Origin: Hyaloraphidium curvatum SAG 235-1
Taxonomy: Eukaryota > Fungi > Monoblepharomycota
DNA: 64,000 nucleotides
NCBI GenBank assembly: GCA_025558095.1
Contig: JAIVFI010000027.1
Coordinates: 62,001-126,000 of the forward strand
Reading direction: 5' to 3'
The notes under the pieces were generated by a model. That model saw only the letters and a list, made by a program, of their open reading frames with translations. It searched no databases and was not told where the DNA came from. The translations under genes were made by a program, and so were the position numbers. This document shows, piece after piece, positions 1-64,000 of this stretch; the stretch's first letter is position 1; each line of letters starts with the position of its first letter.

Positions 1-162
1 GGAGGACAGTCAGCTGGACGGGCATTTGACTCATCCGAGGCGCACATCAATCCGGTGACGTGCATTCGCAAGTGGAAGCAGAAGTTGGCGGACGGCATCA
101 ACAACAGCTTTAGAAGGGGACTTCACGCCGGGCGTAAACCGAGTATTCCTCTCAAACCCCCT

Positions 163-2274
163 CTACGCCTTCCCCGCGCCCTTCCACGACAGCAGCCCAT
201 CCGCGTCCACGCTGCACCTCTCCTCGATCACCGCCTCCACCCTCTCCCTGAGCCCCACCTTCCCCCTCCCGAAACCCTCGGGCACCCTGTCGCCGAACGG
301 CCTCCGCGTCGCGAGCAGCACGTCCCGCGCCCGCTCCATCGACTTGCGGTCCGCGCGGTTGAAGTACGGGTTCTCGGTGGGCGGGGTGCCCCAGTTCAGG
401 AGGAACCTGCACCGCGCGGGGACGGTCAGCGGAGGGCCGGGCGGGCGGCACGGGCAACGCACCAGTCGACCACCTCCTCCTTGCGGAACGCGTACTCGGG
501 CGCGTCCTTGAAATCCCCCTTGACCACCGCCTCCACGTCCCGCTCCCTCGGCAGAGCGCAGACGAACCGGTGCGGGTACTCGAAGTAGGTCCGCTCCGTC
601 CGGAGCTTGAGCTCGGTGTAGCGCCTGGGCTTGCCCGCCGGGGTGAAGTAGGTCTGCTCGACGTACTTGTCCGTGATGGTGTCGATGGCGCTCAGGGGCG
701 GGGTCCAGGCGGGGTCGGGCTGCTTGGTGATGAGGACGGCGGTGACGCCGGTGGCGAGGTCGGGGGAGTTGTTCTCAAAGTCCTGTGGGCACCGGCCACC
801 CAGTTGCTGTTAACGGCAGCGCGTGCAGACGGAGTCCGGGAGGTACCCACGACGAACTCCCTGCAAAGCCTGAACTCCATCCCAAACACCTCCGCGACGT
901 CCATCTGCTCCCCCTTCCTCGCCGCCCTCAGGGACACCTTCATCGCCGTCGGCGACATCTTCTCCAGCGTCGCCAGCGTCTCGAGCGCGAACGGGGAGCC
1001 GTCCTTGCTCAGACGCTGGAGGATCTCCTCGACGGTGTTGGCGGAGAAGCACGAGTCGATGGTGCGGCGGGCGTCGCCCGAGAGGGACCACGAGAGCCAC
1101 TGCTCCTTGGTCGGCGCCTCGGCTTCCCGAAAGACGGGGCGTCAGCATCGAGCACCGGGGTAGCGGAACGGCCCACCCACCGGCAAACTCCTCCACCACG
1201 CTCTCGACGACCCCGAGGTTGCCCTCCACCTCCCCCAACCTCCTCACCAGCGCCTCCACCCTCGCGCTCGGCACGTAGTGCGTCGCGATGCCCGCGAACA
1301 GGCACTCGATCCCCTTGAGGCGCTTCCCGGTGAGCCCGAGGTAGGTCCCGATCTCGCCGTCCAGGCGCGGGAGGAAGAAGGAGCCGCCGACGTCGGGGAA
1401 GAAGCCGATGGCGGTTTCGGGCATGGCGAAGAGGGTGCGCTCGGTGGCGATGCGGATGGGGGCGTGGACCGAGAGGCCGACGCCACCGCCCACTGTGGGT
1501 TAGGGGCAGGAGCGAGTGAATGGCGGACCAGCGCTCAATCCGACAGCGAAACCCACTTGTGATCCCGTCCATGATGGAAATCACCGGGGTCTCGATGGTC
1601 GCGATCATGTGGTCGAGGATGTATTCCTCGTCGAAGAAGGCGAGCGCCGAGGCCAGGTCGCCCTTCTGGGCGTCGAGCACGACGGTCTTGATGTCGCCGC
1701 CGGCGCAGAAGGCGCGGGCGTCGGGGGCCGAGCAGATGATGATGGTCTTGGCGAGGTCCTGCTGGTTCCATTCCTGGAAGGCGATCGGCGTCAGTGATCT
1801 TCCCCCCAAAATGGGCAGGCAAGGAGGTAGGCGATGGGAGGGAACGCGTCGAAACACCATTCTGGCGGCCCGAAACACGCCATCGACCCCTCCCAGTCCT
1901 CCCCCCACCCCCGAAATGATACCCACGCCGATGAACTTTGCCATCTCGGTGCACATGCCGGTGGACAGCGCGTTCAGCGCCTTCGGCCTGTTGAGGATGA
2001 GCAGGCGCGCCGAGCCCAGCTTGCGCGCCACGACCTCCGGGTCCGTCGGCAGCACGTGCAGCGGTGAGGGCACGTCCTGCGCGGCGGCGGGCGAGGCGTG
2101 GAACATGCGGGACTGGGCGGCGGCGGGCGCGGGGGCGGGCGGGAGGTGCGCGGCTAGCGCGCGCAGGCGGCGGGCGGGCGGCGCGGGCGGCGCGGGCATC
2201 GCGGCCCCGCGGAGGCGCCCGGCGAGTGACGCGGCGCGGACGCGCGGAACCCCGAGGGACGCCGCGCGGATCAT
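163..2274 (-). CDS. EHD3: Mitochondrial 3-hydroxyisobutyryl-CoA hydrolase (HIBCH/Ehd3, crotonase family), about 6 exons
   Basis: Arg/Ala-rich presequence; motifs [35 protein letters not shown] and [17 protein letters not shown], joined across GT-AG introns (e.g. ~1773-1927, ~1493-1557); stop TAG at 163. Confidence 0.92.
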
Positions 2275-2417
2275 CTGCCGCCCTGCGGAATACAGCGGCC
2301 CGGCTTGAAGCGACCAAACCCTTGGCGGTAAACAATCTCAAACAACGGCACGGCGCGTCGAGCTATCCAGCTTCCAAACCCAAAAGCTTGACGGGCCAAG
2401 CTCTCCAGCTACAAGCC

Positions 2418-2858
2418 ATGCCCTCCATGGACGTCGACGGCTCCTGTCTGTGCGGCCGAATCACCTACCGCGCCCGCATCGACCCCACGCGCGTGCAGCT
2501 CTGCCACTGCACGCAGTGCCAGGCCTCGGGCGACACCTACCGCGCCGTCGTGCCCGTCCCCACCCCGGACTTTACCCTCCTTACGGGGACCACCAAAATC
2601 TACGTCAAAACCTCCGAATCGGGCTCCCGCCGCGCCCTGCACTTCTGCCCCGAGTGCGGGTGCCAGATCTACGGAGCCGCTGCAGAGGGCCCGAGCGCCG
2701 TCTACAGTCTGCGGATCGGGACCGTCGCGCAGAGGGCGCTGCTCCCGGCGCCGACTAGGCAGATATGGTGCCGGAGCGCGCTGCCGTGGAGCTTGGTCGC
2801 GGGGGTGACGCGGCACGAGCGGCAGCCCGAGGACGTGCTGGGGGCGCCGAAAGCCTGA
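2418..2858 (+). CDS. GFA/CENP-V (Mss4-like) zinc-binding protein, intronless
   Basis: Motifs GSCLCGRITY, CHCTQCQ, SESG..RALHFCPECG and QIWCRSALPW. Confidence 0.88.
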   Translation: MPSMDVDGSCLCGRITYRARIDPTRVQLCHCTQCQASGDTYRAVVPVPTPDFTLLTGTTKIYVKTSESGSRRALHFCPECGCQIYGAAAEGPSAVYSLRIGTVAQRALLPAPTRQIWCRSALPWSLVAGVTRHERQPEDVLGAPKA

Positions 2859-2955
2859 ACGCCCAATGTGTTTTGTTGTCTCGAAGGCTAACACTGAAGA
2901 TGACCCCGTGCTACTGCTCCGCGCCCTCCACCCTTTTTCGACCCCTGGAACCTGC

Positions 2956-4991
2956 TCACCTGCGCCCGGGCCCGCGCCTGTTGTCCAGGGGCCCGTCGCG
3001 GCGCTCGGCCATCACGGCCGTGGCGACGCCGGCGGCGGCGCTTCCGGTCGCGGCGGTGACGGCGGCTATGGAACGAACGCGCGTGAGCTTCCGATCCCCG
3101 CACCCCGCGCGACCGACTTGACGCACCGGCTCCGGCGAGGTGGTTGTTCTGCCCGGGGGTCACCGCGGCCACGACGGCCGCCTTCCCGACCACGCCCATC
3201 CCGTCCTTCTGCTGCGGCGGCGGGGCGGCGGCGGGCGGCGCGCCGACGGTCGGCGGGTTCCACTGCGTCACGGGGGGATTGACCGTCGTGTTGACGTAGA
3301 AGGTCTTGCCCGAGGCGGCGTCCACCTGCGCGATCCAGCCGGGGGGCAGCTGCGGCGCGGGGGCTGCGAGGAAGGGGATGGGGTTAGCGTGGGACAAGGG
3401 GTGTGACAGGGCATGATTGGGCTCACCGGCGACGGGGGCGGGGCCGGGCTGTGCGACCGCAGAGACCACGGCCGCGGTGGCGAGCGGGGACGGGCCGCCG
3501 GGGGTGGCCGCGGCGACTTTGTGCGGGGAGCACGGTCAGCGTGCGAAGCAGGAGCTACGAGCGTCGAGACCTACCGACGGCAGCAGTTGCAACCGGGGGC
3601 GGTCCTCCGGGGCCGGCAACGGCGGCTTCAGAAGAGCACGATCAGCACGCAACCCGACCACACTGCCCGAGGGGGCTTACCGGCAACCGCGACGGGGTGG
3701 TCGATCCCGGGCCCGCCGGGGCCGGGGTTGGCGATGTTGCTGACCACGGCCGCGGTCGCAACGGGGTGCTCGATCCCTCCGGGCTGGGCTGCGGCGGCGA
3801 CTAAGTGCGGCGAGCACGATCAGCGCAGGGAGCAAGAGAGAGAGATAGGAGGGAAAAGCAACAGGATCAGCGCTACGAACCCGGAGCGAGAGCGAAGCAT
3901 CGAGACCCACCGACGGCAGCCGTGGCGACCGGAGGAGGACCACCGGGCGTAGCGGCGGCAACAACCGCGGCGGTGGCGACCGGAGGCGGGCCACCAGGGG
4001 CCGCGACGGCAGCTTCAAGCAACAAGCACGATAAGCTTCGGATCAACGGCGCCGAGCACCGAAACCCACCGACGGCGACGGGGTTAACCGCAACAGGGGC
4101 GCTGGCCGGGGTGTTGGTGTGCACGGCGGCGGACTGTCCCTCCTCGGCGGCGCCGCGCTGGTCGTGCGAGAGCTGGTCCACGGCGACGGCGATGGCGATT
4201 ATCAGGTGCTCGTCGTAGTCGACGCCGGGCGAGATCTCGATGGTGTCTGCGCAGGGAGGATCAGGGAAGGTCGGCCAAGTGGGAGAGGGGCGGGGCCCAC
4301 AGTGGTCGACGAGGGCGATCCACTTCTTGGTGACCTCGGCGATCTGCTTCCTGCCGGGGCCGACGATGGTGTACTCGTGGTCTGGCAGGCGAATGCCGCA
4401 TCAGCGACCGATCCCTCGCGGGCGATCAGCGCGGGCGCCCACCGAGGATGTTCCCGCGGACCTCGAGGTCGGGCTTCCCACCGCGCATCTTGACCTCGTA
4501 CTCGTCGCGCACGACGTTGACCAGGTCCTTCTTGATGGTGCAGAAGGGCTCGCCCTTGCCGCCGGGGCGCTCGATGTCCATGGCCTGGCGCACCGAGACG
4601 GCCTTGCCCTGCATCTGGAGCAGCGCGGCGCCCTGCGGGGTCTCCATGACGAGGGTGTTGCGGAGGGTGATGGCCTTGCCGTCGATCTTGTAGGCCTTGC
4701 GGCCGACACCGTTCTCGATCCAGAAGTCGTCGCTGGTGGCGTCGGAGGGTAGCGGGGGGTGATCCGGGGCCGAAGGGTCGCTGGTCAGGCCCGTGCGGGC
4801 GATGGGTAGAGTCCACATGGCTGCTTACCCGATGGAGACCATGTTCTGCCTCATCTGGAGGGCGGCGAGCGGGATCAGCTCCGCGGGAGGCAGGAAACGG
4901 GCGGCGCGCGACGGACCTTGAACCGCCTGTCGCCGACCTGCCCGCCGGGGCCGCCGCCGAGGGGACCATCGCGCCTGTCGCCGAGACCCAT
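2956..4991 (-). CDS. LURP-one/scramblase-like (tubby C-terminal-like) domain + Pro/Ala/Val repeat linker + WW domain; multi-exon
   Basis: Spliced reading RFK|MRQNMVSIG|DDFWIEN..AYKIDGK..DLEVRGNIL|DHEYTI..IAEVTKKW..LIIAIAVAVDQL; WW domain LPPGWIAQVDAASGKTFYVNTTVNPPVTQWNPP; stop TGA at 2956. Confidence 0.75.
3425..4015 (-). repeat. Tandemly duplicated exon-intron units encoding (A/V)AA-PGGPPPVATAAV
   Basis: About six degenerate PGGxxxVATAAV units spread over four exons; neighbouring introns share gt(a/g)ggtctcga(c/t)gct and gctga(c/t)cgtgctc. Confidence 0.7.
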
Positions 4992-5503
4992 TTCGCGTGG
5001 AATGCAGGTGTGGAGGGGCGGTAGTTGGTGTCGGGGTTTGCGGGCGGCGCGAGGACCCCGAGCTCGTGGTCCCTGCTTATATGGGAGGCGGTCGGACGAA
5101 GGACCCTGATGCCGACCTCCGACAACGAGGGGATTCGGCCGTCGATGGCGACTGAGGACCGGCAAACGTGCTCCATGATTTGCATTGAATGAGAAGGGGA
5201 CCCATGCGGTGCACGGTAGCTCTTGCATGTCGCTCCCTGCGTTGCTGCCAAGGCCAGGGACAAGGCCAGGGACCATGGGGATGAATGACAGCGACAACGG
5301 CGCGAATCCCTCCACTGCGATGAGCAGAAGAGCTTTTGAGCAGCTCGTCACGGCAGGAAAGGTTTTGATGGATTTGCATGCAAAACGCGGGCAGCCGGAC
5401 GAGGCTGCGTGAGGCGGCCTTGGAGTGGCGAGCGGAGCGCGGTGCTGTGCCCAAGCAAGTCCCACGACTGGCTTCCCGGAATCTGCAGCTTCGACGGGCC
5501 GAT

Positions 5504-6793
5504 ATGGCGGCCGAGGACTGCCAGGGCTCCGCGGCTGCCGACGGGACCGCGACTCCGTGCGCCGCGGAGCGCGAACGCCGGCCGACGCTGCCGGTCGAAC
5601 TGCTGGAAGCCGTTGTTTCTGCGCTCGCCGAGTCGGGCGCCGGCGCGAAATCGGCCCTCGCTGCCTTCGCCTTGGCTTCGAGATTGTGCCGCGACATTGC
5701 CTTGCCGGTGCTGCTCCGCGATTTGGACCTGACAGCGACGGGCGGGTTCCGCGACGAACGCAAGGTGTGGGCCTTTCTGGGCGACGATCCGTCGACCGCC
5801 GCCACGCCTTCCGCGAAGTGGCCCTACGGATTTCTGCTGGACCCCTGCCTCGAAACACCGCCTCCGGTCGAGGGCGCCGGCAAGTTCGCCCTTGTTCGAA
5901 AGATCCGTCTCGAGGGCATCGGATACCGTCCCTCGCGCCAGCGCGTGCTCTGGCGATGCGCGCCCTTTCTCGAGCGCATTACCTACCTGGCGGAACACAA
6001 CGACCGGCACGGGGCGGTCGAGGCGCTGGTCCGGGTATGCAGGCACGCGCCGCGCCTCCGCGTTCTGGAGACGCGCGTCGAACACGCAAATTGGGCCTAC
6101 ATTCACCCGGACAGCTCGGTTCGGTTCCCCATGGGCAACTCTGAACACGCTATTCTGCGTCTCTCGGAGCCCCAGCCCGAGCTGGACGTCTCTCGACCGT
6201 CAGCCAAGGTGTGGTTCCATCGCACCGAGATTCCGTTCTACGAATACGCCTCGCCGGACGGAGATTACCTCTGGCGAACGACCGCCGACCCTTCTCTCGC
6301 TGGCGACGATTGTTTGCTCGTTCCCCGCCCCGCCTTCCCCGTCCCCCACGGCATTCCGGGCCTCACCGTCACCAACTTCTGCCTCGCGTCGCAGGAGGGC
6401 GACCCGTCAATGTTCCCGGGCCTATTGGACAAGCTATTCGGCCTCATGCCGAAGCTCAAACGGCTCATGATCGCGGGACCCTCGGCCGCCAGCCTGCTCC
6501 CGACCGCCTCCTTCCCTCCCACGCTCCGGGTCCTCGCCCTGACCTACATCCACCCCTCCATCCCGCCCTCGCTGTTCTCTTCCCTCCGCGCGCGCCTCGC
6601 GGAGTCGAACCTCAAGCTGCTGATCGTCGACGTGTCGGCGCCGGTCTGGAAGGACGAGATGGGGAGGGCCGAGCGGGAGTTTTGGAAGTCGGTGCCCAAC
6701 GTGCTGCTCGGGGCGACGGGCGGGACGAGGATGGTGTTCGGATTGGAGGCCCAGGGCCTGCCATGGCCGCCGTCTGCGGTGTACACGGAATGA
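5504..6793 (+). CDS. Hypothetical protein with F-box-like N-terminus and LRR-like C-terminal region
   Basis: LPVELLEAVVSAL..LAAFALASRLCRDIALPVLLR is F-box-like; LKRLMI, LRVLAL and LKLLIV repeats; single long ORF. Confidence 0.6.
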   Translation: MAAEDCQGSAAADGTATPCAAERERRPTLPVELLEAVVSALAESGAGAKSALAAFALASRLCRDIALPVLLRDLDLTATGGFRDERKVWAFLGDDPSTAATPSAKWPYGFLLDPCLETPPPVEGAGKFALVRKIRLEGIGYRPSRQRVLWRCAPFLERITYLAEHNDRHGAVEALVRVCRHAPRLRVLETRVEHANWAYIHPDSSVRFPMGNSEHAILRLSEPQPELDVSRPSAKVWFHRTEIPFYEYASPDGDYLWRTTADPSLAGDDCLLVPRPAFPVPHGIPGLTVTNFCLASQEGDPSMFPGLLDKLFGLMPKLKRLMIAGPSAASLLPTASFPPTLRVLALTYIHPSIPPSLFSSLRARLAESNLKLLIVDVSAPVWKDEMGRAEREFWKSVPNVLLGATGGTRMVFGLEAQGLPWPPSAVYTE

Positions 6794-6810
6794 TACCTCC
6801 CCTTCCATCA

Positions 6811-9769
6811 TTACGCATCCAGGAGCCAATCCAGGAGCGACGGGTAGGCATCGCGCCTGGCACCGAGCCCTGCCATCTTCCCCGAAAGCGTCCAGCTGGT
6901 CCGTACGCACAAAGCACACGGACCACCCCTCCCTCCGCATCTTCTTCATCTCCTCCTCGTCGATCCACACCTTGGCGATCCGGCTGACCGCATCCCACTC
7001 GTACGCGCTGACGAGCTGTAACAGCTCGCCCTTGGTGTAGTCCCGCGGGAGCACGATTTCGTCGCGGATCTTGGCGGGCGGCCCCACCGCACGGGCGTTC
7101 CAGAACAGGATCCCAAGCACCTCGGCCCTGGGATTGTGGTGGCTGCCGAAGCCGGCCCGCATGATCTCCCACGCCGTGGTGGGCATGAACGTGGCGTCCA
7201 GCCCCATGCGCAGCTCGATGGGCCGCATCTCGGTCCCGCGCAGGTTGACGGGAAGCCCCAATGCGGGGATCCAGCTAGCGGCCGCGGCGCGGATGTCGGC
7301 CCGGAAAGGGGTCAGATCGAAGCTGCGCGCTGGCACGGGGTCCGACAGCGACAGCGGCGTGGGGCTTTCTTCGGGCCAGCGAGCCTGCAGCTCGGTCCGC
7401 TGCCCCGCCGCCACGACGAGGTCGACGATCGGCACCAGCAAATGCTTCGGGTATCCGATCTCCAGCAGCCCTTCGACGGCGCGGAACCAAGCGTGGATCG
7501 AGTTGGGGCAGCACTCGCGGAAGCCCTGTCTGGACTCGCGCATCGGCGGCGCTAGGATCGAGAGGAGCAGACGGGACAGCCATGTCTTGACGTCCGCGGG
7601 GGATGCGAGGTCGGCGGGGGCGAGGGGGTCCAATGCGGCGTACTTCAAGTCGTCGTATAGTTCCCCGGAAAGATGGCGGGTGCCGAGCAGCTTCGGGTAC
7701 ATGGAGTCGTCCTGGATGAGCGTCGTGGCGTTCAGGGCGTGTGCGCGGCTTTTCCAGTAGCTGTTGTTGAGGAGCACGTTGTACCTGAAGTAAGCTTTGG
7801 GGTGTCGCTTGAGGGTGCGAGCTGCGCACAGGTGGGCCACAAGACTCGAGGTGTAGTCGGGAACCTGATTTGAAGGGGATCAGCGACATTTCGACTGCCA
7901 ACGACAGACAAGACCCACGTTGCTCATGAAGATCCGGTCGAAGGAAATGCCCCCGAGCCTGCACTGCTCCAGCGTCTGCGAAAGGTCTCCAAGGACAAAC
8001 GACACCCTCCAGACGTTGCGGCATGCCGACGCGGCCTCGGCGACCTGCTTGAACCAGTGCATTGCCCAACCGAGCAGCCCGTCCGCCCGATCTTCGGGCG
8101 GCGGCGCGACGATCTAGCACATGTAGAGGCTCCTGACCGCGCTGGCGGGGTTCCAATCGAGCCCCTTGTCCTCGATCTCGGATTCCCATAACACGGGGTT
8201 CGAGACCCAGTGCTTCAGCACGAGATCGAGGGCTTGCTGCCGCGCGGCTTCGACCGCAACGACATTGAACCCGTCCGTGTCGAGGAGGTCGAGGAGCGCG
8301 ATGTGGTACGTCTTGTCCAGCTCCCGTTTGATCAGGGAAATCGGCTCGATAAGCTCCTTCGGCTCGAAGCGCAAGAGGTTCCAAGTTGGAATCAGGAACC
8401 CGCTCATGGGCTTCTGCAGAACGCAGCGGAACTCGGCTCCGACGCCGGGGAGGTCCTCAGCGAGGCAGCTCACGTACATCGCCTCGGCGATGGACCCGAA
8501 CTTTCGCCGCCTTTTCTCCCTCCATCGTGTCCCCCGGAGCTGACGCAAAGAGCTTGTCGAAGAAGCTGGCCGGGAACTCGCTGAACCGTTCCTGGAACAA
8601 CTTGGCCTCGTGCTCGATGCCTTTCTGGCGCTGCGCCTCGTAGGCGATCTTGGCGGGGGCGCCCAAGTACGTGGTGTTGGTGACCACGCTGTGCTCACGC
8701 AGACCGTCTCGGCGGAACGGATCCGGGAACGGTCCGACCAGTAGTCCCAGAGCCTCGCCAGCTCATCCGAATTCCACATGGCCTCGTCCACGAACAAGCC
8801 CGTGTAATCTTCGAGTTCCTCGGTGTCCAGGCCCCGCACGTGCTGGATCAGGGCCACGAGCTGGTCGTAGATATGTCCGGGCATCACGGCCCCGACGAAG
8901 AGGTAGGAAGCCAGGGCCGCCAGGTTTTAAGGCTACGAGTTCGTCCCCCGGCTCGAGCCAGCCCAGACGGCGGAGAATCCTCAGCATGAGCGCGAGCCTT
9001 GCGAGGACGGGGTACTTCACGTCGTTGAGTACAAAGTGTACCTTAGGGTCCTCGTACGAGTCGGGATCCTCTACGAACCTTGACATGTCCAGCAGCGAGA
9101 GCAGCATGTGCCGCGCATCGTTGCAGCCGCCGAAAAACAGCTCGAACGGCTCTTCATCGGGGCCCGGCACGGGGCATCGAGATTCGGGATCGTCCGAGAA
9201 AGGGTCAAAGCCGCGAGGTTCTCCCTCGTCGCGGTTCGGGACCTTGAGGTCGTCGCCGGCAAAGGCCGAGAAAGCTCTGTCGTGGCCAACGGTGTAGAGC
9301 TCCCTGAAGGTAGTATCTTCTTGCAGTCGAAACCAGGGCTTATCGACCAGGAGTTTCCTCTGCAGTTCGGCCGGTTTGCCGGGAGACACCGATTCGAGAG
9401 CACGCGCGTCGGACGCGAGCTTGGATGCCTCCGCGCCAGAGAGGGAGGAAGCGAGGTCCAGGCAGGCCCGAAAGTCCCCGGAAAAGAACAGCGCTTTGGC
9501 CCAGCGCAACGCTTTCTTGGTCCTGAGCGGGGAGAGATCCTGCCCCGCTTTGCTTCCTCGTCAATGAGGTCTGCCACCTGTCGCGCAGTTTCAGCCGCTT
9601 CCTTGTACCGTCCGGACTCGAACAAGGCCGCAACCGCGTTGGAAAGGTACACCGCACTCGCGTTCCGGGCGAAGGCCTCGCGGTACTTTGCGAGGGCCTC
9701 CTCGAGGTGCCTCGCGGCGTAAAGCACGTTGCCCTCGGCCTTTAGCTTTTCCGCGGTCGTCGCCATCAT
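6811..9769 (-). pseudogene. TPR + DUF4470-family protein disrupted by about 5 single-base frameshifts and an in-frame stop
   Basis: TPR AEKLKAEGNVLY..YLSNAVAALFESGRY; DUF4470-type motifs YTVGHD, LFFGGCNDARH and FDRIFMSN|VPDYT (intron ~7866-7917). Frame changes at ~9548, ~8923, ~8702, ~8519 and ~6898; TAG at 8114-8116. Confidence 0.75.
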
Positions 9770-9914
9770 TTCATTCAGGAAACGGGAGGTTCTGCGCGTC
9801 TGATTCGGAAACGACGCGTGAGGGCGAAGGGATCGCGCAGCCCTTTCGCCGCGTCGAGTCGGTCATTCGTTGGAGGGCCACCGAGGTCGCAGGTAGCGAG
9901 CATGAGCTGCGAAT

Positions 9915-12842
9915 ATGCTGAAGCTTAAGCTTCGCGGGCCGGCGACGGCCCCAGCGGTCTCGGAGGGCCCGGAAGAGAGGGCGAACAGCGCAGCAGCCGA
10001 GGGTCTCCCCCGCCCTTCGGACGCGGGGATTGAGGTTCCCGCGGCACCAAAGACATTGGAACAGGAGTTATTCGGGGACGAGCCCGATGTGCATGCGGGG
10101 AACGGCCACCGCGACGCTTCCGCCGAGGTGGAGGGCTCGCAGGCCAACGGCGGGGCCGAGGAGGACGTCCAGCTGTTCTGCATATGCCGTCGTCCCTACG
10201 TCGAGGGTGTTTTCATGTTCGGCTGTGATGGGCCCCCGCGGAACACTGCCATCGAGGACCTTTTCGGGGAGGAGGACGAGCCGGCACCGTCGTGTTCGAA
10301 CTGGTTCCACCCCGCGTGCCTTCTTGGGGGCCCCATGGACGCCGCCGAGTTTTCTCGCCGAGTTTCCGCATTCACGTGCCACGAATGCACCGGTACCCGG
10401 CGGGCGAGGGTCGTTTGGCGCGGTGCGGGGAAGGACGGCTCCGACAAGGTCGCCGAGATTGATCCGGCTCGGATGATTGAGCGGAAGAAGACCTTGCGCA
10501 CCACCGCGGGCACCGCCAAGCCGCCGCCCGCGACCGTGCTCACGGAGGCCGGACTGCAGGAAGCGGTGGACTACCCCGCTCTCCTGGAACAGCACTGGGA
10601 CATCGTGCAGCCGCACTCGTTCCGCGTCGTCGAATCGGGCTTCGACCTGTCGCGGGACCAGCTCAAGGAGGACGGCTTCGACGCCCCCATCCTGATCAAA
10701 TCCCTCGATGGCCTCGGGATGCGGCTACCGAGAACCCTGACCCCGCGCGAGGCCATGGAGCGACTGGGCGCCGAGTACCCGATCGGCGCGATGGACGTGC
10801 GCTTCCAGACCGCCGAGCCCATGAGCTTGGCAGACTTTGTCGCGTACATGGAAACGCCCGAGGCCGAGCGGTCGAGGGTTCTCAACTCGATCTCGGTCGA
10901 GTTCTCGGGCACGCCGATGGAGGAGCTGGTCGAACGGCCGGACGTAGTCAAGGAGCTGGATTGGGACACGCTCGGGGTGTGGGCCGGGGAGGAGAACCAG
11001 CCGAAGAAGATTGCGCTCTATTGGCTCTGCGGAGCCAAAGGGAGCTATACCGAGTAAGCTCCTTCGCGTTTGGCGCCCATTGCCCAGGACTGATTGCGAC
11101 CTCTCGATCCTAGCTTCCACATCGACTTTGGCGGCACCTCCGTCTTCTACGCCCCCATCTCCGGCCTCAAGCGCTTCCTCTTCCTGCGTCCCACGCCGAC
11201 CCTCCTCTCCCTCTATAACGGTTGGCTCGCCTCCCCGAACCAGCACGGCACCTTCCTCCCCGCCATGATCCCGCGCGGCCTCCTCGACGCCGAAGGCGGC
11301 TGCACATACGCCGACGTCGGCCCCGGCGAGTGCCTGCTGATCCCCTCGGGCTGGATCCACGCGGTCCTGACGCCCGAGGACTCGAGCGTCGTCGGGGGAA
11401 ACTTCCTGCACGTGCTCTCGTCGGCGATGCAGGCCCGCGTGGCTGCGATGGAGGAGGAGATCGGCATGCGGAGGGCGTTCAGGATGCCGGGGGGTTACGG
11501 GTGGTTCTGGCGTGCCGCGGCGTGGTATCGCGGCCGGCTTGCCGCGGGGGAGAGGTTCGGCGAGGCGGAGAGGAAGGGCATCGCGGAGCTGGTGAGGTGG
11601 TGCAAGAAGAGGGCCGAGGAGACCAGGGATCTGGAGGACGGCGGGGATCGGGAGAAGGAAAAGGCGCGGAAGATGCGCGAAGAGGTGCCGGCATGGATCG
11701 GGAGCACCAAGAAGCTGTGGAAGGAGCTGAAGCGGGAGCTCAAGCGTTCCACCGAGGACGCCGCCAGCGAGGCTGAAGAGGTGCGGGAGGGCGACCACGA
11801 GGCCGAACCCATTGGCGAAACACCTGCTCCGAACGCGTCTCCAAAGAAGGAGCTCTTTGATCTCGACGGCGCCGGCGAGTGGGTACCCGCGACGAAAGCT
11901 GGGGAGGACCAGCGGGAACTTTTCGATCTCGAAGGATCCGGGGACTGGGTCCCCGTACCGCCCGCGGACGAGCCTGTGAGCGCGAAACGAGAGCTGTTCG
12001 ACCTGGATGGGGCCGGCGACTGGGTCCCGGCGTCGCCGCCGAAACTCGAACCACCAGTCACGACTCGTGTTGTGGATCCCCTACCTCCTTCGCCGCCGAA
12101 GCTCAAGCTCAAGATCCGAGCTGCTGGTGCCGAGCCCGCTGTCTCCGACGAACCGAAAGCTGCCGCGCCTGAAGCATCGGGAGTCAGACCGATGAAGGAC
12201 AAGTTGACCAAGAAGCGGAAAGCCGCCCCCTCTTCTTCGTCGTCTTCGGGATCCGATTCCTCTTCGAGCAGCCGCGCTCCCCGCTCGAAAGCGTCAACCC
12301 GGGATTCGAAGCCTGCACCTGCGAAGCAGAAGGTCAGGCGTCGTGCCGCTTCGGGATCCTCGTCGGAAGGCAAAGGTTCCGGTTCGGACTCGGGGTCCGC
12401 GGATCTGGACTCGGAGTCCGTGGAATCCGATGCGGGCGACGAGTACGCGGAGCCCAAGCCCGCTGCGGGCAAGTCACGTCGCGCGTTTGCCGGGATGGAC
12501 CTCTCGATCGGCCCTCCGAAGGCCAAAAAGAAGAAGGCCGATGCTGAACCGCCGCTTGCGGGCCCGAGGAGTCTGATTCCCGGAAAGGACCGCGCACCGC
12601 AGAAGAAGAAGCGCAAGGCGATCCCCGCCGCAGCACCGGCGCCCGTCGCTCCCAAGCCCGCGGAGCCGGCCGGACCTGTCGTGCCCAAGCTCGGTCTCAT
12701 CGGGCTGATCGCGGCGCAGCAGACGGAGTCGGCCGCAGAAAAGAAGAAGAGGGAGGACAAGGGCAGCGTCTGGGCCAGGTTGGAAAAGAAGGCGGGGAAG
12801 CTCAAGGGCAAGGGCGACTTTGTCGGCGGGAAGAAGCGATGA
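9915..12842 (+). CDS. JHD1: PHD + JmjC histone demethylase (JHD1/KDM2-KDM7-like), one intron ~11053-11113
   Basis: PHD CICRR..GCD..CSNWFHPAC..CHEC; JmjC LNSISVEFS, FHIDFGGTSVFY and LIPSGWIHAVLTPEDSSVVGGNFLH; Lys/Ser-rich tail. Confidence 0.9.
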
Positions 12843-12917
12843 GGGTCTTGTACCTCTTTTTCTCCGGAATCTTGATTACACTAGTTGCGAAAGATCCCAG
12901 GGCGAAGTCTGTCCCAT

Positions 12918-14112
12918 TCAGACTTTGACGACGACCTTGCCCAGCGCGTCGCCACCGGGCTTGAAGATGGCCATGAACGCGTCCGGCCAGGACTCCACGC
13001 CCTGGAAAAAGGTCTCCTCCGTCTTGACGAGGCCCTCGCGCCACCACTTGCTCATGTCCTCGAGGAACTTGCCGCGCTCGCCCGCCAGCCACGGCTGGCA
13101 GAAGAGGCCCTGCACGTTGAGCTGCTTGTAGATGCAGATTGCCGCATCGAGGGGGAGGTTGAGGGGTGTGTCCTCCTTGTTGTAGCCCTCGATCGCGCCG
13201 CAAACGACGATCCGGCCCTTGCTCTGCAGCGTGTTCAGGGCGGCCGTGAAGTGCGCGCCTCCGACGTTTTCAAAGTAGGCGGTAATCCCTGTCGATTGGC
13301 GGGTAAGCAACCTGGAGGATGATCGCGGGATCTGGACCGACACTAACCATCGGGCGACTGGCTCGCGACGAGCTTGGTGAGCTCGGCGGCGTCCTTGGCC
13401 TCCTTGTAGTTGAAGCACTTGTCGAACGAGAACTTGTCGACGGCAATCTTGCACTTGGCATCACTGCCCGCGCTGCCGATGACCAGCTCGGCCTTGTTTA
13501 CGTTCTTGGCGATCTGGCCGAGGACCGACCCGACGGCGCCGGTGGCGGTCGAGATCCACACCCGGTCCGTGGGCTGCAGCGCAAGAAGGTCCGCGCCGGC
13601 ATATGCGGTGCTACCAGGCATCCCGAGCAGCCCGATCCCGAGCGAAATCTCCGACTCCTTGAGGTAGGGAGTCAGGTTCCGCACGTTGCCGGACACCGCA
13701 GCGCCGGGGACGGCCTGGACGGCGACCAGCGGGAGGTTGGCGCCGAAGCGGTCGCCGGCCTTGAAGGCGGCGTTGTTGGACTTGAGCACCTTGCCCGAGA
13801 CGTACGCGTTGATGGGCTTGCCGACGGTCTGCCCGCGGCCGGGCCGCATTGTGCCCCGCAGGTACGGGTCGACCGACATGGCGAGCACCTGCAGCCCATG
13901 TAAGCGACAAGTAGACACGAAGCACCCGTGCAGATGAAGAGTAGACACGCGTAAGAGACGGGCAAACGGGTTCGACGCGGCCTCCGAACCTGGACGAGGA
14001 GCCCGTCCGCGGGGGCATCTTCCGGCGCGTCCACCTCGACGATGGCAAAGTCCTCACGCGTCGGCTCGCCGACGGGGACCTTCGCGAGCGTAACGGCCTT
14101 CGTTTTCGGCAT
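12918..14112 (-). CDS. NADP-dependent alkenal/prostaglandin reductase-like MDR oxidoreductase (PTGR1/CurA family), 2 introns
   Basis: SVDPYLRG, GLLGMPGSTAYAG, ATGAVGSVLGQIAK, GSAGSDAK, YFENVGG, GRIVVCGAI and GKVVVKV. Confidence 0.9.
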
Positions 14113-14400
14113 CCTGGAGGGAAAAAGACTCGACTTTCGTAATGGGTGACGGCCGTCGGCTAAATCCGCGGCTCTAATGGCGTGCCGGCGCCAATTTCTC
14201 TCGCGCCTTGGGCACTTTGACCGTCCACTTATACCATCACGCGGATATCCAAACCGCGCGTTGCCAACAGCAGAGTTCATCAATCACATTTTACTTATCC
14301 GAGCCTGGTTCTGCCTTCGATTGTTTGCGATGCAGTTGTCACGCCTCTCCGCTTCATCCGGCAGCAAGCTTCGTTTTCGGTCCTAGGAAAAAGGAAACGT

Positions 14401-14700
14401 CTACGGGGTCGGACACACGTTATCCATGCTGAATTTGATGCCCGCCCCCCGGACCAACGTCCACAAGCCCAAGGCGGCGGTAAGGGCCGTGACGGCAAAA
14501 GCCCGCGCGGCTCCGTAGTCGATCGCGAAGCCAAGCCACTTGCCCCTCGCCGAGGTCTCCCAGCAGGCCCAACAACGCCTCGTGGTCCGCCAACTGGGCA
14601 GTTCGCGCGTCCGCGTTGTGGGGGAGAAGCCGTAGCCATGCGGCCGCGGATCCCAAGTCCTCCGCATCCGTTCGGGGCTGATCTCTACGCCGATGCGCTC
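14401..14700 (-). pseudogene. 3' remnant (IL3 and TM7) of the 7-TM GRL-like family
   Basis: DHEALLGLL, then a frameshift, then RGKWLGFAIDYGAARAFAVTALTAALGLWTLVRGAGIKFSMDNVCP*. This matches the C-termini of the intact members at 20835 and 38874. Confidence 0.75.
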
Positions 14701-14830
14701 GGTCGGGGCTCAGATCATTAAAACCAACGCCAGTACGTTTAGGTCGCAGAGGCGGGCGTAAAGGCGTAGACCGTCCACAGAGCTGTACGTTCTCCAGGAT
14801 CATAATCAACGTTGACGAGCTCAACAAGTC

Positions 14831-15870
14831 CTACACCTTGACAAGCATCTTCCACCCCGCCACCGACATCCTCACCCACACCAGAAAACACACCCCAACC
14901 GCGTAGATGCACCCCGCCCACAGCTGGGCGTACAAGTAGCTCGCCGACACCTTCACCCCGTCGATGTACACGGCCCCGCGGTCCACCAGCGCCCCAAACA
15001 GCGGCGCGTTGCCGAAGAAGGCGAGTGAGAAGGCGACGTACAGCGTTCCGATGGCCACGGGGAACGCTTCGATGCGCGCAAAGAGCTTGGCGACGTTGGT
15101 CCCCACCAGACCAAAGAGCGGGCCCCAGAAGAGGCCCCAGCACACCGCGAACGCGTACAGCATGGCTTCGCTGGTCCCAGCCGGCACCCAGAGCGCAAAG
15201 ATGGACAGGGCGGTGAGCGCCTGCATCAGGCAGAGCAGGTTCAGCGACCCCGCCCGGTGCACGAGCGAGCCGACCACCACGGAGGAGAGCGAGCCAACGC
15301 CGCCGTTGATGGCGAGGAGGTTGGAGCCCATCTGCGGGCTCAGCTTCATGTCGTAGGCGTAGGAGGGGAGGAAGAAAGGGGAGGGGAAGGCCCAGGCGGC
15401 GAGGAAGAGGCCGAGGAAGAGGCGGAGGAAGAGCGAGTCCTTGAACAGGGCGACGGAGAAGAAGGGTCGTTTGGGGGTGTCCGGCGACGGTTTGGGCCGC
15501 GCCGAGAGGGGGATCCGGGGGCGGAAGATGATCGCGCAAAAGCCCATGACGGCCGCGTTGACGACAGCGTAGATGCGCAGGGTCCAAGCCGGGCCGAGGC
15601 TCGCGAGCATCCTTCCCGTCGCCAGGGACCACACCAGCCCGCCGATCCCGGTGCCGCTCATCGCCAGTCCGAATGCCAGGGGGAGCTTCTTTGCGAACCA
15701 CCCCGAGGGAGCGCTGGTGGCTCCGTTGCCCGCGAACGCGCAGCCGATCCCAAACACGACGCCCTGCGTGGCCAGCACCCCGCCGACCGACGTTGTGCAG
15801 ACGAACGACGCGGCGACATTGGCCGAGACCTGCAGCGCGGCCCCCAGGAGCAGCGAAGCACGCGACCCGC
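14831..15870 (-). CDS. MFS transporter, monocarboxylate (MCH/MCT) family; 5' end unresolved or truncated
   Basis: TQGVVFGIG, WFAKKLPLAFGLAMSGTGIGG, LGPAWTLRI and PFFLPSYA; about 9 hydrophobic helices visible; no clear start or first TM helices. Confidence 0.75.
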
Positions 15871-16553
15871 TCCCTGGCCGGGGGCAAAGCCGATAGTCAT
15901 ACGCCGACGAGGCTCACTCCATGCAGGATGCGTAACGATTTCACCATCCGTGGCCAACAAGCATGGGACATGTTGGGCTACAGGCGGCGGCGGTGCCGTT
16001 TGCTCGCGTCTCGCGTGACGGATGCCAAGACGGAGCCACGGATACCAAGACGGAGCCTGAAGGGAGCATGGAAAGTCAACGAGGCGATCCGAGTGAGCGC
16101 AACTTCGCAACACTCACGCTACTTCGCTGACAAGCTTCCACCAAAAATAAGAAAGCTAGGCAAGCTGCTTGATACGCAGGTTGTTTCCGTCACTTCTATG
16201 ATATGCAACTAGCTTTCGAGAACCGAGTGGCCCGAGCGCAGCAGCGCTGTAGAGTCGAGCGAAATGCACTACGGCGCGGAGCACCTGAACTGGGGCATGA
16301 CGGACGCGCTGCTTTGAGGCCGCGGGGACCTGCCCCTCGAAACTGCTGCAGATTCGACACGCGAACGTGGACGATTAGAACGCTTGTTGGCTGCTTTGGG
16401 GAGGTGGCGGGGCTGGAAATCAACACGGACCAGGTGGAGAAGAGTCTGGCGGCCGCCGTGAGCCCGACGATTGAGAAGCGGCGATCGAAGGCGCTCCGTC
16501 CCCCCGCATCGCGCCCGAAGCGCGTCCCACGCGCGCGCTACGCGGCCTCAGCG

Positions 16554-17066
16554 ATGGCCGCGCCGAATGTGGAGGAGTTCCAGGCTGCCAGCGCCCCGCA
16601 CGACTGCGAAATCACCGCGGGCCAGGGCGACAAGGCCGTCGCGTTCAAGGCGCACCGGCTGCTGCTCCGGATGGCGTCGACGGTCATCGACCAGATGTGC
16701 GCGGACTGCGACGGTGCGGACGAGGTGGGAGGATCGGCGGCATGGCGGCTCTGCCTTGGTTGACGTGCAGGACCAGCGCCTTCCCTCTCCCGCGGTGGCT
16801 GTGGTACATTCCATACCGTGAACTGCAAATTCTTCTGCGAGGACGTGTCGGCCGTCGTGACGCGGCGGTGGAAGTTCAAGGACATCGTCAAGACCATCAG
16901 CGATCTCCCGAACGGACACGGTATCGCCGCCGACCTGAACCATCTCTACATCGAACGGATTGCCGAGGCCTATAAAAAGATCCGTGCTACCCCTCGGAAG
17001 TCCACTGCGAAGCAGGAAAGGGACCTGGTGGAGGAGCAGCTCGGCGTCATCTTTGATGGAGGATGA
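16554..17066 (+). pseudogene. BTB/POZ-domain protein, apparently disrupted
   Basis: DCEITAG..FKAHRLLLRMASTV is a BTB start. After the intron at ~16724-16770 the frame stops at 16821, while a coding-looking segment continues in another frame to 17066. Confidence 0.5.
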
Positions 17067-17085
17067 TATGCTGCCCCGCCTAGCG

Positions 17086-17120
17086 ACAGCAGTAGCAGCA
17101 GCAGCAGTAGCAGTGACAGC
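17086..17120. repeat. Short imperfect (CAG/TAG)n microsatellite
   Basis: acagcagtagcagcagcagcagtagcagtgacagc. Confidence 0.6.
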
Positions 17121-17413
17121 GAATGACTGTACGTGCTCGATTGACAGCGAGCGGCCATAACGATCCGGGCCTCACGACGTGAACGAGCTGTCGACTTTTG
17201 AGTCTCCTGAAATCCATCCATCTCGACTATTGAGCAGCATAGAGTATCCGGAGAAACGCTCGTGCTCCGGATCCGGGAGCCGGAACAAGTTTAAGGGGGG
17301 CAGGGCTCTATCTTTCGTGTAAACTGGTGTTTGATGAACAAGTTTAGGCGCCTCGCGACTTGCCCCTGCTGACTGAGCGCCGCGATCCAGTCACCGCCCG
17401 ACCGCACCCCGCC

Positions 17414-19388
17414 ATGCTCCGCGCGGCGCTCTCGTCCGCGCTGCGGCGACCGGGCACGCAGCCGGCCGTGCGGACTGCGGCTGCCCCGGCGCCCCTGCGG
17501 ACGCTGCGGCAGCCCCACCCGGCGCCGATGCCCGTGGCGCTCCGGCCGTGGCCCGCCCTCGCCGGTGCGCCGCGCTTCCGCGCGATGTCTCAGCAGGCCG
17601 CGCCGGCCGCGGGCGGGCAGCAGCAGCAGAAGGCGCGGCCGAAGCACGGCCTGCCGTTCCGTGCGGCGCGGGGATTCCTCGGCGCCGCCACCGCCGCGGG
17701 CCTCGCATACTGGTTCTACCTGTTCAAGCTGCAGGAGGAGCCGGCTGTCATGGCGCCCGACGCGCCAGACCCGCCGCCGGAGGTGTTCGTCCACCCGTAC
17801 TCGCTCAAGCCGTGGTGGTGGCGGTTCCTCTTCTCCGTCAGGCGGTCGCTATACCTGGCATGGGTCTTTTTCCCCGTCGGCGTGAGGCTCTTTTTCTCGT
17901 CGCTCTTTCCGAAATCGGAGTATTTCCGGGAGGCCCTCGTGGAGTCGTTCCTGCGGGCCATGGAGAAGGGCGGGTGCTGCTTCATGAAGCTGGGCCAGTG
18001 GATCTCGATGCGGCCGGACCTGTTCCCGCCCGACATCATCGCCGCCATGGCGACGCTCCGGACGGGCGTGCCGCCACACCCGATCGAGCACACGCGCCGG
18101 GAGATCCGGGACAGCTTCGGCCGCGACCTCGAGGACATCTTCGAGTCGTTCGAGGAGAAGCCCTCCTCGAGCGGCACCGTGGCGCAGGTCCACCGCGCCG
18201 TGCTCCGCAACGAAAAGATCGGCGGCACGGAGCAGGTGGCCGTCAAGGTCCGCCACCCCAACGCCATCGCGGAATCCTTCGTGGACCTGGACCTCATCTT
18301 CCTCTTCGTCGACACCTTCCTGCCCACCACCTACGCGCTGCCGTGCTCGCAGGACGAGCTGGCCCGGATCATCCAGCAGCAGCTCGATTTCCGCTGGGAG
18401 GCCTACAACCTGTCGGTCTTTGCCCGCAACTTCCACGCCGAGCTCAGCTCGGGCCTGATCCACTTCCCCCGCGTCACCAAATCCCTCGTCTCCGACTCTG
18501 TGCTCGTCGAATCGTGGGCCGAGGGCGACACCATCGAGACCATGTTCTCGGAGATCCACTCGTACGACGGCTCGTGGGCCAACGCGCGCAACCGGACCCT
18601 GGGCGACCGCTTCTCCGCCGCCGCGCGCGAGAAGAAGAAGCAGCTCGCCCGCCTGCTGTTCGACATCAACGCCAAGATGTTTTTGCGCGACAATATGGCC
18701 CACTCGGACATGCACGGCGGCAACCTCATCTTCTCGCCCGTCCACGGGCAGGTGACGGTGATCGACGCGGGCCTCGTGGCCACGCTGGACCCGGACGCGT
18801 ACAACGCCTTCGGCGACTTCATGCGCGGGCTGTGCGCCGGGAACGTGGACACCATCACCGAAAAGCTGCTCGAGTTCAACGTCTCGAGCTCGCCGGTCGA
18901 CGAGGGCGAGTTCCGCGCGTCGGTGCAGCGCCTGGTGGACCAGTGGAAGGCCTCGGCCACGTCGACGGCGCGGGACGAGACCGGCGCGCGGAAACCCTCG
19001 ACGCAGCCGGGCGTGGCGGAGGAGTTCGAGGAAGGGTCGTCGCCCGCCCTGGGCGACCTCGTGGGGAGCCTTCTGATCAACCTGCAAAAGTTCCGGATGA
19101 AGCTCCGCGGCGACGTGGCCGCGAGCATCATGACCATCTCGATCGCCGAGGGGCTGATCCTGCAGCTGGATCCGGATTTCGACGTCGTGTTTTCGGCGCT
19201 GCCCTACTTTGTCAAGTACAGGGTGGGTTTCTCGCGTGGGGTGAGGTTGTGACGGAGCTGACGCTTTCGACCAGGGATGGGAAAGCGCCAAGGCGGCGTG
19301 GGAAGGGACCAAGAAGAACAAACCGGCGGAGAAGAAGGCGGTGGTGGAGAGCGTCGCGGAGGGGAACGCCGTAGCCAAAGCGGCTTGA
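17414..19388 (+). CDS. Mitochondrial ABC1/UbiB atypical kinase (ADCK2/Cqd1-like), one 3' intron
   Basis: Presequence; FMKLGQWISMRPDLFP (KxGQ), SSGTVAQVHRA, VAVKVRHP, HSDMHGGN and IDAGLV; intron ~19222-19274; stop TGA at 19388. Confidence 0.9.
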
Positions 19389-19553
19389 GCTCCATCTTGA
19401 AAGCGGCCGGGAATTGCCTCGGTTTGCGGCACGAGGAACAGGAAACAGACTTAGTCGGGCTAGAACTGATTAGACTGGCAATGGAGATGATCATTTCGGA
19501 AAGTCTTGGCGACATCGAAGATACGTCGTACTCTCACTACCTGTTGAAGGCGC

Positions 19554-20702
19554 CTACAACTTCGCAGCCTCGCTGCTGGGATCCTCGGCAACGTCGATGA
19601 CGACCTTGCCGTACGACTTCCTCGACGCCAGATCCTCCAGCGCCTCCCCGACCTTGTCCAGCCCCTTGTACCTCTTCCCAAACACCAGCGGCTTGGGCTT
19701 GAGCCGGCTCGCAAACAGCCTCCCGACGCCCTCGATCGCGGGCTCCCACAACTCGGGGAACTGCGCGAACGTGCCGCCCTGGGTCACGTGGAGCACGTTG
19801 ATCTGCTTGACGAGGAGGATGTTGGTGCGCACGCGCTCGGGGGTCTGCGGGGTGCGGCCGGTGAAGCCGACGAGCATGACGCGCGAGTGGGGGGCGCAGC
19901 ACTTGAGGCCGGCCTCGAGCTGGCCGACGATGTCGACTGCGGGAAGCAAATGAACACGGGATCACGTCTGCGGCAGAAGACAAGACCCACAGAACACGTC
20001 GACTCCGGGGAACTTCTTGCCCGCCTTGACGGTGAGCTCCTTGACCTTGACCGCCCAGTCCGGGTCCGCCGAGTAGTCGAAAACGTAATCTGCCCCCAGC
20101 TGCCTGCACACCTCCATCTTCTCCGCCGACCCGCACGTCGCGACGACCGTGCAGTTGAAGTACTTTGCGATCTGCACGGCCGCGCAGCCCACGCCCCCGG
20201 CAGCTGCGTTCACGAGCACCCACTCCCCCTCCCTGATCTTGGCCCGGTCCACGAGCCCGTGCCAGCTGGTCACATAGTTGCCCCTGAACCCGCACGCCTC
20301 GCGCAAGCTGAGCTCGGGCGGCACCCGGTTCACGTCGTGCGAAGACCGCGGGACCACGGCGAGCAGCTCCCGTGCACAGCCACCGGTGATATAGGGCGCG
20401 ACGGAGCCGTAGACGCGGGTGCCGGGTTGCAGGGGGAGGAGGTGCTTCAAGTGCGGGTTCTGGGCCGCGCGCGGGCCGACCTCCGCCACGACACCACTGT
20501 ACTCGTGGCAAGGAACGAAGGGCAGCTCGGGCTTGTACTGGTACGTGCCCGCGAGCAGCAAGATGTCCGGGAAGTTGACGGAAACGTGGACGATCTTGAT
20601 GAGCAGGCCGTCCGGGGGACACGCTGGCGCCGGCACGTCCTCCACGCAGCCCGCCGCGTCCCGCGGGTTCGGCATCGCCCGGCGGATGAGAATGGCTTTC
20701 AT
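19554..20702 (-). CDS. NADPH:quinone oxidoreductase (zeta-crystallin-like MDR), one intron
   Basis: VNFPDILLLAGTYQYKPELPFVP, VLVNAAAGGVGCAAVQIAK, LGADYVFDY and YGKVVI. Confidence 0.9.
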
Positions 20703-20834
20703 GGCGCCGAGGATGCGCGCGAGATGGCCTAGTTTCGGGCCGCGCGGCTTGAGGGAGACAGTCTGGAGAAACAGCCGAAGCTAGGCGCGGAAGGCACGCG
20801 CGGAACCGGCAAACAGTGAAGTCTGAACAGAACA

Positions 20835-22343
20835 ATGGCATCGACCGACGCGCTGCCGGGCCGTTTTTCGCTCGACGCCTCGGGGCTGCTCGCTATTTTC
20901 CCCCTTCCGGTGCCTGGCAACGCTCCGCCGCCCTACCCACGTTCCCTCGGCCCCGGCGATGTCCGTTCCAAGCCCAACGATGTATTCGACACGTTGGCAG
21001 CAGGTGCTGCGCCCCTGACCCCGGTGGACGTGATTCGGCGGCTGGAGGATGCCGGCCTCAAGGCGCTGGCCATCCTGGTCCGCGCCTGCGGCACCCCCGC
21101 CGTCGCGCCCGGCCTGATCTCACTCTGCGGCATCGCGACAACCGCGTTGGTAATCGCCATCTCGGCCACGATGTTCCCGCTGAACGACGGATCCTTTGGT
21201 ACCGCGCAAATCGCGGTCGCAGTGGCGTCCGTGGGTGCACTTTTCTTGGGCGGCGCCTGCACCGTTGTCGTCGTTGTCTTCGCTCTTGCCGCGGCGCGCC
21301 GCGGTTCGTCGAACAGGCCTGCGTACAACGCCTGGTTCGCGGCGACTCTGACGCAGACTTGCCGGTGGTTGGAGCTTTGCGAGCCAGGGAGGGCAAGCAA
21401 GCTCGTGGAGCACGTCCCTGGGGATCAATACTGCACCTGCCGCGACTGCTGCGCTGGACTCCTTCGCTTGGCCGTCTGGGACCGCGTGGTTCGTCCCGGT
21501 CTCTTCCACACACTCGCCATCTTCATCTTTTTTGTCCCCCTCTGGACCCCGCTGGTGCGCTTCGGCCCGGTCTTTTGGTCCCGCTGGTACGGCATGGCCC
21601 TCGGCATTGCCTTTATCGTTGCTGAAATCGCGTGGAACCTCACGAGCGCGCTCACGCGGGTCTCGGCTTCCAGCACCGCGGACGTCCGCCTCCGCACGAG
21701 GATTTACCGCCGCGCGACCGACCTCGCGCTCCGCGATTTCCTCGCGCGAGCGCGTGCGGCGCTCCTCCACGGCACTGCGGTCGACGGTCCGGGCACTACG
21801 GAACTCTACGCCTCCCTGCATGCTGCCTACGAATCCCGCTGGCGTGCGGCACGTGCCGTCACGGCATTCTCCTCCAACGCCTTCACTACCATCATCTCAG
21901 TCCTCTACCCGCTCCTCCTGGTGGCCGGCGCCGTCGCCAACATCGCCGTGGGATCCTGCATCCCCCTGTGGCTCCTCCTCTTCCTGCTCCTCACCTTCGC
22001 GCTTCTCTTCATCGACCTCGCCCAGCTCCCCGCCGCCAACGACCAGATCGACGCCGTCCTCTCGCTCTACATCGACGCCCGTACCGCGCTCCAGTCCATG
22101 CTCGCCGAATCCGCGCGGCTGGGCACCAGAACCGCCGCGCGGGAGCTCAAGGAGCACCTTGGCCTGCTGGCGTCCTTTGGCGCCTCGGACAACCTGCGTG
22201 CGACGTTCGTTGGGATCGTGGTCACGTGGGGGCTTGCCAAGACCGCGGTGGTGACCGTAGTGACGCTGGCGGTGGCGCTGTGGAGCGTGCTCAGGGGGGT
22301 CGGCGTGGGGTTCACCGTCGAGACAGCGTGTCCTTTGGGTTGA
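20835..22343 (+). CDS. 7-TM membrane protein, GRL/7TM-ion-channel-like family (intact, intronless, 502 aa)
   Basis: Seven hydrophobic segments arranged as three hairpins plus a C-terminal TM; no signal peptide; loop motif LVEHVPGDQYCTCRDCCAG; C-terminus ATFVGIVVTWGLAKTAVVTVVTLAVALWSVL..ACP. Confidence 0.8.
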   Translation: MASTDALPGRFSLDASGLLAIFPLPVPGNAPPPYPRSLGPGDVRSKPNDVFDTLAAGAAPLTPVDVIRRLEDAGLKALAILVRACGTPAVAPGLISLCGIATTALVIAISATMFPLNDGSFGTAQIAVAVASVGALFLGGACTVVVVVFALAAARRGSSNRPAYNAWFAATLTQTCRWLELCEPGRASKLVEHVPGDQYCTCRDCCAGLLRLAVWDRVVRPGLFHTLAIFIFFVPLWTPLVRFGPVFWSRWYGMALGIAFIVAEIAWNLTSALTRVSASSTADVRLRTRIYRRATDLALRDFLARARAALLHGTAVDGPGTTELYASLHAAYESRWRAARAVTAFSSNAFTTIISVLYPLLLVAGAVANIAVGSCIPLWLLLFLLLTFALLFIDLAQLPAANDQIDAVLSLYIDARTALQSMLAESARLGTRTAARELKEHLGLLASFGASDNLRATFVGIVVTWGLAKTAVVTVVTLAVALWSVLRGVGVGFTVETACPLG

Positions 22344-22410
22344 GGTGCACAGCGGACGGTGGTTTATCGGAACGACCTTTGTATGCAGTGGACAAGATAC
22401 AGTTGCATCC

Positions 22411-23664
22411 CTAGGCAAGCTTGTTCGTCCCGCATACGTTCTTGTGCTCCTTCCACGCCGCGCGCTGGCACTCAGTTCCGCAGTACCTCGCCACGCCGCA
22501 CCGGGCGCAGCGCTTCAGCTTTCCGCCGGCGCCGCAGTTATCGCACATGTCCGCAACGGTTGTCGACAGTGTGCGCGAGAGTTTCTTGAGGAAGACCGGT
22601 ATTCCCGGATGGTGCTGATTCTCGTGCAGCCAAGATCCCACAGGCATGTTCGCCGCGACCGCTTGGGCGGCTTCCTTGCCCTTCGTAAGCACAGCGATCA
22701 TGACAGTGTTCCGGCACATTCGAAAAATGTCGCCGTTGCCAATGAATGGACCGGCAAGCGCGGCGGAGCCTTTTTCAAAAGTCTCGAAAGCCGTGGTCGC
22801 ACTTTCCATGATCGCCGTCCCTCGGCCTCCATTCAAGCTCTCTCCCAGCGTCTTTGCGTTCTGTCCGAGGATCGCCACCAACAAATCAGTTATCGTTGGA
22901 AGGAAGTCGTGCTTCTCGTCTCCCGTGGGCGAACGATCTCCGAAATCTCCACTCCTTTTCACAACCTCCCCGAAAACGGTCATGAGCGATATCAGCAGTC
23001 CGGTATCGTCCCCCAGCCTTTTCACCACAGCTTTGGAAGCAGAAGCAAGGATGAACAGGATGTCCACCGCTCTAATGCTGCAAACGGCGAAGGACATGGC
23101 GAAAGCCATGCGGACGACATCGCTCGCCGGGAGTGCTCTCGTCCAAGATGAGTTGCGCTCCGAATCGGCCAAGATGACAGCCGCGCGGCGTAGAATGTGG
23201 TACTCCGCCCGGAAAATGGTGAGAGCGAGCTCGGCCCGCAGCTTTGAAGGGCCGGCGTGCCGAGGAACTGGTCCGCCGCGGAACAAAGCCCTCTTCACAA
23301 GCAACCAATCGGAGCTCTGGTTCTCGTCCTCATTGGATGAGGAGCAGACAAACCAGCAAAGCTGATAGGTGTCCAGAAAGTCGTGCGGCAAAGGCGGTTC
23401 GGGAGAAGGTTCCGCAGGAGGACGGGACGCCGCAATATCGTCCAGGAAGGGGTAGTACGAAGCGGCGAAGGATTCCAGTAGTGTCGAGATCCGATATAAG
23501 AGAGCACTGTGGTCCAGCTTGGCCCAAGCGTCTCTGTTTTCGGCCCCCTCCCTGGGGTCGGCAACGGCGCCAGGCCCGGGCGCGGCTTCGCTCGAGAACG
23601 CCGCGCCCGACGGGACGACATCGACTCCGTCCACGGCGTCCTCCGGCGTGTTTTGCGAGTCCAT
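22411..23664 (-). CDS. MYND zinc-finger protein
   Basis: C-terminal CDNCG..LKRCARCGVARYCGTECQRAAWKEHKNVC. Confidence 0.85.
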   Translation of the reverse strand: MDSQNTPEDAVDGVDVVPSGAAFSSEAAPGPGAVADPREGAENRDAWAKLDHSALLYRISTLLESFAASYYPFLDDIAASRPPAEPSPEPPLPHDFLDTYQLCWFVCSSSNEDENQSSDWLLVKRALFRGGPVPRHAGPSKLRAELALTIFRAEYHILRRAAVILADSERNSSWTRALPASDVVRMAFAMSFAVCSIRAVDILFILASASKAVVKRLGDDTGLLISLMTVFGEVVKRSGDFGDRSPTGDEKHDFLPTITDLLVAILGQNAKTLGESLNGGRGTAIMESATTAFETFEKGSAALAGPFIGNGDIFRMCRNTVMIAVLTKGKEAAQAVAANMPVGSWLHENQHHPGIPVFLKKLSRTLSTTVADMCDNCGAGGKLKRCARCGVARYCGTECQRAAWKEHKNVCGTNKLA

Positions 23665-23945
23665 TTGGAAGGAGGCTGTTGTGTGCGCGTGCGAGACCGA
23701 CTGAGCCAGCTGTCGCTCAGCGGGCTTCTCGATGAGTCGATCCCATTTCACACAACACTTTTGTTCTATCAGATGGATGTATCTACAATGCGTATGTTCG
23801 CTTCAATTCCAAGTAGGGCATAGGCATACGTTCGATAGACTTATGATGGTGACGACGCTTGGTCGTGCTTTCAGACGACGATGGCGCCGACAGTTGATGA
23901 CGACGATCGGTGTTTGTTTTGACGACGATTTCCTTTGCCGCCCGG

Positions 23946-26088
23946 TCAGGCGGCGACGAGAGCCTCCGCGACGTTCTCCTCGCCCTCCTCGGCATCCCAG
24001 TCGAAGCCGTAGAGCGCCTCGGGCACGCCGTCGAACTCCTTCTCGGCCTCCCTCTCGATCTCGGCGAGCAGCTTGGGCGGGACGAGCACGTCGCCGACCA
24101 CGTGGACGACGCCGTTGGCCGCGGGGATGTCGGCGAACTTGACCGTCGTCTCGCCGTCGATCTTGATCTGGCACCGGGCGGGAAAAGGGTCAGCCCGAGG
24201 CGGCGAGCTGCGCGGGGACAGGATATACCCACGACCTTGCGGGTCTTGCCGCGCTCCTTCTCCTCCTCGACGGTCAGCGAGAGTTCCGTGCCGTCCAGCA
24301 TCCCGAGCTTGGCGGATCCGGCCTCGAACACGGGGGGCGAGTAGGCGAGGTTGGCCGAGACGTGATGCAGGAGGATCTTGCGGAGCTTGGTGAAGCCGAG
24401 TGGGCTGAGGAGGTACCGGAGCTTCTTGAATCCGAGCTGAAGAGGCGAGTCACGTCAGTATTGGGCGGGCGATGCATCATTGACGAGACGCAGACCTTCA
24501 TGAAGGCGCGGTCGGTCGGGGCAAACACGGTGATGGCCGACGAATGCACGAGGAGACCGGTGACTTCCGCACGTCGCACGGCTGCGGAGAAAAGATGGAA
24601 GAAGGGGAGGCGCGCGAGCTCGAAAACGACGGGTGCGGGGGGAATCAGAGGTCTGGTAAGCAGGGCGTGAGTTCGAAGACAACGCGGTGCAGTGCGGACG
24701 GAACTCACCCGCCAATCTCGTGGACCAAGCCGTTCGAGGCTTCGATGTCGGCGCGGCGGACCGGGGCACGGCAGTTGAGCAGGAAGACCTTGTCCTGTAG
24801 CGGAAGACCGTGAGCAAACGCATCCAACGCACCCGCGCGCTGCGGGCGAGACGTACCACAGACTCCTCGTCCTCGTCGTCGTCATCCTCACCGCCGAACG
24901 CGCAGACCTTGATCACCTGCTTGCCGCCCTTGAGGCTCTCGAGCTCCAGCGCCGTCTCGAGGAGCGAGCCGTCCTTGAGGTCCGAGGCCCCGACGGACTT
25001 GCCGAGCGCGTGGTAGAGCAGCGCCTTGTGGAGGAACTCCCTGCGGCGCTCGCTCTCGTTCTTGCCGTCGCCGAGCAGGTCCGAGAGCAGCGGGTCCTCG
25101 AAGGGCAGGGCCGGCACCGGGCCGGGGGGCCCGGGGGGACCGACGACGCCGGGAGGGCCGGGAGGACCGCGAGGAGGGAACGGGGGGCCGAGCGGAGGGC
25201 CTTCGATCGGGGGTCCAGGAGGGCCGGGCGGTCCAGGAGGCTCGAAGGGCGGGGCTCCGCCAGGGCCGTCAGGTGGGGCGGGCCTCTCCCACTCATCGCT
25301 GCTGACCACTTCGTCGCTGTCCTCGAACCAATCGGGCTTTCTTCCAGGGGGGCCGGGACGCTTGCCGAAGGGCGGGGGAGGGAACTTGCCAGGCCCACCT
25401 GGCGGCGGGGGCCCGTCGGGGGGTCCGCCAGGCCCGCGGGGAGGGCGAGGAGGTCCGCCGGGGCCGCCGTGCGGGGGAGGGGGGAACTTGCCAGGGCCGC
25501 CGGGAGGGGGGCCTCCGGGTCCACCGTGACCAGGAGGGCCGGGAGGACCGCCGTGACCAGGAGGGCCGCCGTGACCGGGAGGGCCGCCGTGACCGGGAGG
25601 ACCGCCGTGACCGGGAGGGCCGCCGTGACCGGGAGGGCCGCCGTGACCGGGAGGACCGCCGTGACCGGGAGGGCCGCCGTGACCGGGAGGACCGCCATGG
25701 CCAGGAGGACCACCGTGACCAGGAGGACCACCGCGGCCAGGAGGACCGCCGGGGCCGTGGGGGCCGTGCATCAGGATGCGGAGGATGGCGTCGTCGTTGG
25801 GGGCGAACAGGGTGAGCGGGCTGCGCAGTCCGTCAGCCCGACGCGGAACAATCGCGCCGCCGCGAGAACGCACCCGGGGCCGTCGAGCAGCTTCTTGACG
25901 TCCTCATCCTTGCCGACGATCTTGCCGAGGAGGTGCAGCTGCGGGTCGGTGTCGAGGATGCCGGCGACGGAGCGCGCGTCGGCCGCGGGGACTTCGAGGT
26001 CGGAACCGACGGTCTGCTGCGCGTACGGCAGCGCCCGCGCGACGCCGGCAAAGGCCAGCACCGCGAACGCGGCCACCGGGATGCGCAT
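23946..26088 (-). CDS. Secreted two-domain fasciclin (FAS1) protein with a Gly/Pro/His-rich insert; multi-exon
   Basis: Signal peptide; FAS1 motifs LTLFAPNDDAI, LLYHAL and DIEASNGLVHEI, then ITVFAPTDRAF, ILLHHV and DIPAANGVVHVVGDVL; several GT-AG introns; stop TGA at 23946. Confidence 0.85.
25548..25745 (-). repeat. 18-bp coding tandem repeat, 11 copies (PPGHGG x10, PPGRGG x1)
   Basis: Plus-strand unit ccgccgtgacc(a/g)ggagg(a/g) repeats with an 18-nt period. Confidence 0.95.
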
Positions 26089-26445
26089 TGTGCTGACGGG
26101 CGGAATTCCCCGCGCGCGGCGTCGTTATGTGCAATCTCCGAACTTGCTGAGGGCGTCCCCAGCAATTCCGGCCAGCACGCGATCGGGAAAACGCGATCGG
26201 CCAACGCCAGAACCGCGGACACAGTGCACGTACGCCGGCCCTGGTGAAAGACGAAAGCATGCTCCGTTGGATTTGTCGATTTCTTTCCGCCCCAACGATG
26301 GACCGCGTTGAGGATTGTGCGAGCGGAGGCGGAGGTCTTACAGGCACAGCCACCACCCGTTGTCTCCCGAGATGGTCGCATATAGCGCGATGAAAGCGCG
26401 GAAAAGTGAAACCCGAAAAATCATGCGCAGCATTGCAACGATCGG

Positions 26446-27918
26446 CTACAGCGGCAACGCCGGCACCATCCCCGTCCTCCCCCTCCTCCCCCGGCACCAC
26501 CCGTCCTCGGCCATCTCCGCGATCACCTGCGAAAAGCTGCTGTTGGGCGTGATCCAGACGGCCTCGGCGCAGGCGAGCGCCAGCTGCACCATCAGCCCCG
26601 GCAGGATGTAGGCGATGGGCCCCGCCGAGCGGCAGGATTCGGGGAGCACGGGGTCGAGGAACACCGTGCGCGGCAGGGAGGCGGCGATCAACCGCCGCTC
26701 GGTGGCGTTGCCGTCCGTTCCGACGACGGTGGGGAGGTTCGTGCCGAGCTGGGGCTCGAGCGTGGCCAGGCGGGTTATGTCCGGCCCGCAGATCTGGGGG
26801 GGAAGATCCTTCTCAAGCCAGCGCTTGTAGCTGCAGAAACCCGACAACAGGTCCTTGAGGCGAATTTGCAGCGCGTTGAAGGCCGGGATGGGCTCTTCGA
26901 GCTGGCCGGATTGAGGCGGTTCGAGGCAAGCTGCAAGTGCGGACAAGGTATGGGTGCCCGCCGACGAAAGCCCGCGCACCGCAAGACCATCGGAGTTCAG
27001 GCCGGATGCGGAAGCCAAAAAGGCGTCCAGGGAAGGCGTTCGTTTGGGAGTGGCGGACTTGCCGGCAAGAGCCAGATGCAGTGAAGACAGGGCAAGGTCC
27101 CAGAGCCAGGGATGGAACTTCATGTCCTCCTCATGCGACGTCAGGCGGTCCTTGACGCCCCTGTAGGTCGAATGTACGATAGGGTAGAAGAGGCGGAACG
27201 GCAGCGCCACGCCCAGCACGGCCAAGTCCTCCGTCGCCCCGTGCGGAGCCCAGTTCCGGGCAGCGGGCTTCCAGAGCGCGCGAGGCCAAAAGCGGGAACG
27301 CCCGCCGCGGGCGATGGCGTCCGTCGATACCCGCAGGTAGTTCCGGCACTCGTACTTGCCCTCAAAAACGTCCGAGTCGAGGTTGACGCTCCGCGTGGCC
27401 GCGCCTTTCGCCTGGCTCAGCATCCTCTGGTCCTTCCGCGCCTTCTGCCAGTAGTCCCAGTAGTCCGCGCTGGTCAGGCAGTCCATCGGCACCGGCCTGC
27501 CCGGGGTCCGCCCCAGCGCCTCGAGCACCTCGTCCTCCCGCACGAACGGCGCCCCGCGTCCCGACGCGTCGGCCTCGCCCAGCCGGCCCACCCTGACGTC
27601 GAAAAGCAGCCCGACGTCCGTGTTGGGCGTCTTCCAGTCGCCGACAAAGGCGAAGCGCGGCAGCGCCACGCGCACCGACGCGCACCGCACCCGCGCGCGC
27701 CCGCCGACCGCGCGCGACAGCTCCAGCTCGGCCCACAGCCGCCGCAGCGCCAGCATGTACCCCAGGCTGAGGTACTGGTTCGACGGCCCGTTGATCGAGA
27801 GCGGGGAAAGCGCCGTGACCAGCACGCAGTGCGGCGCCCGCGCAGGCCGCCACGCGTGAAGCGCCCACAGCGCCGCGAGCGCGAGCGGGACGAGGGCGCG
27901 GAGCAGGCGCTGGCGCAT
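26446..27918 (-). CDS. Type II membrane O-fucosyltransferase-like glycosyltransferase, intronless
   Basis: N-terminal signal anchor; NGPSNQ, ALQIRLKD, VVGTD and AEAVWITPNSSFSQVI match the GDP-fucose transferase motif order. Confidence 0.65.
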   Translation of the reverse strand: MRQRLLRALVPLALAALWALHAWRPARAPHCVLVTALSPLSINGPSNQYLSLGYMLALRRLWAELELSRAVGGRARVRCASVRVALPRFAFVGDWKTPNTDVGLLFDVRVGRLGEADASGRGAPFVREDEVLEALGRTPGRPVPMDCLTSADYWDYWQKARKDQRMLSQAKGAATRSVNLDSDVFEGKYECRNYLRVSTDAIARGGRSRFWPRALWKPAARNWAPHGATEDLAVLGVALPFRLFYPIVHSTYRGVKDRLTSHEEDMKFHPWLWDLALSSLHLALAGKSATPKRTPSLDAFLASASGLNSDGLAVRGLSSAGTHTLSALAACLEPPQSGQLEEPIPAFNALQIRLKDLLSGFCSYKRWLEKDLPPQICGPDITRLATLEPQLGTNLPTVVGTDGNATERRLIAASLPRTVFLDPVLPESCRSAGPIAYILPGLMVQLALACAEAVWITPNSSFSQVIAEMAEDGWCRGRRGRTGMVPALPL

Positions 27919-28163
27919 TCTCCTCGCGGCACGCGGAAGGCATGGGGTCACCGGCCGCGTGCGTCTGGAACGAGGATCCATCGGGGTGGTGACCCTCTCG
28001 GGCCGAACCGGCCACCGTCCCCTACGGATCCCTCCAACGAAATATCCAAAGGACAGCCTTCAGGCGCGTTTGTCCCGCTCAGAGTCCTTCATTAAGCTAG
28101 TGGAGGAACTTTTTCCGCTGCTTTCGGGGGCGCAATGCCTTGAAAAGTCTCCTCCTCGAGCGC

Positions 28164-28852
28164 CTACTTGCTGAACCCTCCGGATCCGAACTTGCCCTGA
28201 AATCGACTGGTCAGGGTGGAGAAAAGCGCCTGGGAAAGAGAAGCACGCACCAGGAACTTGGCGTTCAGCCCCTTGAGACCCTCCCTGAGCTTGGCCCCGT
28301 CGCCGTCGGTGGGCACGTCGCCCTGCGGACCAATTCAGCTCCGTTCGATCGTCGAACGAGGAAGAAGGACCCACAAACACCCAGAAGTCGCCAAAGTCGG
28401 CGCAGCCCATGAAGCGGGCCGCGAACGGCGCGAACGACGCGTTGTGCTCCATGCAGCCCTCGACGCCCTGGTACCTGCAGCAGAACGGGTCGGATTGCAC
28501 TGCGGCAAGCGAGCGGAACGGAGGTTACCTCTCGTAGATGTGGACCTGGCGACGGGCAGACGTCAGCACCGCTCTTGATCCCACCCCCCGACGAAACCCA
28601 CCTCGGAGCCGTCGTCGGTGACGTACCACGAGTAGTCAATTGACAGCTTGTCCTTCTCGACGGCCGCGGACATCTCCTCCATCAGGGCCTCGTACTCCTT
28701 GAGCTTCCCGGGCTTGACCTTCATCTGAACATGGTACGCAACCTCCTTGCCGGTGCGGGCGGACTGCAGAGTCGTGCAAAGCGGCGGAGAGCAGTGCGAG
28801 ACCGAGAGAGGAAATCCGGCGACAAGGGGTGGCGAATCGCCGCGGGGGACAT
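28164..28852 (-). CDS. Small ABM / quinol monooxygenase-like dimeric alpha-beta barrel protein; at least 5 exons; start uncertain
   Basis: Spliced reading QMKVKPGKLKEYEALMEEM..IDYSWYVTDDGSE|VHIYER|YQGVEGCMEHN..VF|GDVP..FL|GKFGSGGFSK*; includes a 17-nt exon at 28529-28545. Confidence 0.75.
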
Positions 28853-29093
28853 TCCGCGCGGCGGAGTCGGAAGCGCGAAGCAGCAGAGAATCCCGGCATG
28901 CCGTCAGTCCTCCCTTTGAGACGCTCAATTGGACGCGACACCCACCATCGTGGCGCTGTCTGGGTGCTGACTTGAAGGGAAACGGACGGCCGGTCGACGG
29001 TTTGTTCCGCAGGCCGCGCCGCGATCGCGGGCGCCGCACCCACCCCCAGACCCGATCAGGGACGCGACGCCACTCCCCGTCCCTGCGGCAGAA

Positions 29094-29843
29094 ATGCGCC
29101 CAACGCGTCCAATCGTCCTCGCAGCGCTGCTGGCGGCCTTGTCCGCGGGCGCCGCCGCGCAGACCGCGTCCGCGCCCCTGCCGCTTCCCCTGAACACGAC
29201 CTTCGTCTTCGACCCTTCGCGGTTCCGCGATTTCTGCCAGGTGTACTACACGACGGTTCCCGCCAACACCTACAGGATCTTCGCCGTCTGCTCGGAGCCG
29301 GAGTGGGTCCCGCGGCACCTCCCCTCGTCTTGTCGCTCACGCCCGGCCTCCAGGTACGCGCTGGCCGCCACCTACCTCCCCTCGGAATCGATCCCCGCCT
29401 CCTCCCCGATCCCGAGCACCGTACCCTGCCACCTCCCGGAAGAAATCAGGAACGGCACGGAGCTGAAGTACCTCGCCGTCAGCTTCCCCACCGTCCCCGT
29501 CAACTCTAGCAGCACTGGGGGCATATGCCAGCGGCAGGACCAGTTCGCCGCCCCCTGCCGCACGACCAACGCGACGGTGTTCATCTCGTTCGCGTCCAGG
29601 TGGAACGCGACGTACAGCAACGGCAGCGCGGTGCCGGCGGACCTGTTCAACCCGGACTCGCCGCGCAACATCACGGTGAACCTGCTGCCGAGCCGGGAGC
29701 GGCCCGGGGAAGGGAATGCGACGGGATGCGCGGCGTTCGTGGCGACCACGACGACCAGGCCGGCGGCGGCGGGGAGGATGGCTGTCGGGTGGGCGGGGCT
29801 CGCAGCCGGCGCTGCGGCCGCGATCCTGGGCTTGACATCATGA
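29094..29843 (+). CDS. Secreted, probably GPI-anchored Cys-containing glycoprotein
   Basis: Signal peptide, many NxS/T sequons and a hydrophobic C-terminal tail after TTTTRPAAAG; probable in-frame intron ~29303-29353. Confidence 0.7.
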   Translation: MRPTRPIVLAALLAALSAGAAAQTASAPLPLPLNTTFVFDPSRFRDFCQVYYTTVPANTYRIFAVCSEPEWVPRHLPSSCRSRPASRYALAATYLPSESIPASSPIPSTVPCHLPEEIRNGTELKYLAVSFPTVPVNSSSTGGICQRQDQFAAPCRTTNATVFISFASRWNATYSNGSAVPADLFNPDSPRNITVNLLPSRERPGEGNATGCAAFVATTTTRPAAAGRMAVGWAGLAAGAAAAILGLTS

Positions 29844-30120
29844 GGATCCTGCAATCGCACCTGACGGCCGCCTGGCGCGGCCGCATCAACTGGTTCAACA
29901 CGGCCAGGGCCCACCTGCTCGCGCCAGCGGGCCTGCTCGACGCCGCGGGCGCCGACGCCGACCTGCTGGCGACGTATTTGGATGCGGATCGGTACACCGT
30001 CCGGTTCCTGGGGATCGTGGTGAGCTACGGGGTGATCAGGACGCTGCTGGTGACAATGGTGACACTCGCGGTGGCCCTCTTCTCGGTGCTGAATGGATTC
30101 GGGGTCACGGTGACGCTCTC
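29840..30120 (+). pseudogene. Internally deleted 3' remnant of the 7-TM GRL-like family
   Basis: LQSHLTAAWRGR (IL2 motif) is joined directly to LLATYLDADRYTVRFLGIVVSYGVIRTLLVTMVTLAVALFSVLNGFGVTVT. Confidence 0.75.
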
Positions 30121-30395
30121 TGGGGCGGGCAGGTGGACGGCGGACGTGAAACCCCATTCGCGTCGGGCTTCGAGGTCTGGGTCTGTAGAGGGTCCGTTCC
30201 GCGCGGCTCCGGATCCCAAGCGGCAGCCGATCAACCAATTTTCTAACAATGTTTATGGAAGTACGCCAGGCGGCAGCCGGTTAGCGTTGCGCAGATACAA
30301 GGTAGCAAAGTATGCTTAGCTGGCCGCGTCGCGCGTCGAGTCATCAACATCGACTCATCACCATCCACAACACCAACACTCGCGCTCCAGTCACG

Positions 30396-30870
30396 ATGTC
30401 GAAAGGAGGCAGCGGCACCCGTCCCAGCAAGCCCCTCGCCGAGGAGATGGACTCGGGGTCCACTATCTCCTCCTACACGAAGCACGAGTCCGGCAGCAAC
30501 TACACTGTGCGCGGGATGATTCGACGCTCCCCGCGGTCAAAAGTCCTGACCCCGCTCGTCTCCAGGTGCACGTCAAGGACAAGTCCGGCACCGAGCATGT
30601 GTACACCAATGTAACGAACGAGCACCTCCGCGGCTACCTCGGGCGCGACCCCGAGAACGGCGGCGGCGAGGGGGAGTCGGGCGGCGGCGGCGGGAGGGGC
30701 AGGAGCGGGAGCCACGGCGGCGGCAAGAAGGGAGAAGAGAGCCCTTTCGATTCCCGTGGGTCGCTTTGCGCTGGGGCTGCCGGCGCCGGCGTCTGATCGC
30801 CAGATCACCGCAGTGATGAAGAGCGGGGGCAAGGTCCAGGACATCAAGGAGACCAAGCGGTACGTGATCT
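30396..30870 (+). CDS. Small spliced hypothetical protein with weak KTSC-like N-terminal segment and Gly-rich linker; 3' end uncertain
   Basis: Exon 1 ends at ~30506, followed by an intron to ~30565; reading STISSYTKHESGSNYT|VHVKDKSGTEHVYTNVTNEHLRGYL; second intron ~30755-30803. Confidence 0.5.
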
Positions 30871-31645
30871 ATTGCTTCGAAGCGCGCCTTCGCTGACGAG
30901 CGAGCGATCTCCGCCGTATCGTCGTCTACCTCCGCCGCATGGTTGTCGCTCGCCGCGCTCCGGCGATGAAGGGGCACCTATGCCGTTCACGTCCTCGGGC
31001 CCGACGGCAAGACCCACAACTTCAGCAGCGTCGGTGGCGACCATCTGGAGAGCTACGGCGTCGACCTCGGCGAAGCTCAGGCTGATTGATTGCGGCGCCG
31101 GAAGACGGAGGAGGTCTTGGGATCTGGGTGCGGGCATGGGCACGCCGCGGGGCGGATTCTTGCGCCAGCGCGATTGTAATGTTTCGTCCTTTTGAGTGAA
31201 TTGTACAGCAGCTTTCCGCGCCTCATGTTCCACTTGGGGATCGTGGTCCGTGCCGGCGGCCGCCTTTCCCGATTTCACGTGTGACCAATCAAATGAGCTG
31301 GCCTGTCCGCACGCCCCCGTGACCTCCGGACGATCCCATTCCTATTTCCAATACGTGCAAGTACCCGCAGTTGATCCGGGATCGCGAGCCATTAGGCGAG
31401 CGGGGCGAAACGGACGGGGGGCCTGGGAGAATGCGGGGATCGGCGGATGACGTGGCCTGCCGCACAGACAATGCAGCGTTACAATGCAGCGTCGATCACA
31501 ATAGAAAACAAAGCGGTTTCCATCCAGGGAATTCCGTCGAGAAAACGAAAGCCTCGCCATCCCGCCGCACGCCGTTCCGTTTCCACTCCCCCTCGACACG
31601 CATTTGCCCTCGCAGTCTCTCGCCGCACGCCCTCCTCGCACCGCA

Positions 31646-32644
31646 ATGTTCTCCCGCCCGCTCCGCCTCGCCCTGTTCTTCGCGCTCCTCGCGCTCTTCG
31701 CCGGCCTCGTCCGCGCACAAGGTCGGCACCTTCCGAAGCCACTGAGGCGCCTTCCGGTCGCTGACTTTGCTCTCCCTTCCCTCCCGCACAGCTGACGCCA
31801 CCGACGCCAGCCGCCCCGCCAACCTCGGCGGTGCTTCGTCCGGCCAGGGCAGCGGCTACGGCAGCGGCTCCGGCAGCCAGGGCGGCCACAACAAGCCGCA
31901 GGTCGAGACCAAGTACGTCACCGTGTACCAGACGGTGACCTCCAAGAAGTACGCCACGGGTTCGTTCCACCCGCGCCGATCTTGTTGGCGCCCCCTGACG
32001 CCCTCTTTCCTCGCAGTCACCCAGGTCGAGACCAAGTACGTCACGGTCACCAAGCCCGTCGACAAGAAGACCGTCACCGTCACGACCACTGCCTACCAGA
32101 CCGTGACCGCCAACAAGAAGTGCCCGCCCGCCTACCCGCCCAAGTGCCCTCCGGCCCCGCACCAGAAGCCCTGCCCGCCGATCATTGAGTGCGTGATCAA
32201 GCCCTACTTCACCGGCGCCGCCAAGGCCAAGTGTGCGTTCCCGTCGCACGCGGATGCGCGGGCATGCGCTGATCTCCCTCCGCCTCGCAGACCAGCAGAC
32301 CAAGGACGGCAAGTACCAGATCGACGGCGCCGGCGAGCTCTCGCCGTGTGGGCAGGTCACCATCAAGGGCGAGATCGACATCGTCGGCTCGCGCGTGTAC
32401 GGGGAGCTCTACATCACCGGCAAGAGTGGGGCGATCGCCGACTCTGCCGCCGATCGCCGCTCACCCGGCCCGTTCCCGTCCCTTTCCGCACGCAGCCTGC
32501 TCCATCAAGATCATCGTCTCCGCCGAGACCGGCGGCAAGCTCGAGGGCGAGTGGTTCTACCTCATCGTCCAGGGCGCCTCGGGCGTCGGCAACATCAAGG
32601 TCAAGGTCTCGGGCAAGTACCTCGAGATGTCGTTCGGCAAGTAG
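31646..32644 (+). CDS. Secreted protein: Gly/Ser linker, Thr/Val/Lys repeats, Pro/Cys segment and a beta-rich C-terminal domain; 5 exons
   Basis: Signal peptide MFSRPLRLALFFALLALFAGLVRA; QVETKYVTV twice; KKCPPAYPPKCPP; four GT-AG introns; stop TAG at 32644. Confidence 0.75.
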
Positions 32645-32800
32645 GCTGTCGCGTCGGCGTGTGGATTTGTCGGGCGTCGGCTTTGGGAATGTAGCGGCTC
32701 TTCAGTATAGGGCTTTTCGTGCGAGAAAAGATAGATCTTTTGTTTGGAACTCGTGGCCGTCCAACACCTCCGGCGCCTCGACGTCCGCTGCAACCCGGCC

Positions 32801-34140
32801 TCAGAACCTCGGCTTCGCGACCTTCCCGACCACGTCCAGCGGCACCTCCCTGTTGACCCTCTCCAGCCTCTCCCTCTTGGCCTTGGCCTCGTCCCCGCCC
32901 GCGGCCTTGACCTCGGCCGCCGTCGGGAAGTCGTTGTAGTTCCCCTGGTCCCCGCCGTACGAGAACTTCTGGAACTCCTCCCACTGCGCCAGCCCTTCCC
33001 CGCCGCGCAGCCGGTCGACGAGGTCGGGCATGGTGATGAACCCACGCCCGATGCCCACCAGCGCGCACCGCGTGCGCACGGCGTCCTCGGCGCGGGAGAG
33101 GTCGGGGGTGAGGTAGCCGCCCGTGAGCATGATCAGGGTGGGCGGGCGGACGAGGGTGAGGAGGGGGATGAGGGGGGAGCGGGAGTGCGGGATGGGGGAG
33201 GTGCGCCAGCCGCCCCAAACGGGTTCCTGCGAACGCGGAGGGTGAGAGTGTGGAAGGCGGGGCAAAAGCGCAGGGGGATCCCACGGTGAACTGCAGGTAG
33301 GCCAGCGGGTACTTTTGCAGCCGGGTGAGGACGTGGGTGAAGAGCGCGGTGGGGTCGGCGTCGCGCACGCCCATGTTCCGGAAGTCGGGCGAGAGCCGGA
33401 GGGCGACCTTGGAGGGCGGAAGCTCGAGGAGGCACGCGTCGAGGACCTCGAAGAGGAAGCGGGCGCGGTTCTCGCAAGGGCCGCCGTATTGGTCCGTGCG
33501 GCGGTTGGTCGATGTGTGGAGGAACTGTACCCGACGAATGGTGAGCGCGGGGTTCGGTCAAGGCCGCCGGTCAGCCCACCTGCTCGATCAGGTATCCGTG
33601 CGCGCCGTGGATCTCGACCCCGTCAAACCCGGCCTCCTTGGCCCGCCTGGCGCCGATGCGGTACTCCTCCACAATCTCCTTGATCTCGCCCACCGACAGC
33701 GCCCTCGAAGCCGGCTTGCCCTTTGCCGACGTGTTGCCTTCCGACGCCGACACCGGCGCCTGGTTCCCCGGCTGGTACTGCGGCACCGACGCCATCCCCA
33801 CGTGCCAGAGCTGGGCAAAGATGTAACCGCCCTTCGCGTGCACCGCCTCGGTCGTCTTCTTCCACCCCGCGGCCTGCTCTTCGGTCATGATTCCCGGCAC
33901 TGCGTCGTGTGCCCGCGCGGTGGGCGAGCACCACGTGCCCTCGGAGATGAGCAGGCCGCCGGGCGTCGCGCGGGCGCCGTAGTGCTCCGCCTGCCAGCTG
34001 CCCGCGATCTCGCCGGGGGAGCGGGAGCGCGTGAGGGGCGCCATCGCGATGCGGTGCTGCAGACGCATGTCGCCGCACTTGATGGGCGAGAAGAGGGTCG
34101 GCGCGAGGAGCTCGCCGGGCGGTTTCGCTGTGGGGGACAT
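32801..34140 (-). CDS. Old yellow enzyme (FMN-dependent NADH:flavin oxidoreductase), multi-exon
   Basis: RIAMAPLTRSR, GGLLISEG, VHAKGGYIFAQLWHVG, AGFDGVEIHGAHGYLIEQ|F, TNRRTDQYGG, GRGFITMPDLV and YNDFP. Confidence 0.93.
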
Positions 34141-34478
34141 CGGGTCGTGCGGAGAGGGCGGAAGGGGGGAGGGGAGCCGGCAACAAGGAAAATTGGTCAA
34201 AAAGTGCGGTTCTCGATTTTAACGCGATCAGCAGCGCTCCAGCCGCGATGCGCCCTGAATAGGAGCCTGACGAGCGCGGAAGATCGGGATTCGAGACTGG
34301 GCAAGGGATTGGATGGACGACGCCGAGCATAACACCGTGACGGACGAGTGTGCTCGCCTGAAAGAAAGAATGCGTTATCCGGACTGATTCCGATCTCTGA
34401 TGGCGGGACTTTTGCCGCCTGCCGGATGAAGGCGCGTGGGGGCGGCGATTCTCCCTCGTCTGACGAATCCTCGCCGCG

Positions 34479-37022
34479 ATGGCGTCCCCGCTCCGGACCG
34501 CTTTCGGGGGTTCCTTCCGCTACGAAACCGGGATGCTGCTGTGCAAAAGGACGCTACGGACGTCTGCCGTGGCGCTGCCGGCGTGGGCCGTGGCTAGGAG
34601 GCCGTCCGGCGCCCACATTCCTGTCAGCCCGTTCGTGCTGCCAGCAATTGGCCGCCGACACGCCCACGCCGCGGCCACCGACGCGGTGCTCCTCGACGTC
34701 GGCGGCATGAAGTGCGCCGGCTGCGCCGCCAACGTAAAGAAGGCGCTCGCCGCCGACGACCGCGTGGCGTCGGCGACCGTCAACCTTCTGACGCACACCG
34801 CGGCCGTCCGACTCAAGGGCGGCACCGCCGACGCCGCATCGGCGCTCGCCAAACTGCTCACGGCCCGCGGCTACCCGGCGACGGTACGGAAGCCGGACGA
34901 CGACCCGTTCCTCGCCCCCGCCGAATCCTCCCCCGAAGCGGACCGACGCAACCGCCGGGACCTCGCCCTCGCCTGGCTGCTTGCCGGCACCGTCGGCCTG
35001 CACCACGCCGGCCACCTGCTCTCCGCCCTGGGCTTCCCCTCCCTCGCCCATTCCCCACTCCTGCACGCCCTGGGCACACCCCTCGTCTCCGGGGCCGTCG
35101 GGCTCGCCGCGCTGCTCGGCCCCGGCCGCACCATCCTCCTCTCGGGCTTCCGCGCGCTCCGCCGCCGCGAGCCGGACATGGACTCCCTCGTCGCGCTCGG
35201 AACGGGCGGCAGCTTCCTCGCCGGCGCCGCGTCGATGCTGGCCCCCGCGGGGTCGCCCTTGGCGGGGCTGGCCGGGGACGCGCCGTCGTTCCTTGGGGAG
35301 CCGGCGATGCTTCTCGCGGCGGTGCTGCTCGGCCGCGCTTTGGAATCCCGCGCCCGCGCGCGTGCCGCGGCCGACCTCGGCTCCTTGGCCGCGCTCGTGC
35401 CCGCCCGCGCGAGGATCGTGCTCGACCCCGCGGATCCGAGCGCGGTGGTCGACGTTCCTGCGGGGGAGGTCCGCGAGGGTGATGCGGTGCGCGTGCTACC
35501 CGGGGAACGCATACCCGTCGACGGCATTGTGCTGTCTGGCAAGGGCTCTGCGGACGAATCGGTGCTCACCGGCGAACCCGCGGCGGTACCCAAACCCCCC
35601 GGTGCCAAGGTGTCCGCGGGCACGGTGGCCTGGGGCGCACCGATGGACGTCAGAGCGGAGAGGGCGGGCAGGGCGACGCAGCTGGCCGGGATCGCGAGGC
35701 TCGTGAGGGAAGCGCAGGCGAGGGAGGCGCCGGTCCAACGGCTGGCGGATTGGGCGGCGGGGAGGTTCTGCGCGGGGGTGATGGCTGCCGCGGCGGCGAC
35801 GTTCGGGTTCTGGAGCACGCTCGGCGCGGCGTGGTTCCCGGCCGCCGCCGGGGGCGCCGCGCTTTCGGGCCCGGCGCTGGCGACGGCGGCAAAGCTCGCG
35901 ATCGGGGTGCTCGTCGTCGCGTGCCCGTGCGCGCTGGGGCTGGCGACGCCCGCGGCGGTGCTGGTGGCGTCGGGGGCGGCGGCGAGGAGGGGTTTGCTGT
36001 TGCGGGGGGGAGGGGAGGCTGTGGAGAGGTTGGGGGGTGTGGATGCGGTGGCGCTGGACAAGACGGGGACGCTGACGGAGGGGAGGCTGGCGGTCGTGCG
36101 GATCGAGGCGGTGGGGCACGTGCGGGAGGAGGAGATGCTGGCTCTCGCGGCGGCCGCGGAGTCGACGACCAAGCACCCGCTCGCCGAGGCCATTGTGGCG
36201 GCAGCGCGGGACAGAGGCTTGGACGTGCCGGCCGCGATCCACGCCGAGGCGTCGACCGAGACGGGCGCGGGGCTCGCAGCTTCCATCAACCGCGGTGGGG
36301 AGGTGGCCGAGGTGCTCGTCGGCAGGCGGGATTGGGTGCTTTCCAAGCTCGGGATCGCTGATGAGGGACGCGGGCAAGTCGGCGAGCAGGACGACGTGGG
36401 ACACACCGAGGTCTTTGTGGCCGCGGCCGGCCGCCCCCTCGGCACCATCTTCCTCGCGGACCGGCTCCGCAGCGACGCGGCATCGACCGTCGCGGCCCTC
36501 CGCGCCATGGGCATCCGCCTCGCCATGCTCTCTGGCGACCGCCCCGCCGCCGCCCTCGCAGTTGGCACTGCCGCCGGTCTACTCCCCCATGAAATCACCG
36601 GCGGCCTCACCCCCGACGGCAAGCTCCGCGCTATCGAGTCATTGCGCTTCCAAGGCCTCAAGGTGGCCATGGTCGGGGATGGGGCCAACGACGCCCCCGC
36701 GTTGGCCGCCGCGGACGTCGGGATCGCGCTCCGCGGCGGGCTGGACGCGGCGGGGAGCGCGGCGGACGTGGTGCTCGGGGACAGGCTGGGCCAGGTGGCC
36801 GAGGCGGTGGTGCTGGGGCGCAAGACGATGGGCACGATCCGGGGCAATTTGGCGTGGGCGCTGGGGTACAACCTGGTCGGGATTCCCGTGGCGGCGGGGG
36901 CGCTGCTGCCGGCGTACGGCGTGGTGCTGCCGCCGAGCGTCGCGGGGGGTTTCATGGCGGCGTCGTCGCTGGCCGTGATGGCGAACAGCCTGCTTCTCAA
37001 GTGGAGGTTGGGGGGACGCTGA
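34479..37022 (+). CDS. Cu(+)-transporting P1B-type ATPase, PAA1/PAA2/CtaA-like, intronless
   Basis: Single MBD GMKCAGC; LTGEP, VACPCALGLATP, DKTGTLT, HP, MVGDGANDAPALA, YN and MAASS. Confidence 0.95.
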   Translation: MASPLRTAFGGSFRYETGMLLCKRTLRTSAVALPAWAVARRPSGAHIPVSPFVLPAIGRRHAHAAATDAVLLDVGGMKCAGCAANVKKALAADDRVASATVNLLTHTAAVRLKGGTADAASALAKLLTARGYPATVRKPDDDPFLAPAESSPEADRRNRRDLALAWLLAGTVGLHHAGHLLSALGFPSLAHSPLLHALGTPLVSGAVGLAALLGPGRTILLSGFRALRRREPDMDSLVALGTGGSFLAGAASMLAPAGSPLAGLAGDAPSFLGEPAMLLAAVLLGRALESRARARAAADLGSLAALVPARARIVLDPADPSAVVDVPAGEVREGDAVRVLPGERIPVDGIVLSGKGSADESVLTGEPAAVPKPPGAKVSAGTVAWGAPMDVRAERAGRATQLAGIARLVREAQAREAPVQRLADWAAGRFCAGVMAAAAATFGFWSTLGAAWFPAAAGGAALSGPALATAAKLAIGVLVVACPCALGLATPAAVLVASGAAARRGLLLRGGGEAVERLGGVDAVALDKTGTLTEGRLAVVRIEAVGHVREEEMLALAAAAESTTKHPLAEAIVAAARDRGLDVPAAIHAEASTETGAGLAASINRGGEVAEVLVGRRDWVLSKLGIADEGRGQVGEQDDVGHTEVFVAAAGRPLGTIFLADRLRSDAASTVAALRAMGIRLAMLSGDRPAAALAVGTAAGLLPHEITGGLTPDGKLRAIESLRFQGLKVAMVGDGANDAPALAAADVGIALRGGLDAAGSAADVVLGDRLGQVAEAVVLGRKTMGTIRGNLAWALGYNLVGIPVAAGALLPAYGVVLPPSVAGGFMAASSLAVMANSLLLKWRLGGR

Positions 37023-37170
37023 AGGAATCCGCCCCGCCGGCCAAATGAACCATCTCATCTTTCTGCAATATAAAATAGCACTTATTCGTGCTTGCTGCCC
37101 CCCGGAATTCGTTTGTGCGGGCCGGCCGGGGGAGGCGTCGGAGGCGCGTCGAGGCGTTTACCCCTCTCAG

Positions 37171-38079
37171 GCCCCCGCTGTTTTCCCTCCCCCATCGCGC
37201 CCGCGGCGCGGGAATCCCGCGAGTGCGCGCCACGCTGCGGCTCACGGACGAGTTCCTCGCGCGGGTGCGGGCGGCGCGGGGCGGCAAGCGGCGCATCCCG
37301 TCGCCGCCGCCGCCGGCCCCGTCGGAATACGACTCGCTGTCGGACTCGCCGCCGCCGCCGCGCCGCCCGCCGGGCCGCCCGTCCAACGCCTCGCGCGGGC
37401 TCCCCGACGCCCCGCCGCGCGCGCGCGCCAACCCGCCGAAGCCCCGGCCGCCGCCCGCGGACGACCCCTCGGAGGACGAGGAAGACGACTCGGAGGGCGA
37501 CTGGGACGAGGACGACTCGGAGCCGCGCGGGAAAAAGAAGAACAAGACGGGCAGGCCCAGCGGGAAGAAGAGCGCGCTGCCCGCGCCCAAGAGGGTCGTC
37601 GGCAAGTCGGCGCGCGACGTGGCGATCGTGTGCAGCGTGGACGGCTGCGGGGAGTCGTTCGAGACGCTGACGGCATACCGTGGGGCCGCCCGGGACTGCT
37701 GCTGGGCGCATCGGGGCTGATTATGCCCTCCCGCGACGCGTTCCGCAGAATACCACATCCGGCACTCGCACCACGAGCTCAAAAAGTTCCAGTGCGGCGT
37801 CTGCGGCAAAGGCTTCTCCAGAAACTTCGACCTGAGGCGGCATCAGAGGTGAGTTGCAAGCTCTCACCCGCTCCCGTCTCCTTACGCCTCTTTTCCATTT
37901 TCTTCGCACCCATCCCCCAAACCCCCAGGCTCCACCAGGCCGACCACAAGTTCATCTGCTCCTGCGGCGCCAAATTCGCCCGCGCGGACGGCCTGCGGCG
38001 GCACCAGAACGGCAAGGAGCACCGCGGGTTCGCCACCGTCCCCGGGTCGGGCTCGCTGTCGCCCGAGGAGATGGAGTGA
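37171..38079 (+). CDS. C2H2 zinc-finger transcription factor (3 fingers, Crz1-like); start codon not located
   Basis: Spliced [12 protein letters not shown]|[28 protein letters not shown]|LH and [18 protein letters not shown]; introns ~37680-37748 and ~37849-37928. Confidence 0.8.
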
Positions 38080-38545
38080 TGCGCGGCGGGGGGTGGCAAA
38101 CGGCACAGGGGATGCCGTAAGATATCGGTGTATATTAGATCTAGGCGTTTTCGTTGTAGCAGGGGCTGTTGATGGACCTGAATCTTTTCCTTGACCGGTA
38201 TGGAGAGCGGGTTGTTTGGCTGGGGCGTCGTTGAGGCGTCGAAAACAACTTGCCCGCCGGCCCGGACAGACCGGCAAACGGCCAACCCACCTTTCCTCGG
38301 CAAACAAAGGCAGTCGAAGGAAGCGGTAAAGCAGCACTGGGCGGCTCTGCATTATGGCACTTTTGCGACGGCGGGTTTTGCAGGCAAAAGCTCGGTCCGC
38401 CCCGAATTACGGCAGCCAGATGAGCGACGAAATCAACTCATCCTCCAAGAATAGACCATCTATGTAGCCCATACACAATGCAAACTCGCCATGGCAGCCA
38501 ACAGTACCACGCACATCCTCTTCCGACCCTAAACAGGCCAAAAAT

Positions 38546-38620
38546 CACCCGCCGCCGCGCCGTTACCGCGGCCTAGTACTCGTCTGCATGACGCAGATGG
38601 TCGTGATCACCACGATCGCA
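38546..38620 (-). pseudogene. About 75-bp remnant of the 3' end (M4 helix and stop) of a pLGIC paralog
   Basis: ctgcatgacgcagatggtcgt(g/a)atcaccacgatcgca and the flanking accgcggcctag are shared with 40943-40998; encodes AIVVITTICVMQ. Confidence 0.8.
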
Positions 38621-38873
38621 TATAGGCGTCGTTGACACGCGATGCGGCGCGGCGACACCAACAAAGATCAGGACCCGACCCTGGCACAACCTGAGGAGCT
38701 GCTGTGGAACGAATCTGCCAGTTCTCGTCCGAAAAACGTAACGTAACTTGCGCAGATGCGGATGGGTCGCGGCTGACTGTTTACCCAGGGTGACCCAGCT
38801 GTGCAACCCCCCGGCCTGGGCTCTGCCGGTCAGCTTACGAGTAGGCGCCATGCATGTTCGTTTTTTGCATGCA

Positions 38874-40376
38874 TCAAGCCGGGCACACGGACTGTATCGT
38901 CACGCCCACCCCCGCGCCCCGCAGGATCCCGAACAGACCCACCCCCAGCGTCAGCCCCGTCGCCACCAGCCCCCTGACCACGCCCCAATCCACCACGAAC
39001 CCGAACATCCGCGCCAGATCCGCCCTTGCAGCGGCGTCGAACCGAGCCAGCACCTCGGCGTGGGCCCTCCACCGCGGCGCGTCGTGGTGGTCCGGCTCTC
39101 GGGCGGCGCACAGTGAGAGCTGGGTCCGGGCGCGTGAATACAGCTCCGCGATTCGGGAGACGCCGGCGTTGGCGGAGACCACCGTCACGACGACGCGCAG
39201 GAAGAAGAACACGCTGATGGCGAGTGTGCCCAGGACGTAACCAGGGAGGCAGCCGGCCGCGACCATGGAGACGCAGCCGACCAGCACGACCATCCCGACC
39301 ATGGCGGCACTGACGGAGGACGAGGTGGCTACGTTGTGGCCGAGGGTGCGCCACGCAGGTAGAAGGGAGGAGTGCAGGGGGACGTAGGGCTCTTCCTTGG
39401 GCCAGGGGATGTTTTGGGCGTCGTCCAGGGAGAGGTAGCACCTGCGAAGCAGGTCCGAGAGGGCGAGAGAAACAGCCCGAGAGCGAAGGCGGGCCTGCAG
39501 GGCGAGGAGCGCGGGGTCGCTCGATAATGCGTCCATGGCGATGCTGCAAATGGAAAAGGTGTGGTAGGCGAGCACCCAGGCAGCCAGGAGAGCACGCCAT
39601 GGGGAGTTCCACGTAATGCTGCCAAAGTAGACCATAGCGGTCCAGAACTGGAGCGGAGCCCAGATAAATAAGCCAGATGAAGCATGGAGGAAAACCGAAG
39701 TGGCCTGGAGCCACGCCGACCGGCGGACGAGAGATCCGGAGCATGATTCCGCGGGGCAGGTGCACGCGTCGTCTCCAGGGTCGTGCCTTACCAGCGGGTC
39801 TGTGCCGCCGCCCAAGCCGAGCTCGGTTGCGTCCCCGCCGGGCAACCGCAGTTGCCCTTCGCTTCCACAGAGTTGTCTCCACCTCGCGTAGCACGCGAAC
39901 GCGTGCTGATCGGGAAACTTGAGCAGTGCATGAGCGGCATTTGTTGTCATACGGGCCAGGAAGGCAGAGGGTAGCTCGAGAGCGAGGAAGACGGTTAGGC
40001 CAGTCACGATTCCCCTCGTGTTGAAGTCGCCCGAGTCCATTGCGACGGGCCACAGCGTGCAGGCAAAGAGTGCGAAACGGGGTGCCGAGTATAGCAAGAA
40101 GCGGGCGATTACGTTGCCATTGATCCCCGGGTTGTTCCACTCGACCGCCAGCAGCGCGCGGTGGACGGGCGAGCCCGCGAACGCGCGTGCCAGCCCGTCC
40201 CGGGTCAGCGACGACGCCTCACGCGCTTCCTTTGCGGGGTCGCTTTCAGCGAACCCGGGCGGGGCCCCGGTAGGGGCCGCAGAGGGCCTGGTGGCCCCCG
40301 GGAGCAGGCAGAGCCACGCGGCCGCGCTCAGGAACGGGCCGGCGGCCACCCGATCCGCGTGGTTGGTGGGGAACAT
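38874..40376 (-). CDS. 7-TM membrane protein, GRL/7TM-ion-channel-like family (intact, intronless, ~500 aa)
   Basis: Seven hydrophobic segments; loop motif LVRHDPGDDACTCPAESCSG; GCLPGY between TM5 and TM6; C-terminus ARMFGFVVDWGVVRGLVATGLTLGVGLFGILRG..SVCPA. Confidence 0.8.
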   Translation of the reverse strand: MFPTNHADRVAAGPFLSAAAWLCLLPGATRPSAAPTGAPPGFAESDPAKEAREASSLTRDGLARAFAGSPVHRALLAVEWNNPGINGNVIARFLLYSAPRFALFACTLWPVAMDSGDFNTRGIVTGLTVFLALELPSAFLARMTTNAAHALLKFPDQHAFACYARWRQLCGSEGQLRLPGGDATELGLGGGTDPLVRHDPGDDACTCPAESCSGSLVRRSAWLQATSVFLHASSGLFIWAPLQFWTAMVYFGSITWNSPWRALLAAWVLAYHTFSICSIAMDALSSDPALLALQARLRSRAVSLALSDLLRRCYLSLDDAQNIPWPKEEPYVPLHSSLLPAWRTLGHNVATSSSVSAAMVGMVVLVGCVSMVAAGCLPGYVLGTLAISVFFFLRVVVTVVSANAGVSRIAELYSRARTQLSLCAAREPDHHDAPRWRAHAEVLARFDAAARADLARMFGFVVDWGVVRGLVATGLTLGVGLFGILRGAGVGVTIQSVCPA

Positions 40377-40949
40377 GGCCGTCGCGTTGTTGGGCAATGA
40401 AGCGGATGTGAGGCCCGGCATTTATTTCTAGCGGAGTGTGGAGCATGCAGTGTTGCCTCGGGATCCAGGGGATTCCCGCCCCAGGCCGTGGCTCGTTACC
40501 CCCGCATCGCCCTCGGAGTCACTAGCTCGGATGCTAGTGAGGTCGATCGTAGTTTGATTATTCTCTCCTGATTCAAATAGCAATTCACGTTTGTCGGGCT
40601 CCGGCCGCCGCGCGAAATGGCCGAGTCCGCTCAACAGCAACCCTCTTACCGCCTCAACGGGCACCCTCTGCACGTCTCCGTGACCCCAAACCCGTCCGGC
40701 ACCGGACATAGCACTGCGGGGCGCGTTCACCAGCGTCATTGGCTGCGTCGCGATGCCCGGCTTGCTCGGAAACCGGGCCGCACCCGTGCCCATCCACGTA
40801 GCTCTCGCACGGAGCCTCCGATCCTCCAATCAGGCCCCTGCGTGCAGTTGCACTCCGTTCGGGGGCCCCGGGAGGCCGAGGGTGCAAACGGCCGGGCCTG
40901 TCGCTTCCGCAGGGCGCAACGACCCGCCACCGCAACGGCGCACCGCGGC

Positions 40950-42143
40950 CTAGGTCCTCGACTGCATGACGCAGATGGTCGTAATCACCACGATCGCAAC
41001 GACGAACTCGGTGGCCAGCGCCACGGTGTTCCAGAACCGGATGCTCTTGATGACCTCCTTCTCCTTGACCTTGTTCTTCCTGAGCTCCGCCTTGCGCGTG
41101 CGCTTCTCGTCCTCGTCCATGAGCTCCTCCTCCTCCCTGTGCGCTTCCTTCTCGTCCGCGCGGAACTCGAGGATCCGGTTGTTGTCCCAGACCACGAGAC
41201 CGAAGGTGGAGATGATCAGGAGGTAGCAGAAGACGTAGATCTCGTCCATCAGCGTGAGCCCCGAGATGACGAGGTTGGTTTGTTGCAGAAAGACGGCCGT
41301 GAGGAGCGCGGTGGCGCTCATGGCCGTGCGCACCTCGACGTACTTGGGGTGCAGCACGAGCGAGAACCACGAGGAGATGACGACGAGGCAGAGCGGGAGG
41401 AGCAGCCGCCAGATGAAGAAGTTCTGCCCGCGCTCGATGACCAGCGAGAAGCGCACGGCCGAGTACTCCTCGTCCTCGGGCGCGCCCGTGACCCCGAAGT
41501 TGCTCTCGTAGTCGTGGATCATGGTCTCGGCCTGCAGGTCCACGAGGTTCCAGCCGGGGACCACCAGGAGCGCGTCCAGCCCCGATTCGGCAAAGTCGGG
41601 GACGTACACGATGTGGTCCCGCTGGTGCACCGAATCCTCGACGTTGAGCGTGAGCCGCTGCTGGTCCAGCGGGAAGTTGCGCAGGTCGAAAGGCTGGTAC
41701 ATCAGGCCCTGGATGTGCAGCTCCTGCACGAGCATGCCGTCGGCGGCGACCGTGGGCTGCTCCGTGACCTTCTGCACGGTAAAGTCGACGTCCTGGACGC
41801 CGTTGTTGATCTCGAGCGATTTTATCGGGTCGTAGTCCGTCCCGTTGGGCCAGCGGAACCAGAGGTAGCCCGTGAGCCAGTACGTGTTTTTCGAAGTGTC
41901 GAGGTCGTAGGCGTTCATGGCGTAGAACCCGACCGAGACGACGGTCGCGTTACCCGGCGGGGCGGTCTCGGGGCGGTAGTAGCCCGGGACGGGGGCGCGC
42001 CCGGATTGGGTGCGGCGCGGGCGGCACGCGGCGCACCGCGACGCCCCGTTGAAGCGCGCGAGGCCGGCGGCGGCCGCGGGGAGCAGGCTGAGCGCGGCGA
42101 CGGCGAGGCCGAGCAGCAGGAGCGCGGGGAGGCGGCGGCGCAT
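40950..42143 (-). CDS. Pentameric ligand-gated ion channel subunit, Cys-less Pro-loop type (GLIC/ELIC-like), intronless
   Basis: Signal peptide; VSVGFY..YDLD..YLWFRW; Pro-loop FDLRNFPLDQQRL; VPGW; pre-M1 IER and M1 LLLP; M2 EVRTAMSATALLT; M3 LTLMD; M4. Confidence 0.92.
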   Translation of the reverse strand: MRRRLPALLLLGLAVAALSLLPAAAAGLARFNGASRCAACRPRRTQSGRAPVPGYYRPETAPPGNATVVSVGFYAMNAYDLDTSKNTYWLTGYLWFRWPNGTDYDPIKSLEINNGVQDVDFTVQKVTEQPTVAADGMLVQELHIQGLMYQPFDLRNFPLDQQRLTLNVEDSVHQRDHIVYVPDFAESGLDALLVVPGWNLVDLQAETMIHDYESNFGVTGAPEDEEYSAVRFSLVIERGQNFFIWRLLLPLCLVVISSWFSLVLHPKYVEVRTAMSATALLTAVFLQQTNLVISGLTLMDEIYVFCYLLIISTFGLVVWDNNRILEFRADEKEAHREEEELMDEDEKRTRKAELRKNKVKEKEVIKSIRFWNTVALATEFVVAIVVITTICVMQSRT

Positions 42144-42462
42144 GGCGGGGTGCGCTGGAGGGAGGGAAGGAGTGTGGGGACTCTGAGGACCTTTTGCCGC
42201 TGACGGGCGCCACTTACGATCCTCATCAAGCACGAGGACGACGCACCTCTCGCCGCCGCGGGAGGCTGCTCTAATGCCCTTCGAGCTAAGGAATCTTGCG
42301 ACATGCCTTGAATCCGCCCGCGGCGCGGTTTCTCTGCCCTGCCTTCACGGGAGCGCCCAATCCAGACCGGTGCCGGAAGTCCGAAGCGGGCCGTCTTTTC
42401 TCCCCCATCAGGCGGAGCTGCGATCGCCCGGGTATCACATCCGGCCCCGAGCCGCCGATCCA

Positions 42463-43839
42463 TTACCCCGCCGCCCCTCCCACCTGCCCAGCGAGCGGCA
42501 CCAAAGTGCCGGCTGCGATGACCACCGCGAGCGCCAGCAGGGCGCGGAACGCCTCCGGGCGGTTGGACGCCTTGCGGCGCAGGACGGCGGCGGCGGCGAG
42601 GCACTGCGCGAGAAGCACGAGGAGGGGGAGGAAAAGGCCGCTGTCGGCGGCGATCGCGCCGAGGGCAGGAAAGGATGCGCCCTGGGCGGAGGCGTCGCCC
42701 CCTGCGGCATGGCCCGCAAGTTCCGAACCCCCTGCGGCCGGACTGCCGCCGGCAAGCCGCACCACCTGCTCCCAATGCGCGTCCAGCTTCTCCCGCGCGG
42801 CCCGCGGCGGTCCCCTCCCCTTCTCCCCAAGCAACCCCGGGAGAGCCTCCAGCGCCCTCCCCCAGCTTCCGACCACCTCGTCCCGCCTGCCCATCTGCCC
42901 CGCCTGCCCCTCGAACTTGTGCAGGTACGGCACGGCGACGAGGCGCGCGGGGACACCGTACGCGGCGGCGGTGATGTGCCCGTGCAGCGACGAGGTGAGG
43001 ACGGCGGAGGAAGAGGCGATCGCGGCCGCGATGTCCTCGAGCGCGGGGGGGTCGTCGAAGGGGATGGTGCGGAGGGGGGCGGCGGCGTGAATGGCGCGCA
43101 CGGTGTGGTGGTCGCCATGGCATCGGCCCAGAGCGAGGAGGATCGCGCGGGCGCCCGAGGCGGCGAGCGCCGCGTCGAGGGCGACGGCGAAGGAGGTCGC
43201 GTTCGTACCGTGCAGGCTCCGCTCCTTGGCGTGCACGGCGACGATCGGTCCGTCGCCGACGAGCCCGAGCCGCCCGCGGATGGCCTCCCAGCGCGCCGCC
43301 AGCCTTGCTGCGGGCCAGACCAGGGGCAGGTCCAGCGCCGTGTCGGGCATCACCTGCGGCCGGATCCCGGCCCATTTCTCGAACGCGTCGGCACTCCCGG
43401 CATCGCGCACCGCCAGCCTCGCCGCGGCATCCGCCGTGCGGCGCACCCAATCCGCAGGCGGGCCCGTCCCGGCGCCGTCGGGTGCCAGCACGCCCGGCGA
43501 GTTCCAAGCCACGGGCAGCCCCGTCCGCGCCGCCATCTCCGTCGCGCCGGCCCACAGGTCCCGGTACGCCCGCGGGCCGTAGCCCGGCAGCCCGAAATCC
43601 AGCGCGTGCACGATGTTGCCGCCGCCGACCAGCACCGCCGCCAGCCCCTCCCGCGGGCGGAACCCGGCCTGCGCCTCCGGGCGCGGCGCGTCGTCGTACC
43701 CCGCGCGGCGGCCGGTGGGCGACACCGCGACGGGGGCGATGCCGTGCGGCGCGAGCCGCGCCGCGGCGACGAGGGGGAACAGCAAATCCCCGTAGTTCTC
43801 GACGTCGAAGGTGCCGAAGATGGCCACGGTGCGGGGCAT
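42463..43839 (-). CDS. Polysaccharide pyruvyltransferase family protein with two C-terminal hydrophobic helices, intronless
   Basis: FGTFDVENYGDLLFP, VLVGGGNIV, VAWNSPG, LAVRDAGS, MPDTA and TSSLHGHITAAAYGVP. Confidence 0.88.
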   Translation of the reverse strand: MPRTVAIFGTFDVENYGDLLFPLVAAARLAPHGIAPVAVSPTGRRAGYDDAPRPEAQAGFRPREGLAAVLVGGGNIVHALDFGLPGYGPRAYRDLWAGATEMAARTGLPVAWNSPGVLAPDGAGTGPPADWVRRTADAAARLAVRDAGSADAFEKWAGIRPQVMPDTALDLPLVWPAARLAARWEAIRGRLGLVGDGPIVAVHAKERSLHGTNATSFAVALDAALAASGARAILLALGRCHGDHHTVRAIHAAAPLRTIPFDDPPALEDIAAAIASSSAVLTSSLHGHITAAAYGVPARLVAVPYLHKFEGQAGQMGRRDEVVGSWGRALEALPGLLGEKGRGPPRAAREKLDAHWEQVVRLAGGSPAAGGSELAGHAAGGDASAQGASFPALGAIAADSGLFLPLLVLLAQCLAAAAVLRRKASNRPEAFRALLALAVVIAAGTLVPLAGQVGGAAG

Positions 43840-44288
43840 CGCGGGCGCCGCGCTGCAATCACGAGGTCCGGCGGCGCGATCCGTGCCGGATGGCGCAAGA
43901 GAAGTGACGAGGGAGGAGGAGTCCCGCCGTCCCGCCGCCCGAACCCCCTGGCTGGGCCCGATGCGTCCCTCGACTCGATCCCCTGAAATTGAGCCCGCCG
44001 GACTTGGGGCCGGCAGACGTTTCCGTAGCACCACGGCATCGGTGCATCGGATCCGCACGTGCCGTGCGGTAGGCGGTTGCCGGTGTGGTATCGCAAGGGG
44101 CACCGGAAGGACACGCCGCGGGAGGATCCGCTCACGGAAACCCGAGCCTCCGAGAACGACACTGCCTTCAGGCTCATCCGGATTGACGGTCCTGCCGCGG
44201 TCCGAGCCAGGCTTCCGTCGATCATGCCGTCGCCATGGGGCCCAAGCTCGACCCAAGGGATTCGGCATCCGCCTTCAATAGCTCTCAA

Positions 44289-45763
44289 ATGTCGTTCACT
44301 CCGGACGAGTGGTTCCTCTTGGTGCCGCTACCGCCTCAGGGCAACGTGTTTACCTCAGGTTCGCCCGACGACGGCGCGGCCGAGGCCCGCGCGGCCCGCC
44401 CTCTGACTCGCGCCGAGCTCCTCCGCTGGACGCGCGGCAGCGGCCTGCTGCACGCGCTGCTGCGCGCGCAATTGGAGCTCGGCCCGTGGACGGGGCGCGT
44501 GCTCCTGCGCATGTTGCTCGTGATCGCCGTGTCGATGGTGCTGCTCGTGCCGCTGTGGACGCTCAACGCGGGGCGCTTCGGCTTCCGGCAGCTTGTGGCC
44601 GGCACCGTCGCCGCCGCGCTGTTCAATGCCCTGACGCTGGCCACGTGGGCGATCGCCGCCACCTTCCGGGGCTCCTATCTGCAGTGGAAGCAGGCACCCG
44701 CCGGCCCCGCAACCCGAGATCCCGCCGCGGCGGACGCCTGCGCTCACCCGTTCGCCCCGCTGGCGCTCTGGGCCCGGCTCGCTTCCTCCGAATCGGCCCC
44801 CTCCGACTTGCTCAAGGCCCCTGACCGCGATCCGACGCGCACAGCTGCCCTCCTGGAGCACAGGGACGACGACCCGCTCTGCCCCTGCCCCAACCCCGCG
44901 TGTTCCGGCACCGCCCTGGCGCGGGCCGCCGCCGTGCGGCTGCTCGAGATGCTCGCGCGGATCGCCGTGTCCGCCGCATTCACCGTCTGCGTTGCCTGGA
45001 CGCCCATGGTCACCTTTGCCGCCGATTTCTGGACGAGCGGCTGGGCGGCGGCGGGGGCATTGCTCGGTGCGTTCCCCCCGGAGCCGTTGCTGCCGCCGTG
45101 CTTGACCCGCCCGCCCGCCAGTCGTCTCGTTCGTCAACGCCGTCGTGGTGAGCAGCATCGGCCGCTTCGGCACCAACGTCGCCGTCCTCCGCCTCGCGCT
45201 CCGCGTGCAGGCACCGCGCCGCCACCTCCGCCCTGCGCCGGCTGCTCGACCGGCTTCGGGCCGGTGCGCCGCCTCCCCACGGGGAGGAGGAACTCTACGT
45301 CCGGCTCCACGCCGCGCTGCGGACCACCTGGGAGAAGCAGTTCACCGCCGCGCTGATGACCTCGGGCGGCTACCTCGCCGGCGCCGTCTTTTCGTGCTTC
45401 CTCGCCATCGTCATCAACCTGGTGCATGCGTCACCCGCATCCCATTCTTGTTCCTTGCTGACGACGTTCGCAGATCGGCGGCTCCTGCGTCCCCGCCTAC
45501 ATCCTCTTCCACCTCCTCGGCACCCTCCTCATCCTCCTCATCGACCTGGTCAACATCGCCGCCTCCATAGGCCAGCTGGCGCAGGTGGTCGCGCTGTACG
45601 GCCTCGCGCGGCAGGAACTCCTGTTCACCGTGGCGATCGTGCTCTGGGGTGGGTCGCCGCGTTCCGCACGCCCCCCCAGGGAGGTGCTGACGCTCTGTTT
45701 GGCAGGATCATGCGGGGGTCGGGGATATTCGTCACGCCGGACGTCGCCTGCCCGTTCTATTGA
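44289..45763 (+). pseudogene. 7-TM GRL-like family member with three introns, a frameshift and an internal deletion
   Basis: Loop motif LLEHRDDDPLCPCPNPACSG; WTP; GSCVPAY..LIDL; ends ACPFY*. Introns ~45067-45121, ~45422-45473 and ~45649-45705; +1 shift at ~45211; IL3/TM7a missing at ~45620. Confidence 0.72.
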
Positions 45764-46791
45764 CCCGCTGCTGCGGTAAAAGAATCCCCGCCATCTTCCC
45801 GCGGCCCTCCCCTCTTCTCGACGTACACGAACCTCCCCACCGCCCCGTCGTCCTGGCCCAGGCTGTACGTCGCGAGCCCCAATCCGTCCGCGGCCTCGTG
45901 CAGCCGCTTCCTCTCCTTCGAGTAGAGCCCGTGCACGGGGCCAAAGAGCTTCAGGTTTCCGTCGGCGAGGAAGCCGGACAGCAGGCGGGCGTAGTCCTCG
46001 GCCGTCGTCCTTTTCGCGAATGCGGACCGCTCGAAGTTGGGCAAATCGGAGTCGCGGGGGTCCCGCAGAGTCTCGATGACGCTGTCCAGGTCGCGCCGTT
46101 GGGGGCGGAGGACAAAATCGGAAGGGCGGGAGTTGCCGGTCTCGCGGGCCTCGCGGAGCTGCGCACCAGTCAGCGTCGCGGGAAGGAGAGCCGTGACAGC
46201 GAAACGCACCTTGGAAACCGGCACGGATTCCTCCGCCATACTCTCAAGAAGCATCTCCCACCTTTCCGCCACCGTCGTCCTCGGCATCGCCACCCGCGGG
46301 AACGGCCCCGGATCCTGCCCCAGGCACACCCGCAGCGCGGCGTCCAGAACGCGCAGCCAGTCCTTCCGAGCTTCGAGCTGCCGCAGCAGCATGAATCTGC
46401 CCGATTCGAACTCGCCCAGTGCGTCGAGCACGTCGAGCGGGGCCGAGGGGGGGCGGGAGGGGAAGCGGGTCATGGTTGGGCCGGCGGGTTCGTCGGCGAG
46501 GCGTTCGCGCACGCGGCGGAGGACGCGCATGAACGAGGCGCGGGAGCAGCCTTTCAGGTCGTCTTGCGTCACGGCGCCCGCAAAGGCCGATTCGTCGAGC
46601 GGCACGCCGCGGTAGCCGGGCAGCGCGTCCGCGACGCATTCCGGCGCGTCCGCCGTCGCGGCGCGCCACATCGGCGAAAGGTCCGCCGGGAGGCCCTCCC
46701 GCTCGACAAAGATTTCAAAGGCCACCGCAGAACGGAGACAATGGGCCAGGTGCGGGGCCACCAGCTCCGCCAGCAGCGCGAGGCGATCCAT
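45757..46791 (-). CDS. Hypothetical protein with C-terminal R3H domain
   Basis: LYSKERKRLHEAADGLGLATYSLG..GRFVYVEK fits the R-x3-H pattern. Confidence 0.72.
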   Translation of the reverse strand: MDRLALLAELVAPHLAHCLRSAVAFEIFVEREGLPADLSPMWRAATADAPECVADALPGYRGVPLDESAFAGAVTQDDLKGCSRASFMRVLRRVRERLADEPAGPTMTRFPSRPPSAPLDVLDALGEFESGRFMLLRQLEARKDWLRVLDAALRVCLGQDPGPFPRVAMPRTTVAERWEMLLESMAEESVPVSKVRFAVTALLPATLTGAQLREARETGNSRPSDFVLRPQRRDLDSVIETLRDPRDSDLPNFERSAFAKRTTAEDYARLLSGFLADGNLKLFGPVHGLYSKERKRLHEAADGLGLATYSLGQDDGAVGRFVYVEKRGGPREDGGDSFTAAAGQ

Positions 46792-46905
46792 GTTGTTTAC
46801 CGAAGTCAAGGGATTTGGCCGCGCAAATTCCTGCCCATCGATCCGCGCGCGTTTCGCGAACTGCCAGGCCTCCCATCCGCCTCATTGCCCGGCAACGCCA
46901 CGGCG

Positions 46906-47781
46906 ATGTCTGGGGCCGACCAGGTCGATCGGGTGGCCGCCGGCCCGTTCCTCAGCGCGACCGCGTGGCTCTGCCTTCTCCCCGGGGCCACCAAGCCCTC
47001 TGCGGCCCCCGAAGGCGCGCCGCCCGGGTTCGCGGAAACCGACCCCGCGAAGGAAGCACGTGAGGCATTGCCGCTGACCCGGGCCGAGCTCGCACGCGCG
47101 TTCGCGGGCTCGCCCGTCCACCGCGCGCTGCTGGCGGTTGAGGGGCACAACCCGGGGATCAACGGCAACATTTTCGTCCGCTTCGTTACTTATTCGGCAC
47201 CCCGTGTCGTGCTCTTCGCCTGCACGCTGTGGCCCGTCGCCGTGGACTCGGGCGAGTTCATCAAGAGGGGAATCGTGACTGGCTTTAGCCTGTACACCGC
47301 TTTCGAGCTCGCATTCGCCATCCTGGCCCCCGTGACGACAAAGGCCACGCAAGCATTGCGACATGTTCCGGACGAGCATCCTTTTGCGTGCTATGCAAGG
47401 TGGAGGCAGCTCTACGAGGAGGGGGCAGGGCAACCGTCGTGCCCTACTGCGGACGGAACCGAACTCGGGCCTGGCGGCGGCACAGATCCCCTCGTGCGGC
47501 ACGACCCTCTGGATGACACGTGCACATGCCCCGCGGCGGCATGCTCCCGGTCCCTGGTCGACCGCTCGCCCGACGCGCCGCGGTGGAGGGCCCACGCCGA
47601 GGTGCTGGCGCGCTTCGAAGCTGCGGCGCGGGCGGATCTGGCGCGGATGTTCGGGTTCGCGGTGGATTGGGGCGTGGTCAGGGGGCTGCTGGCGACGGGG
47701 CTGACGCTGGGGGTGGGTCTGTTCGGGATCCTGCGGGGCGCGGGGGTGGGCGTGACGATACAGTCCGTGTGCCCGGCGTGA
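46906..47781 (+). pseudogene. Inverted paralog of 38874-40376 with an in-frame ~627-nt internal deletion (291 aa ORF)
   Basis: Near-identical N- and C-termini (DRVAAGPFLSA.AWLCLLPGAT; MFGF.VDWGVVRGL..SVCPA); the junction SLVDRS/PDAPRW at ~47568 removes TM3-TM6. Confidence 0.85.
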
Positions 47782-47855
47782 ACGTGGCGGATGAGGCAAA
47801 CATGGAAAAGTACATGAACAGAAAAGAGAAAAGAAGATACCACGCCACAGACCCC

Positions 47856-50800
47856 TCACCGCCTCTCCACCAACCTCCACCGCACCAAGACAAAGAACAG
47901 CCCCGCCAGCCCCGCCACCCAGACCATGAGCGCGACCGCGTCGGTCCAGAACGCATCCACATTGAAACCAAAGAGCTTCGTGAGCACCGTAGAGGCGGGG
48001 ATGCTGATGGGGATCCCGCCGAGGTTGTCCGAGACCTGGGCGCCCGCGGCCTCGTTGACGGCAAGAGCCTCGGTCGCATAGCGGAAGATGGAGAGGTACT
48101 GGATCCACGAAAGGGCGGCGGGGATGTTCGCTGGCGGGAGTGCGCGATCAGGCAGGCGAAAGCGGAAGCGCGGAAGGGCAACGCACCGAGATTGATCAGG
48201 AACCCGCCAAAGAGGAGAGAGAAGAGCATGACAATGCTGGCAAGGAGGTTCGCGGTCCCCTGATTCTCGATCCCAGCGGCGACCACCATGCAAATCAAGG
48301 CGGCGGCGCAGTTGAAGAGGACGAGCACCAGCAGGAACCGCAGGAAGTTGCCGGCGGCGGGCACGAGGCCGATCATCCAGTAGGAGATGGAGCCGACGAT
48401 GAGGGCTGGGAGGATGCGGAGGGGGACGAGGTCCAGCACGAGCTTGCTTCCCGCGAAGCTGGCGGGGCCGTAGTACGAGGCGCTGCGCTCCCGCACGAAG
48501 AGCAGCCGCTCGCCGGCAAAGATGCCCAGCGCCGAGAGCGACGAGAAGGCCAGGAGGGCGAGGATGAAGACGATCCCGCCGAGCTTGTTCTGCAAGCCGC
48601 CGATGGTTGACGGCGAGCGGAAGTAGAGCCCGCCGACGAGCACGCCCAGGAAGACCGCGATGAGGAAGTGCGCGGCCATGAGCGACGGGTCCCGGAACAG
48701 GGAGCGCAGGCTGCGGGACATGACCGCTCCGAAACGGGTGAGGCCCGAGGTGCGGTTGCCTGCCGGCTTCCTGAGGCCGTGGCTGCCCTGCTCGTTCGAT
48801 CCGGAAGCCGGGGCGATGCCGCTTGTCCCAAACACGGGAAGCTGCGCGTGCCCTTCCACGCTGTACCTCGTCTCCGACCTGTCCTTCTTGTGGACCGTCG
48901 GAGCGAGGCATCGGACGGTGGCTTCCTGGGCCTGCGCATCGCCATGTTCGACGGCCAGGTCAACTGCAGGGATAACTGTGAGCACACGACCAAAGGCAAC
49001 CGGAGAGAAAGCACCCACGAAGAAAGTCGGCGACGTTGTAGTCCTGCGGGCAGATGTGACCCAGCGCCCCAAAGTAGCTCTTGGCCGCCTTGGCCTCGCC
49101 GGAGTAGATCACCCTACCCTTGGCCAGCACGACCAGGTCGTCGATGAGCTTGAACGACTCGGAGCTGGGCTGGTGGATCGACAGGACGACGGTCTTGCCC
49201 TCGGCCAGCGCCAGATCCTTGAGCGTGCGGAGGAGCGAAGCCGCCGTGTGCGCGTCGAGTCCGGAGGTCGGCTCGTCCAGCACCAGGACACCGCTGCCCG
49301 TAACCAGCTCGCAGGCGATCGACACGCGGCGGCGCTCGCCACCGCTGACGCCCCGCACGCCGCGCCCGCCGACACGGGTGTCCGCGACGTGCTCGAGCCC
49401 CAGCGTCCGCAGCACTGCCTCGACCCGGGCCTCCCGCTCGCGCGCGGGGAACGCCTCGGGGAGCCTGCACCGCGCAGAGAAGGCTACGCACTCGCGGACC
49501 GTCATGTAGGGCAGGAAATGGTCCTCCTGGTCGACGAACGAGACGAGCCTGCGCAGGTCCTCGCGGCGCACCTCGGCGCCCTCGAGAGCGGCGGTGCCGG
49601 CGACGGATCCCTCCTTGCTGCGGCCGGCGACGATGTCCAGGAGCGAGGACTTGCCGGAACCGCTGGGTCCCATGATGGCCGTGACCCGCCCGGATAGGCA
49701 CTGGAAGTCCACGCCCTGCAGGACAACCTTGGGCTTCTTCTTGTTCTTCTTCCGCCGCAGCTTGGGCAGGCTGCAGCACCGACACGGTGTCCCCTCGTCG
49801 TCCCGGCGCCGGCGCTTCTTGTTCTTCTTCTCCTTCTCGGACTTGCGGTCGCGGTTGCTCGTCGTCTGGTCCTGGTTCTCGGGTCCGTCAGCGTCCGAGA
49901 CGTCCGTGTCGTCCGTGTCCGTGCGCGCCCGAGGTTGGACTGGCGGAGCGACGGGCGGGATTGCCCCGGCAGGAACACCTATGAGTGTGGGCAGGCCCAC
50001 CGTCGCACCGGGAGCGGCGAGAGGTGCGCCGGGGGCAGTGACGCCCGATACCACCGAAACCGCGGGTCCTCCAGCAGGCGGGGTGACCGATGTCGCAGGT
50101 GCTCCGCCCGGCAGGGGAGCCGCCGGCCCGCCGATCGTGTACCCGACGCCCTTGAACCCCACATCCACCCCCGGCGTGCCGACATTCCCGACGGGCAACT
50201 TTGCGAGCTGCAGCTGCACCGACTTTGCCCACGCGAACATGCCTGTGAGCGCGATGAATGCGGAGCCGACGATGGCGCCGCCGATGCCGATCGCGATGGT
50301 GCTCGGGCCGCCAGAAGAGGGAGGTGGGGAAGTCGCAGACGAAGAGGGCGGGGCGGCGGCCGCCGCGGAAACGAGTTCTTGGTGGGCCGATGCGGAGGCG
50401 ACGCACTCCCCGTGAGCGCAGTTGGTCAGTTTCAGCCCCCGCGGCAGGATCCCGCGCAGCTGCTCCACGACAAAGGTGCACTCTGTCCCGTTGCCGTCCG
50501 GCCCGAAGGGACACTCGAGCGCAAAGGGCCCGTGGACATGCTCCAGCGCTCCCGTGAGGTCCACGAGCACCGATGGGTCGCCGCACATCATGGTGCCGCG
50601 AATGCAGGAGCAGGCGGCGGTCTGGCAGGTCCAGACGTCCGCCGAGACAGCGAGCTGCCGCGAGCAGGAGGAGAAGGAGCAACGGAAGTTGAGCTGCTGG
50701 CCGTAAAAGACCGAAGCTGACGCGGCACTGCCCGGTAGAGAGCGAGCGAGGGACGCCGTGATGCGGTCTCCCGGAAAGAGGGTCGTGAGCATCGGCTCTG

Positions 50801-52048
50801 TTGCGAGGCAGTCAGTGAATGGAGGATCGAGTCTGGGGCGCAATCAGCGTACCTTCGACTAGGCAGATACCGTTGCTCTGTCCAGCAACGACCGCGCTCC
50901 CCTTCCCGCAGACGCCCCTGGCCGGGTCCGCGCCCGCGCAGCCGGCGTCCGTGACGCAGATGTTGCAGTCCGGCCCCGCGAACCCGTTCCGGCACGCCGA
51001 CGTGCCCGTCCCCGCGGAAAGCACGGGGATCGAGGTGTTTCCCCGCCCTCCGGCGGGCGTCGTCGAGTTCATGCCCAGGGGCCGGGTGGTGCCGCCGGGG
51101 AGGGTCGGCATGGCGTACGTCGAGTTGGCTTTGGGGCCGCCGTTGGGGTCGCAGACGGCCATGGTGAAGCCGACGATCAGGTCGATGTACGGCTTGTATG
51201 ACCCTATGACGCGCGACGTGTAGACCGCGCGGTCCAAAGCCCTGACGATGGAGATGGTGCACATGGTGCAGAGGAAGCCCGGGTCCGTGAGGACAGAGAG
51301 CGCCGAGGAGAGCGCGCCTTCGGCTCCGGAGCCGCCGATGCCCGAAAGCACGGGGCCGACAGTACGGACCATGTCGAAGACGCACCAATCCTGGGCCGAC
51401 GGCGGGCGCTGGCACCCAATGTCGAGGGCGGCGAGGGCGAGGGAGGTGATGTCGGTGGAGGTGAAGCGGGTCCCGATGGGTTGGAGAAAGGTGGAGACGG
51501 TGGGGGAGATCTCGGCCTGGTGACGGTCCAGCACGGGGGCAATGTCGATGATGAACTCGTCGCCGCAGCGCGGGTTGACCACGTTTCCGTACTCGCGAAT
51601 CGTGTTCAGGCAGCTTACGCCGCAGACGCCGGGCAAGGTGTTCCGGAACGCCACGGCGGCGTCGTAATTGATCTGCAGGTTGGGAGACATGACGAGCGAG
51701 ATGCCCGAGAGCAGCGCGAACAGGTTGCAGTCAAACAGGATCCGAACGAGCTTCAGGTCCAGCAGCGCAAAGAAGCAGCCGATTGACAACCGCTTATTGA
51801 ACATGTTCCAGAAATCGGTAAAGTCGAAGCCGCGGGCCACGAGGGCGCGTTCCTCGGGCGAAGCTCGCGCGAGCCGGGCCTCGAACGCGGCCTCGAACGC
51901 GGCCTTGAACTCTGCCATTTTGACCTGCCGCAGCGCATCCTCGGTGGAATTAAATGAGGTCACGGGGAGGTCGGCGGCGGCAGCGGGCGCCACGGCGCAG
52001 AGGAGGGCGAGGAGCAAGCCGAGGAGCGCGAAGAGAGGGAGCGGCCAT
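47856..52048 (-). CDS. ADP1: ADP1-type ABCG half transporter with lumenal EGF/Cys-rich domain and an extra N-terminal Cys-rich helical domain; 3 introns; exact start uncertain
   Basis: Signal peptide; CRNGFAGPDCNICVTDAGC; TM; Walker A GPSGSGKS, signature VSGGERRR, Walker B VLVLDEPTSGLD, SIHQP; YNVADFL; TMD GGLQNKLG..ERLLFVRER..LLFGGFLIN. Confidence 0.88.
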
Positions 52049-52556
52049 GGCGGCCGCCACGGGGGCCGCAGCCCCCGCGACGCCCCGGCGCTGATTGCGC
52101 GGCGAGGCAGCGTGCCGGAGCGGGAGACAGGAGGGGCGTCAGGGGCCCGCGCGCAAGGGACGTCGCTCCGCGATTTGCTGAGGCAGTGAGATGTGGCGGA
52201 GCAGACCCACGCATGCCCCCCTCCACCCCTGCGGACATCAAGCCGGGGATATCATCCTTTGCAAGCAGAGCCAATGAATTGTTCTGCTCGAAGGCCATCA
52301 TTTGTGCCGGCGTCCGAGACGGAAGTGTTCGGGGACCAGGTGGAAGCCTCTTTGGAACGAAGTGAGCCTCTCAACCTGGCGCATCGCACAACTCGTACAT
52401 TGTGTGAACACGATCTAGCTGCAGCATTACAGTTTCGGTGACTCAGTACTGCTTCACTTCGAAGCCTTGATGACCAGCGAGCAGGTGGGGCTGGCCGATC
52501 GGCCGGTCACTCGAGCCCTGCCTCAAGGCGGGTGGACTCCTGCCTGAGTTCGGTGA

Positions 52557-53209
52557 TCAGACCGCGCCAGCTTCCTCGTGCCGGCAGAGCTTCCGATGCT
52601 CCGGCCAGTGGGCCTTCTGGCACTCCCTCGAGCAGTAGTTCGACAGCTTGCACCCGGCGCATCGCTTGAAGGTCTCCTTCGTCCCGTGGTTGCGGCACCC
52701 GGGATTGGAGCAAACGCGCAGCGGCTCGGGAGCGTTACTGTCTTCGCCCAACCACTCCTTCTGCAGCTTGCTGAGGTGGCGCCGCGCCGTCTCGGCACAG
52801 GCCGGTCCGATGAGCACGTCGCAGGTGACCGCCACCATCCACCGGCACAAGACCCTGAGTTCCCCGCCCTCGTTTCCCTGGCAATGCATGGAGGGAAGCG
52901 TCGGCCCCGGCTTGCCCACTCCCGGCGCGAAACGAGCCCCGCACCCGAAGCAGCGCAGGTCGAGGAAGCGAGCTGGTCCTCGTACCAATCCCCGCAGACC
53001 CGCCTCACCGCCTCCCGGAGGTTGATGTCGCGGAATTCCTTGGGCACCGCGGCGCGGTTGACCGCAAACGTGCCTTCGAGGAGCCGGGGGCGCGGCTCCC
53101 CGCCGACGACCAGCTGCACGGTGAGCAGGATGGGGACTTCCTTGCGTCCCACGCGCGCGTTCGGCGCAATGGGGCCGCGCACCCGGGGCTTCTCCAGAGC
53201 GGTCTGCAT
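52557..53209 (-). pseudogene. Small MYND zinc-finger protein with a single-base frameshift at ~52968
   Basis: C-terminal CSNPGC..FKRCAGCKLSNYCSRECQKAHWPEHRKLC; the coding-looking N-terminal half lies in a different frame with no intron at the junction. Confidence 0.65.
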
Positions 53210-53387
53210 GTCGCCGTTTCGACACGAGAGACACGAGAGGGGATTCGGGAAGTGCGGGGGAAAACGGTCCTTGTTGTTGGTGAAGTGTCGGTGAGTCGCT
53301 CTTAACGCCAGCGCATCGCACACCGAACCACATCCACACGCGATGGAGCGCAGCGAAGCACACCGCCTCCGTCACTCTGATCCTCCG

Positions 53388-53933
53388 ATGGCCACATTCC
53401 GCCGCGTCCTCGAGTTTGCCGAGCTCTCGAGCTTCCTGGACGCCAACACTGGCCGCCTCATCCCGGAGAAGCTCGCGACGGGGCCGGGGGGTTTCCCACC
53501 CGTGACCACCACCTACAAGTTCTGGGGCATCAAGACGGCCGCCGACGTGCAGAGCGTGATGGCCAGCGAGATGGAGTGGCTCATTGAGCACGCGGACCAG
53601 GCGCGGCCTCTGCTTGGGCGCCTCATTGAAGCCGGGTGGGCGTCTTCGGCCGAGATGCTGGACATGCTGCTCGCAATGTCATCGGTGGGCTCGTCTGGTG
53701 CCGTTCGGCGCCGTTGGTTTTGTTCTCACCGTACTGTGAAGCAATCCGGATCCGCTTCGGTGGGACAAGACGATCTGGCGGCCCAGATGGATCAGCTCGG
53801 CATCAACCAGCCCCTTCGGTCTGCCCTCGAGCCGCCCGGAGCCCCGCCCGCGCAGGGCAAGAAGAAGGCCCCGAGGAAGAGGCATACGAAGGGGAAGAAG
53901 AAGAACCAGCAGACGGTCCCGGATGCAGCCTGA
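53388..53933 (+). CDS. Hypothetical protein with a basic (NLS-like) C-terminus; probable in-frame intron
   Basis: GC3-biased codons; putative intron ~53685-53741; KKKAPRKRHTKGKKK. Confidence 0.55.
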   Translation: MATFRRVLEFAELSSFLDANTGRLIPEKLATGPGGFPPVTTTYKFWGIKTAADVQSVMASEMEWLIEHADQARPLLGRLIEAGWASSAEMLDMLLAMSSVGSSGAVRRRWFCSHRTVKQSGSASVGQDDLAAQMDQLGINQPLRSALEPPGAPPAQGKKKAPRKRHTKGKKKNQQTVPDAA

Positions 53934-53979
53934 AAATTGCGGGCTTCGCGAGCCTCACAATAGATTCGCGTCGAACGCC

Positions 53980-54491
53980 GCGATCTTCCAATCGATGACC
54001 GCGGCCGCCTCGGGCGGGTATCCGCCCTCCTCCTTTGCCCTGCGGAAGAACCGCTCGATCATATCCCTCCTCAGCCGCACGCCCCATCAGCCCCTCCATG
54101 TCCACCGCCTCCCCGTACCCCTCGCAGAGCCATCCGACGAAGGCGTCCACGTCCAGGCCTGGCACGTCCCAGTCGAACACGTCCAGCTCAATCGCGCCGT
54201 TCGAAGCGCGGTGACGCGGAAGTTGCTCACGCTGAGGTCACCGTGGATCACGCCGAAGTTCTCGCGTCCGGTCGGGATCGGAGGTCCTTCGGCACCGACC
54301 AGCACGCCGTGTGCGCGGCGTCCCAGCTCTGGATCCTCGCCGCGATGTCCGGGTGCTCCACAGGAGGGGCGGGACTGGCGCTCATTTACCTGCTGAGGTA
54401 CAAAAAGGTGGGGTGGAAGCTCCTTGCTCGGATATAGGAGCGTCAAACCAGCTCGGCGATGAAGAGACCCATGCAAATCCACCTTGTTCAA
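53980..54491 (-). pseudogene. Degraded APH/choline-kinase-like phosphotransferase
   Basis: RENFGVIHGDLSVSNF (catalytic loop), VFDWD (metal-binding) and FVGWLCEGYG lie in different frames, with the segment after FDWD missing. Confidence 0.7.
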
Positions 54492-54506
54492 TCATGAGAG
54501 GTGCGG

Positions 54507-56261
54507 TCACATTGCGATCAGTGCCAGAGACAAATATGCAATGCGGGCTATAGTGAATGACCAGCGCACCGGCATCGCAGCCGACACGCGGCTGAAGGAA
54601 GTTGTGAATGGCGTACTGATCGGCCCTGTTGGGGATACGGTCGCACCGGTGCTGGACGCCGTCGGAGCCGTGGCGGCCGGGCACGCCTCGGGGGCCCCGC
54701 CGTTCAGCACCCTCCAGGCCTCCCCGCACCATCCTTCGGCGGTCTGGGTGCACACGTAGCCCTGTAAGCCGCCGATCCCGGGCATTGGCTCGCCGGGAGC
54801 AAGTCGCATGCACGCCCCGTCGTCGAACCACGAGCACATGGTGGCGTTCGGACCCTGGCACTGCACGGTTTGCCGCTCCGGAGTGAGCCGCACGAGGACA
54901 GAGTGAGCCTTGTCGGGGCAGCTGGTGAAGCAGGTCCAGGGTCCAGGGGTGGGTGTCGATGTCGCCGTGCCCGTTGCCGTGATGCCTGTTGCCGTGCACT
55001 GGGTCGGAGCGGTCTGGTTGTTGAGGACAACGTCGGCGGCAACCTTGCACCACCCCGTGGCTGTGGAGGTGCATATGATTCCTTCCGAATCCTCCCAGAG
55101 GTACGGATTCGTGTGCGGCTCATTCGAGCCAGGAGCCAGGACGCCGCAGTTTGCGTCCGTAAAGAAGGAGCACGTCGCGGGTGCCCCAAAGAAGTCGTCC
55201 GTCCCCAGGCACACCACCGTGTCATTGGCCCTCCTGACCTGCAGGTAGAGGCCCCCGTCATTGCAGCTCCTCAGGCAAGTCCAAGGACCGAACCAGGGCG
55301 GGCCCAAGCACTCGGCGGCCGCGGTCTGATTACGGACGAGGACGTCCATAGCAGCTTTGCACCACCCGCGTATTCCTGCGTTGCACCTCAACCCGCCGGC
55401 CACGGGGGTGTTGGAACTCGTGTCCGGCCTCTTTGAGCCAGGGGCCACGATGGAGCAGTCCACATCCGAATAGAAAGTGCAGGTCACTGGTTCTTCGGCG
55501 GATGGATACGTCCCCAGGCACTCCACGAAGTTGTCAGCTGTGGTCCTCCTGACCTGCACGTAGAGCCCCCAATCATCACAGCTCTTGATGCAGGTCCACG
55601 CCCACGGGGGGCCCCACGCTGTAGAAAGGCCGAACTCCTGCTTCTCCGTCACGTCGGGACACGACACAGGTTTGATTTGCTTGACCAGATAATCGTGGGC
55701 ATCCCGACACCATGTGCCCTCCCACCCTTCGCCCGACGGGTTGCAGGCGACTCCCCCGCCTTTCTGCGGAGGCATTCCCGGGGAAATGATGGCCGTACAG
55801 AGGGGATCTGAGTACCAGGTGCACGTCCCGTTGCTCGGGCCGCGGCAACTCAGGTTGTAGTTGGAGCTGCCGCTGCTTGCATTGTAGGAATAGTCTACCC
55901 CGACCCAATTGCAGCCATTCGAGGGGCTGCGAATACAGGATCCCACGGCGGCGCACTTGTAGGGCGCCGGCTGGCGACGGTACCGGGAGTAGCTAGAAAA
56001 GTTGCCGCCCGGGCACCGTCCGATGCACTGCGCCACGCTGTCGCTTTCAGAGGGACCCGAAAGGCTGCGTGACCTTTCGCGGCACACCAGGAAACCCGTT
56101 CCGGGGTCGATGACCTCGGTTCTTGTGAAGGAGCTGCTCGAGGTCGCCGAGGCCCCGAGGGACGCTGTCGCGACCAGCGCCGCCGCCAGGGCGAGCGCAG
56201 TTCCGAATGTCCGCGTGCCGGGGCCCACGTAGGAGCGGGAGCGCCTGCTTTCCCACGGCAT
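54507..56261 (-). CDS. Secreted or cell-surface protein with four tandem ~95-aa Cys-rich modules, intronless
   Basis: Hydrophobic N-terminal segment ALALAAALVATASLGASA; repeated WTC..SC..VR..V.C.G..C.(W/F)..D..C...APG..G..C..GWC..A..VL; Thr-rich linker; hydrophobic C-terminus. Confidence 0.8.
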   Translation of the reverse strand: MPWESRRSRSYVGPGTRTFGTALALAAALVATASLGASATSSSSFTRTEVIDPGTGFLVCRERSRSLSGPSESDSVAQCIGRCPGGNFSSYSRYRRQPAPYKCAAVGSCIRSPSNGCNWVGVDYSYNASSGSSNYNLSCRGPSNGTCTWYSDPLCTAIISPGMPPQKGGGVACNPSGEGWEGTWCRDAHDYLVKQIKPVSCPDVTEKQEFGLSTAWGPPWAWTCIKSCDDWGLYVQVRRTTADNFVECLGTYPSAEEPVTCTFYSDVDCSIVAPGSKRPDTSSNTPVAGGLRCNAGIRGWCKAAMDVLVRNQTAAAECLGPPWFGPWTCLRSCNDGGLYLQVRRANDTVVCLGTDDFFGAPATCSFFTDANCGVLAPGSNEPHTNPYLWEDSEGIICTSTATGWCKVAADVVLNNQTAPTQCTATGITATGTATSTPTPGPWTCFTSCPDKAHSVLVRLTPERQTVQCQGPNATMCSWFDDGACMRLAPGEPMPGIGGLQGYVCTQTAEGWCGEAWRVLNGGAPEACPAATAPTASSTGATVSPTGPISTPFTTSFSRVSAAMPVRWSFTIARIAYLSLALIAM

Positions 56262-56385
56262 GGTGTCCGTAATGTCTGACTTTGAGAATGTAGTTCCGGT
56301 TGGAGTCATCCGGGTCGGAGCTCAGCCTCAACTCAAACGGATGTAATGAGGAGCTAGCAATCCCACCATACACTTAGAAATCCCC

Positions 56386-58960
56386 CTACGCCCCAAGAAT
56401 CAGCTCCTCATCTACATTCAAACCAAAAGCGACCGGCGCGGGGGCCGGAGCGTTGACAGCGGCGGCTTCGGTGCACAGCTGAAGCCAGTGTTGGAGTTGG
56501 GCCGCGACGCCAAGAGCCCAGGCCACCGCGATCCGCTCGCGGAAGCGCCGCACAAAACGAGAGTAAAGGCCATCGAGGTCCACGGGCTGCCCATCGCGGC
56601 CGACGATCCCGGGGTACTGGATGCGCCCCATCTCCGAGGAGAAGCGCGAGAAAGTGTCAGAGACAGCGCTGTACGAAACAAAAGCAACCACGATCAGAGG
56701 GTAGAAGTTGGCGTTGAAGACGAAACGGGAGTAGTCCTTCCTGGCGGCCTCGACCCGCCGTTCGACTGCGTGGCCCGGGACCGAGAAGACCAGGCCCGTG
56801 TGCAAATGGGCCATAGAAGTGAGGGTCTTGATCTCGAGCAACCACCGTTTCCGGGTTTCGCGGTGCGTGATGAGAACGTCTCCAAGGCGGCCAGCATCCG
56901 CAGGCGTGGGCGGGGTGACAGTCTCGTAGCCATGCGCAAAGAGGTTTGGCGGCATGGGGTGCACGCGGAGGAGAAGCGCCGCGCGGATGGCCGCGCAAAT
57001 GTCGTCGTGACCAGGACTGAAGAGATCGCGGCCATAGCAGCCCGAGAACGCGTGCTCCCCCGTCAGCGACATGGCCGATCGCTTGCAGCCCCGCCGGCAG
57101 GGCAAGGAAAGACCAGGGTAGTCGGCCTCGTGCAGCAGCGGGAGGCAAAGCCGGAAGCGCACAAGTAAGCGGAAAAAGTTGTTGCGAATGTGGTTGGCAA
57201 GCAGCGCGGGAGAGGCAGTCAGGAAAGCCGACAGGCCGTCCTGCGCCTGCACAAGCCGCTTGCGCCGCTCCAGACCCGCGGAGGTGTCAGGTTGCAAAGC
57301 AATCAGAGCCACGAGGCGGCGCTGGTCCTCGAGACGCGTGAGGTCGCTCTGCAAGCAGTGCCAAACCGGCTGAGCGAAGAAACTGGCGTCTGCAGGGAGC
57401 GTACGGCGAGCTGGTGCGGCGCCCAGCGGATGGGGAGGGGGAGGATCCTCAGGAGGACGTACGTGCACCCGGGCACCTCTCCGCAAGGGAATGTTTCAGC
57501 AAGAAGATGACGACGTGGTCGGGGAAGGCCGCCAGCCACGCGTTCACCGCGTGGGCGGTCGCCTCCGCGCCCCCGTCCACCCCGTGACCCAGGTCCTCCT
57601 GCTGTTAGAGCTTCCTCAGGAGATCCTTGTACCGCGCGGCCAGGTACGAGCCCGCGAGCCGCGTGATGCCCTCCATAATGCCAATCGGCCGGAGCCCCCC
57701 CCCTCCGGCTTGAGCAAAGGAACGAGGATTTGATCCGGGAGGAGCGGCCGGAGCATGGGGGTGTCGAGTCGGCCAGTGCACACGCCGTGCACCATGGCCG
57801 CCAGCGGGCGGAGCTTCCGCCGCGTCGCGTCGTTCTCGCAGTTGTGCACGATGAAAAGTTTTGGCCATGCTGAAACCCGACATGCCGGCCCCCACGCCGT
57901 CCTTCTTCCGGCGCAACCGAGCCCAGATGTCCCCCAGGAAAGCCGCGTCCGTGTAGGCAGGACAGGGCGCGGGCGCGTTGGGGGGCAGAGACAGCCGACA
58001 CAGCGGCTCTCCCTCCCGCGGCCCTGGGTACAGCTCCTCCAGTTCCGCCTGCAGCGTGGGCGTGAAGCCAGCCGGAACGGCCTCCCCCGAGAGGGCCGCG
58101 GACGCAGCACCAGGAGCGCCCTTCAGGGCGGCAAGCACGATGGCCTTGAAGAGCTGGTAGTTGAGCGGCCGCAGCCCGTCCCGCCGCGCGCCCCGGTTGA
58201 CCTGACGGGCGGCGAAGTAGTTCTGCTCGTACATGTAATCCCCCGACATGACGTAGCCGCCAAACGCAAGGTAGGCGGTGAGAGCGCGGTGCAGGTCGGA
58301 TTCCGGTGCCGCCGGGTCCTCGTAGGCCCGTTGGAAAGACTCGCTGGCCCGGAAGGCGAGCGTGCTCCAGGTGGTGGTCCGGTAGCGGTGCTTCAGCGGC
58401 ATCGGCGGCGGCGCCCCCGCGCCCCCGCCCGGCGGCGGATCAGGCCCGGGACCCCCGGGTGGACCACCGTCGCCCGGGTCGCCCGGCTCACCGCTTTTGC
58501 CGTGCCCGCCAGCCGCGGCGTTGCCGCCCGGCGCGCGGTCGCCGCCTGGGGGATCACCGCCGTCCGGCCGCCGCCGCCAGCGCCGCCCGTTGCGCCTGGC
58601 CGTCCTGCGGGGCGTCGACCGCAACCCGGGCGGCCGCAGGGGCCGCCATCAGCGCGGGCGCGGGTGGCGAAGCACGGGGAGATGCCGAAGATGCCGCCGG
58701 TGACGCCGGTCCCTCCGCGCGTCCCGTGGCAGCCGCCCGATCGGCACGCACGCGATCGAGGAACTCGACGAGATCTGGTGGAAGCGAAGCTAAAGAAACG
58801 CCGAGTGGCGGGTTAGCTGCGTCCGGGTTGCACGAGGTGTGCTGTCCAGAAACCCCGGCACAAGAGGCGTTTGCGGCGTAGGGACGCCGGCAACCCCCGC
58901 ACCGCGCTAGCCCCATGGCGCGCAACGCATCGGCAGACAGGCGTTGCATCGCCAACCAGT
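56386..58960 (-). mobile_element. Decayed non-LTR retrotransposon, CRE/SLACS-like (RLE endonuclease), RT core deleted
   Basis: N-terminal CGGC..H..C finger; RT N-terminal motifs GAGMSGF, LVPLLKPEGG/LRPIGIMEGITRL and LGHGVDGGAEATAHAV; C-terminal RFRLCLP, CRRGC..H...C knuckle, HDDI and RLGDVLI..LLEIKT; frameshifts and a stop at 57605; no YxDD. Confidence 0.85.
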
Positions 58961-58989
58961 GCTCCGGGCTCCGTGTGACCCGAAGATGA

Positions 58990-61932
58990 CCGTCCCGTTT
59001 GTTTTTGTGGGTAGTTGGCTGGAAGCGGCAACCATCGCGAATACCTCTCTGCGATCAACCCGGACGACGACCTTTTCGAAGCTGCAAATGGTCTACCAGC
59101 TCCAAGGCCCAGCTCCTGAGCGACAATGACCTCCAGACCTATCTCCAGTGGTACAGGATGACGGATGCCGTGGGCGCCGTGGGACACAAGGCGACCTCCG
59201 AGTTTGTTGGCGCCGGTTGTCCCCCTTCTCGCGGCGCTGTTCACCGACCTCTCCCCCTTTTGGCGCGCCATGCTTGCGGACATCGATTTGCCGGCGGATG
59301 CGGGTCCCGCCGACCGCGATGCGCCGCCGGAAGGACGTGACCGCGGGGGACCCGTGGACCCCGTGCGCGCAGCATCGGTCGCGAATCGCGCCCGGGCGGT
59401 TCTGCGAGTGAGGCGGCGATATCCCCCTGGGTTTCTCGAGGCACTGGAACGCGCCGATGAGGAGAGAGGTGAATCTGGAGGACCGCCTGGCGCTGGGGGC
59501 CCGCGAGTCCGCCGGCGCTATCCTCCGGGCTTCCTCGACGAGCTGCTTGGGCTCGGCGAGGCCAATAATGGACCTGCAGATGCCGACGTGCTTCGACGGG
59601 GGACAATGCGATCGCCACGGACCCCGAAGACCTGAAGCAGGGGCAAACCGGACGTGCCACTGCCGCTTCTGACCCCACCCGCGACGCCGCGGCCTCGCAA
59701 GCCGCCTCCCGAGTTCGTTCCGGCCCCGCGAGAACCGATTGAGGGGATGAAGCTGGCACCCGGGATCCTTTCGTTCATCCTGACTGCCCCGACAATTCAA
59801 ACCCCGCTGCTCCAACGCGTGACGCTCTACGCGGCGTTCCTGCTCGCCGAAATGTTTCCGGCCGTGTTCGGACCGCGTCTTCGTCATCGGTCTATTGACA
59901 GCCGCTATGGTACATCCCAGGCCATTCATTCGCACCACACGGACGGCAGGCTCCTGACCAAGGAGGAGTACCTGGTGGAGTACGACCGCCAGATGGCCTA
60001 CGTACGGCGCTTTGCCAGGTGCGACGAAGCTGTTCACGGTCAACCATGGTTCCATGTGTCGGACGGTGCTCGAATCTACTTCAAGGGAGAGAACGTTACC
60101 CGCTTCGATCCTTTTGTCGGCTCTGCCCGCGAAGCGGTTCCGTTCCTGGATCTAAAGGTCCTGCTCCGGAATCCGCGGCGGGACGATGCCTTTTTCCGTT
60201 CCGCTATCGCGCAGTATGCCCAGGAGGAGGAGGTCCGACGACTAAACGGCTGTTTCAAGGTCCCAATGGCGCTGAGGACCGCAGAAGGATCGATCCGGCT
60301 GTCTTTGCCGAGGTGCGGGACCAGCTGGCGGTAATCAGGGCCGGGAAAGAACCCGCCCTGAGGTTGCCGGTGGGGATGTTCACGCCCTTGCTGGAGAGAT
60401 TCCGGGCGGCCAAATCGTGGTTGGAGAAGGCCGCCGACAGGGAGCTGGCGAAAGTCCGTGCCTGGGCAGCCCATGTCAAGTCGACATTCTTCGAGAGGCT
60501 GGTTCGCGGGGCAGCGATCCTACGCTATGCCTTCAGCAACCCTCAGGAATGGGTGGATGAAGCACTTGCCGGCATCAGGCACCTGCGGGAACCAGAACTG
60601 AAGTCATACCTCGAAGGCATGTCAATGCGCGATCTTCCGGAGAAACTGGCATGGCAATGTTCAGCCAAGATTGTCCGCTCCGCCATCAAGAAGCTGGACA
60701 AGATCGATCGAGCGTGGTCCGCATACGCGACGGCCCGCACGGAGAGCGAGATGGAGACGCACTCGACCAACGTCGCCGCCATCGCCGCCGCCCTTCGGAA
60801 CGGGAGCTCGTGCAAGGACGTGCTTCGGAACATCGAAAGGGTCGTGGAGGAGTGCGAGCGGTACGGGTTCGAGCACACCAACCGTCGCATCGACGCGCGC
60901 TTCGGGAACAGGAGCGCGCGAGACACGGAGAGGGAATGGCTTCCCAGCACCGCTGCGCGCGCCTGTGGGTTCGATTTCGCCTTCAAGGACCAGGATGCGT
61001 TCGTCGTGGAGTGCCGCGGTCGCGGCGGAGCGCCCTTGCGGGTACCCTCCATCGAGATCCAGTACTACTCGCACATTGAGGACGATACACGTGCCTTCAG
61101 CGAGGCCACGGCGCGCGGCGTCGATCGCCTTGCATATGTTCCTCGGCGTGAGGAGCGCATCGAGATCCGGATGGAGAACGCGATTTGGTCGGGTATCGAC
61201 CAGACTGTCGGGGTCAAGATCGACGAAGACGGGTCCGCACGCGTGAGCGGGTGCTTTATCCCGCACCTCGAGTTTCTGGAGCGGCTGAACCAGGACTTTG
61301 ACCACACCGTACGGACTGCGCGGGCGGGGAGAGAATGCCCCTTCTGCGGCGAGGGCGGCGAGGCGGCTGCTTCCTCCGACAAGAAGCGTTCGTGCAAATG
61401 CGCCGAGAAGTTCTCCCTCCCAAAGGCCGAGGGCGGATCTGCATCGGGTCTCACGTCGGCAAAGAGGAAGGCCGACGACGACGCGGGTTCGAATACCGAG
61501 AAGCGCCCCCGCACCGACGGCGCTCCCTCTTCGAGGGCCCTCCTCACTTTGGACTTTGGCCCCGAGGGCATGCTCGAGCTCCGCGACCCGGTCTGGAACT
61601 CCTCGAGCATCATGCAGGCCTACCTCTCCGCGGTCGGCGAGGACGAGGACATCGTGGTCCCCGCCCACGAGATCGGCGGGGAGGTGTGGAGCTTTCAATG
61701 GTGGAATGCGCTGGTGGGCGCGGTGGAGGACGGGAGGAAGCCCCGGAACGGCGCCGAGGTCGCGGGCATGCTGAGGCTGGTGCTGTTCCTGGCGGGCGAG
61801 GGCAACGGGATCGCGACCAAGGCATTTGGATCCCCGGACGGGGCGCTGGACATCGTCGCGAACATGATCGACGCGCACCTGAGCCGGGACGAGCTGCGCG
61901 CGGCTTTCGAGACGCCGCCGCCGAAGGCCTAG
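58990..61932 (+). pseudogene. Large frameshifted gene of unknown function ending in a Skp1/BTB-like domain
   Basis: Consecutive coding-like ORFs in shifting frames (59165-59635, 59654-60260, 60260-61932); CPFC..CKC; NLS-like KRK..KRPR; C-terminus SSIMQAYL..DIVVP..ALDIVANMIDAHLSRDELRAAF. Confidence 0.55.
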
Positions 61933-62273
61933 TACTGGGACGTAGTATGGGACGGCAACATGTATTGAGCCGAATTCGATTCAGTGCGATACCGACCTCC
62001 ACCTCGTCCTGTTTCAGCAACGTACGCAGACTGGGGATCCGGGGAACATTTCAGTTGCCAGTGAGCTGTATGCCATACATCTATTGGAACTCTCCGCGCT
62101 GGGCTCATGGAGAGAGTGAGGACCCAGGAACGGAACGCCGCCCGCAACGAGGCGCAGCAGCAGCCTCTCCGACGGAGGTCCCCCGAGCCCTCCCACCTCC
62201 GCCCGGCAGTGGCCACGCGGGCGGTCTGCTCCACCCGCCTGCGCACCTTCCGTTGGCCTATCTCCGACCCGCG

Positions 62274-63884
62274 ATGGCCTTCCGCGTGGCGGCGCTGGCC
62301 CTCGCCGCCGCGATCCTGCTCGCCGCGCCGGTCTCGGCCACCGTCCCGTGCGGCGACCTCGCGCGGCTCCGCTCCTTCGCGCAGAAAGAAGTCTGGGCGC
62401 TCCCGTACCTCAACCTGGCCAGCATCGCATACACCGACGAATCTACGGGCAGCGTCGCCAGCGCGGCTGCGGACATAAACACGACGGTGAACACTGTCCT
62501 GCCCCAGCTGCCGTGCCCCTACGTCGCCACGAAGCCAAAGGTGCCCGGCCGGTGGTTTCTCGAATGGGGACCGGCCGTGTCGCGGGACAACGCCAACTTC
62601 GTCTACGCGGTTTCCTACCGTCTGAACACCAACACGACGAACGTGCCGTTCAGCGCCAACTCTTCGGCCTTTCCGCCCGTCTTCCTCGCCTTTGCGATCC
62701 GGGGCACCGATACCCTGACCAACGGTGGGTCTCGAAAGCGCCGGCCAGCAGTTGGTGTACTTACGGCAGCCCGTCTCCAGGCACCGCATTAGTCCTTCAA
62801 CTCCTCGAGGACTTCCAGCCCTTCACCACCGTCGACTGGAGCTCCAACATTGCCTCCCGTGGTCCCCTGGCTATCCGCTGCCCCCTTCCGATCGGCGGCG
62901 GCAACAACAGCAACAGCAACGTCTCGGCCCCTTTCCCGTCGCCCGCGGTGGCCTGGGGATCGTGCATCGGCCTCAAGTCCCTCATGGCGCTCACCTCCCG
63001 TCCCGCCTCCCTCGGGGGCGGGCCGGCGAACGCGCTGGGGTTCCTCAACGCCTTCGTGGCGCGGTGGGGCAGCTCTGTGCCCGTGTTGGTCACGGGACAC
63101 TCGCTCGGAGGGACCCAGACCACGATGCTGGCCATGTACCTCCAGGCCAGGGTGACGGGAGGGACGGCGGTGAAGGTCGGAGCTTTCCCTATTGCGCCGG
63201 CGACCGCTGGCAACAAACGTGGGTCATTCGAGGGACCAGAGCGTGCTCGATCTGACTCCATCGGCAGCCTTTGCCTCGCTCTTCACCTCGACCTTGGGCG
63301 CCAGGTCGCAGCTCTACATGAACACTCTCGGTGGGCCGATTGCCTCTACCATCCGCTGCAACATCATTGAACCAGCCTCCCTTGACAGACTTTGTTCCGC
63401 ACGGCTACCAATTCGTCCTCCCCACGCTGGGCCTCTGGTTCCTCTACGGCGGCCCCGCAACCCCCGCACCCCTCGTGCCCCTCACCCTCCTCGCCGCCGA
63501 CCTGATCAAGGATATCGGGTACACGCATCCGACGCCGCACAACTGGATGCGCGGGCGGTACGCGCCCGCCGCGAACCAGACCTACCCGGGCAGCCCGTGG
63601 GGCGCGCAGCTGGAGTGGCAACACTTCCCGCCCAACTACTACTCGATGATGTGTTATTACTTCAAGAAAGGGACGGGCAAGGTGCGGACGACGATGGCGG
63701 ATTACCCGCTCGGTGAGTTCCCGCAGCTTCCCACCGATCTCTGCACTCTCTCTGATCGGAACGCCGCCCGTCATCCGCAGTAAAAGGACCAGGGATGTCC
63801 CTCGCGGCGTACCCGAACTGCGCATCGGCGGTCAGCGTGTTCACCTCCCTCGACTCGCCGGGCGTCATCACCAGACCCGGTTAG
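62274..63884 (+). CDS. Secreted class 3 lipase (alpha/beta hydrolase), 5 exons
   Basis: Signal peptide; WGPA, FAIRGT, VLVTGHSLGG, APATAGN, NTL|DFVP and QH; four GT-AG introns; stop TAG at 63884. Confidence 0.88.
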
Positions 63885-64000
63885 GCACAAATGTGGCATG
63901 GGCGAGCATGGATTAGGTCCGACATATATATCTCTGTGTTCTTATTTTATGGCTTTGTCGGCCATCTCGCTTCAGATTCGGCGACCTGCTCCGAGATTCG

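Follow-up and report, generated by a model that had tools for sequence, protein, structure and literature searches.

The 64-kb window analysed here (the whole stretch of DNA, on contig C27 of a 31.9-Mb assembly of 55 contigs) comes from Hyaloraphidium curvatum, an aquatic ally of the Monoblepharidomycetes that has neither flagellum nor rhizoids (PMC6899921). It carries six loci of one gene family (Table 1). All six loci of the original prediction were recovered in place by tblastn with the two intact members, A and B, and by a 64-member family HMM, and no others in the window rose above noise. Both members proposed as intact proved to be full-length, with 26% identity between them. The nearest paralog of A lies on contig C42 (59% amino acid identity, dN/dS 0.38), and B has an alternative in-frame ATG upstream, at 40421, which would give 515 aa. 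The deposited proteins of the family are H. curvatum entries annotated as "hypothetical".

Table 1 Family loci, features of member A and neighbouring genes in the window
Feature	Position	Strand	Evidence or remark
3' remnant: TM7a (frameshifted), hairpin, TM7b, C-tail	14401..14604	-	E 2.5e-20
MFS transporter	14831-15778	-	Pfam
Member A, intact, intronless, 502 aa	20835..22343	+	AlphaFold pLDDT 89.6; predicted 7TMIC fold
His/Asp/Cys3 motif of A (H193, D197, C200, C202, C205)	21411..21449	+	Intracellular loop 1 (TM2-3)
C375 of A, short TM5-TM6 extracellular loop	21957..21959	+	100% conserved
TM7a (432-449), beta-hairpin (~453-464) and TM7b (465-488) of A	22128..22298	+	Lowest dN/dS region, 0.11
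C499 of A, extracellular C-terminal "CP" tail	22329..22331	+	97-99% conserved
MYND-finger protein	22411-23661	-	Pfam
3' remnant: TM6 end, TM7a, hairpin, TM7b, without final CP	29840..30127	+	E 1.5e-23
Heavy-metal P-type ATPase	34479-37022	+	By eye
Member B, intact, intronless, 500 aa	38874..40376	-	tblastn, HMM; protein-collection entry P0038 begins 40376
Pseudogene of intron-bearing member	44289..45763	+	GT-AG introns, frameshift, codon loss
Internally deleted local duplicate of B, inverted orientation	46906..47781	+	In-frame 627-nt loss at 47568/47571

The other four loci are broken copies. The two predicted 3' remnants were both found, and their nearest paralogs lie on other contigs (contig C29, 69% amino acid identity, for 14401-14604; 57% for 29840-30127), so that they arrived from elsewhere and are not fragments of their neighbours. 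The two loci described as disrupted are indeed broken, but two of the frame breaks of 44289-45763 are introns (45067-45121, phase 1, and 45422-45473, phase 0), which sit at the intron sites of intact paralogs and thus are not damage; the reading of all frame breaks as decay was rejected. A third intron is probable at 45649-45705. The damage itself consists of a 1-nt frameshift near 45210 and the loss of about 55 codons near 45620, from the end of TM6 to the start of TM7b; an 89-nt intron absorbing the frameshift was rejected, because it would delete a family-like TM4 start. The locus at 46906-47781 is the sister of B in the tree (support 1.0), and its deletion takes out TM3-TM6. Its DNA is 80% identical to B on the 5' side of the break and 95% on the 3' side, the latter value suggesting recent conversion or duplication, and the two loci share no flanks. 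In one family gene on another contig (C22:199797-203342), the 3' half is on the strand opposite to the 5' half, which suggests a local inversion.

Directly upstream of B, an ORF on the minus strand (40950-42233) resembles a Cys-less pentameric ligand-gated ion channel, with a GLIC/ELIC-like FP-x-D loop and four C-terminal hydrophobic helices, and was blank in Pfam at 1e-3; judged by sequence, it has the look of a second sensor-type channel adjoining the family, which would be unusual in a fungus. A bacterial-type polysaccharide pyruvyl transferase (42463-43845, minus strand; PF04230, E 4.6e-15) sits between an inverted pair of family genes, and a Gly/Pro/His tandem repeat of GGPPGH units (24900-25770, minus strand) lies within a secreted fasciclin-like gene. 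The MFS transporter, MYND-finger and P-type ATPase genes of Table 1 are unremarkable neighbours.

The genome-wide count that had been proposed as a check places the family far beyond the six loci of the window. A DNA pattern for H-x3-D-x2-C-x-C, from the loop motif considered below, gave 435 genome matches against 40 for the reversed control; 26 of the 32 matches verified on contigs C1-C2 were family genes, and the exact loop motif is present in 89% of members. These values indicate about 400-440 loci, a count of motif-bearing loci that leaves remnants out. The family profile, searched against 1.84 billion proteins, returned 474 clusters at 50% identity, 317 of them at E ≤ 1e-30, and 19 of 20 clusters sampled from the top 150 were from H. 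curvatum, the weak tail lying outside this sample. The copies are dispersed over most contigs, with a median nearest-neighbour identity of 39% among paralogs. The lineage-specific expansion that had been proposed, with its duplication and decay, was thus borne out, whereas turnover is milder than the window implies. On contig C1, which together with part of C2 served as the unbiased sample of loci, 15 of the 18 motif-bearing loci are full-length once introns are allowed, and the other three look broken. Introns were found in 12 of these 18 loci, and most of them occupy one of two shared positions, a phase 1 site where TM4 begins or a phase 0 site where TM5 ends. In the tree (FastTree, with weak deep branches), genes with introns are scattered among intronless ones, a sign of repeated intron loss within the family.

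Word-based protein searches gave matches only in H. curvatum and in one metagenome protein, which is 53% identical to one paralog and nested in that subfamily. This protein (JGI 3300043314, run ERR4869805) is encoded beside an SNF2-like gene on a contig of 54% GC (L071:237-1208, L092:593-1219), and, on its sequence, its source is an unsampled relative of Hyaloraphidium. Such nesting of a single sequence would make the expansion older than the split between the two organisms. Scans of metagenome and viral contigs were blank at low sensitivity, the second scan having missed its own contig.

AlphaFold models of member A and of a second family member (aligned with 107 rows, B among them) agree with hydropathy on the seven hydrophobic segments and the alternation of short and long loops described earlier. 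The median loop lengths from TM1-2 to TM6-7 are 11/70/9/72/4/72 aa; that is, the extracellular loops (11/9/4 aa) are shorter than the intracellular ones (about 70/72/72 aa), as in the 7TM ion channels (7TMICs). An intracellular N-terminus and an extracellular C-terminus agree, indirectly, with the positive-inside count and with the same-order structural match described below. The anchor domain TM4-TM5-TM6-TM7a, which had been singled out for inspection, is represented in both models by long TM4, TM5 and TM6 helices (251-312, 324-373 and 378-426 in model A; likewise in the second) and by a split TM7, with a helix at 432-449, two short strands and a helix at 465-488 in model A, and a helix at 442-458, strands and a helix at 475-498 in the second model. 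The helices at 63-85, which may correspond to the re-entrant TM0, lie inside the range aligned to OR/GR N-termini.

Among solved structures, both models matched insect OR/GR/Orco best, as had been expected, and the two matched seven different OR/GR representatives full length and in the same helix order, at an rmsd of 5-6 A, TM < 0.5 and 6-14% identity. Unrelated matches (MukF, syntaxins) covered the anchor bundle only. A GPCR, opsin or PAQR bundle was rejected, since no GPCR or other 7-TM family was present among the best 50 structural matches listed. The closest predicted structures were unnamed ESM Atlas clusters (TM 0.58/0.72, 0.53/0.53 and 0.47/0.68), cnidarian (395 and 502 aa) and giant-virus-dominated (313 aa), unannotated and similar to the family in predicted fold.

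Several other proteins surfaced in these searches. Giant-virus proteins in BFVD (Edafosvirus A0A3G4ZRZ0, Catovirus A0A1V0SCD1, Yasminevirus, Faunusvirus) matched the model with a Foldseek probability of up to 1.0, and the ESM Atlas cluster dominated by Nucleocytoviricota reached TM 0.68 by target; these uncharacterised matches are possible viral 7TMIC-fold proteins. The vertebrate TMEM39B cluster (PF10271) scored 0.93 in both feature searches, amid 7TMIC-type clusters, and no paper among those searched links TMEM39 to the 7TMICs. Ciliate clusters of hypothetical membrane proteins in the ESM Atlas had a feature score of 0.95.

At the sequence level, the family had no match in a Pfam search that included 7tm_6, 7tm_7 and DUF3537 (PF12056), and the family HMM had none among PDB sequences; scans of the genome itself for 7tm_7 and DUF3537 were empty, their controls being silent too. 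The caveat of the original prediction that homology is not proven therefore stands as far as a sequence link to GRs is concerned, and the case for homology is built on the fold, the topology and the way conservation is distributed. A similarly weak connection by sequence is found for 33 of the 2421 accepted 7TMICs.

Conservation in the family peaks at the hairpin and TM7b, as had been claimed for the last helix, but the motif as then worded was biased to the window copies. The family consensus is R-(A/G)-(R/K/T)-h-h-G(100%)-(F/V/I)-x-V-x-(Y/F/W)-G-x-x-R-x-h-h-V-T-x-x-T(98%)-h-x-h-(G/A)-L-W-(S/G/T)-(V/I/L)-L-R-G-x-G, to which A contributes T477, S484, V485 and R487, the last at the pore mouth and conserved in 90%. 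The reduction of the canonical TYxxxxxQF to its Thr was correctly noted: the T (98%) is kept, while the Y site is L/V, the Q site S/G/T and the F site V/I/L. V/I/L485 follows T477 by eight residues and position 484 is S/G/T, a spacing equal to that of the GR motif. The Orco alignment ends with 486 on 474, in agreement with the T477-V485 register in what we take to be the Orco residue numbering; the other alignments are shifted by one to three residues.

Two further features had been left out of the earlier motif description. The loop-1 motif has the form H-x3-D-x2-C-x-C-x2/4-C; H193 and C205 were invariant and D197, C200 and C202 conserved in 95-98% of 64 members, and the His and all three Cys were invariant in 107 members, which suggests a putative zinc or redox site. 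The other feature is the Cys pair C375/C499: the two residues are extracellular, and each model has a beta-strand at the C375 site and in the C-tail, which makes a putative disulfide between TM5/6 and the pore helix likely.

The dN/dS ratio was 0.24-0.48 in all 28 paralog pairs of more than 55% identity. Pooled over 12 independent pairs, it was lowest in the hairpin, TM7b and tail (0.11), intermediate in the anchor (0.24) and the Cys loop (0.26), and highest in the membrane parts of TM1-6 (0.34-0.45). The same distribution, with pore and anchor conserved and the pocket divergent, has been described for 7TMICs (10.1101/2023.08.30.555482).

The structural tests came out in favour of the proposed 7TMIC kinship, and we regard 7TMIC fold and homology as highly probable; the "chemoreceptor channel" part of the claim stays an argument by analogy. 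In GRs, four S7b helices line the pore, with the F of TYhhhhhQF as the closed gate, and the ligand binds in the S1-S6 pocket, its signal being relayed via S5 (PMC12635824). By this analogy, it is fairly probable that the family members are ion channels, while their being sensors of outside chemicals has about an even chance. We infer an N-in topology, a tetramer, gating and ligands: four subunits would join through the cytoplasmic TM4-TM5-TM6-TM7a anchor, as in insect ORs/GRs, around a pore lined by four TM7b helices, and a small molecule in the TM1-TM6 pocket, which varies among paralogs, would open the gate, resulting in a signal by ions or calcium. As the gate we propose V/I/L485, which together with S/T/G484 replaces the "QF" of GRs; it would be hydrophobic, without the glutamine switch and followed by the conserved Arg. 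The C375-C499 disulfide would fasten the loop between TM5 and TM6 to the pore helix at its end, coupling the helix that senses the ligand in GRs to the gate, and the His/Cys3 site would be a family-specific metal or redox addition. We lean slightly towards a set of tetrameric channels gated by chemicals from outside the cell, which form a lineage-specific branch of about 400 members of the 7TMICs in H. curvatum. The fuller version, an insect-sized repertoire built independently of animals, each member tuned differently and provided with a new cytoplasmic metal/redox site and with a pore helix latched by a disulfide, falls a little short of an even chance.

Proteins of the 7TMIC fold might instead not be ligand-gated but act in internal membranes or under metal or redox regulation, the His/Cys loop then being central to a role resembling that of TMEM39 or of PHTF-like Class B proteins. 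The greater length of the first intracellular loop (about 60-70 aa) and its invariant metal-type motif, the TMEM39B scores, and a gate that lacks the polar Q and is followed by R487 speak for such a role, which we consider rather unlikely, given that constraint is strongest on the pore helix and hairpin and weakest on the pocket helices, and that hundreds of paralogs at 25-45% identity suit many ligands better than one housekeeping job. A somewhat smaller probability is assigned to channels of the same gating but another job, the recognition of non-self or danger (parasites, bacteria, other strains), leading to defence or cell death. Expanded fungal NLR-type immune-receptor families show birth-and-death behaviour of the kind seen in this large, dispersed family of a non-motile cell; against this, whole-gene dN/dS is steady and no region exceeds 0.45 (at the region and gene level), and no repeat-type ligand-binding domain is fused to the proteins.

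The absence of sequence similarity and the modest rmsd, TM and identity values would also fit a convergent seven-helix fold unrelated to 7TMICs, but the full-length, same-order matches, the restriction of MukF and syntaxins to the anchor bundle, and the split TM7 with its hairpin make this very improbable. Least probable of all is selfish or neutral amplification (transposon cargo, repeats) without host function, which the selection data largely refute. Dispersal over most contigs, the many intronless copies and the retrocopy-like 3' remnants are what it would predict; transposon cargo was nevertheless rejected on dN/dS (well below 1 in 28 of 28 close pairs), intactness (about 80%) and the shared introns kept in 12 of 18 loci on contig C1. 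The low nearest-neighbour identity, the unshared flanks of B and its duplicate, and an orthologous-looking member in another organism likewise argue against it.

The family bears on what 7TMICs do outside insects, where the unicellular repertoires in print comprise one to six genes, fungi having been credited with one. That purifying selection acts on about 400 paralogs in one fungus shows a second expansion of the fold, and the cell concerned has neither neurons nor flagellum; if the fuller version described above is true, H. curvatum would hold the first large set of chemoreceptor channels known from a non-animal. Since many members are intronless and easily expressed, an ancestral role as ligand-gated sensors is directly testable, and since the family is invisible to Pfam and annotated as "hypothetical", comparable repertoires may hide in other genomes.

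No paper among those searched names or describes the family, and H. curvatum is unmentioned in the text of the 2023 7TMIC screen, although single proteins could sit in its dataset. The original prediction spoke of a few copies in chytrids; this was not upheld, as published GRLs number one per species, in Spizellomyces punctatus and S. palustris, and at most six in protists (Thecamonas, Vitrella GRL1-6) (PMC7746228). Chytrid and protist GRLs thus have 1-6 genes against about 400 in H. curvatum, and were absent among the top profile matches inspected, yet Spizellomyces GRL1 is likewise a unicellular 7TMIC that keeps one of the four motif positions. Plant DUF3537, PHTF-like Class B and TMEM39 proteins are feature neighbours (0.90-0.93) that have lost the motif too, but these families have 1-12 genes and no HMM match with that of H. 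curvatum; Class B 7TMICs also have a long first intracellular loop. With insect OR/GR/Orco (MhOR5 7lic, AgamOR28 8v3c, AaegOR10 8v00, BmGr9 8uvu, DmGr43a 8jm9, Orco 6c70), the family shares the fold, while being about 100 aa longer at the low identity given above, without Pfam 7tm_6/7tm_7, and with the His/Cys loop and the Cys-ended C-tail as additions. In place of the TYhhhhhQF of insect GRs it has T-(L/V)-hhhhW-(S/G/T)-(V/I/L), which does not pass as a GR/GRL motif, and its shared introns lie elsewhere than those of GRs and animal GRLs, with none before TM7 in the 18 loci of contig C1. Having the structural hallmarks of 7TMICs and lacking the motif, Pfam domains and intron site of GRs, the H. 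curvatum family is best classed as a new lineage of 7TMICs, unplaced between classes A and B, and not as GRs.

Follow-up and report, generated by a model that had tools for sequence, protein, structure and literature searches.

A probable bacterial origin for a family of Cys-less pentameric ligand-gated ion channels in an early-diverging fungus

The window analysed here, a stretch of 64,000 nucleotides from the genome of Hyaloraphidium curvatum SAG 235-1, carries on its minus strand a complete, intronless gene, the predicted product of which was confirmed by sequence comparison and structural modelling as a subunit of a Cys-less ion channel of the pentameric ligand-gated type (pLGIC). Taken as a whole, the explanation that we consider probable is that this is a native fungal pLGIC gene descending from one old bacterial transfer, followed by expansion and refitting to the eukaryotic cell, and that its product would combine an outward-facing ligand site with a cation-selective pore.

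The minus-strand frame is open from position 42344, has its sole ATG at 42143 and ends with a stop codon at 40950-40952, yielding a protein of 397 AA residues. The complete ORF proposed in the first-pass annotation is thus borne out by the translation, the open frame and a third-codon-position GC content (GC3) of 0.91. GC contents of the three codon positions are 0.63, 0.42 and 0.91, compared to 0.65, 0.47 and 0.93 in the ABC1 kinase ORF of the same window (17348-19252). Because the GC3 bias equals that of the other coding ORFs in the window, the pLGIC frame is coding, far beyond chance, and follows the codon style of the genome itself. The features of the gene, together with an orphan fragment nearby, are as follows.

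40950..42143, minus strand: complete intronless CDS of a Cys-less pLGIC subunit, 397 residues (ORF list, translation, GC3, phmmer and fold match)
42063..42143, minus strand: signal-peptide-like N-terminus, residues 1-27, with a basic start, a hydrophobic core and an Ala-rich end (as judged from the translation)
41430..41981, minus strand: predicted extracellular beta-sandwich domain, residues 55-238, up to the pre-M1 Arg238 (AF2 strands and alignment to the GLIC and ELIC extracellular domains)
41943..41951, minus strand: N-glycosylation sequon NAT, residues 65-67, immediately ahead of strand beta1 (sequence)
41838..41846, minus strand: second sequon NGT, residues 100-102 (sequence), not conserved in the L016 orthologue
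41664..41675, minus strand: Pro-loop motif FPLD, residues 157-160, without a Cys pair (sequence and alignment)
41355..41426, minus strand: M1 helix, residues 240-263, with conserved Pro250 (AF2 helix 240-263)
41271..41339, minus strand: pore-lining M2 helix, residues 269-291 (AF2 helix 269-291 and column comparison)
41190..41255, minus strand: M3 helix, residues 297-318 (AF2 helix 297-336, the model running into the cytoplasm to residue 336)
41028..41189, minus strand: inserted intracellular domain, residues 319-372, 54 residues (alignment against bacterial relatives, AF2)
40965..41027, minus strand: M4 helix, residues 373-393 (AF2 helix 344-396, aligned to M4 of bacterial relatives)
38547..38620, minus strand: orphan 74-nt copy of the last codons of the gene, its stop and the start of its 3' flank (window searched by blastn with the gene as query)

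All motifs on which the first-pass annotation had relied are present in the translation, namely the signal-like segment, both sequons, FPLD, Arg238, Pro250 and the M2 residues Glu270 (-2'), Arg272 (0'), Thr278 (6') and Leu281 (9'), with Ser276 at 4'. An AF2 model built on an alignment of 20 sequences (A1; mean pLDDT 81.4) gave a beta-sandwich, with pLDDT mostly of 86-97 over residues 55-238, followed by helices 240-263, 269-291, 297-336 and 344-396. In the same alignment Pro158, Arg238, Pro250, Arg272, Leu280 and Leu281 are invariant and Asp160 nearly so. Foldseek matched the model to GLIC, ELIC, GluCl and GlyR with a probability of 1.0 and E values of 1.5e-18 to ~1e-16, and a phmmer search against all PDB chains matched 232 pLGIC chains over residues 65-323, led by GLIC-based chimeras (E 2.7e-11) and ELIC (~1e-10 to 1e-9). 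The proposed pLGIC homology therefore holds both in sequence, at E values of 2.7e-11 to 1e-9 against GLIC and ELIC, and in predicted fold. Beyond this similarity, the marks of the superfamily found in the protein comprise the beta-sandwich with a four-helix transmembrane domain, the F/Y-P-x-D Pro-loop, the pre-M1 Arg with the M1 Pro and the M2 pattern. The strict animal test, a Cys-x13-Cys loop around FPxD, gave a negative result, neither flank of FPLD holding a Cys, and because of this missing pair the protein is filed as a Cys-less member and not as a Cys-loop receptor. Prediction of a two-copy complex (residues 55-397) scored 0.02, which counts neither for nor against a pentamer.

A search with the Pfam profile Neur_chan_LBD (PF02931), the check suggested at the outset, did give a match, but at 17.5 bits it falls below the gathering cut-off of 26, and Neur_chan_memb (PF02932) gave none. 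Scores of the bacterial relatives P0012 and L023 and of the paralogues described below also lie under the cut-offs. The Pfam models thus under-reach for the whole subfamily, and annotation therefore misses the family to which the window gene belongs.

Among solved structures, GLIC of Gloeobacter violaceus and ELIC of Dickeya/Erwinia are the best sequence and fold matches. They share with the window protein the Cys-less Pro-loop, the beta-sandwich with four transmembrane helices, the pre-M1 Arg and the M1 Pro. However, identity in structural alignments is only ~15-20%, GLIC and ELIC belong to another bacterial subfamily, and their M3-M4 linkers are very short, in contrast to the 54-residue intracellular insert of the window protein, which is encoded in a eukaryotic genome. 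The conserved acidic residue at -2', as in cation-selective GLIC, is the one feature that suggests cation selectivity. Animal Cys-loop receptors (nAChR, 5-HT3, GlyR and GABA-A) have the same fold and likewise possess, between M3 and M4, a long intracellular domain from which a helix leads into M4; the continuous AF2 helix 344-396 resembles this helix. Unlike them, the window protein has no Cys-loop, and its intracellular domain is non-homologous to theirs and would be a separate, post-transfer acquisition. Cys-less pLGICs known from unicellular eukaryotes (Jaiteh, Taly and Henin 2016, PMC4795631) also lack the Cys-loop disulfide and are sparsely distributed, but the window family is bacterial by phylogeny rather than a eukaryote-wide clade within the present sampling.

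The genome searched comprises 31.9 Mb in 55 contigs, and the window corresponds to C27:62001-126000 on a contig of ~608 kb. The genome contains eukaryotic 18S genes, the transcription-factor domain specific to fungi (Fungal_trans) was matched 74 times in it, and a search of it for light-harvesting (LHC) and RuBisCO small-subunit (RbcS) genes found none. As judged from these sequences, the host is supported as a non-photosynthetic fungus or fungus-like eukaryote. A colourless green alga (for instance Prototheca-like, with high GC) had been considered and was dropped on the lack of LHC and RbcS and on the 74 Fungal_trans matches. The fungal host supposed in the first-pass annotation accordingly stands, on the 18S genes, the Fungal_trans matches and the form of the paralogue introns (below). 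The host is an early-diverging fungus and not a Dikaryon.

Elsewhere in the window there are an ABC-transporter ORF (ABC_tran with an ABC-2 membrane domain), the ABC1 kinase and an MFS transporter. A pyruvyltransferase ORF near the pLGIC gene and a neighbouring single-ORF copper ATPase look bacterial in style, and stretches adjoining the pLGIC gene reach a GC content of 0.72-0.75. One bacterial relative of the pLGIC also adjoins a copper ATPase, and a co-transfer of the two genes was considered; it was rejected because the two ATPases share only a generic 31% identity. Synteny comparison of the window with the contigs of its orthologues revealed nothing in common apart from the pLGIC itself.

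Searching the genome with the window protein returned five paralogues of 35-41% identity on contigs C13, C16, C15, C12 and C31, the last and the C12 copy being equal to the public gene models P0015 and P0060, respectively. Spliced models were assembled from the loci and used for alignment and trees. Their introns are as follows.

C16 paralogue: one 59-nt intron, GTTCGT ... CTGAC ... CAG
C13 paralogue: one intron, GTGGGT ... TAG
C12 paralogue: one intron, GTGCGT ... CTGAC ... CAG
C31 paralogue: two introns
C15 paralogue: no intron

Canonical GT-AG introns with GTNNGT donors thus occur in four of the five paralogues (C16, C13, C12 and C31), and four of the five introns carry a branch-like CTGAY motif. 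These introns bear directly on bacterial contamination or a chimeric assembly, an explanation that would draw on the intronless state of the window gene, the bacterial affiliation of its nearest named relatives, the bacterial-style neighbours and the GC-rich adjoining stretches. We regard it as extremely improbable. The contig is ~608 kb long and the gene matches the other genes of the window in GC3; four paralogues with spliceosomal introns lie on other contigs; the eukaryote-only intracellular insert is common to an intron-bearing orthologue; and no bacterial sequence exceeds 48% identity.

The same genome contains further pLGICs. About nine genes are recognised by Pfam (Neur_chan_LBD, 57-88 bits), with pairs on C6, C1 and C37 and a single gene on C39. 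Of two copies that were read, the first shows the motifs W-T-P-D-I and F-P-F-D and retains of the Cys-loop just the first Cys, and the second has no Cys in the Cys-loop region. The best solved relatives of these proteins are glycine and GABA-A receptor subunits (E ~1e-22). A further, divergent pLGIC gene occurs singly on C4. Three pLGIC lineages are therefore distinguished in the host: the six-gene family of probable bacterial descent, the GlyR/GABA-A-like family, which may be vertically inherited, and the divergent C4 gene. Given this animal-like family, the window gene is not the isolated pLGIC of a host otherwise devoid of such channels.

When 1.84 billion representative proteins were searched exhaustively with phmmer, 2578 matches were obtained, of which 75 reached an E value of 1e-30 or lower, with 40-46% identity for the best full-length ones. 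Contexts were checked for the full-length matches P0012, P0002 and P0004, and their contigs are clearly bacterial, encoding gal/ara operons, two-component systems and RuvABC. Scanning one genome per bacterial or archaeal species with a six-sequence alignment yielded 322 relatives, and the top bacterial ones, at 42-48% identity, come from freshwater MAGs of Acidimicrobiia, other Actinomycetota, Chloroflexota and Desulfamplus. This bacterial subfamily (including L023, L026-L028 and P0012) shares 40-48% identity with the window protein over the whole core, as well as the loop-C motif H-D-Y-x-x-N-F-G and an M2 core motif of about ten residues; P0012 and P0013 also share W-D-N after M3. In contrast to the window protein, its members have Pro at M2 4', a longer M2-M3 loop mostly with Pro, a linker of 19-27 residues, no sequon before beta1 and no introns.

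A few matches with long M3-M4 segments are non-bacterial. L016 and L115 derive from the Logan run SRR26194948, and L017 and L022 from the JGI metagenome 3300043314. On all four contigs a prokaryotic gene caller gives fragmented, Pfam-less genes, and the pLGIC homologues on L016 and L017 are interrupted by introns. The L022 contig encodes a squalene epoxidase 76% identical to the copy in the host genome, and an ionotropic-glutamate-receptor-like gene was found on the L115 contig. The L016 gene, which has one intron, is the orthologue of the window gene (~50% identity overall) and its charged intracellular segment aligns throughout; the insert is also conserved in the orthologue on L017.

Phylogenies were inferred with FastTree (208 rows), a quick IQ-TREE run (81 rows) and a careful IQ-TREE run (45 rows, LG+C20+F+G4 PMSF), in which non-fungal eukaryotic pLGICs are represented only as unlabelled library matches. 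In the careful tree all ten eukaryotic sequences group in a single clade (ultrafast bootstrap 91, SH-aLRT 90), which is nested in a 100/99 clade. Apart from them, the latter comprises nine sequences from Actinomycetota MAGs and two proteins without a label, of which P0012 lies on a bacterial contig. Chloroflexota, Thermodesulfobacteriota, Bacteroidota and Bacillota follow outwards. The 100/99 clade is thus the phylogenetic home of the window gene. Since a broad bacterial radiation surrounds a single derived eukaryotic clade, the direction of transfer would be from bacterium to fungus; the Actinomycetota clade is poorly resolved internally (supports of 38-47), which leaves the exact donor uncertain. 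The horizontal acquisition put forward in the first-pass annotation is upheld by this nesting and by the closest full-length relatives (40-48% identity) lying on bacterial contigs.

A vertical history would mean that early-diverging fungi have retained a Cys-less pLGIC from an ancestral eukaryote, its bacterial likeness reflecting slow evolution or transfer from eukaryotes to bacteria. Such a history could appeal to the scattering of Cys-less pLGICs among protists (PMC4795631), to language-model features, by which Chlorophyta, Haptophyta and diatom clusters score about equal to bacterial ones, and to the possibly vertical animal-like family kept in the same genome. It appears very unlikely to us, considering that every close full-length relative with a checked context is bacterial and that the clade holding the eukaryotic sequences itself lies among Chloroflexota, Thermodesulfobacteriota and Bacteroidota. 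Moreover, only the eukaryotic clade shows the derived states of a long M3-M4 insert and a lost 4' Pro, and the genome search with the window protein did not pick up the GlyR-like genes of the same genome.

Eukaryotic monophyly, as judged from the alignments, is good but not decisive (91/90), and two changes are required by 10% of the bootstrap trees. An origin of the different fungal subfamilies from two or more separate bacterial transfers, instead of from one transfer with duplication, would fit these values, and would also fit the C12/C15 subfamily, which sits on a very long branch (~2 changes per site) and is deviant in composition. We consider this unlikely, as a single eukaryotic clade was recovered in all trees, the FastTree and quick trees agreeing with the careful one, and as all ten eukaryotic sequences have derived states in common (no 4' Pro, a short M2-M3 loop and M3-M4 insertion at the same site) that are absent or rare in bacteria. 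At least four subfamilies can be recognised in the eukaryotic clade, two of which hold sequences from more than one source, and the duplications therefore predate the split of the sources. On the favoured explanation of a single transfer, the family would have entered the fungal lineage once, horizontally, from a bacterium related to freshwater Actinomycetota, before the split from at least two other eukaryotic sources, and would then have undergone duplication into no fewer than four subfamilies, the host genome having six genes of the family.

Comparison of bacterial and eukaryotic members suggests how the channel may have been refitted to the eukaryotic cell. The M3-M4 linker has 19-27 residues in the 34 bacterial rows reaching M4 (of 35, one being truncated) and 54-177 in the eukaryotic members, at the same insertion site, which agrees with the earlier proposal that an intracellular domain was gained. 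A charged helical insertion between M3 and M4 would accordingly be one step of the refitting. In the window protein the insert is 57% charged (16 acidic and 15 basic residues) and is predicted by AF2 as a helical hairpin extending M3 and running on into M4 (pLDDT 77-90); the high charge of this loop had been recognised correctly, but its length by alignment is 54 residues (319-372) and not the ~45 first given. The second putative change concerns the pore domain, where M2 4' is Pro in 33 of 35 bacterial rows and Ser, Cys or Gly in all ten eukaryotic sequences, and where the M2-M3 loop of the latter is shorter than in bacteria by 1-4 residues and has lost the usual Pro, three members keeping one at a shifted position. 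As a third, an N-x-S/T sequon stands ahead of beta1 in six of the nine eukaryotic members covering the site and in none of 33 such bacterial rows, in keeping with the suggested adaptation to the secretory pathway. Spliceosomal introns, present in four of the five paralogues, would complete the list. The loop-C motif and the acidic -2' residue are kept in both bacterial and eukaryotic members.

In the window protein itself the M2-M3 loop lacks Pro, as first noted, and is also four residues shorter than in the bacterial relatives, and this could mean that the coupling of binding to gating is altered or lost. The shortened loop may hence be taken as a sign of a real but non-canonical or decaying gene, the product of which is unexpressed, sits in an internal membrane or is no longer ligand-gated, and local rearrangement is evident from the orphan 3'-end fragment, which lies past the next gene and matches its source (40922-40998) with 86% identity over 77 alignment columns. 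A gene of this kind is nonetheless improbable in our judgement. The frame is intact with strong codon bias, conservation extends to every pore and interface residue, and the L016 orthologue keeps the same loop architecture. Comparison with this orthologue in another species indicates purifying selection (dN/dS ~0.26 by NG86, with dS saturated); between the C13 and C16 paralogues dN/dS is 0.47 (NG86), a value in which codon bias probably depresses dS.

For a functional channel, the following working can be envisaged. The subunit would enter the secretory pathway, where it may be glycosylated, and would assemble into homopentamers, or into heteropentamers with its paralogues, with the beta-sandwich domain facing outward. 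A small extracellular ligand would bind at the subunit interface, at the loop-C motif H-D-Y-x-x-N-F-G, and its binding would open a cation-selective pore formed by the acidic -2' ring, Thr at 6' and the Leu gate at 9'. Such a receptor may serve in the perception of the chemical environment.

The main survey of pLGIC distribution describes the superfamily as near-universal except in fungi and land plants, with none in Fungi (PMC4795631), and the protist distribution is repeated in PMC11085791. No reports of fungal members later than PMC4795631 were found in the literature searched. The present analysis shows that at least one early-diverging fungal lineage has pLGICs, one set of them probably from bacteria and invisible to Pfam-based annotation. 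Because the parent subfamily is still represented among sampled bacteria and the fungal copies depart from it in a few clear points (the intracellular insert, the sequon and changes in M2 and the M2-M3 loop), the family allows a clean before-and-after comparison of what is required of a prokaryotic channel for it to work in a eukaryotic cell, and it provides structural studies with a compact eukaryotic pLGIC that may be homomeric. More tentatively, and with slightly less than even confidence, we propose that a pLGIC of bacterial origin, once in an early fungus, acquired by independent evolution a structured and charged intracellular domain between M3 and M4, from which a helix runs into M4 as in animal receptors, and diversified into a small receptor repertoire. 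If true, the independent intracellular domain would be an experiment replicated by nature on the question why intracellular domains are found in eukaryotic and not in prokaryotic pLGICs, and a non-motile planktonic fungus would possess chemosensory channels derived from bacteria beside its animal-like pLGICs and a large 7-TM channel family.

In the ORF immediately upstream of the pLGIC gene, a domain of the polysaccharide pyruvyl transferase type is recognised (E 8e-15); this ORF lies within the GC-richest stretch of the window (0.745) and places a bacterial-style enzyme beside the bacterial-derived channel gene. The pLGIC region is flanked by two large ORFs of coding-type composition, neither of which gave a Pfam match, and the window also carries a heavy-metal P1B-type ATPase gene.

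42463-44268, minus strand: pyruvyl transferase ORF
38874-40421, minus strand: large flanking ORF
45760-47781, plus strand: large flanking ORF
34479-37022, plus strand: P1B-type ATPase (HMA, E1-E2_ATPase and Hydrolase domains)

The ATPase gene is a single uninterrupted ORF (847 aa, GC3 0.89). As its product is just 31% identical to the ATPase adjoining a bacterial pLGIC relative, it gives no sign of co-transfer. Past the gene next to the pLGIC gene, and in the pLGIC gene's orientation, an orphan copy of its final codons, stop and initial 3' flank bases was found at 38547-38620 (86% identity to the source, 40922-40998, over 77 alignment columns), which may be a relic of local duplication.

Outside this genome, in a relative, a member of the same pLGIC family on L115, a contig from Logan run SRR26194948, is directly adjoined by the following gene.

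L115:7405-9450, minus strand: ionotropic-glutamate-receptor-like gene (PF00060, Lig_chan)

A third, divergent pLGIC-like gene was located elsewhere in the host assembly.

C4:70162-70893: divergent pLGIC-like gene (ORF 1264-2391, minus strand, of locus L008)

Its 375-aa product, without an obvious signal peptide, is 23% identical to the window protein, carries F-P-F-D as the Pro-loop and P-K-T-P in the M2-M3 loop, and scores 28.0-30.4 bits for Neur_chan_memb, at or just above the cut-off of 28.1.

Five 18S rRNA genes lie on contig C1, irregularly spaced at ~32-79 kb and not in a tight tandem array.

C1:34318-36115: 18S rRNA gene
C1:81263-83060: 18S rRNA gene
C1:112954-114751: 18S rRNA gene
C1:180912-182709: 18S rRNA gene
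C1:260152-261949: 18S rRNA gene

About nine further genes in the assembly (loci L103-L114), for the most part in adjacent pairs, make up a second pLGIC family, which Pfam detects with Neur_chan_LBD scores of 57-88 bits.

C6:45168-46004: second-family pLGIC gene
C6:47131-47961: second-family pLGIC gene
C6:861776-862591: second-family pLGIC gene
C6:863219-864055: second-family pLGIC gene
C39:459632-460393: second-family pLGIC gene
C1:280041-280802: second-family pLGIC gene
C1:281617-282360: second-family pLGIC gene
C37:166117-166948: second-family pLGIC gene
C37:167882-168935: second-family pLGIC gene

Among solved structures, glycine and GABA-A receptor subunits are the best relatives of this family (E ~1e-22). 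The copy at L109 has the W-T-P-D-I and F-P-F-D motifs and only the first cysteine of the Cys-loop pair, while that at L110 has neither cysteine. This second set is animal-like and resides in a fungus, and may be the more surprising of the sets.
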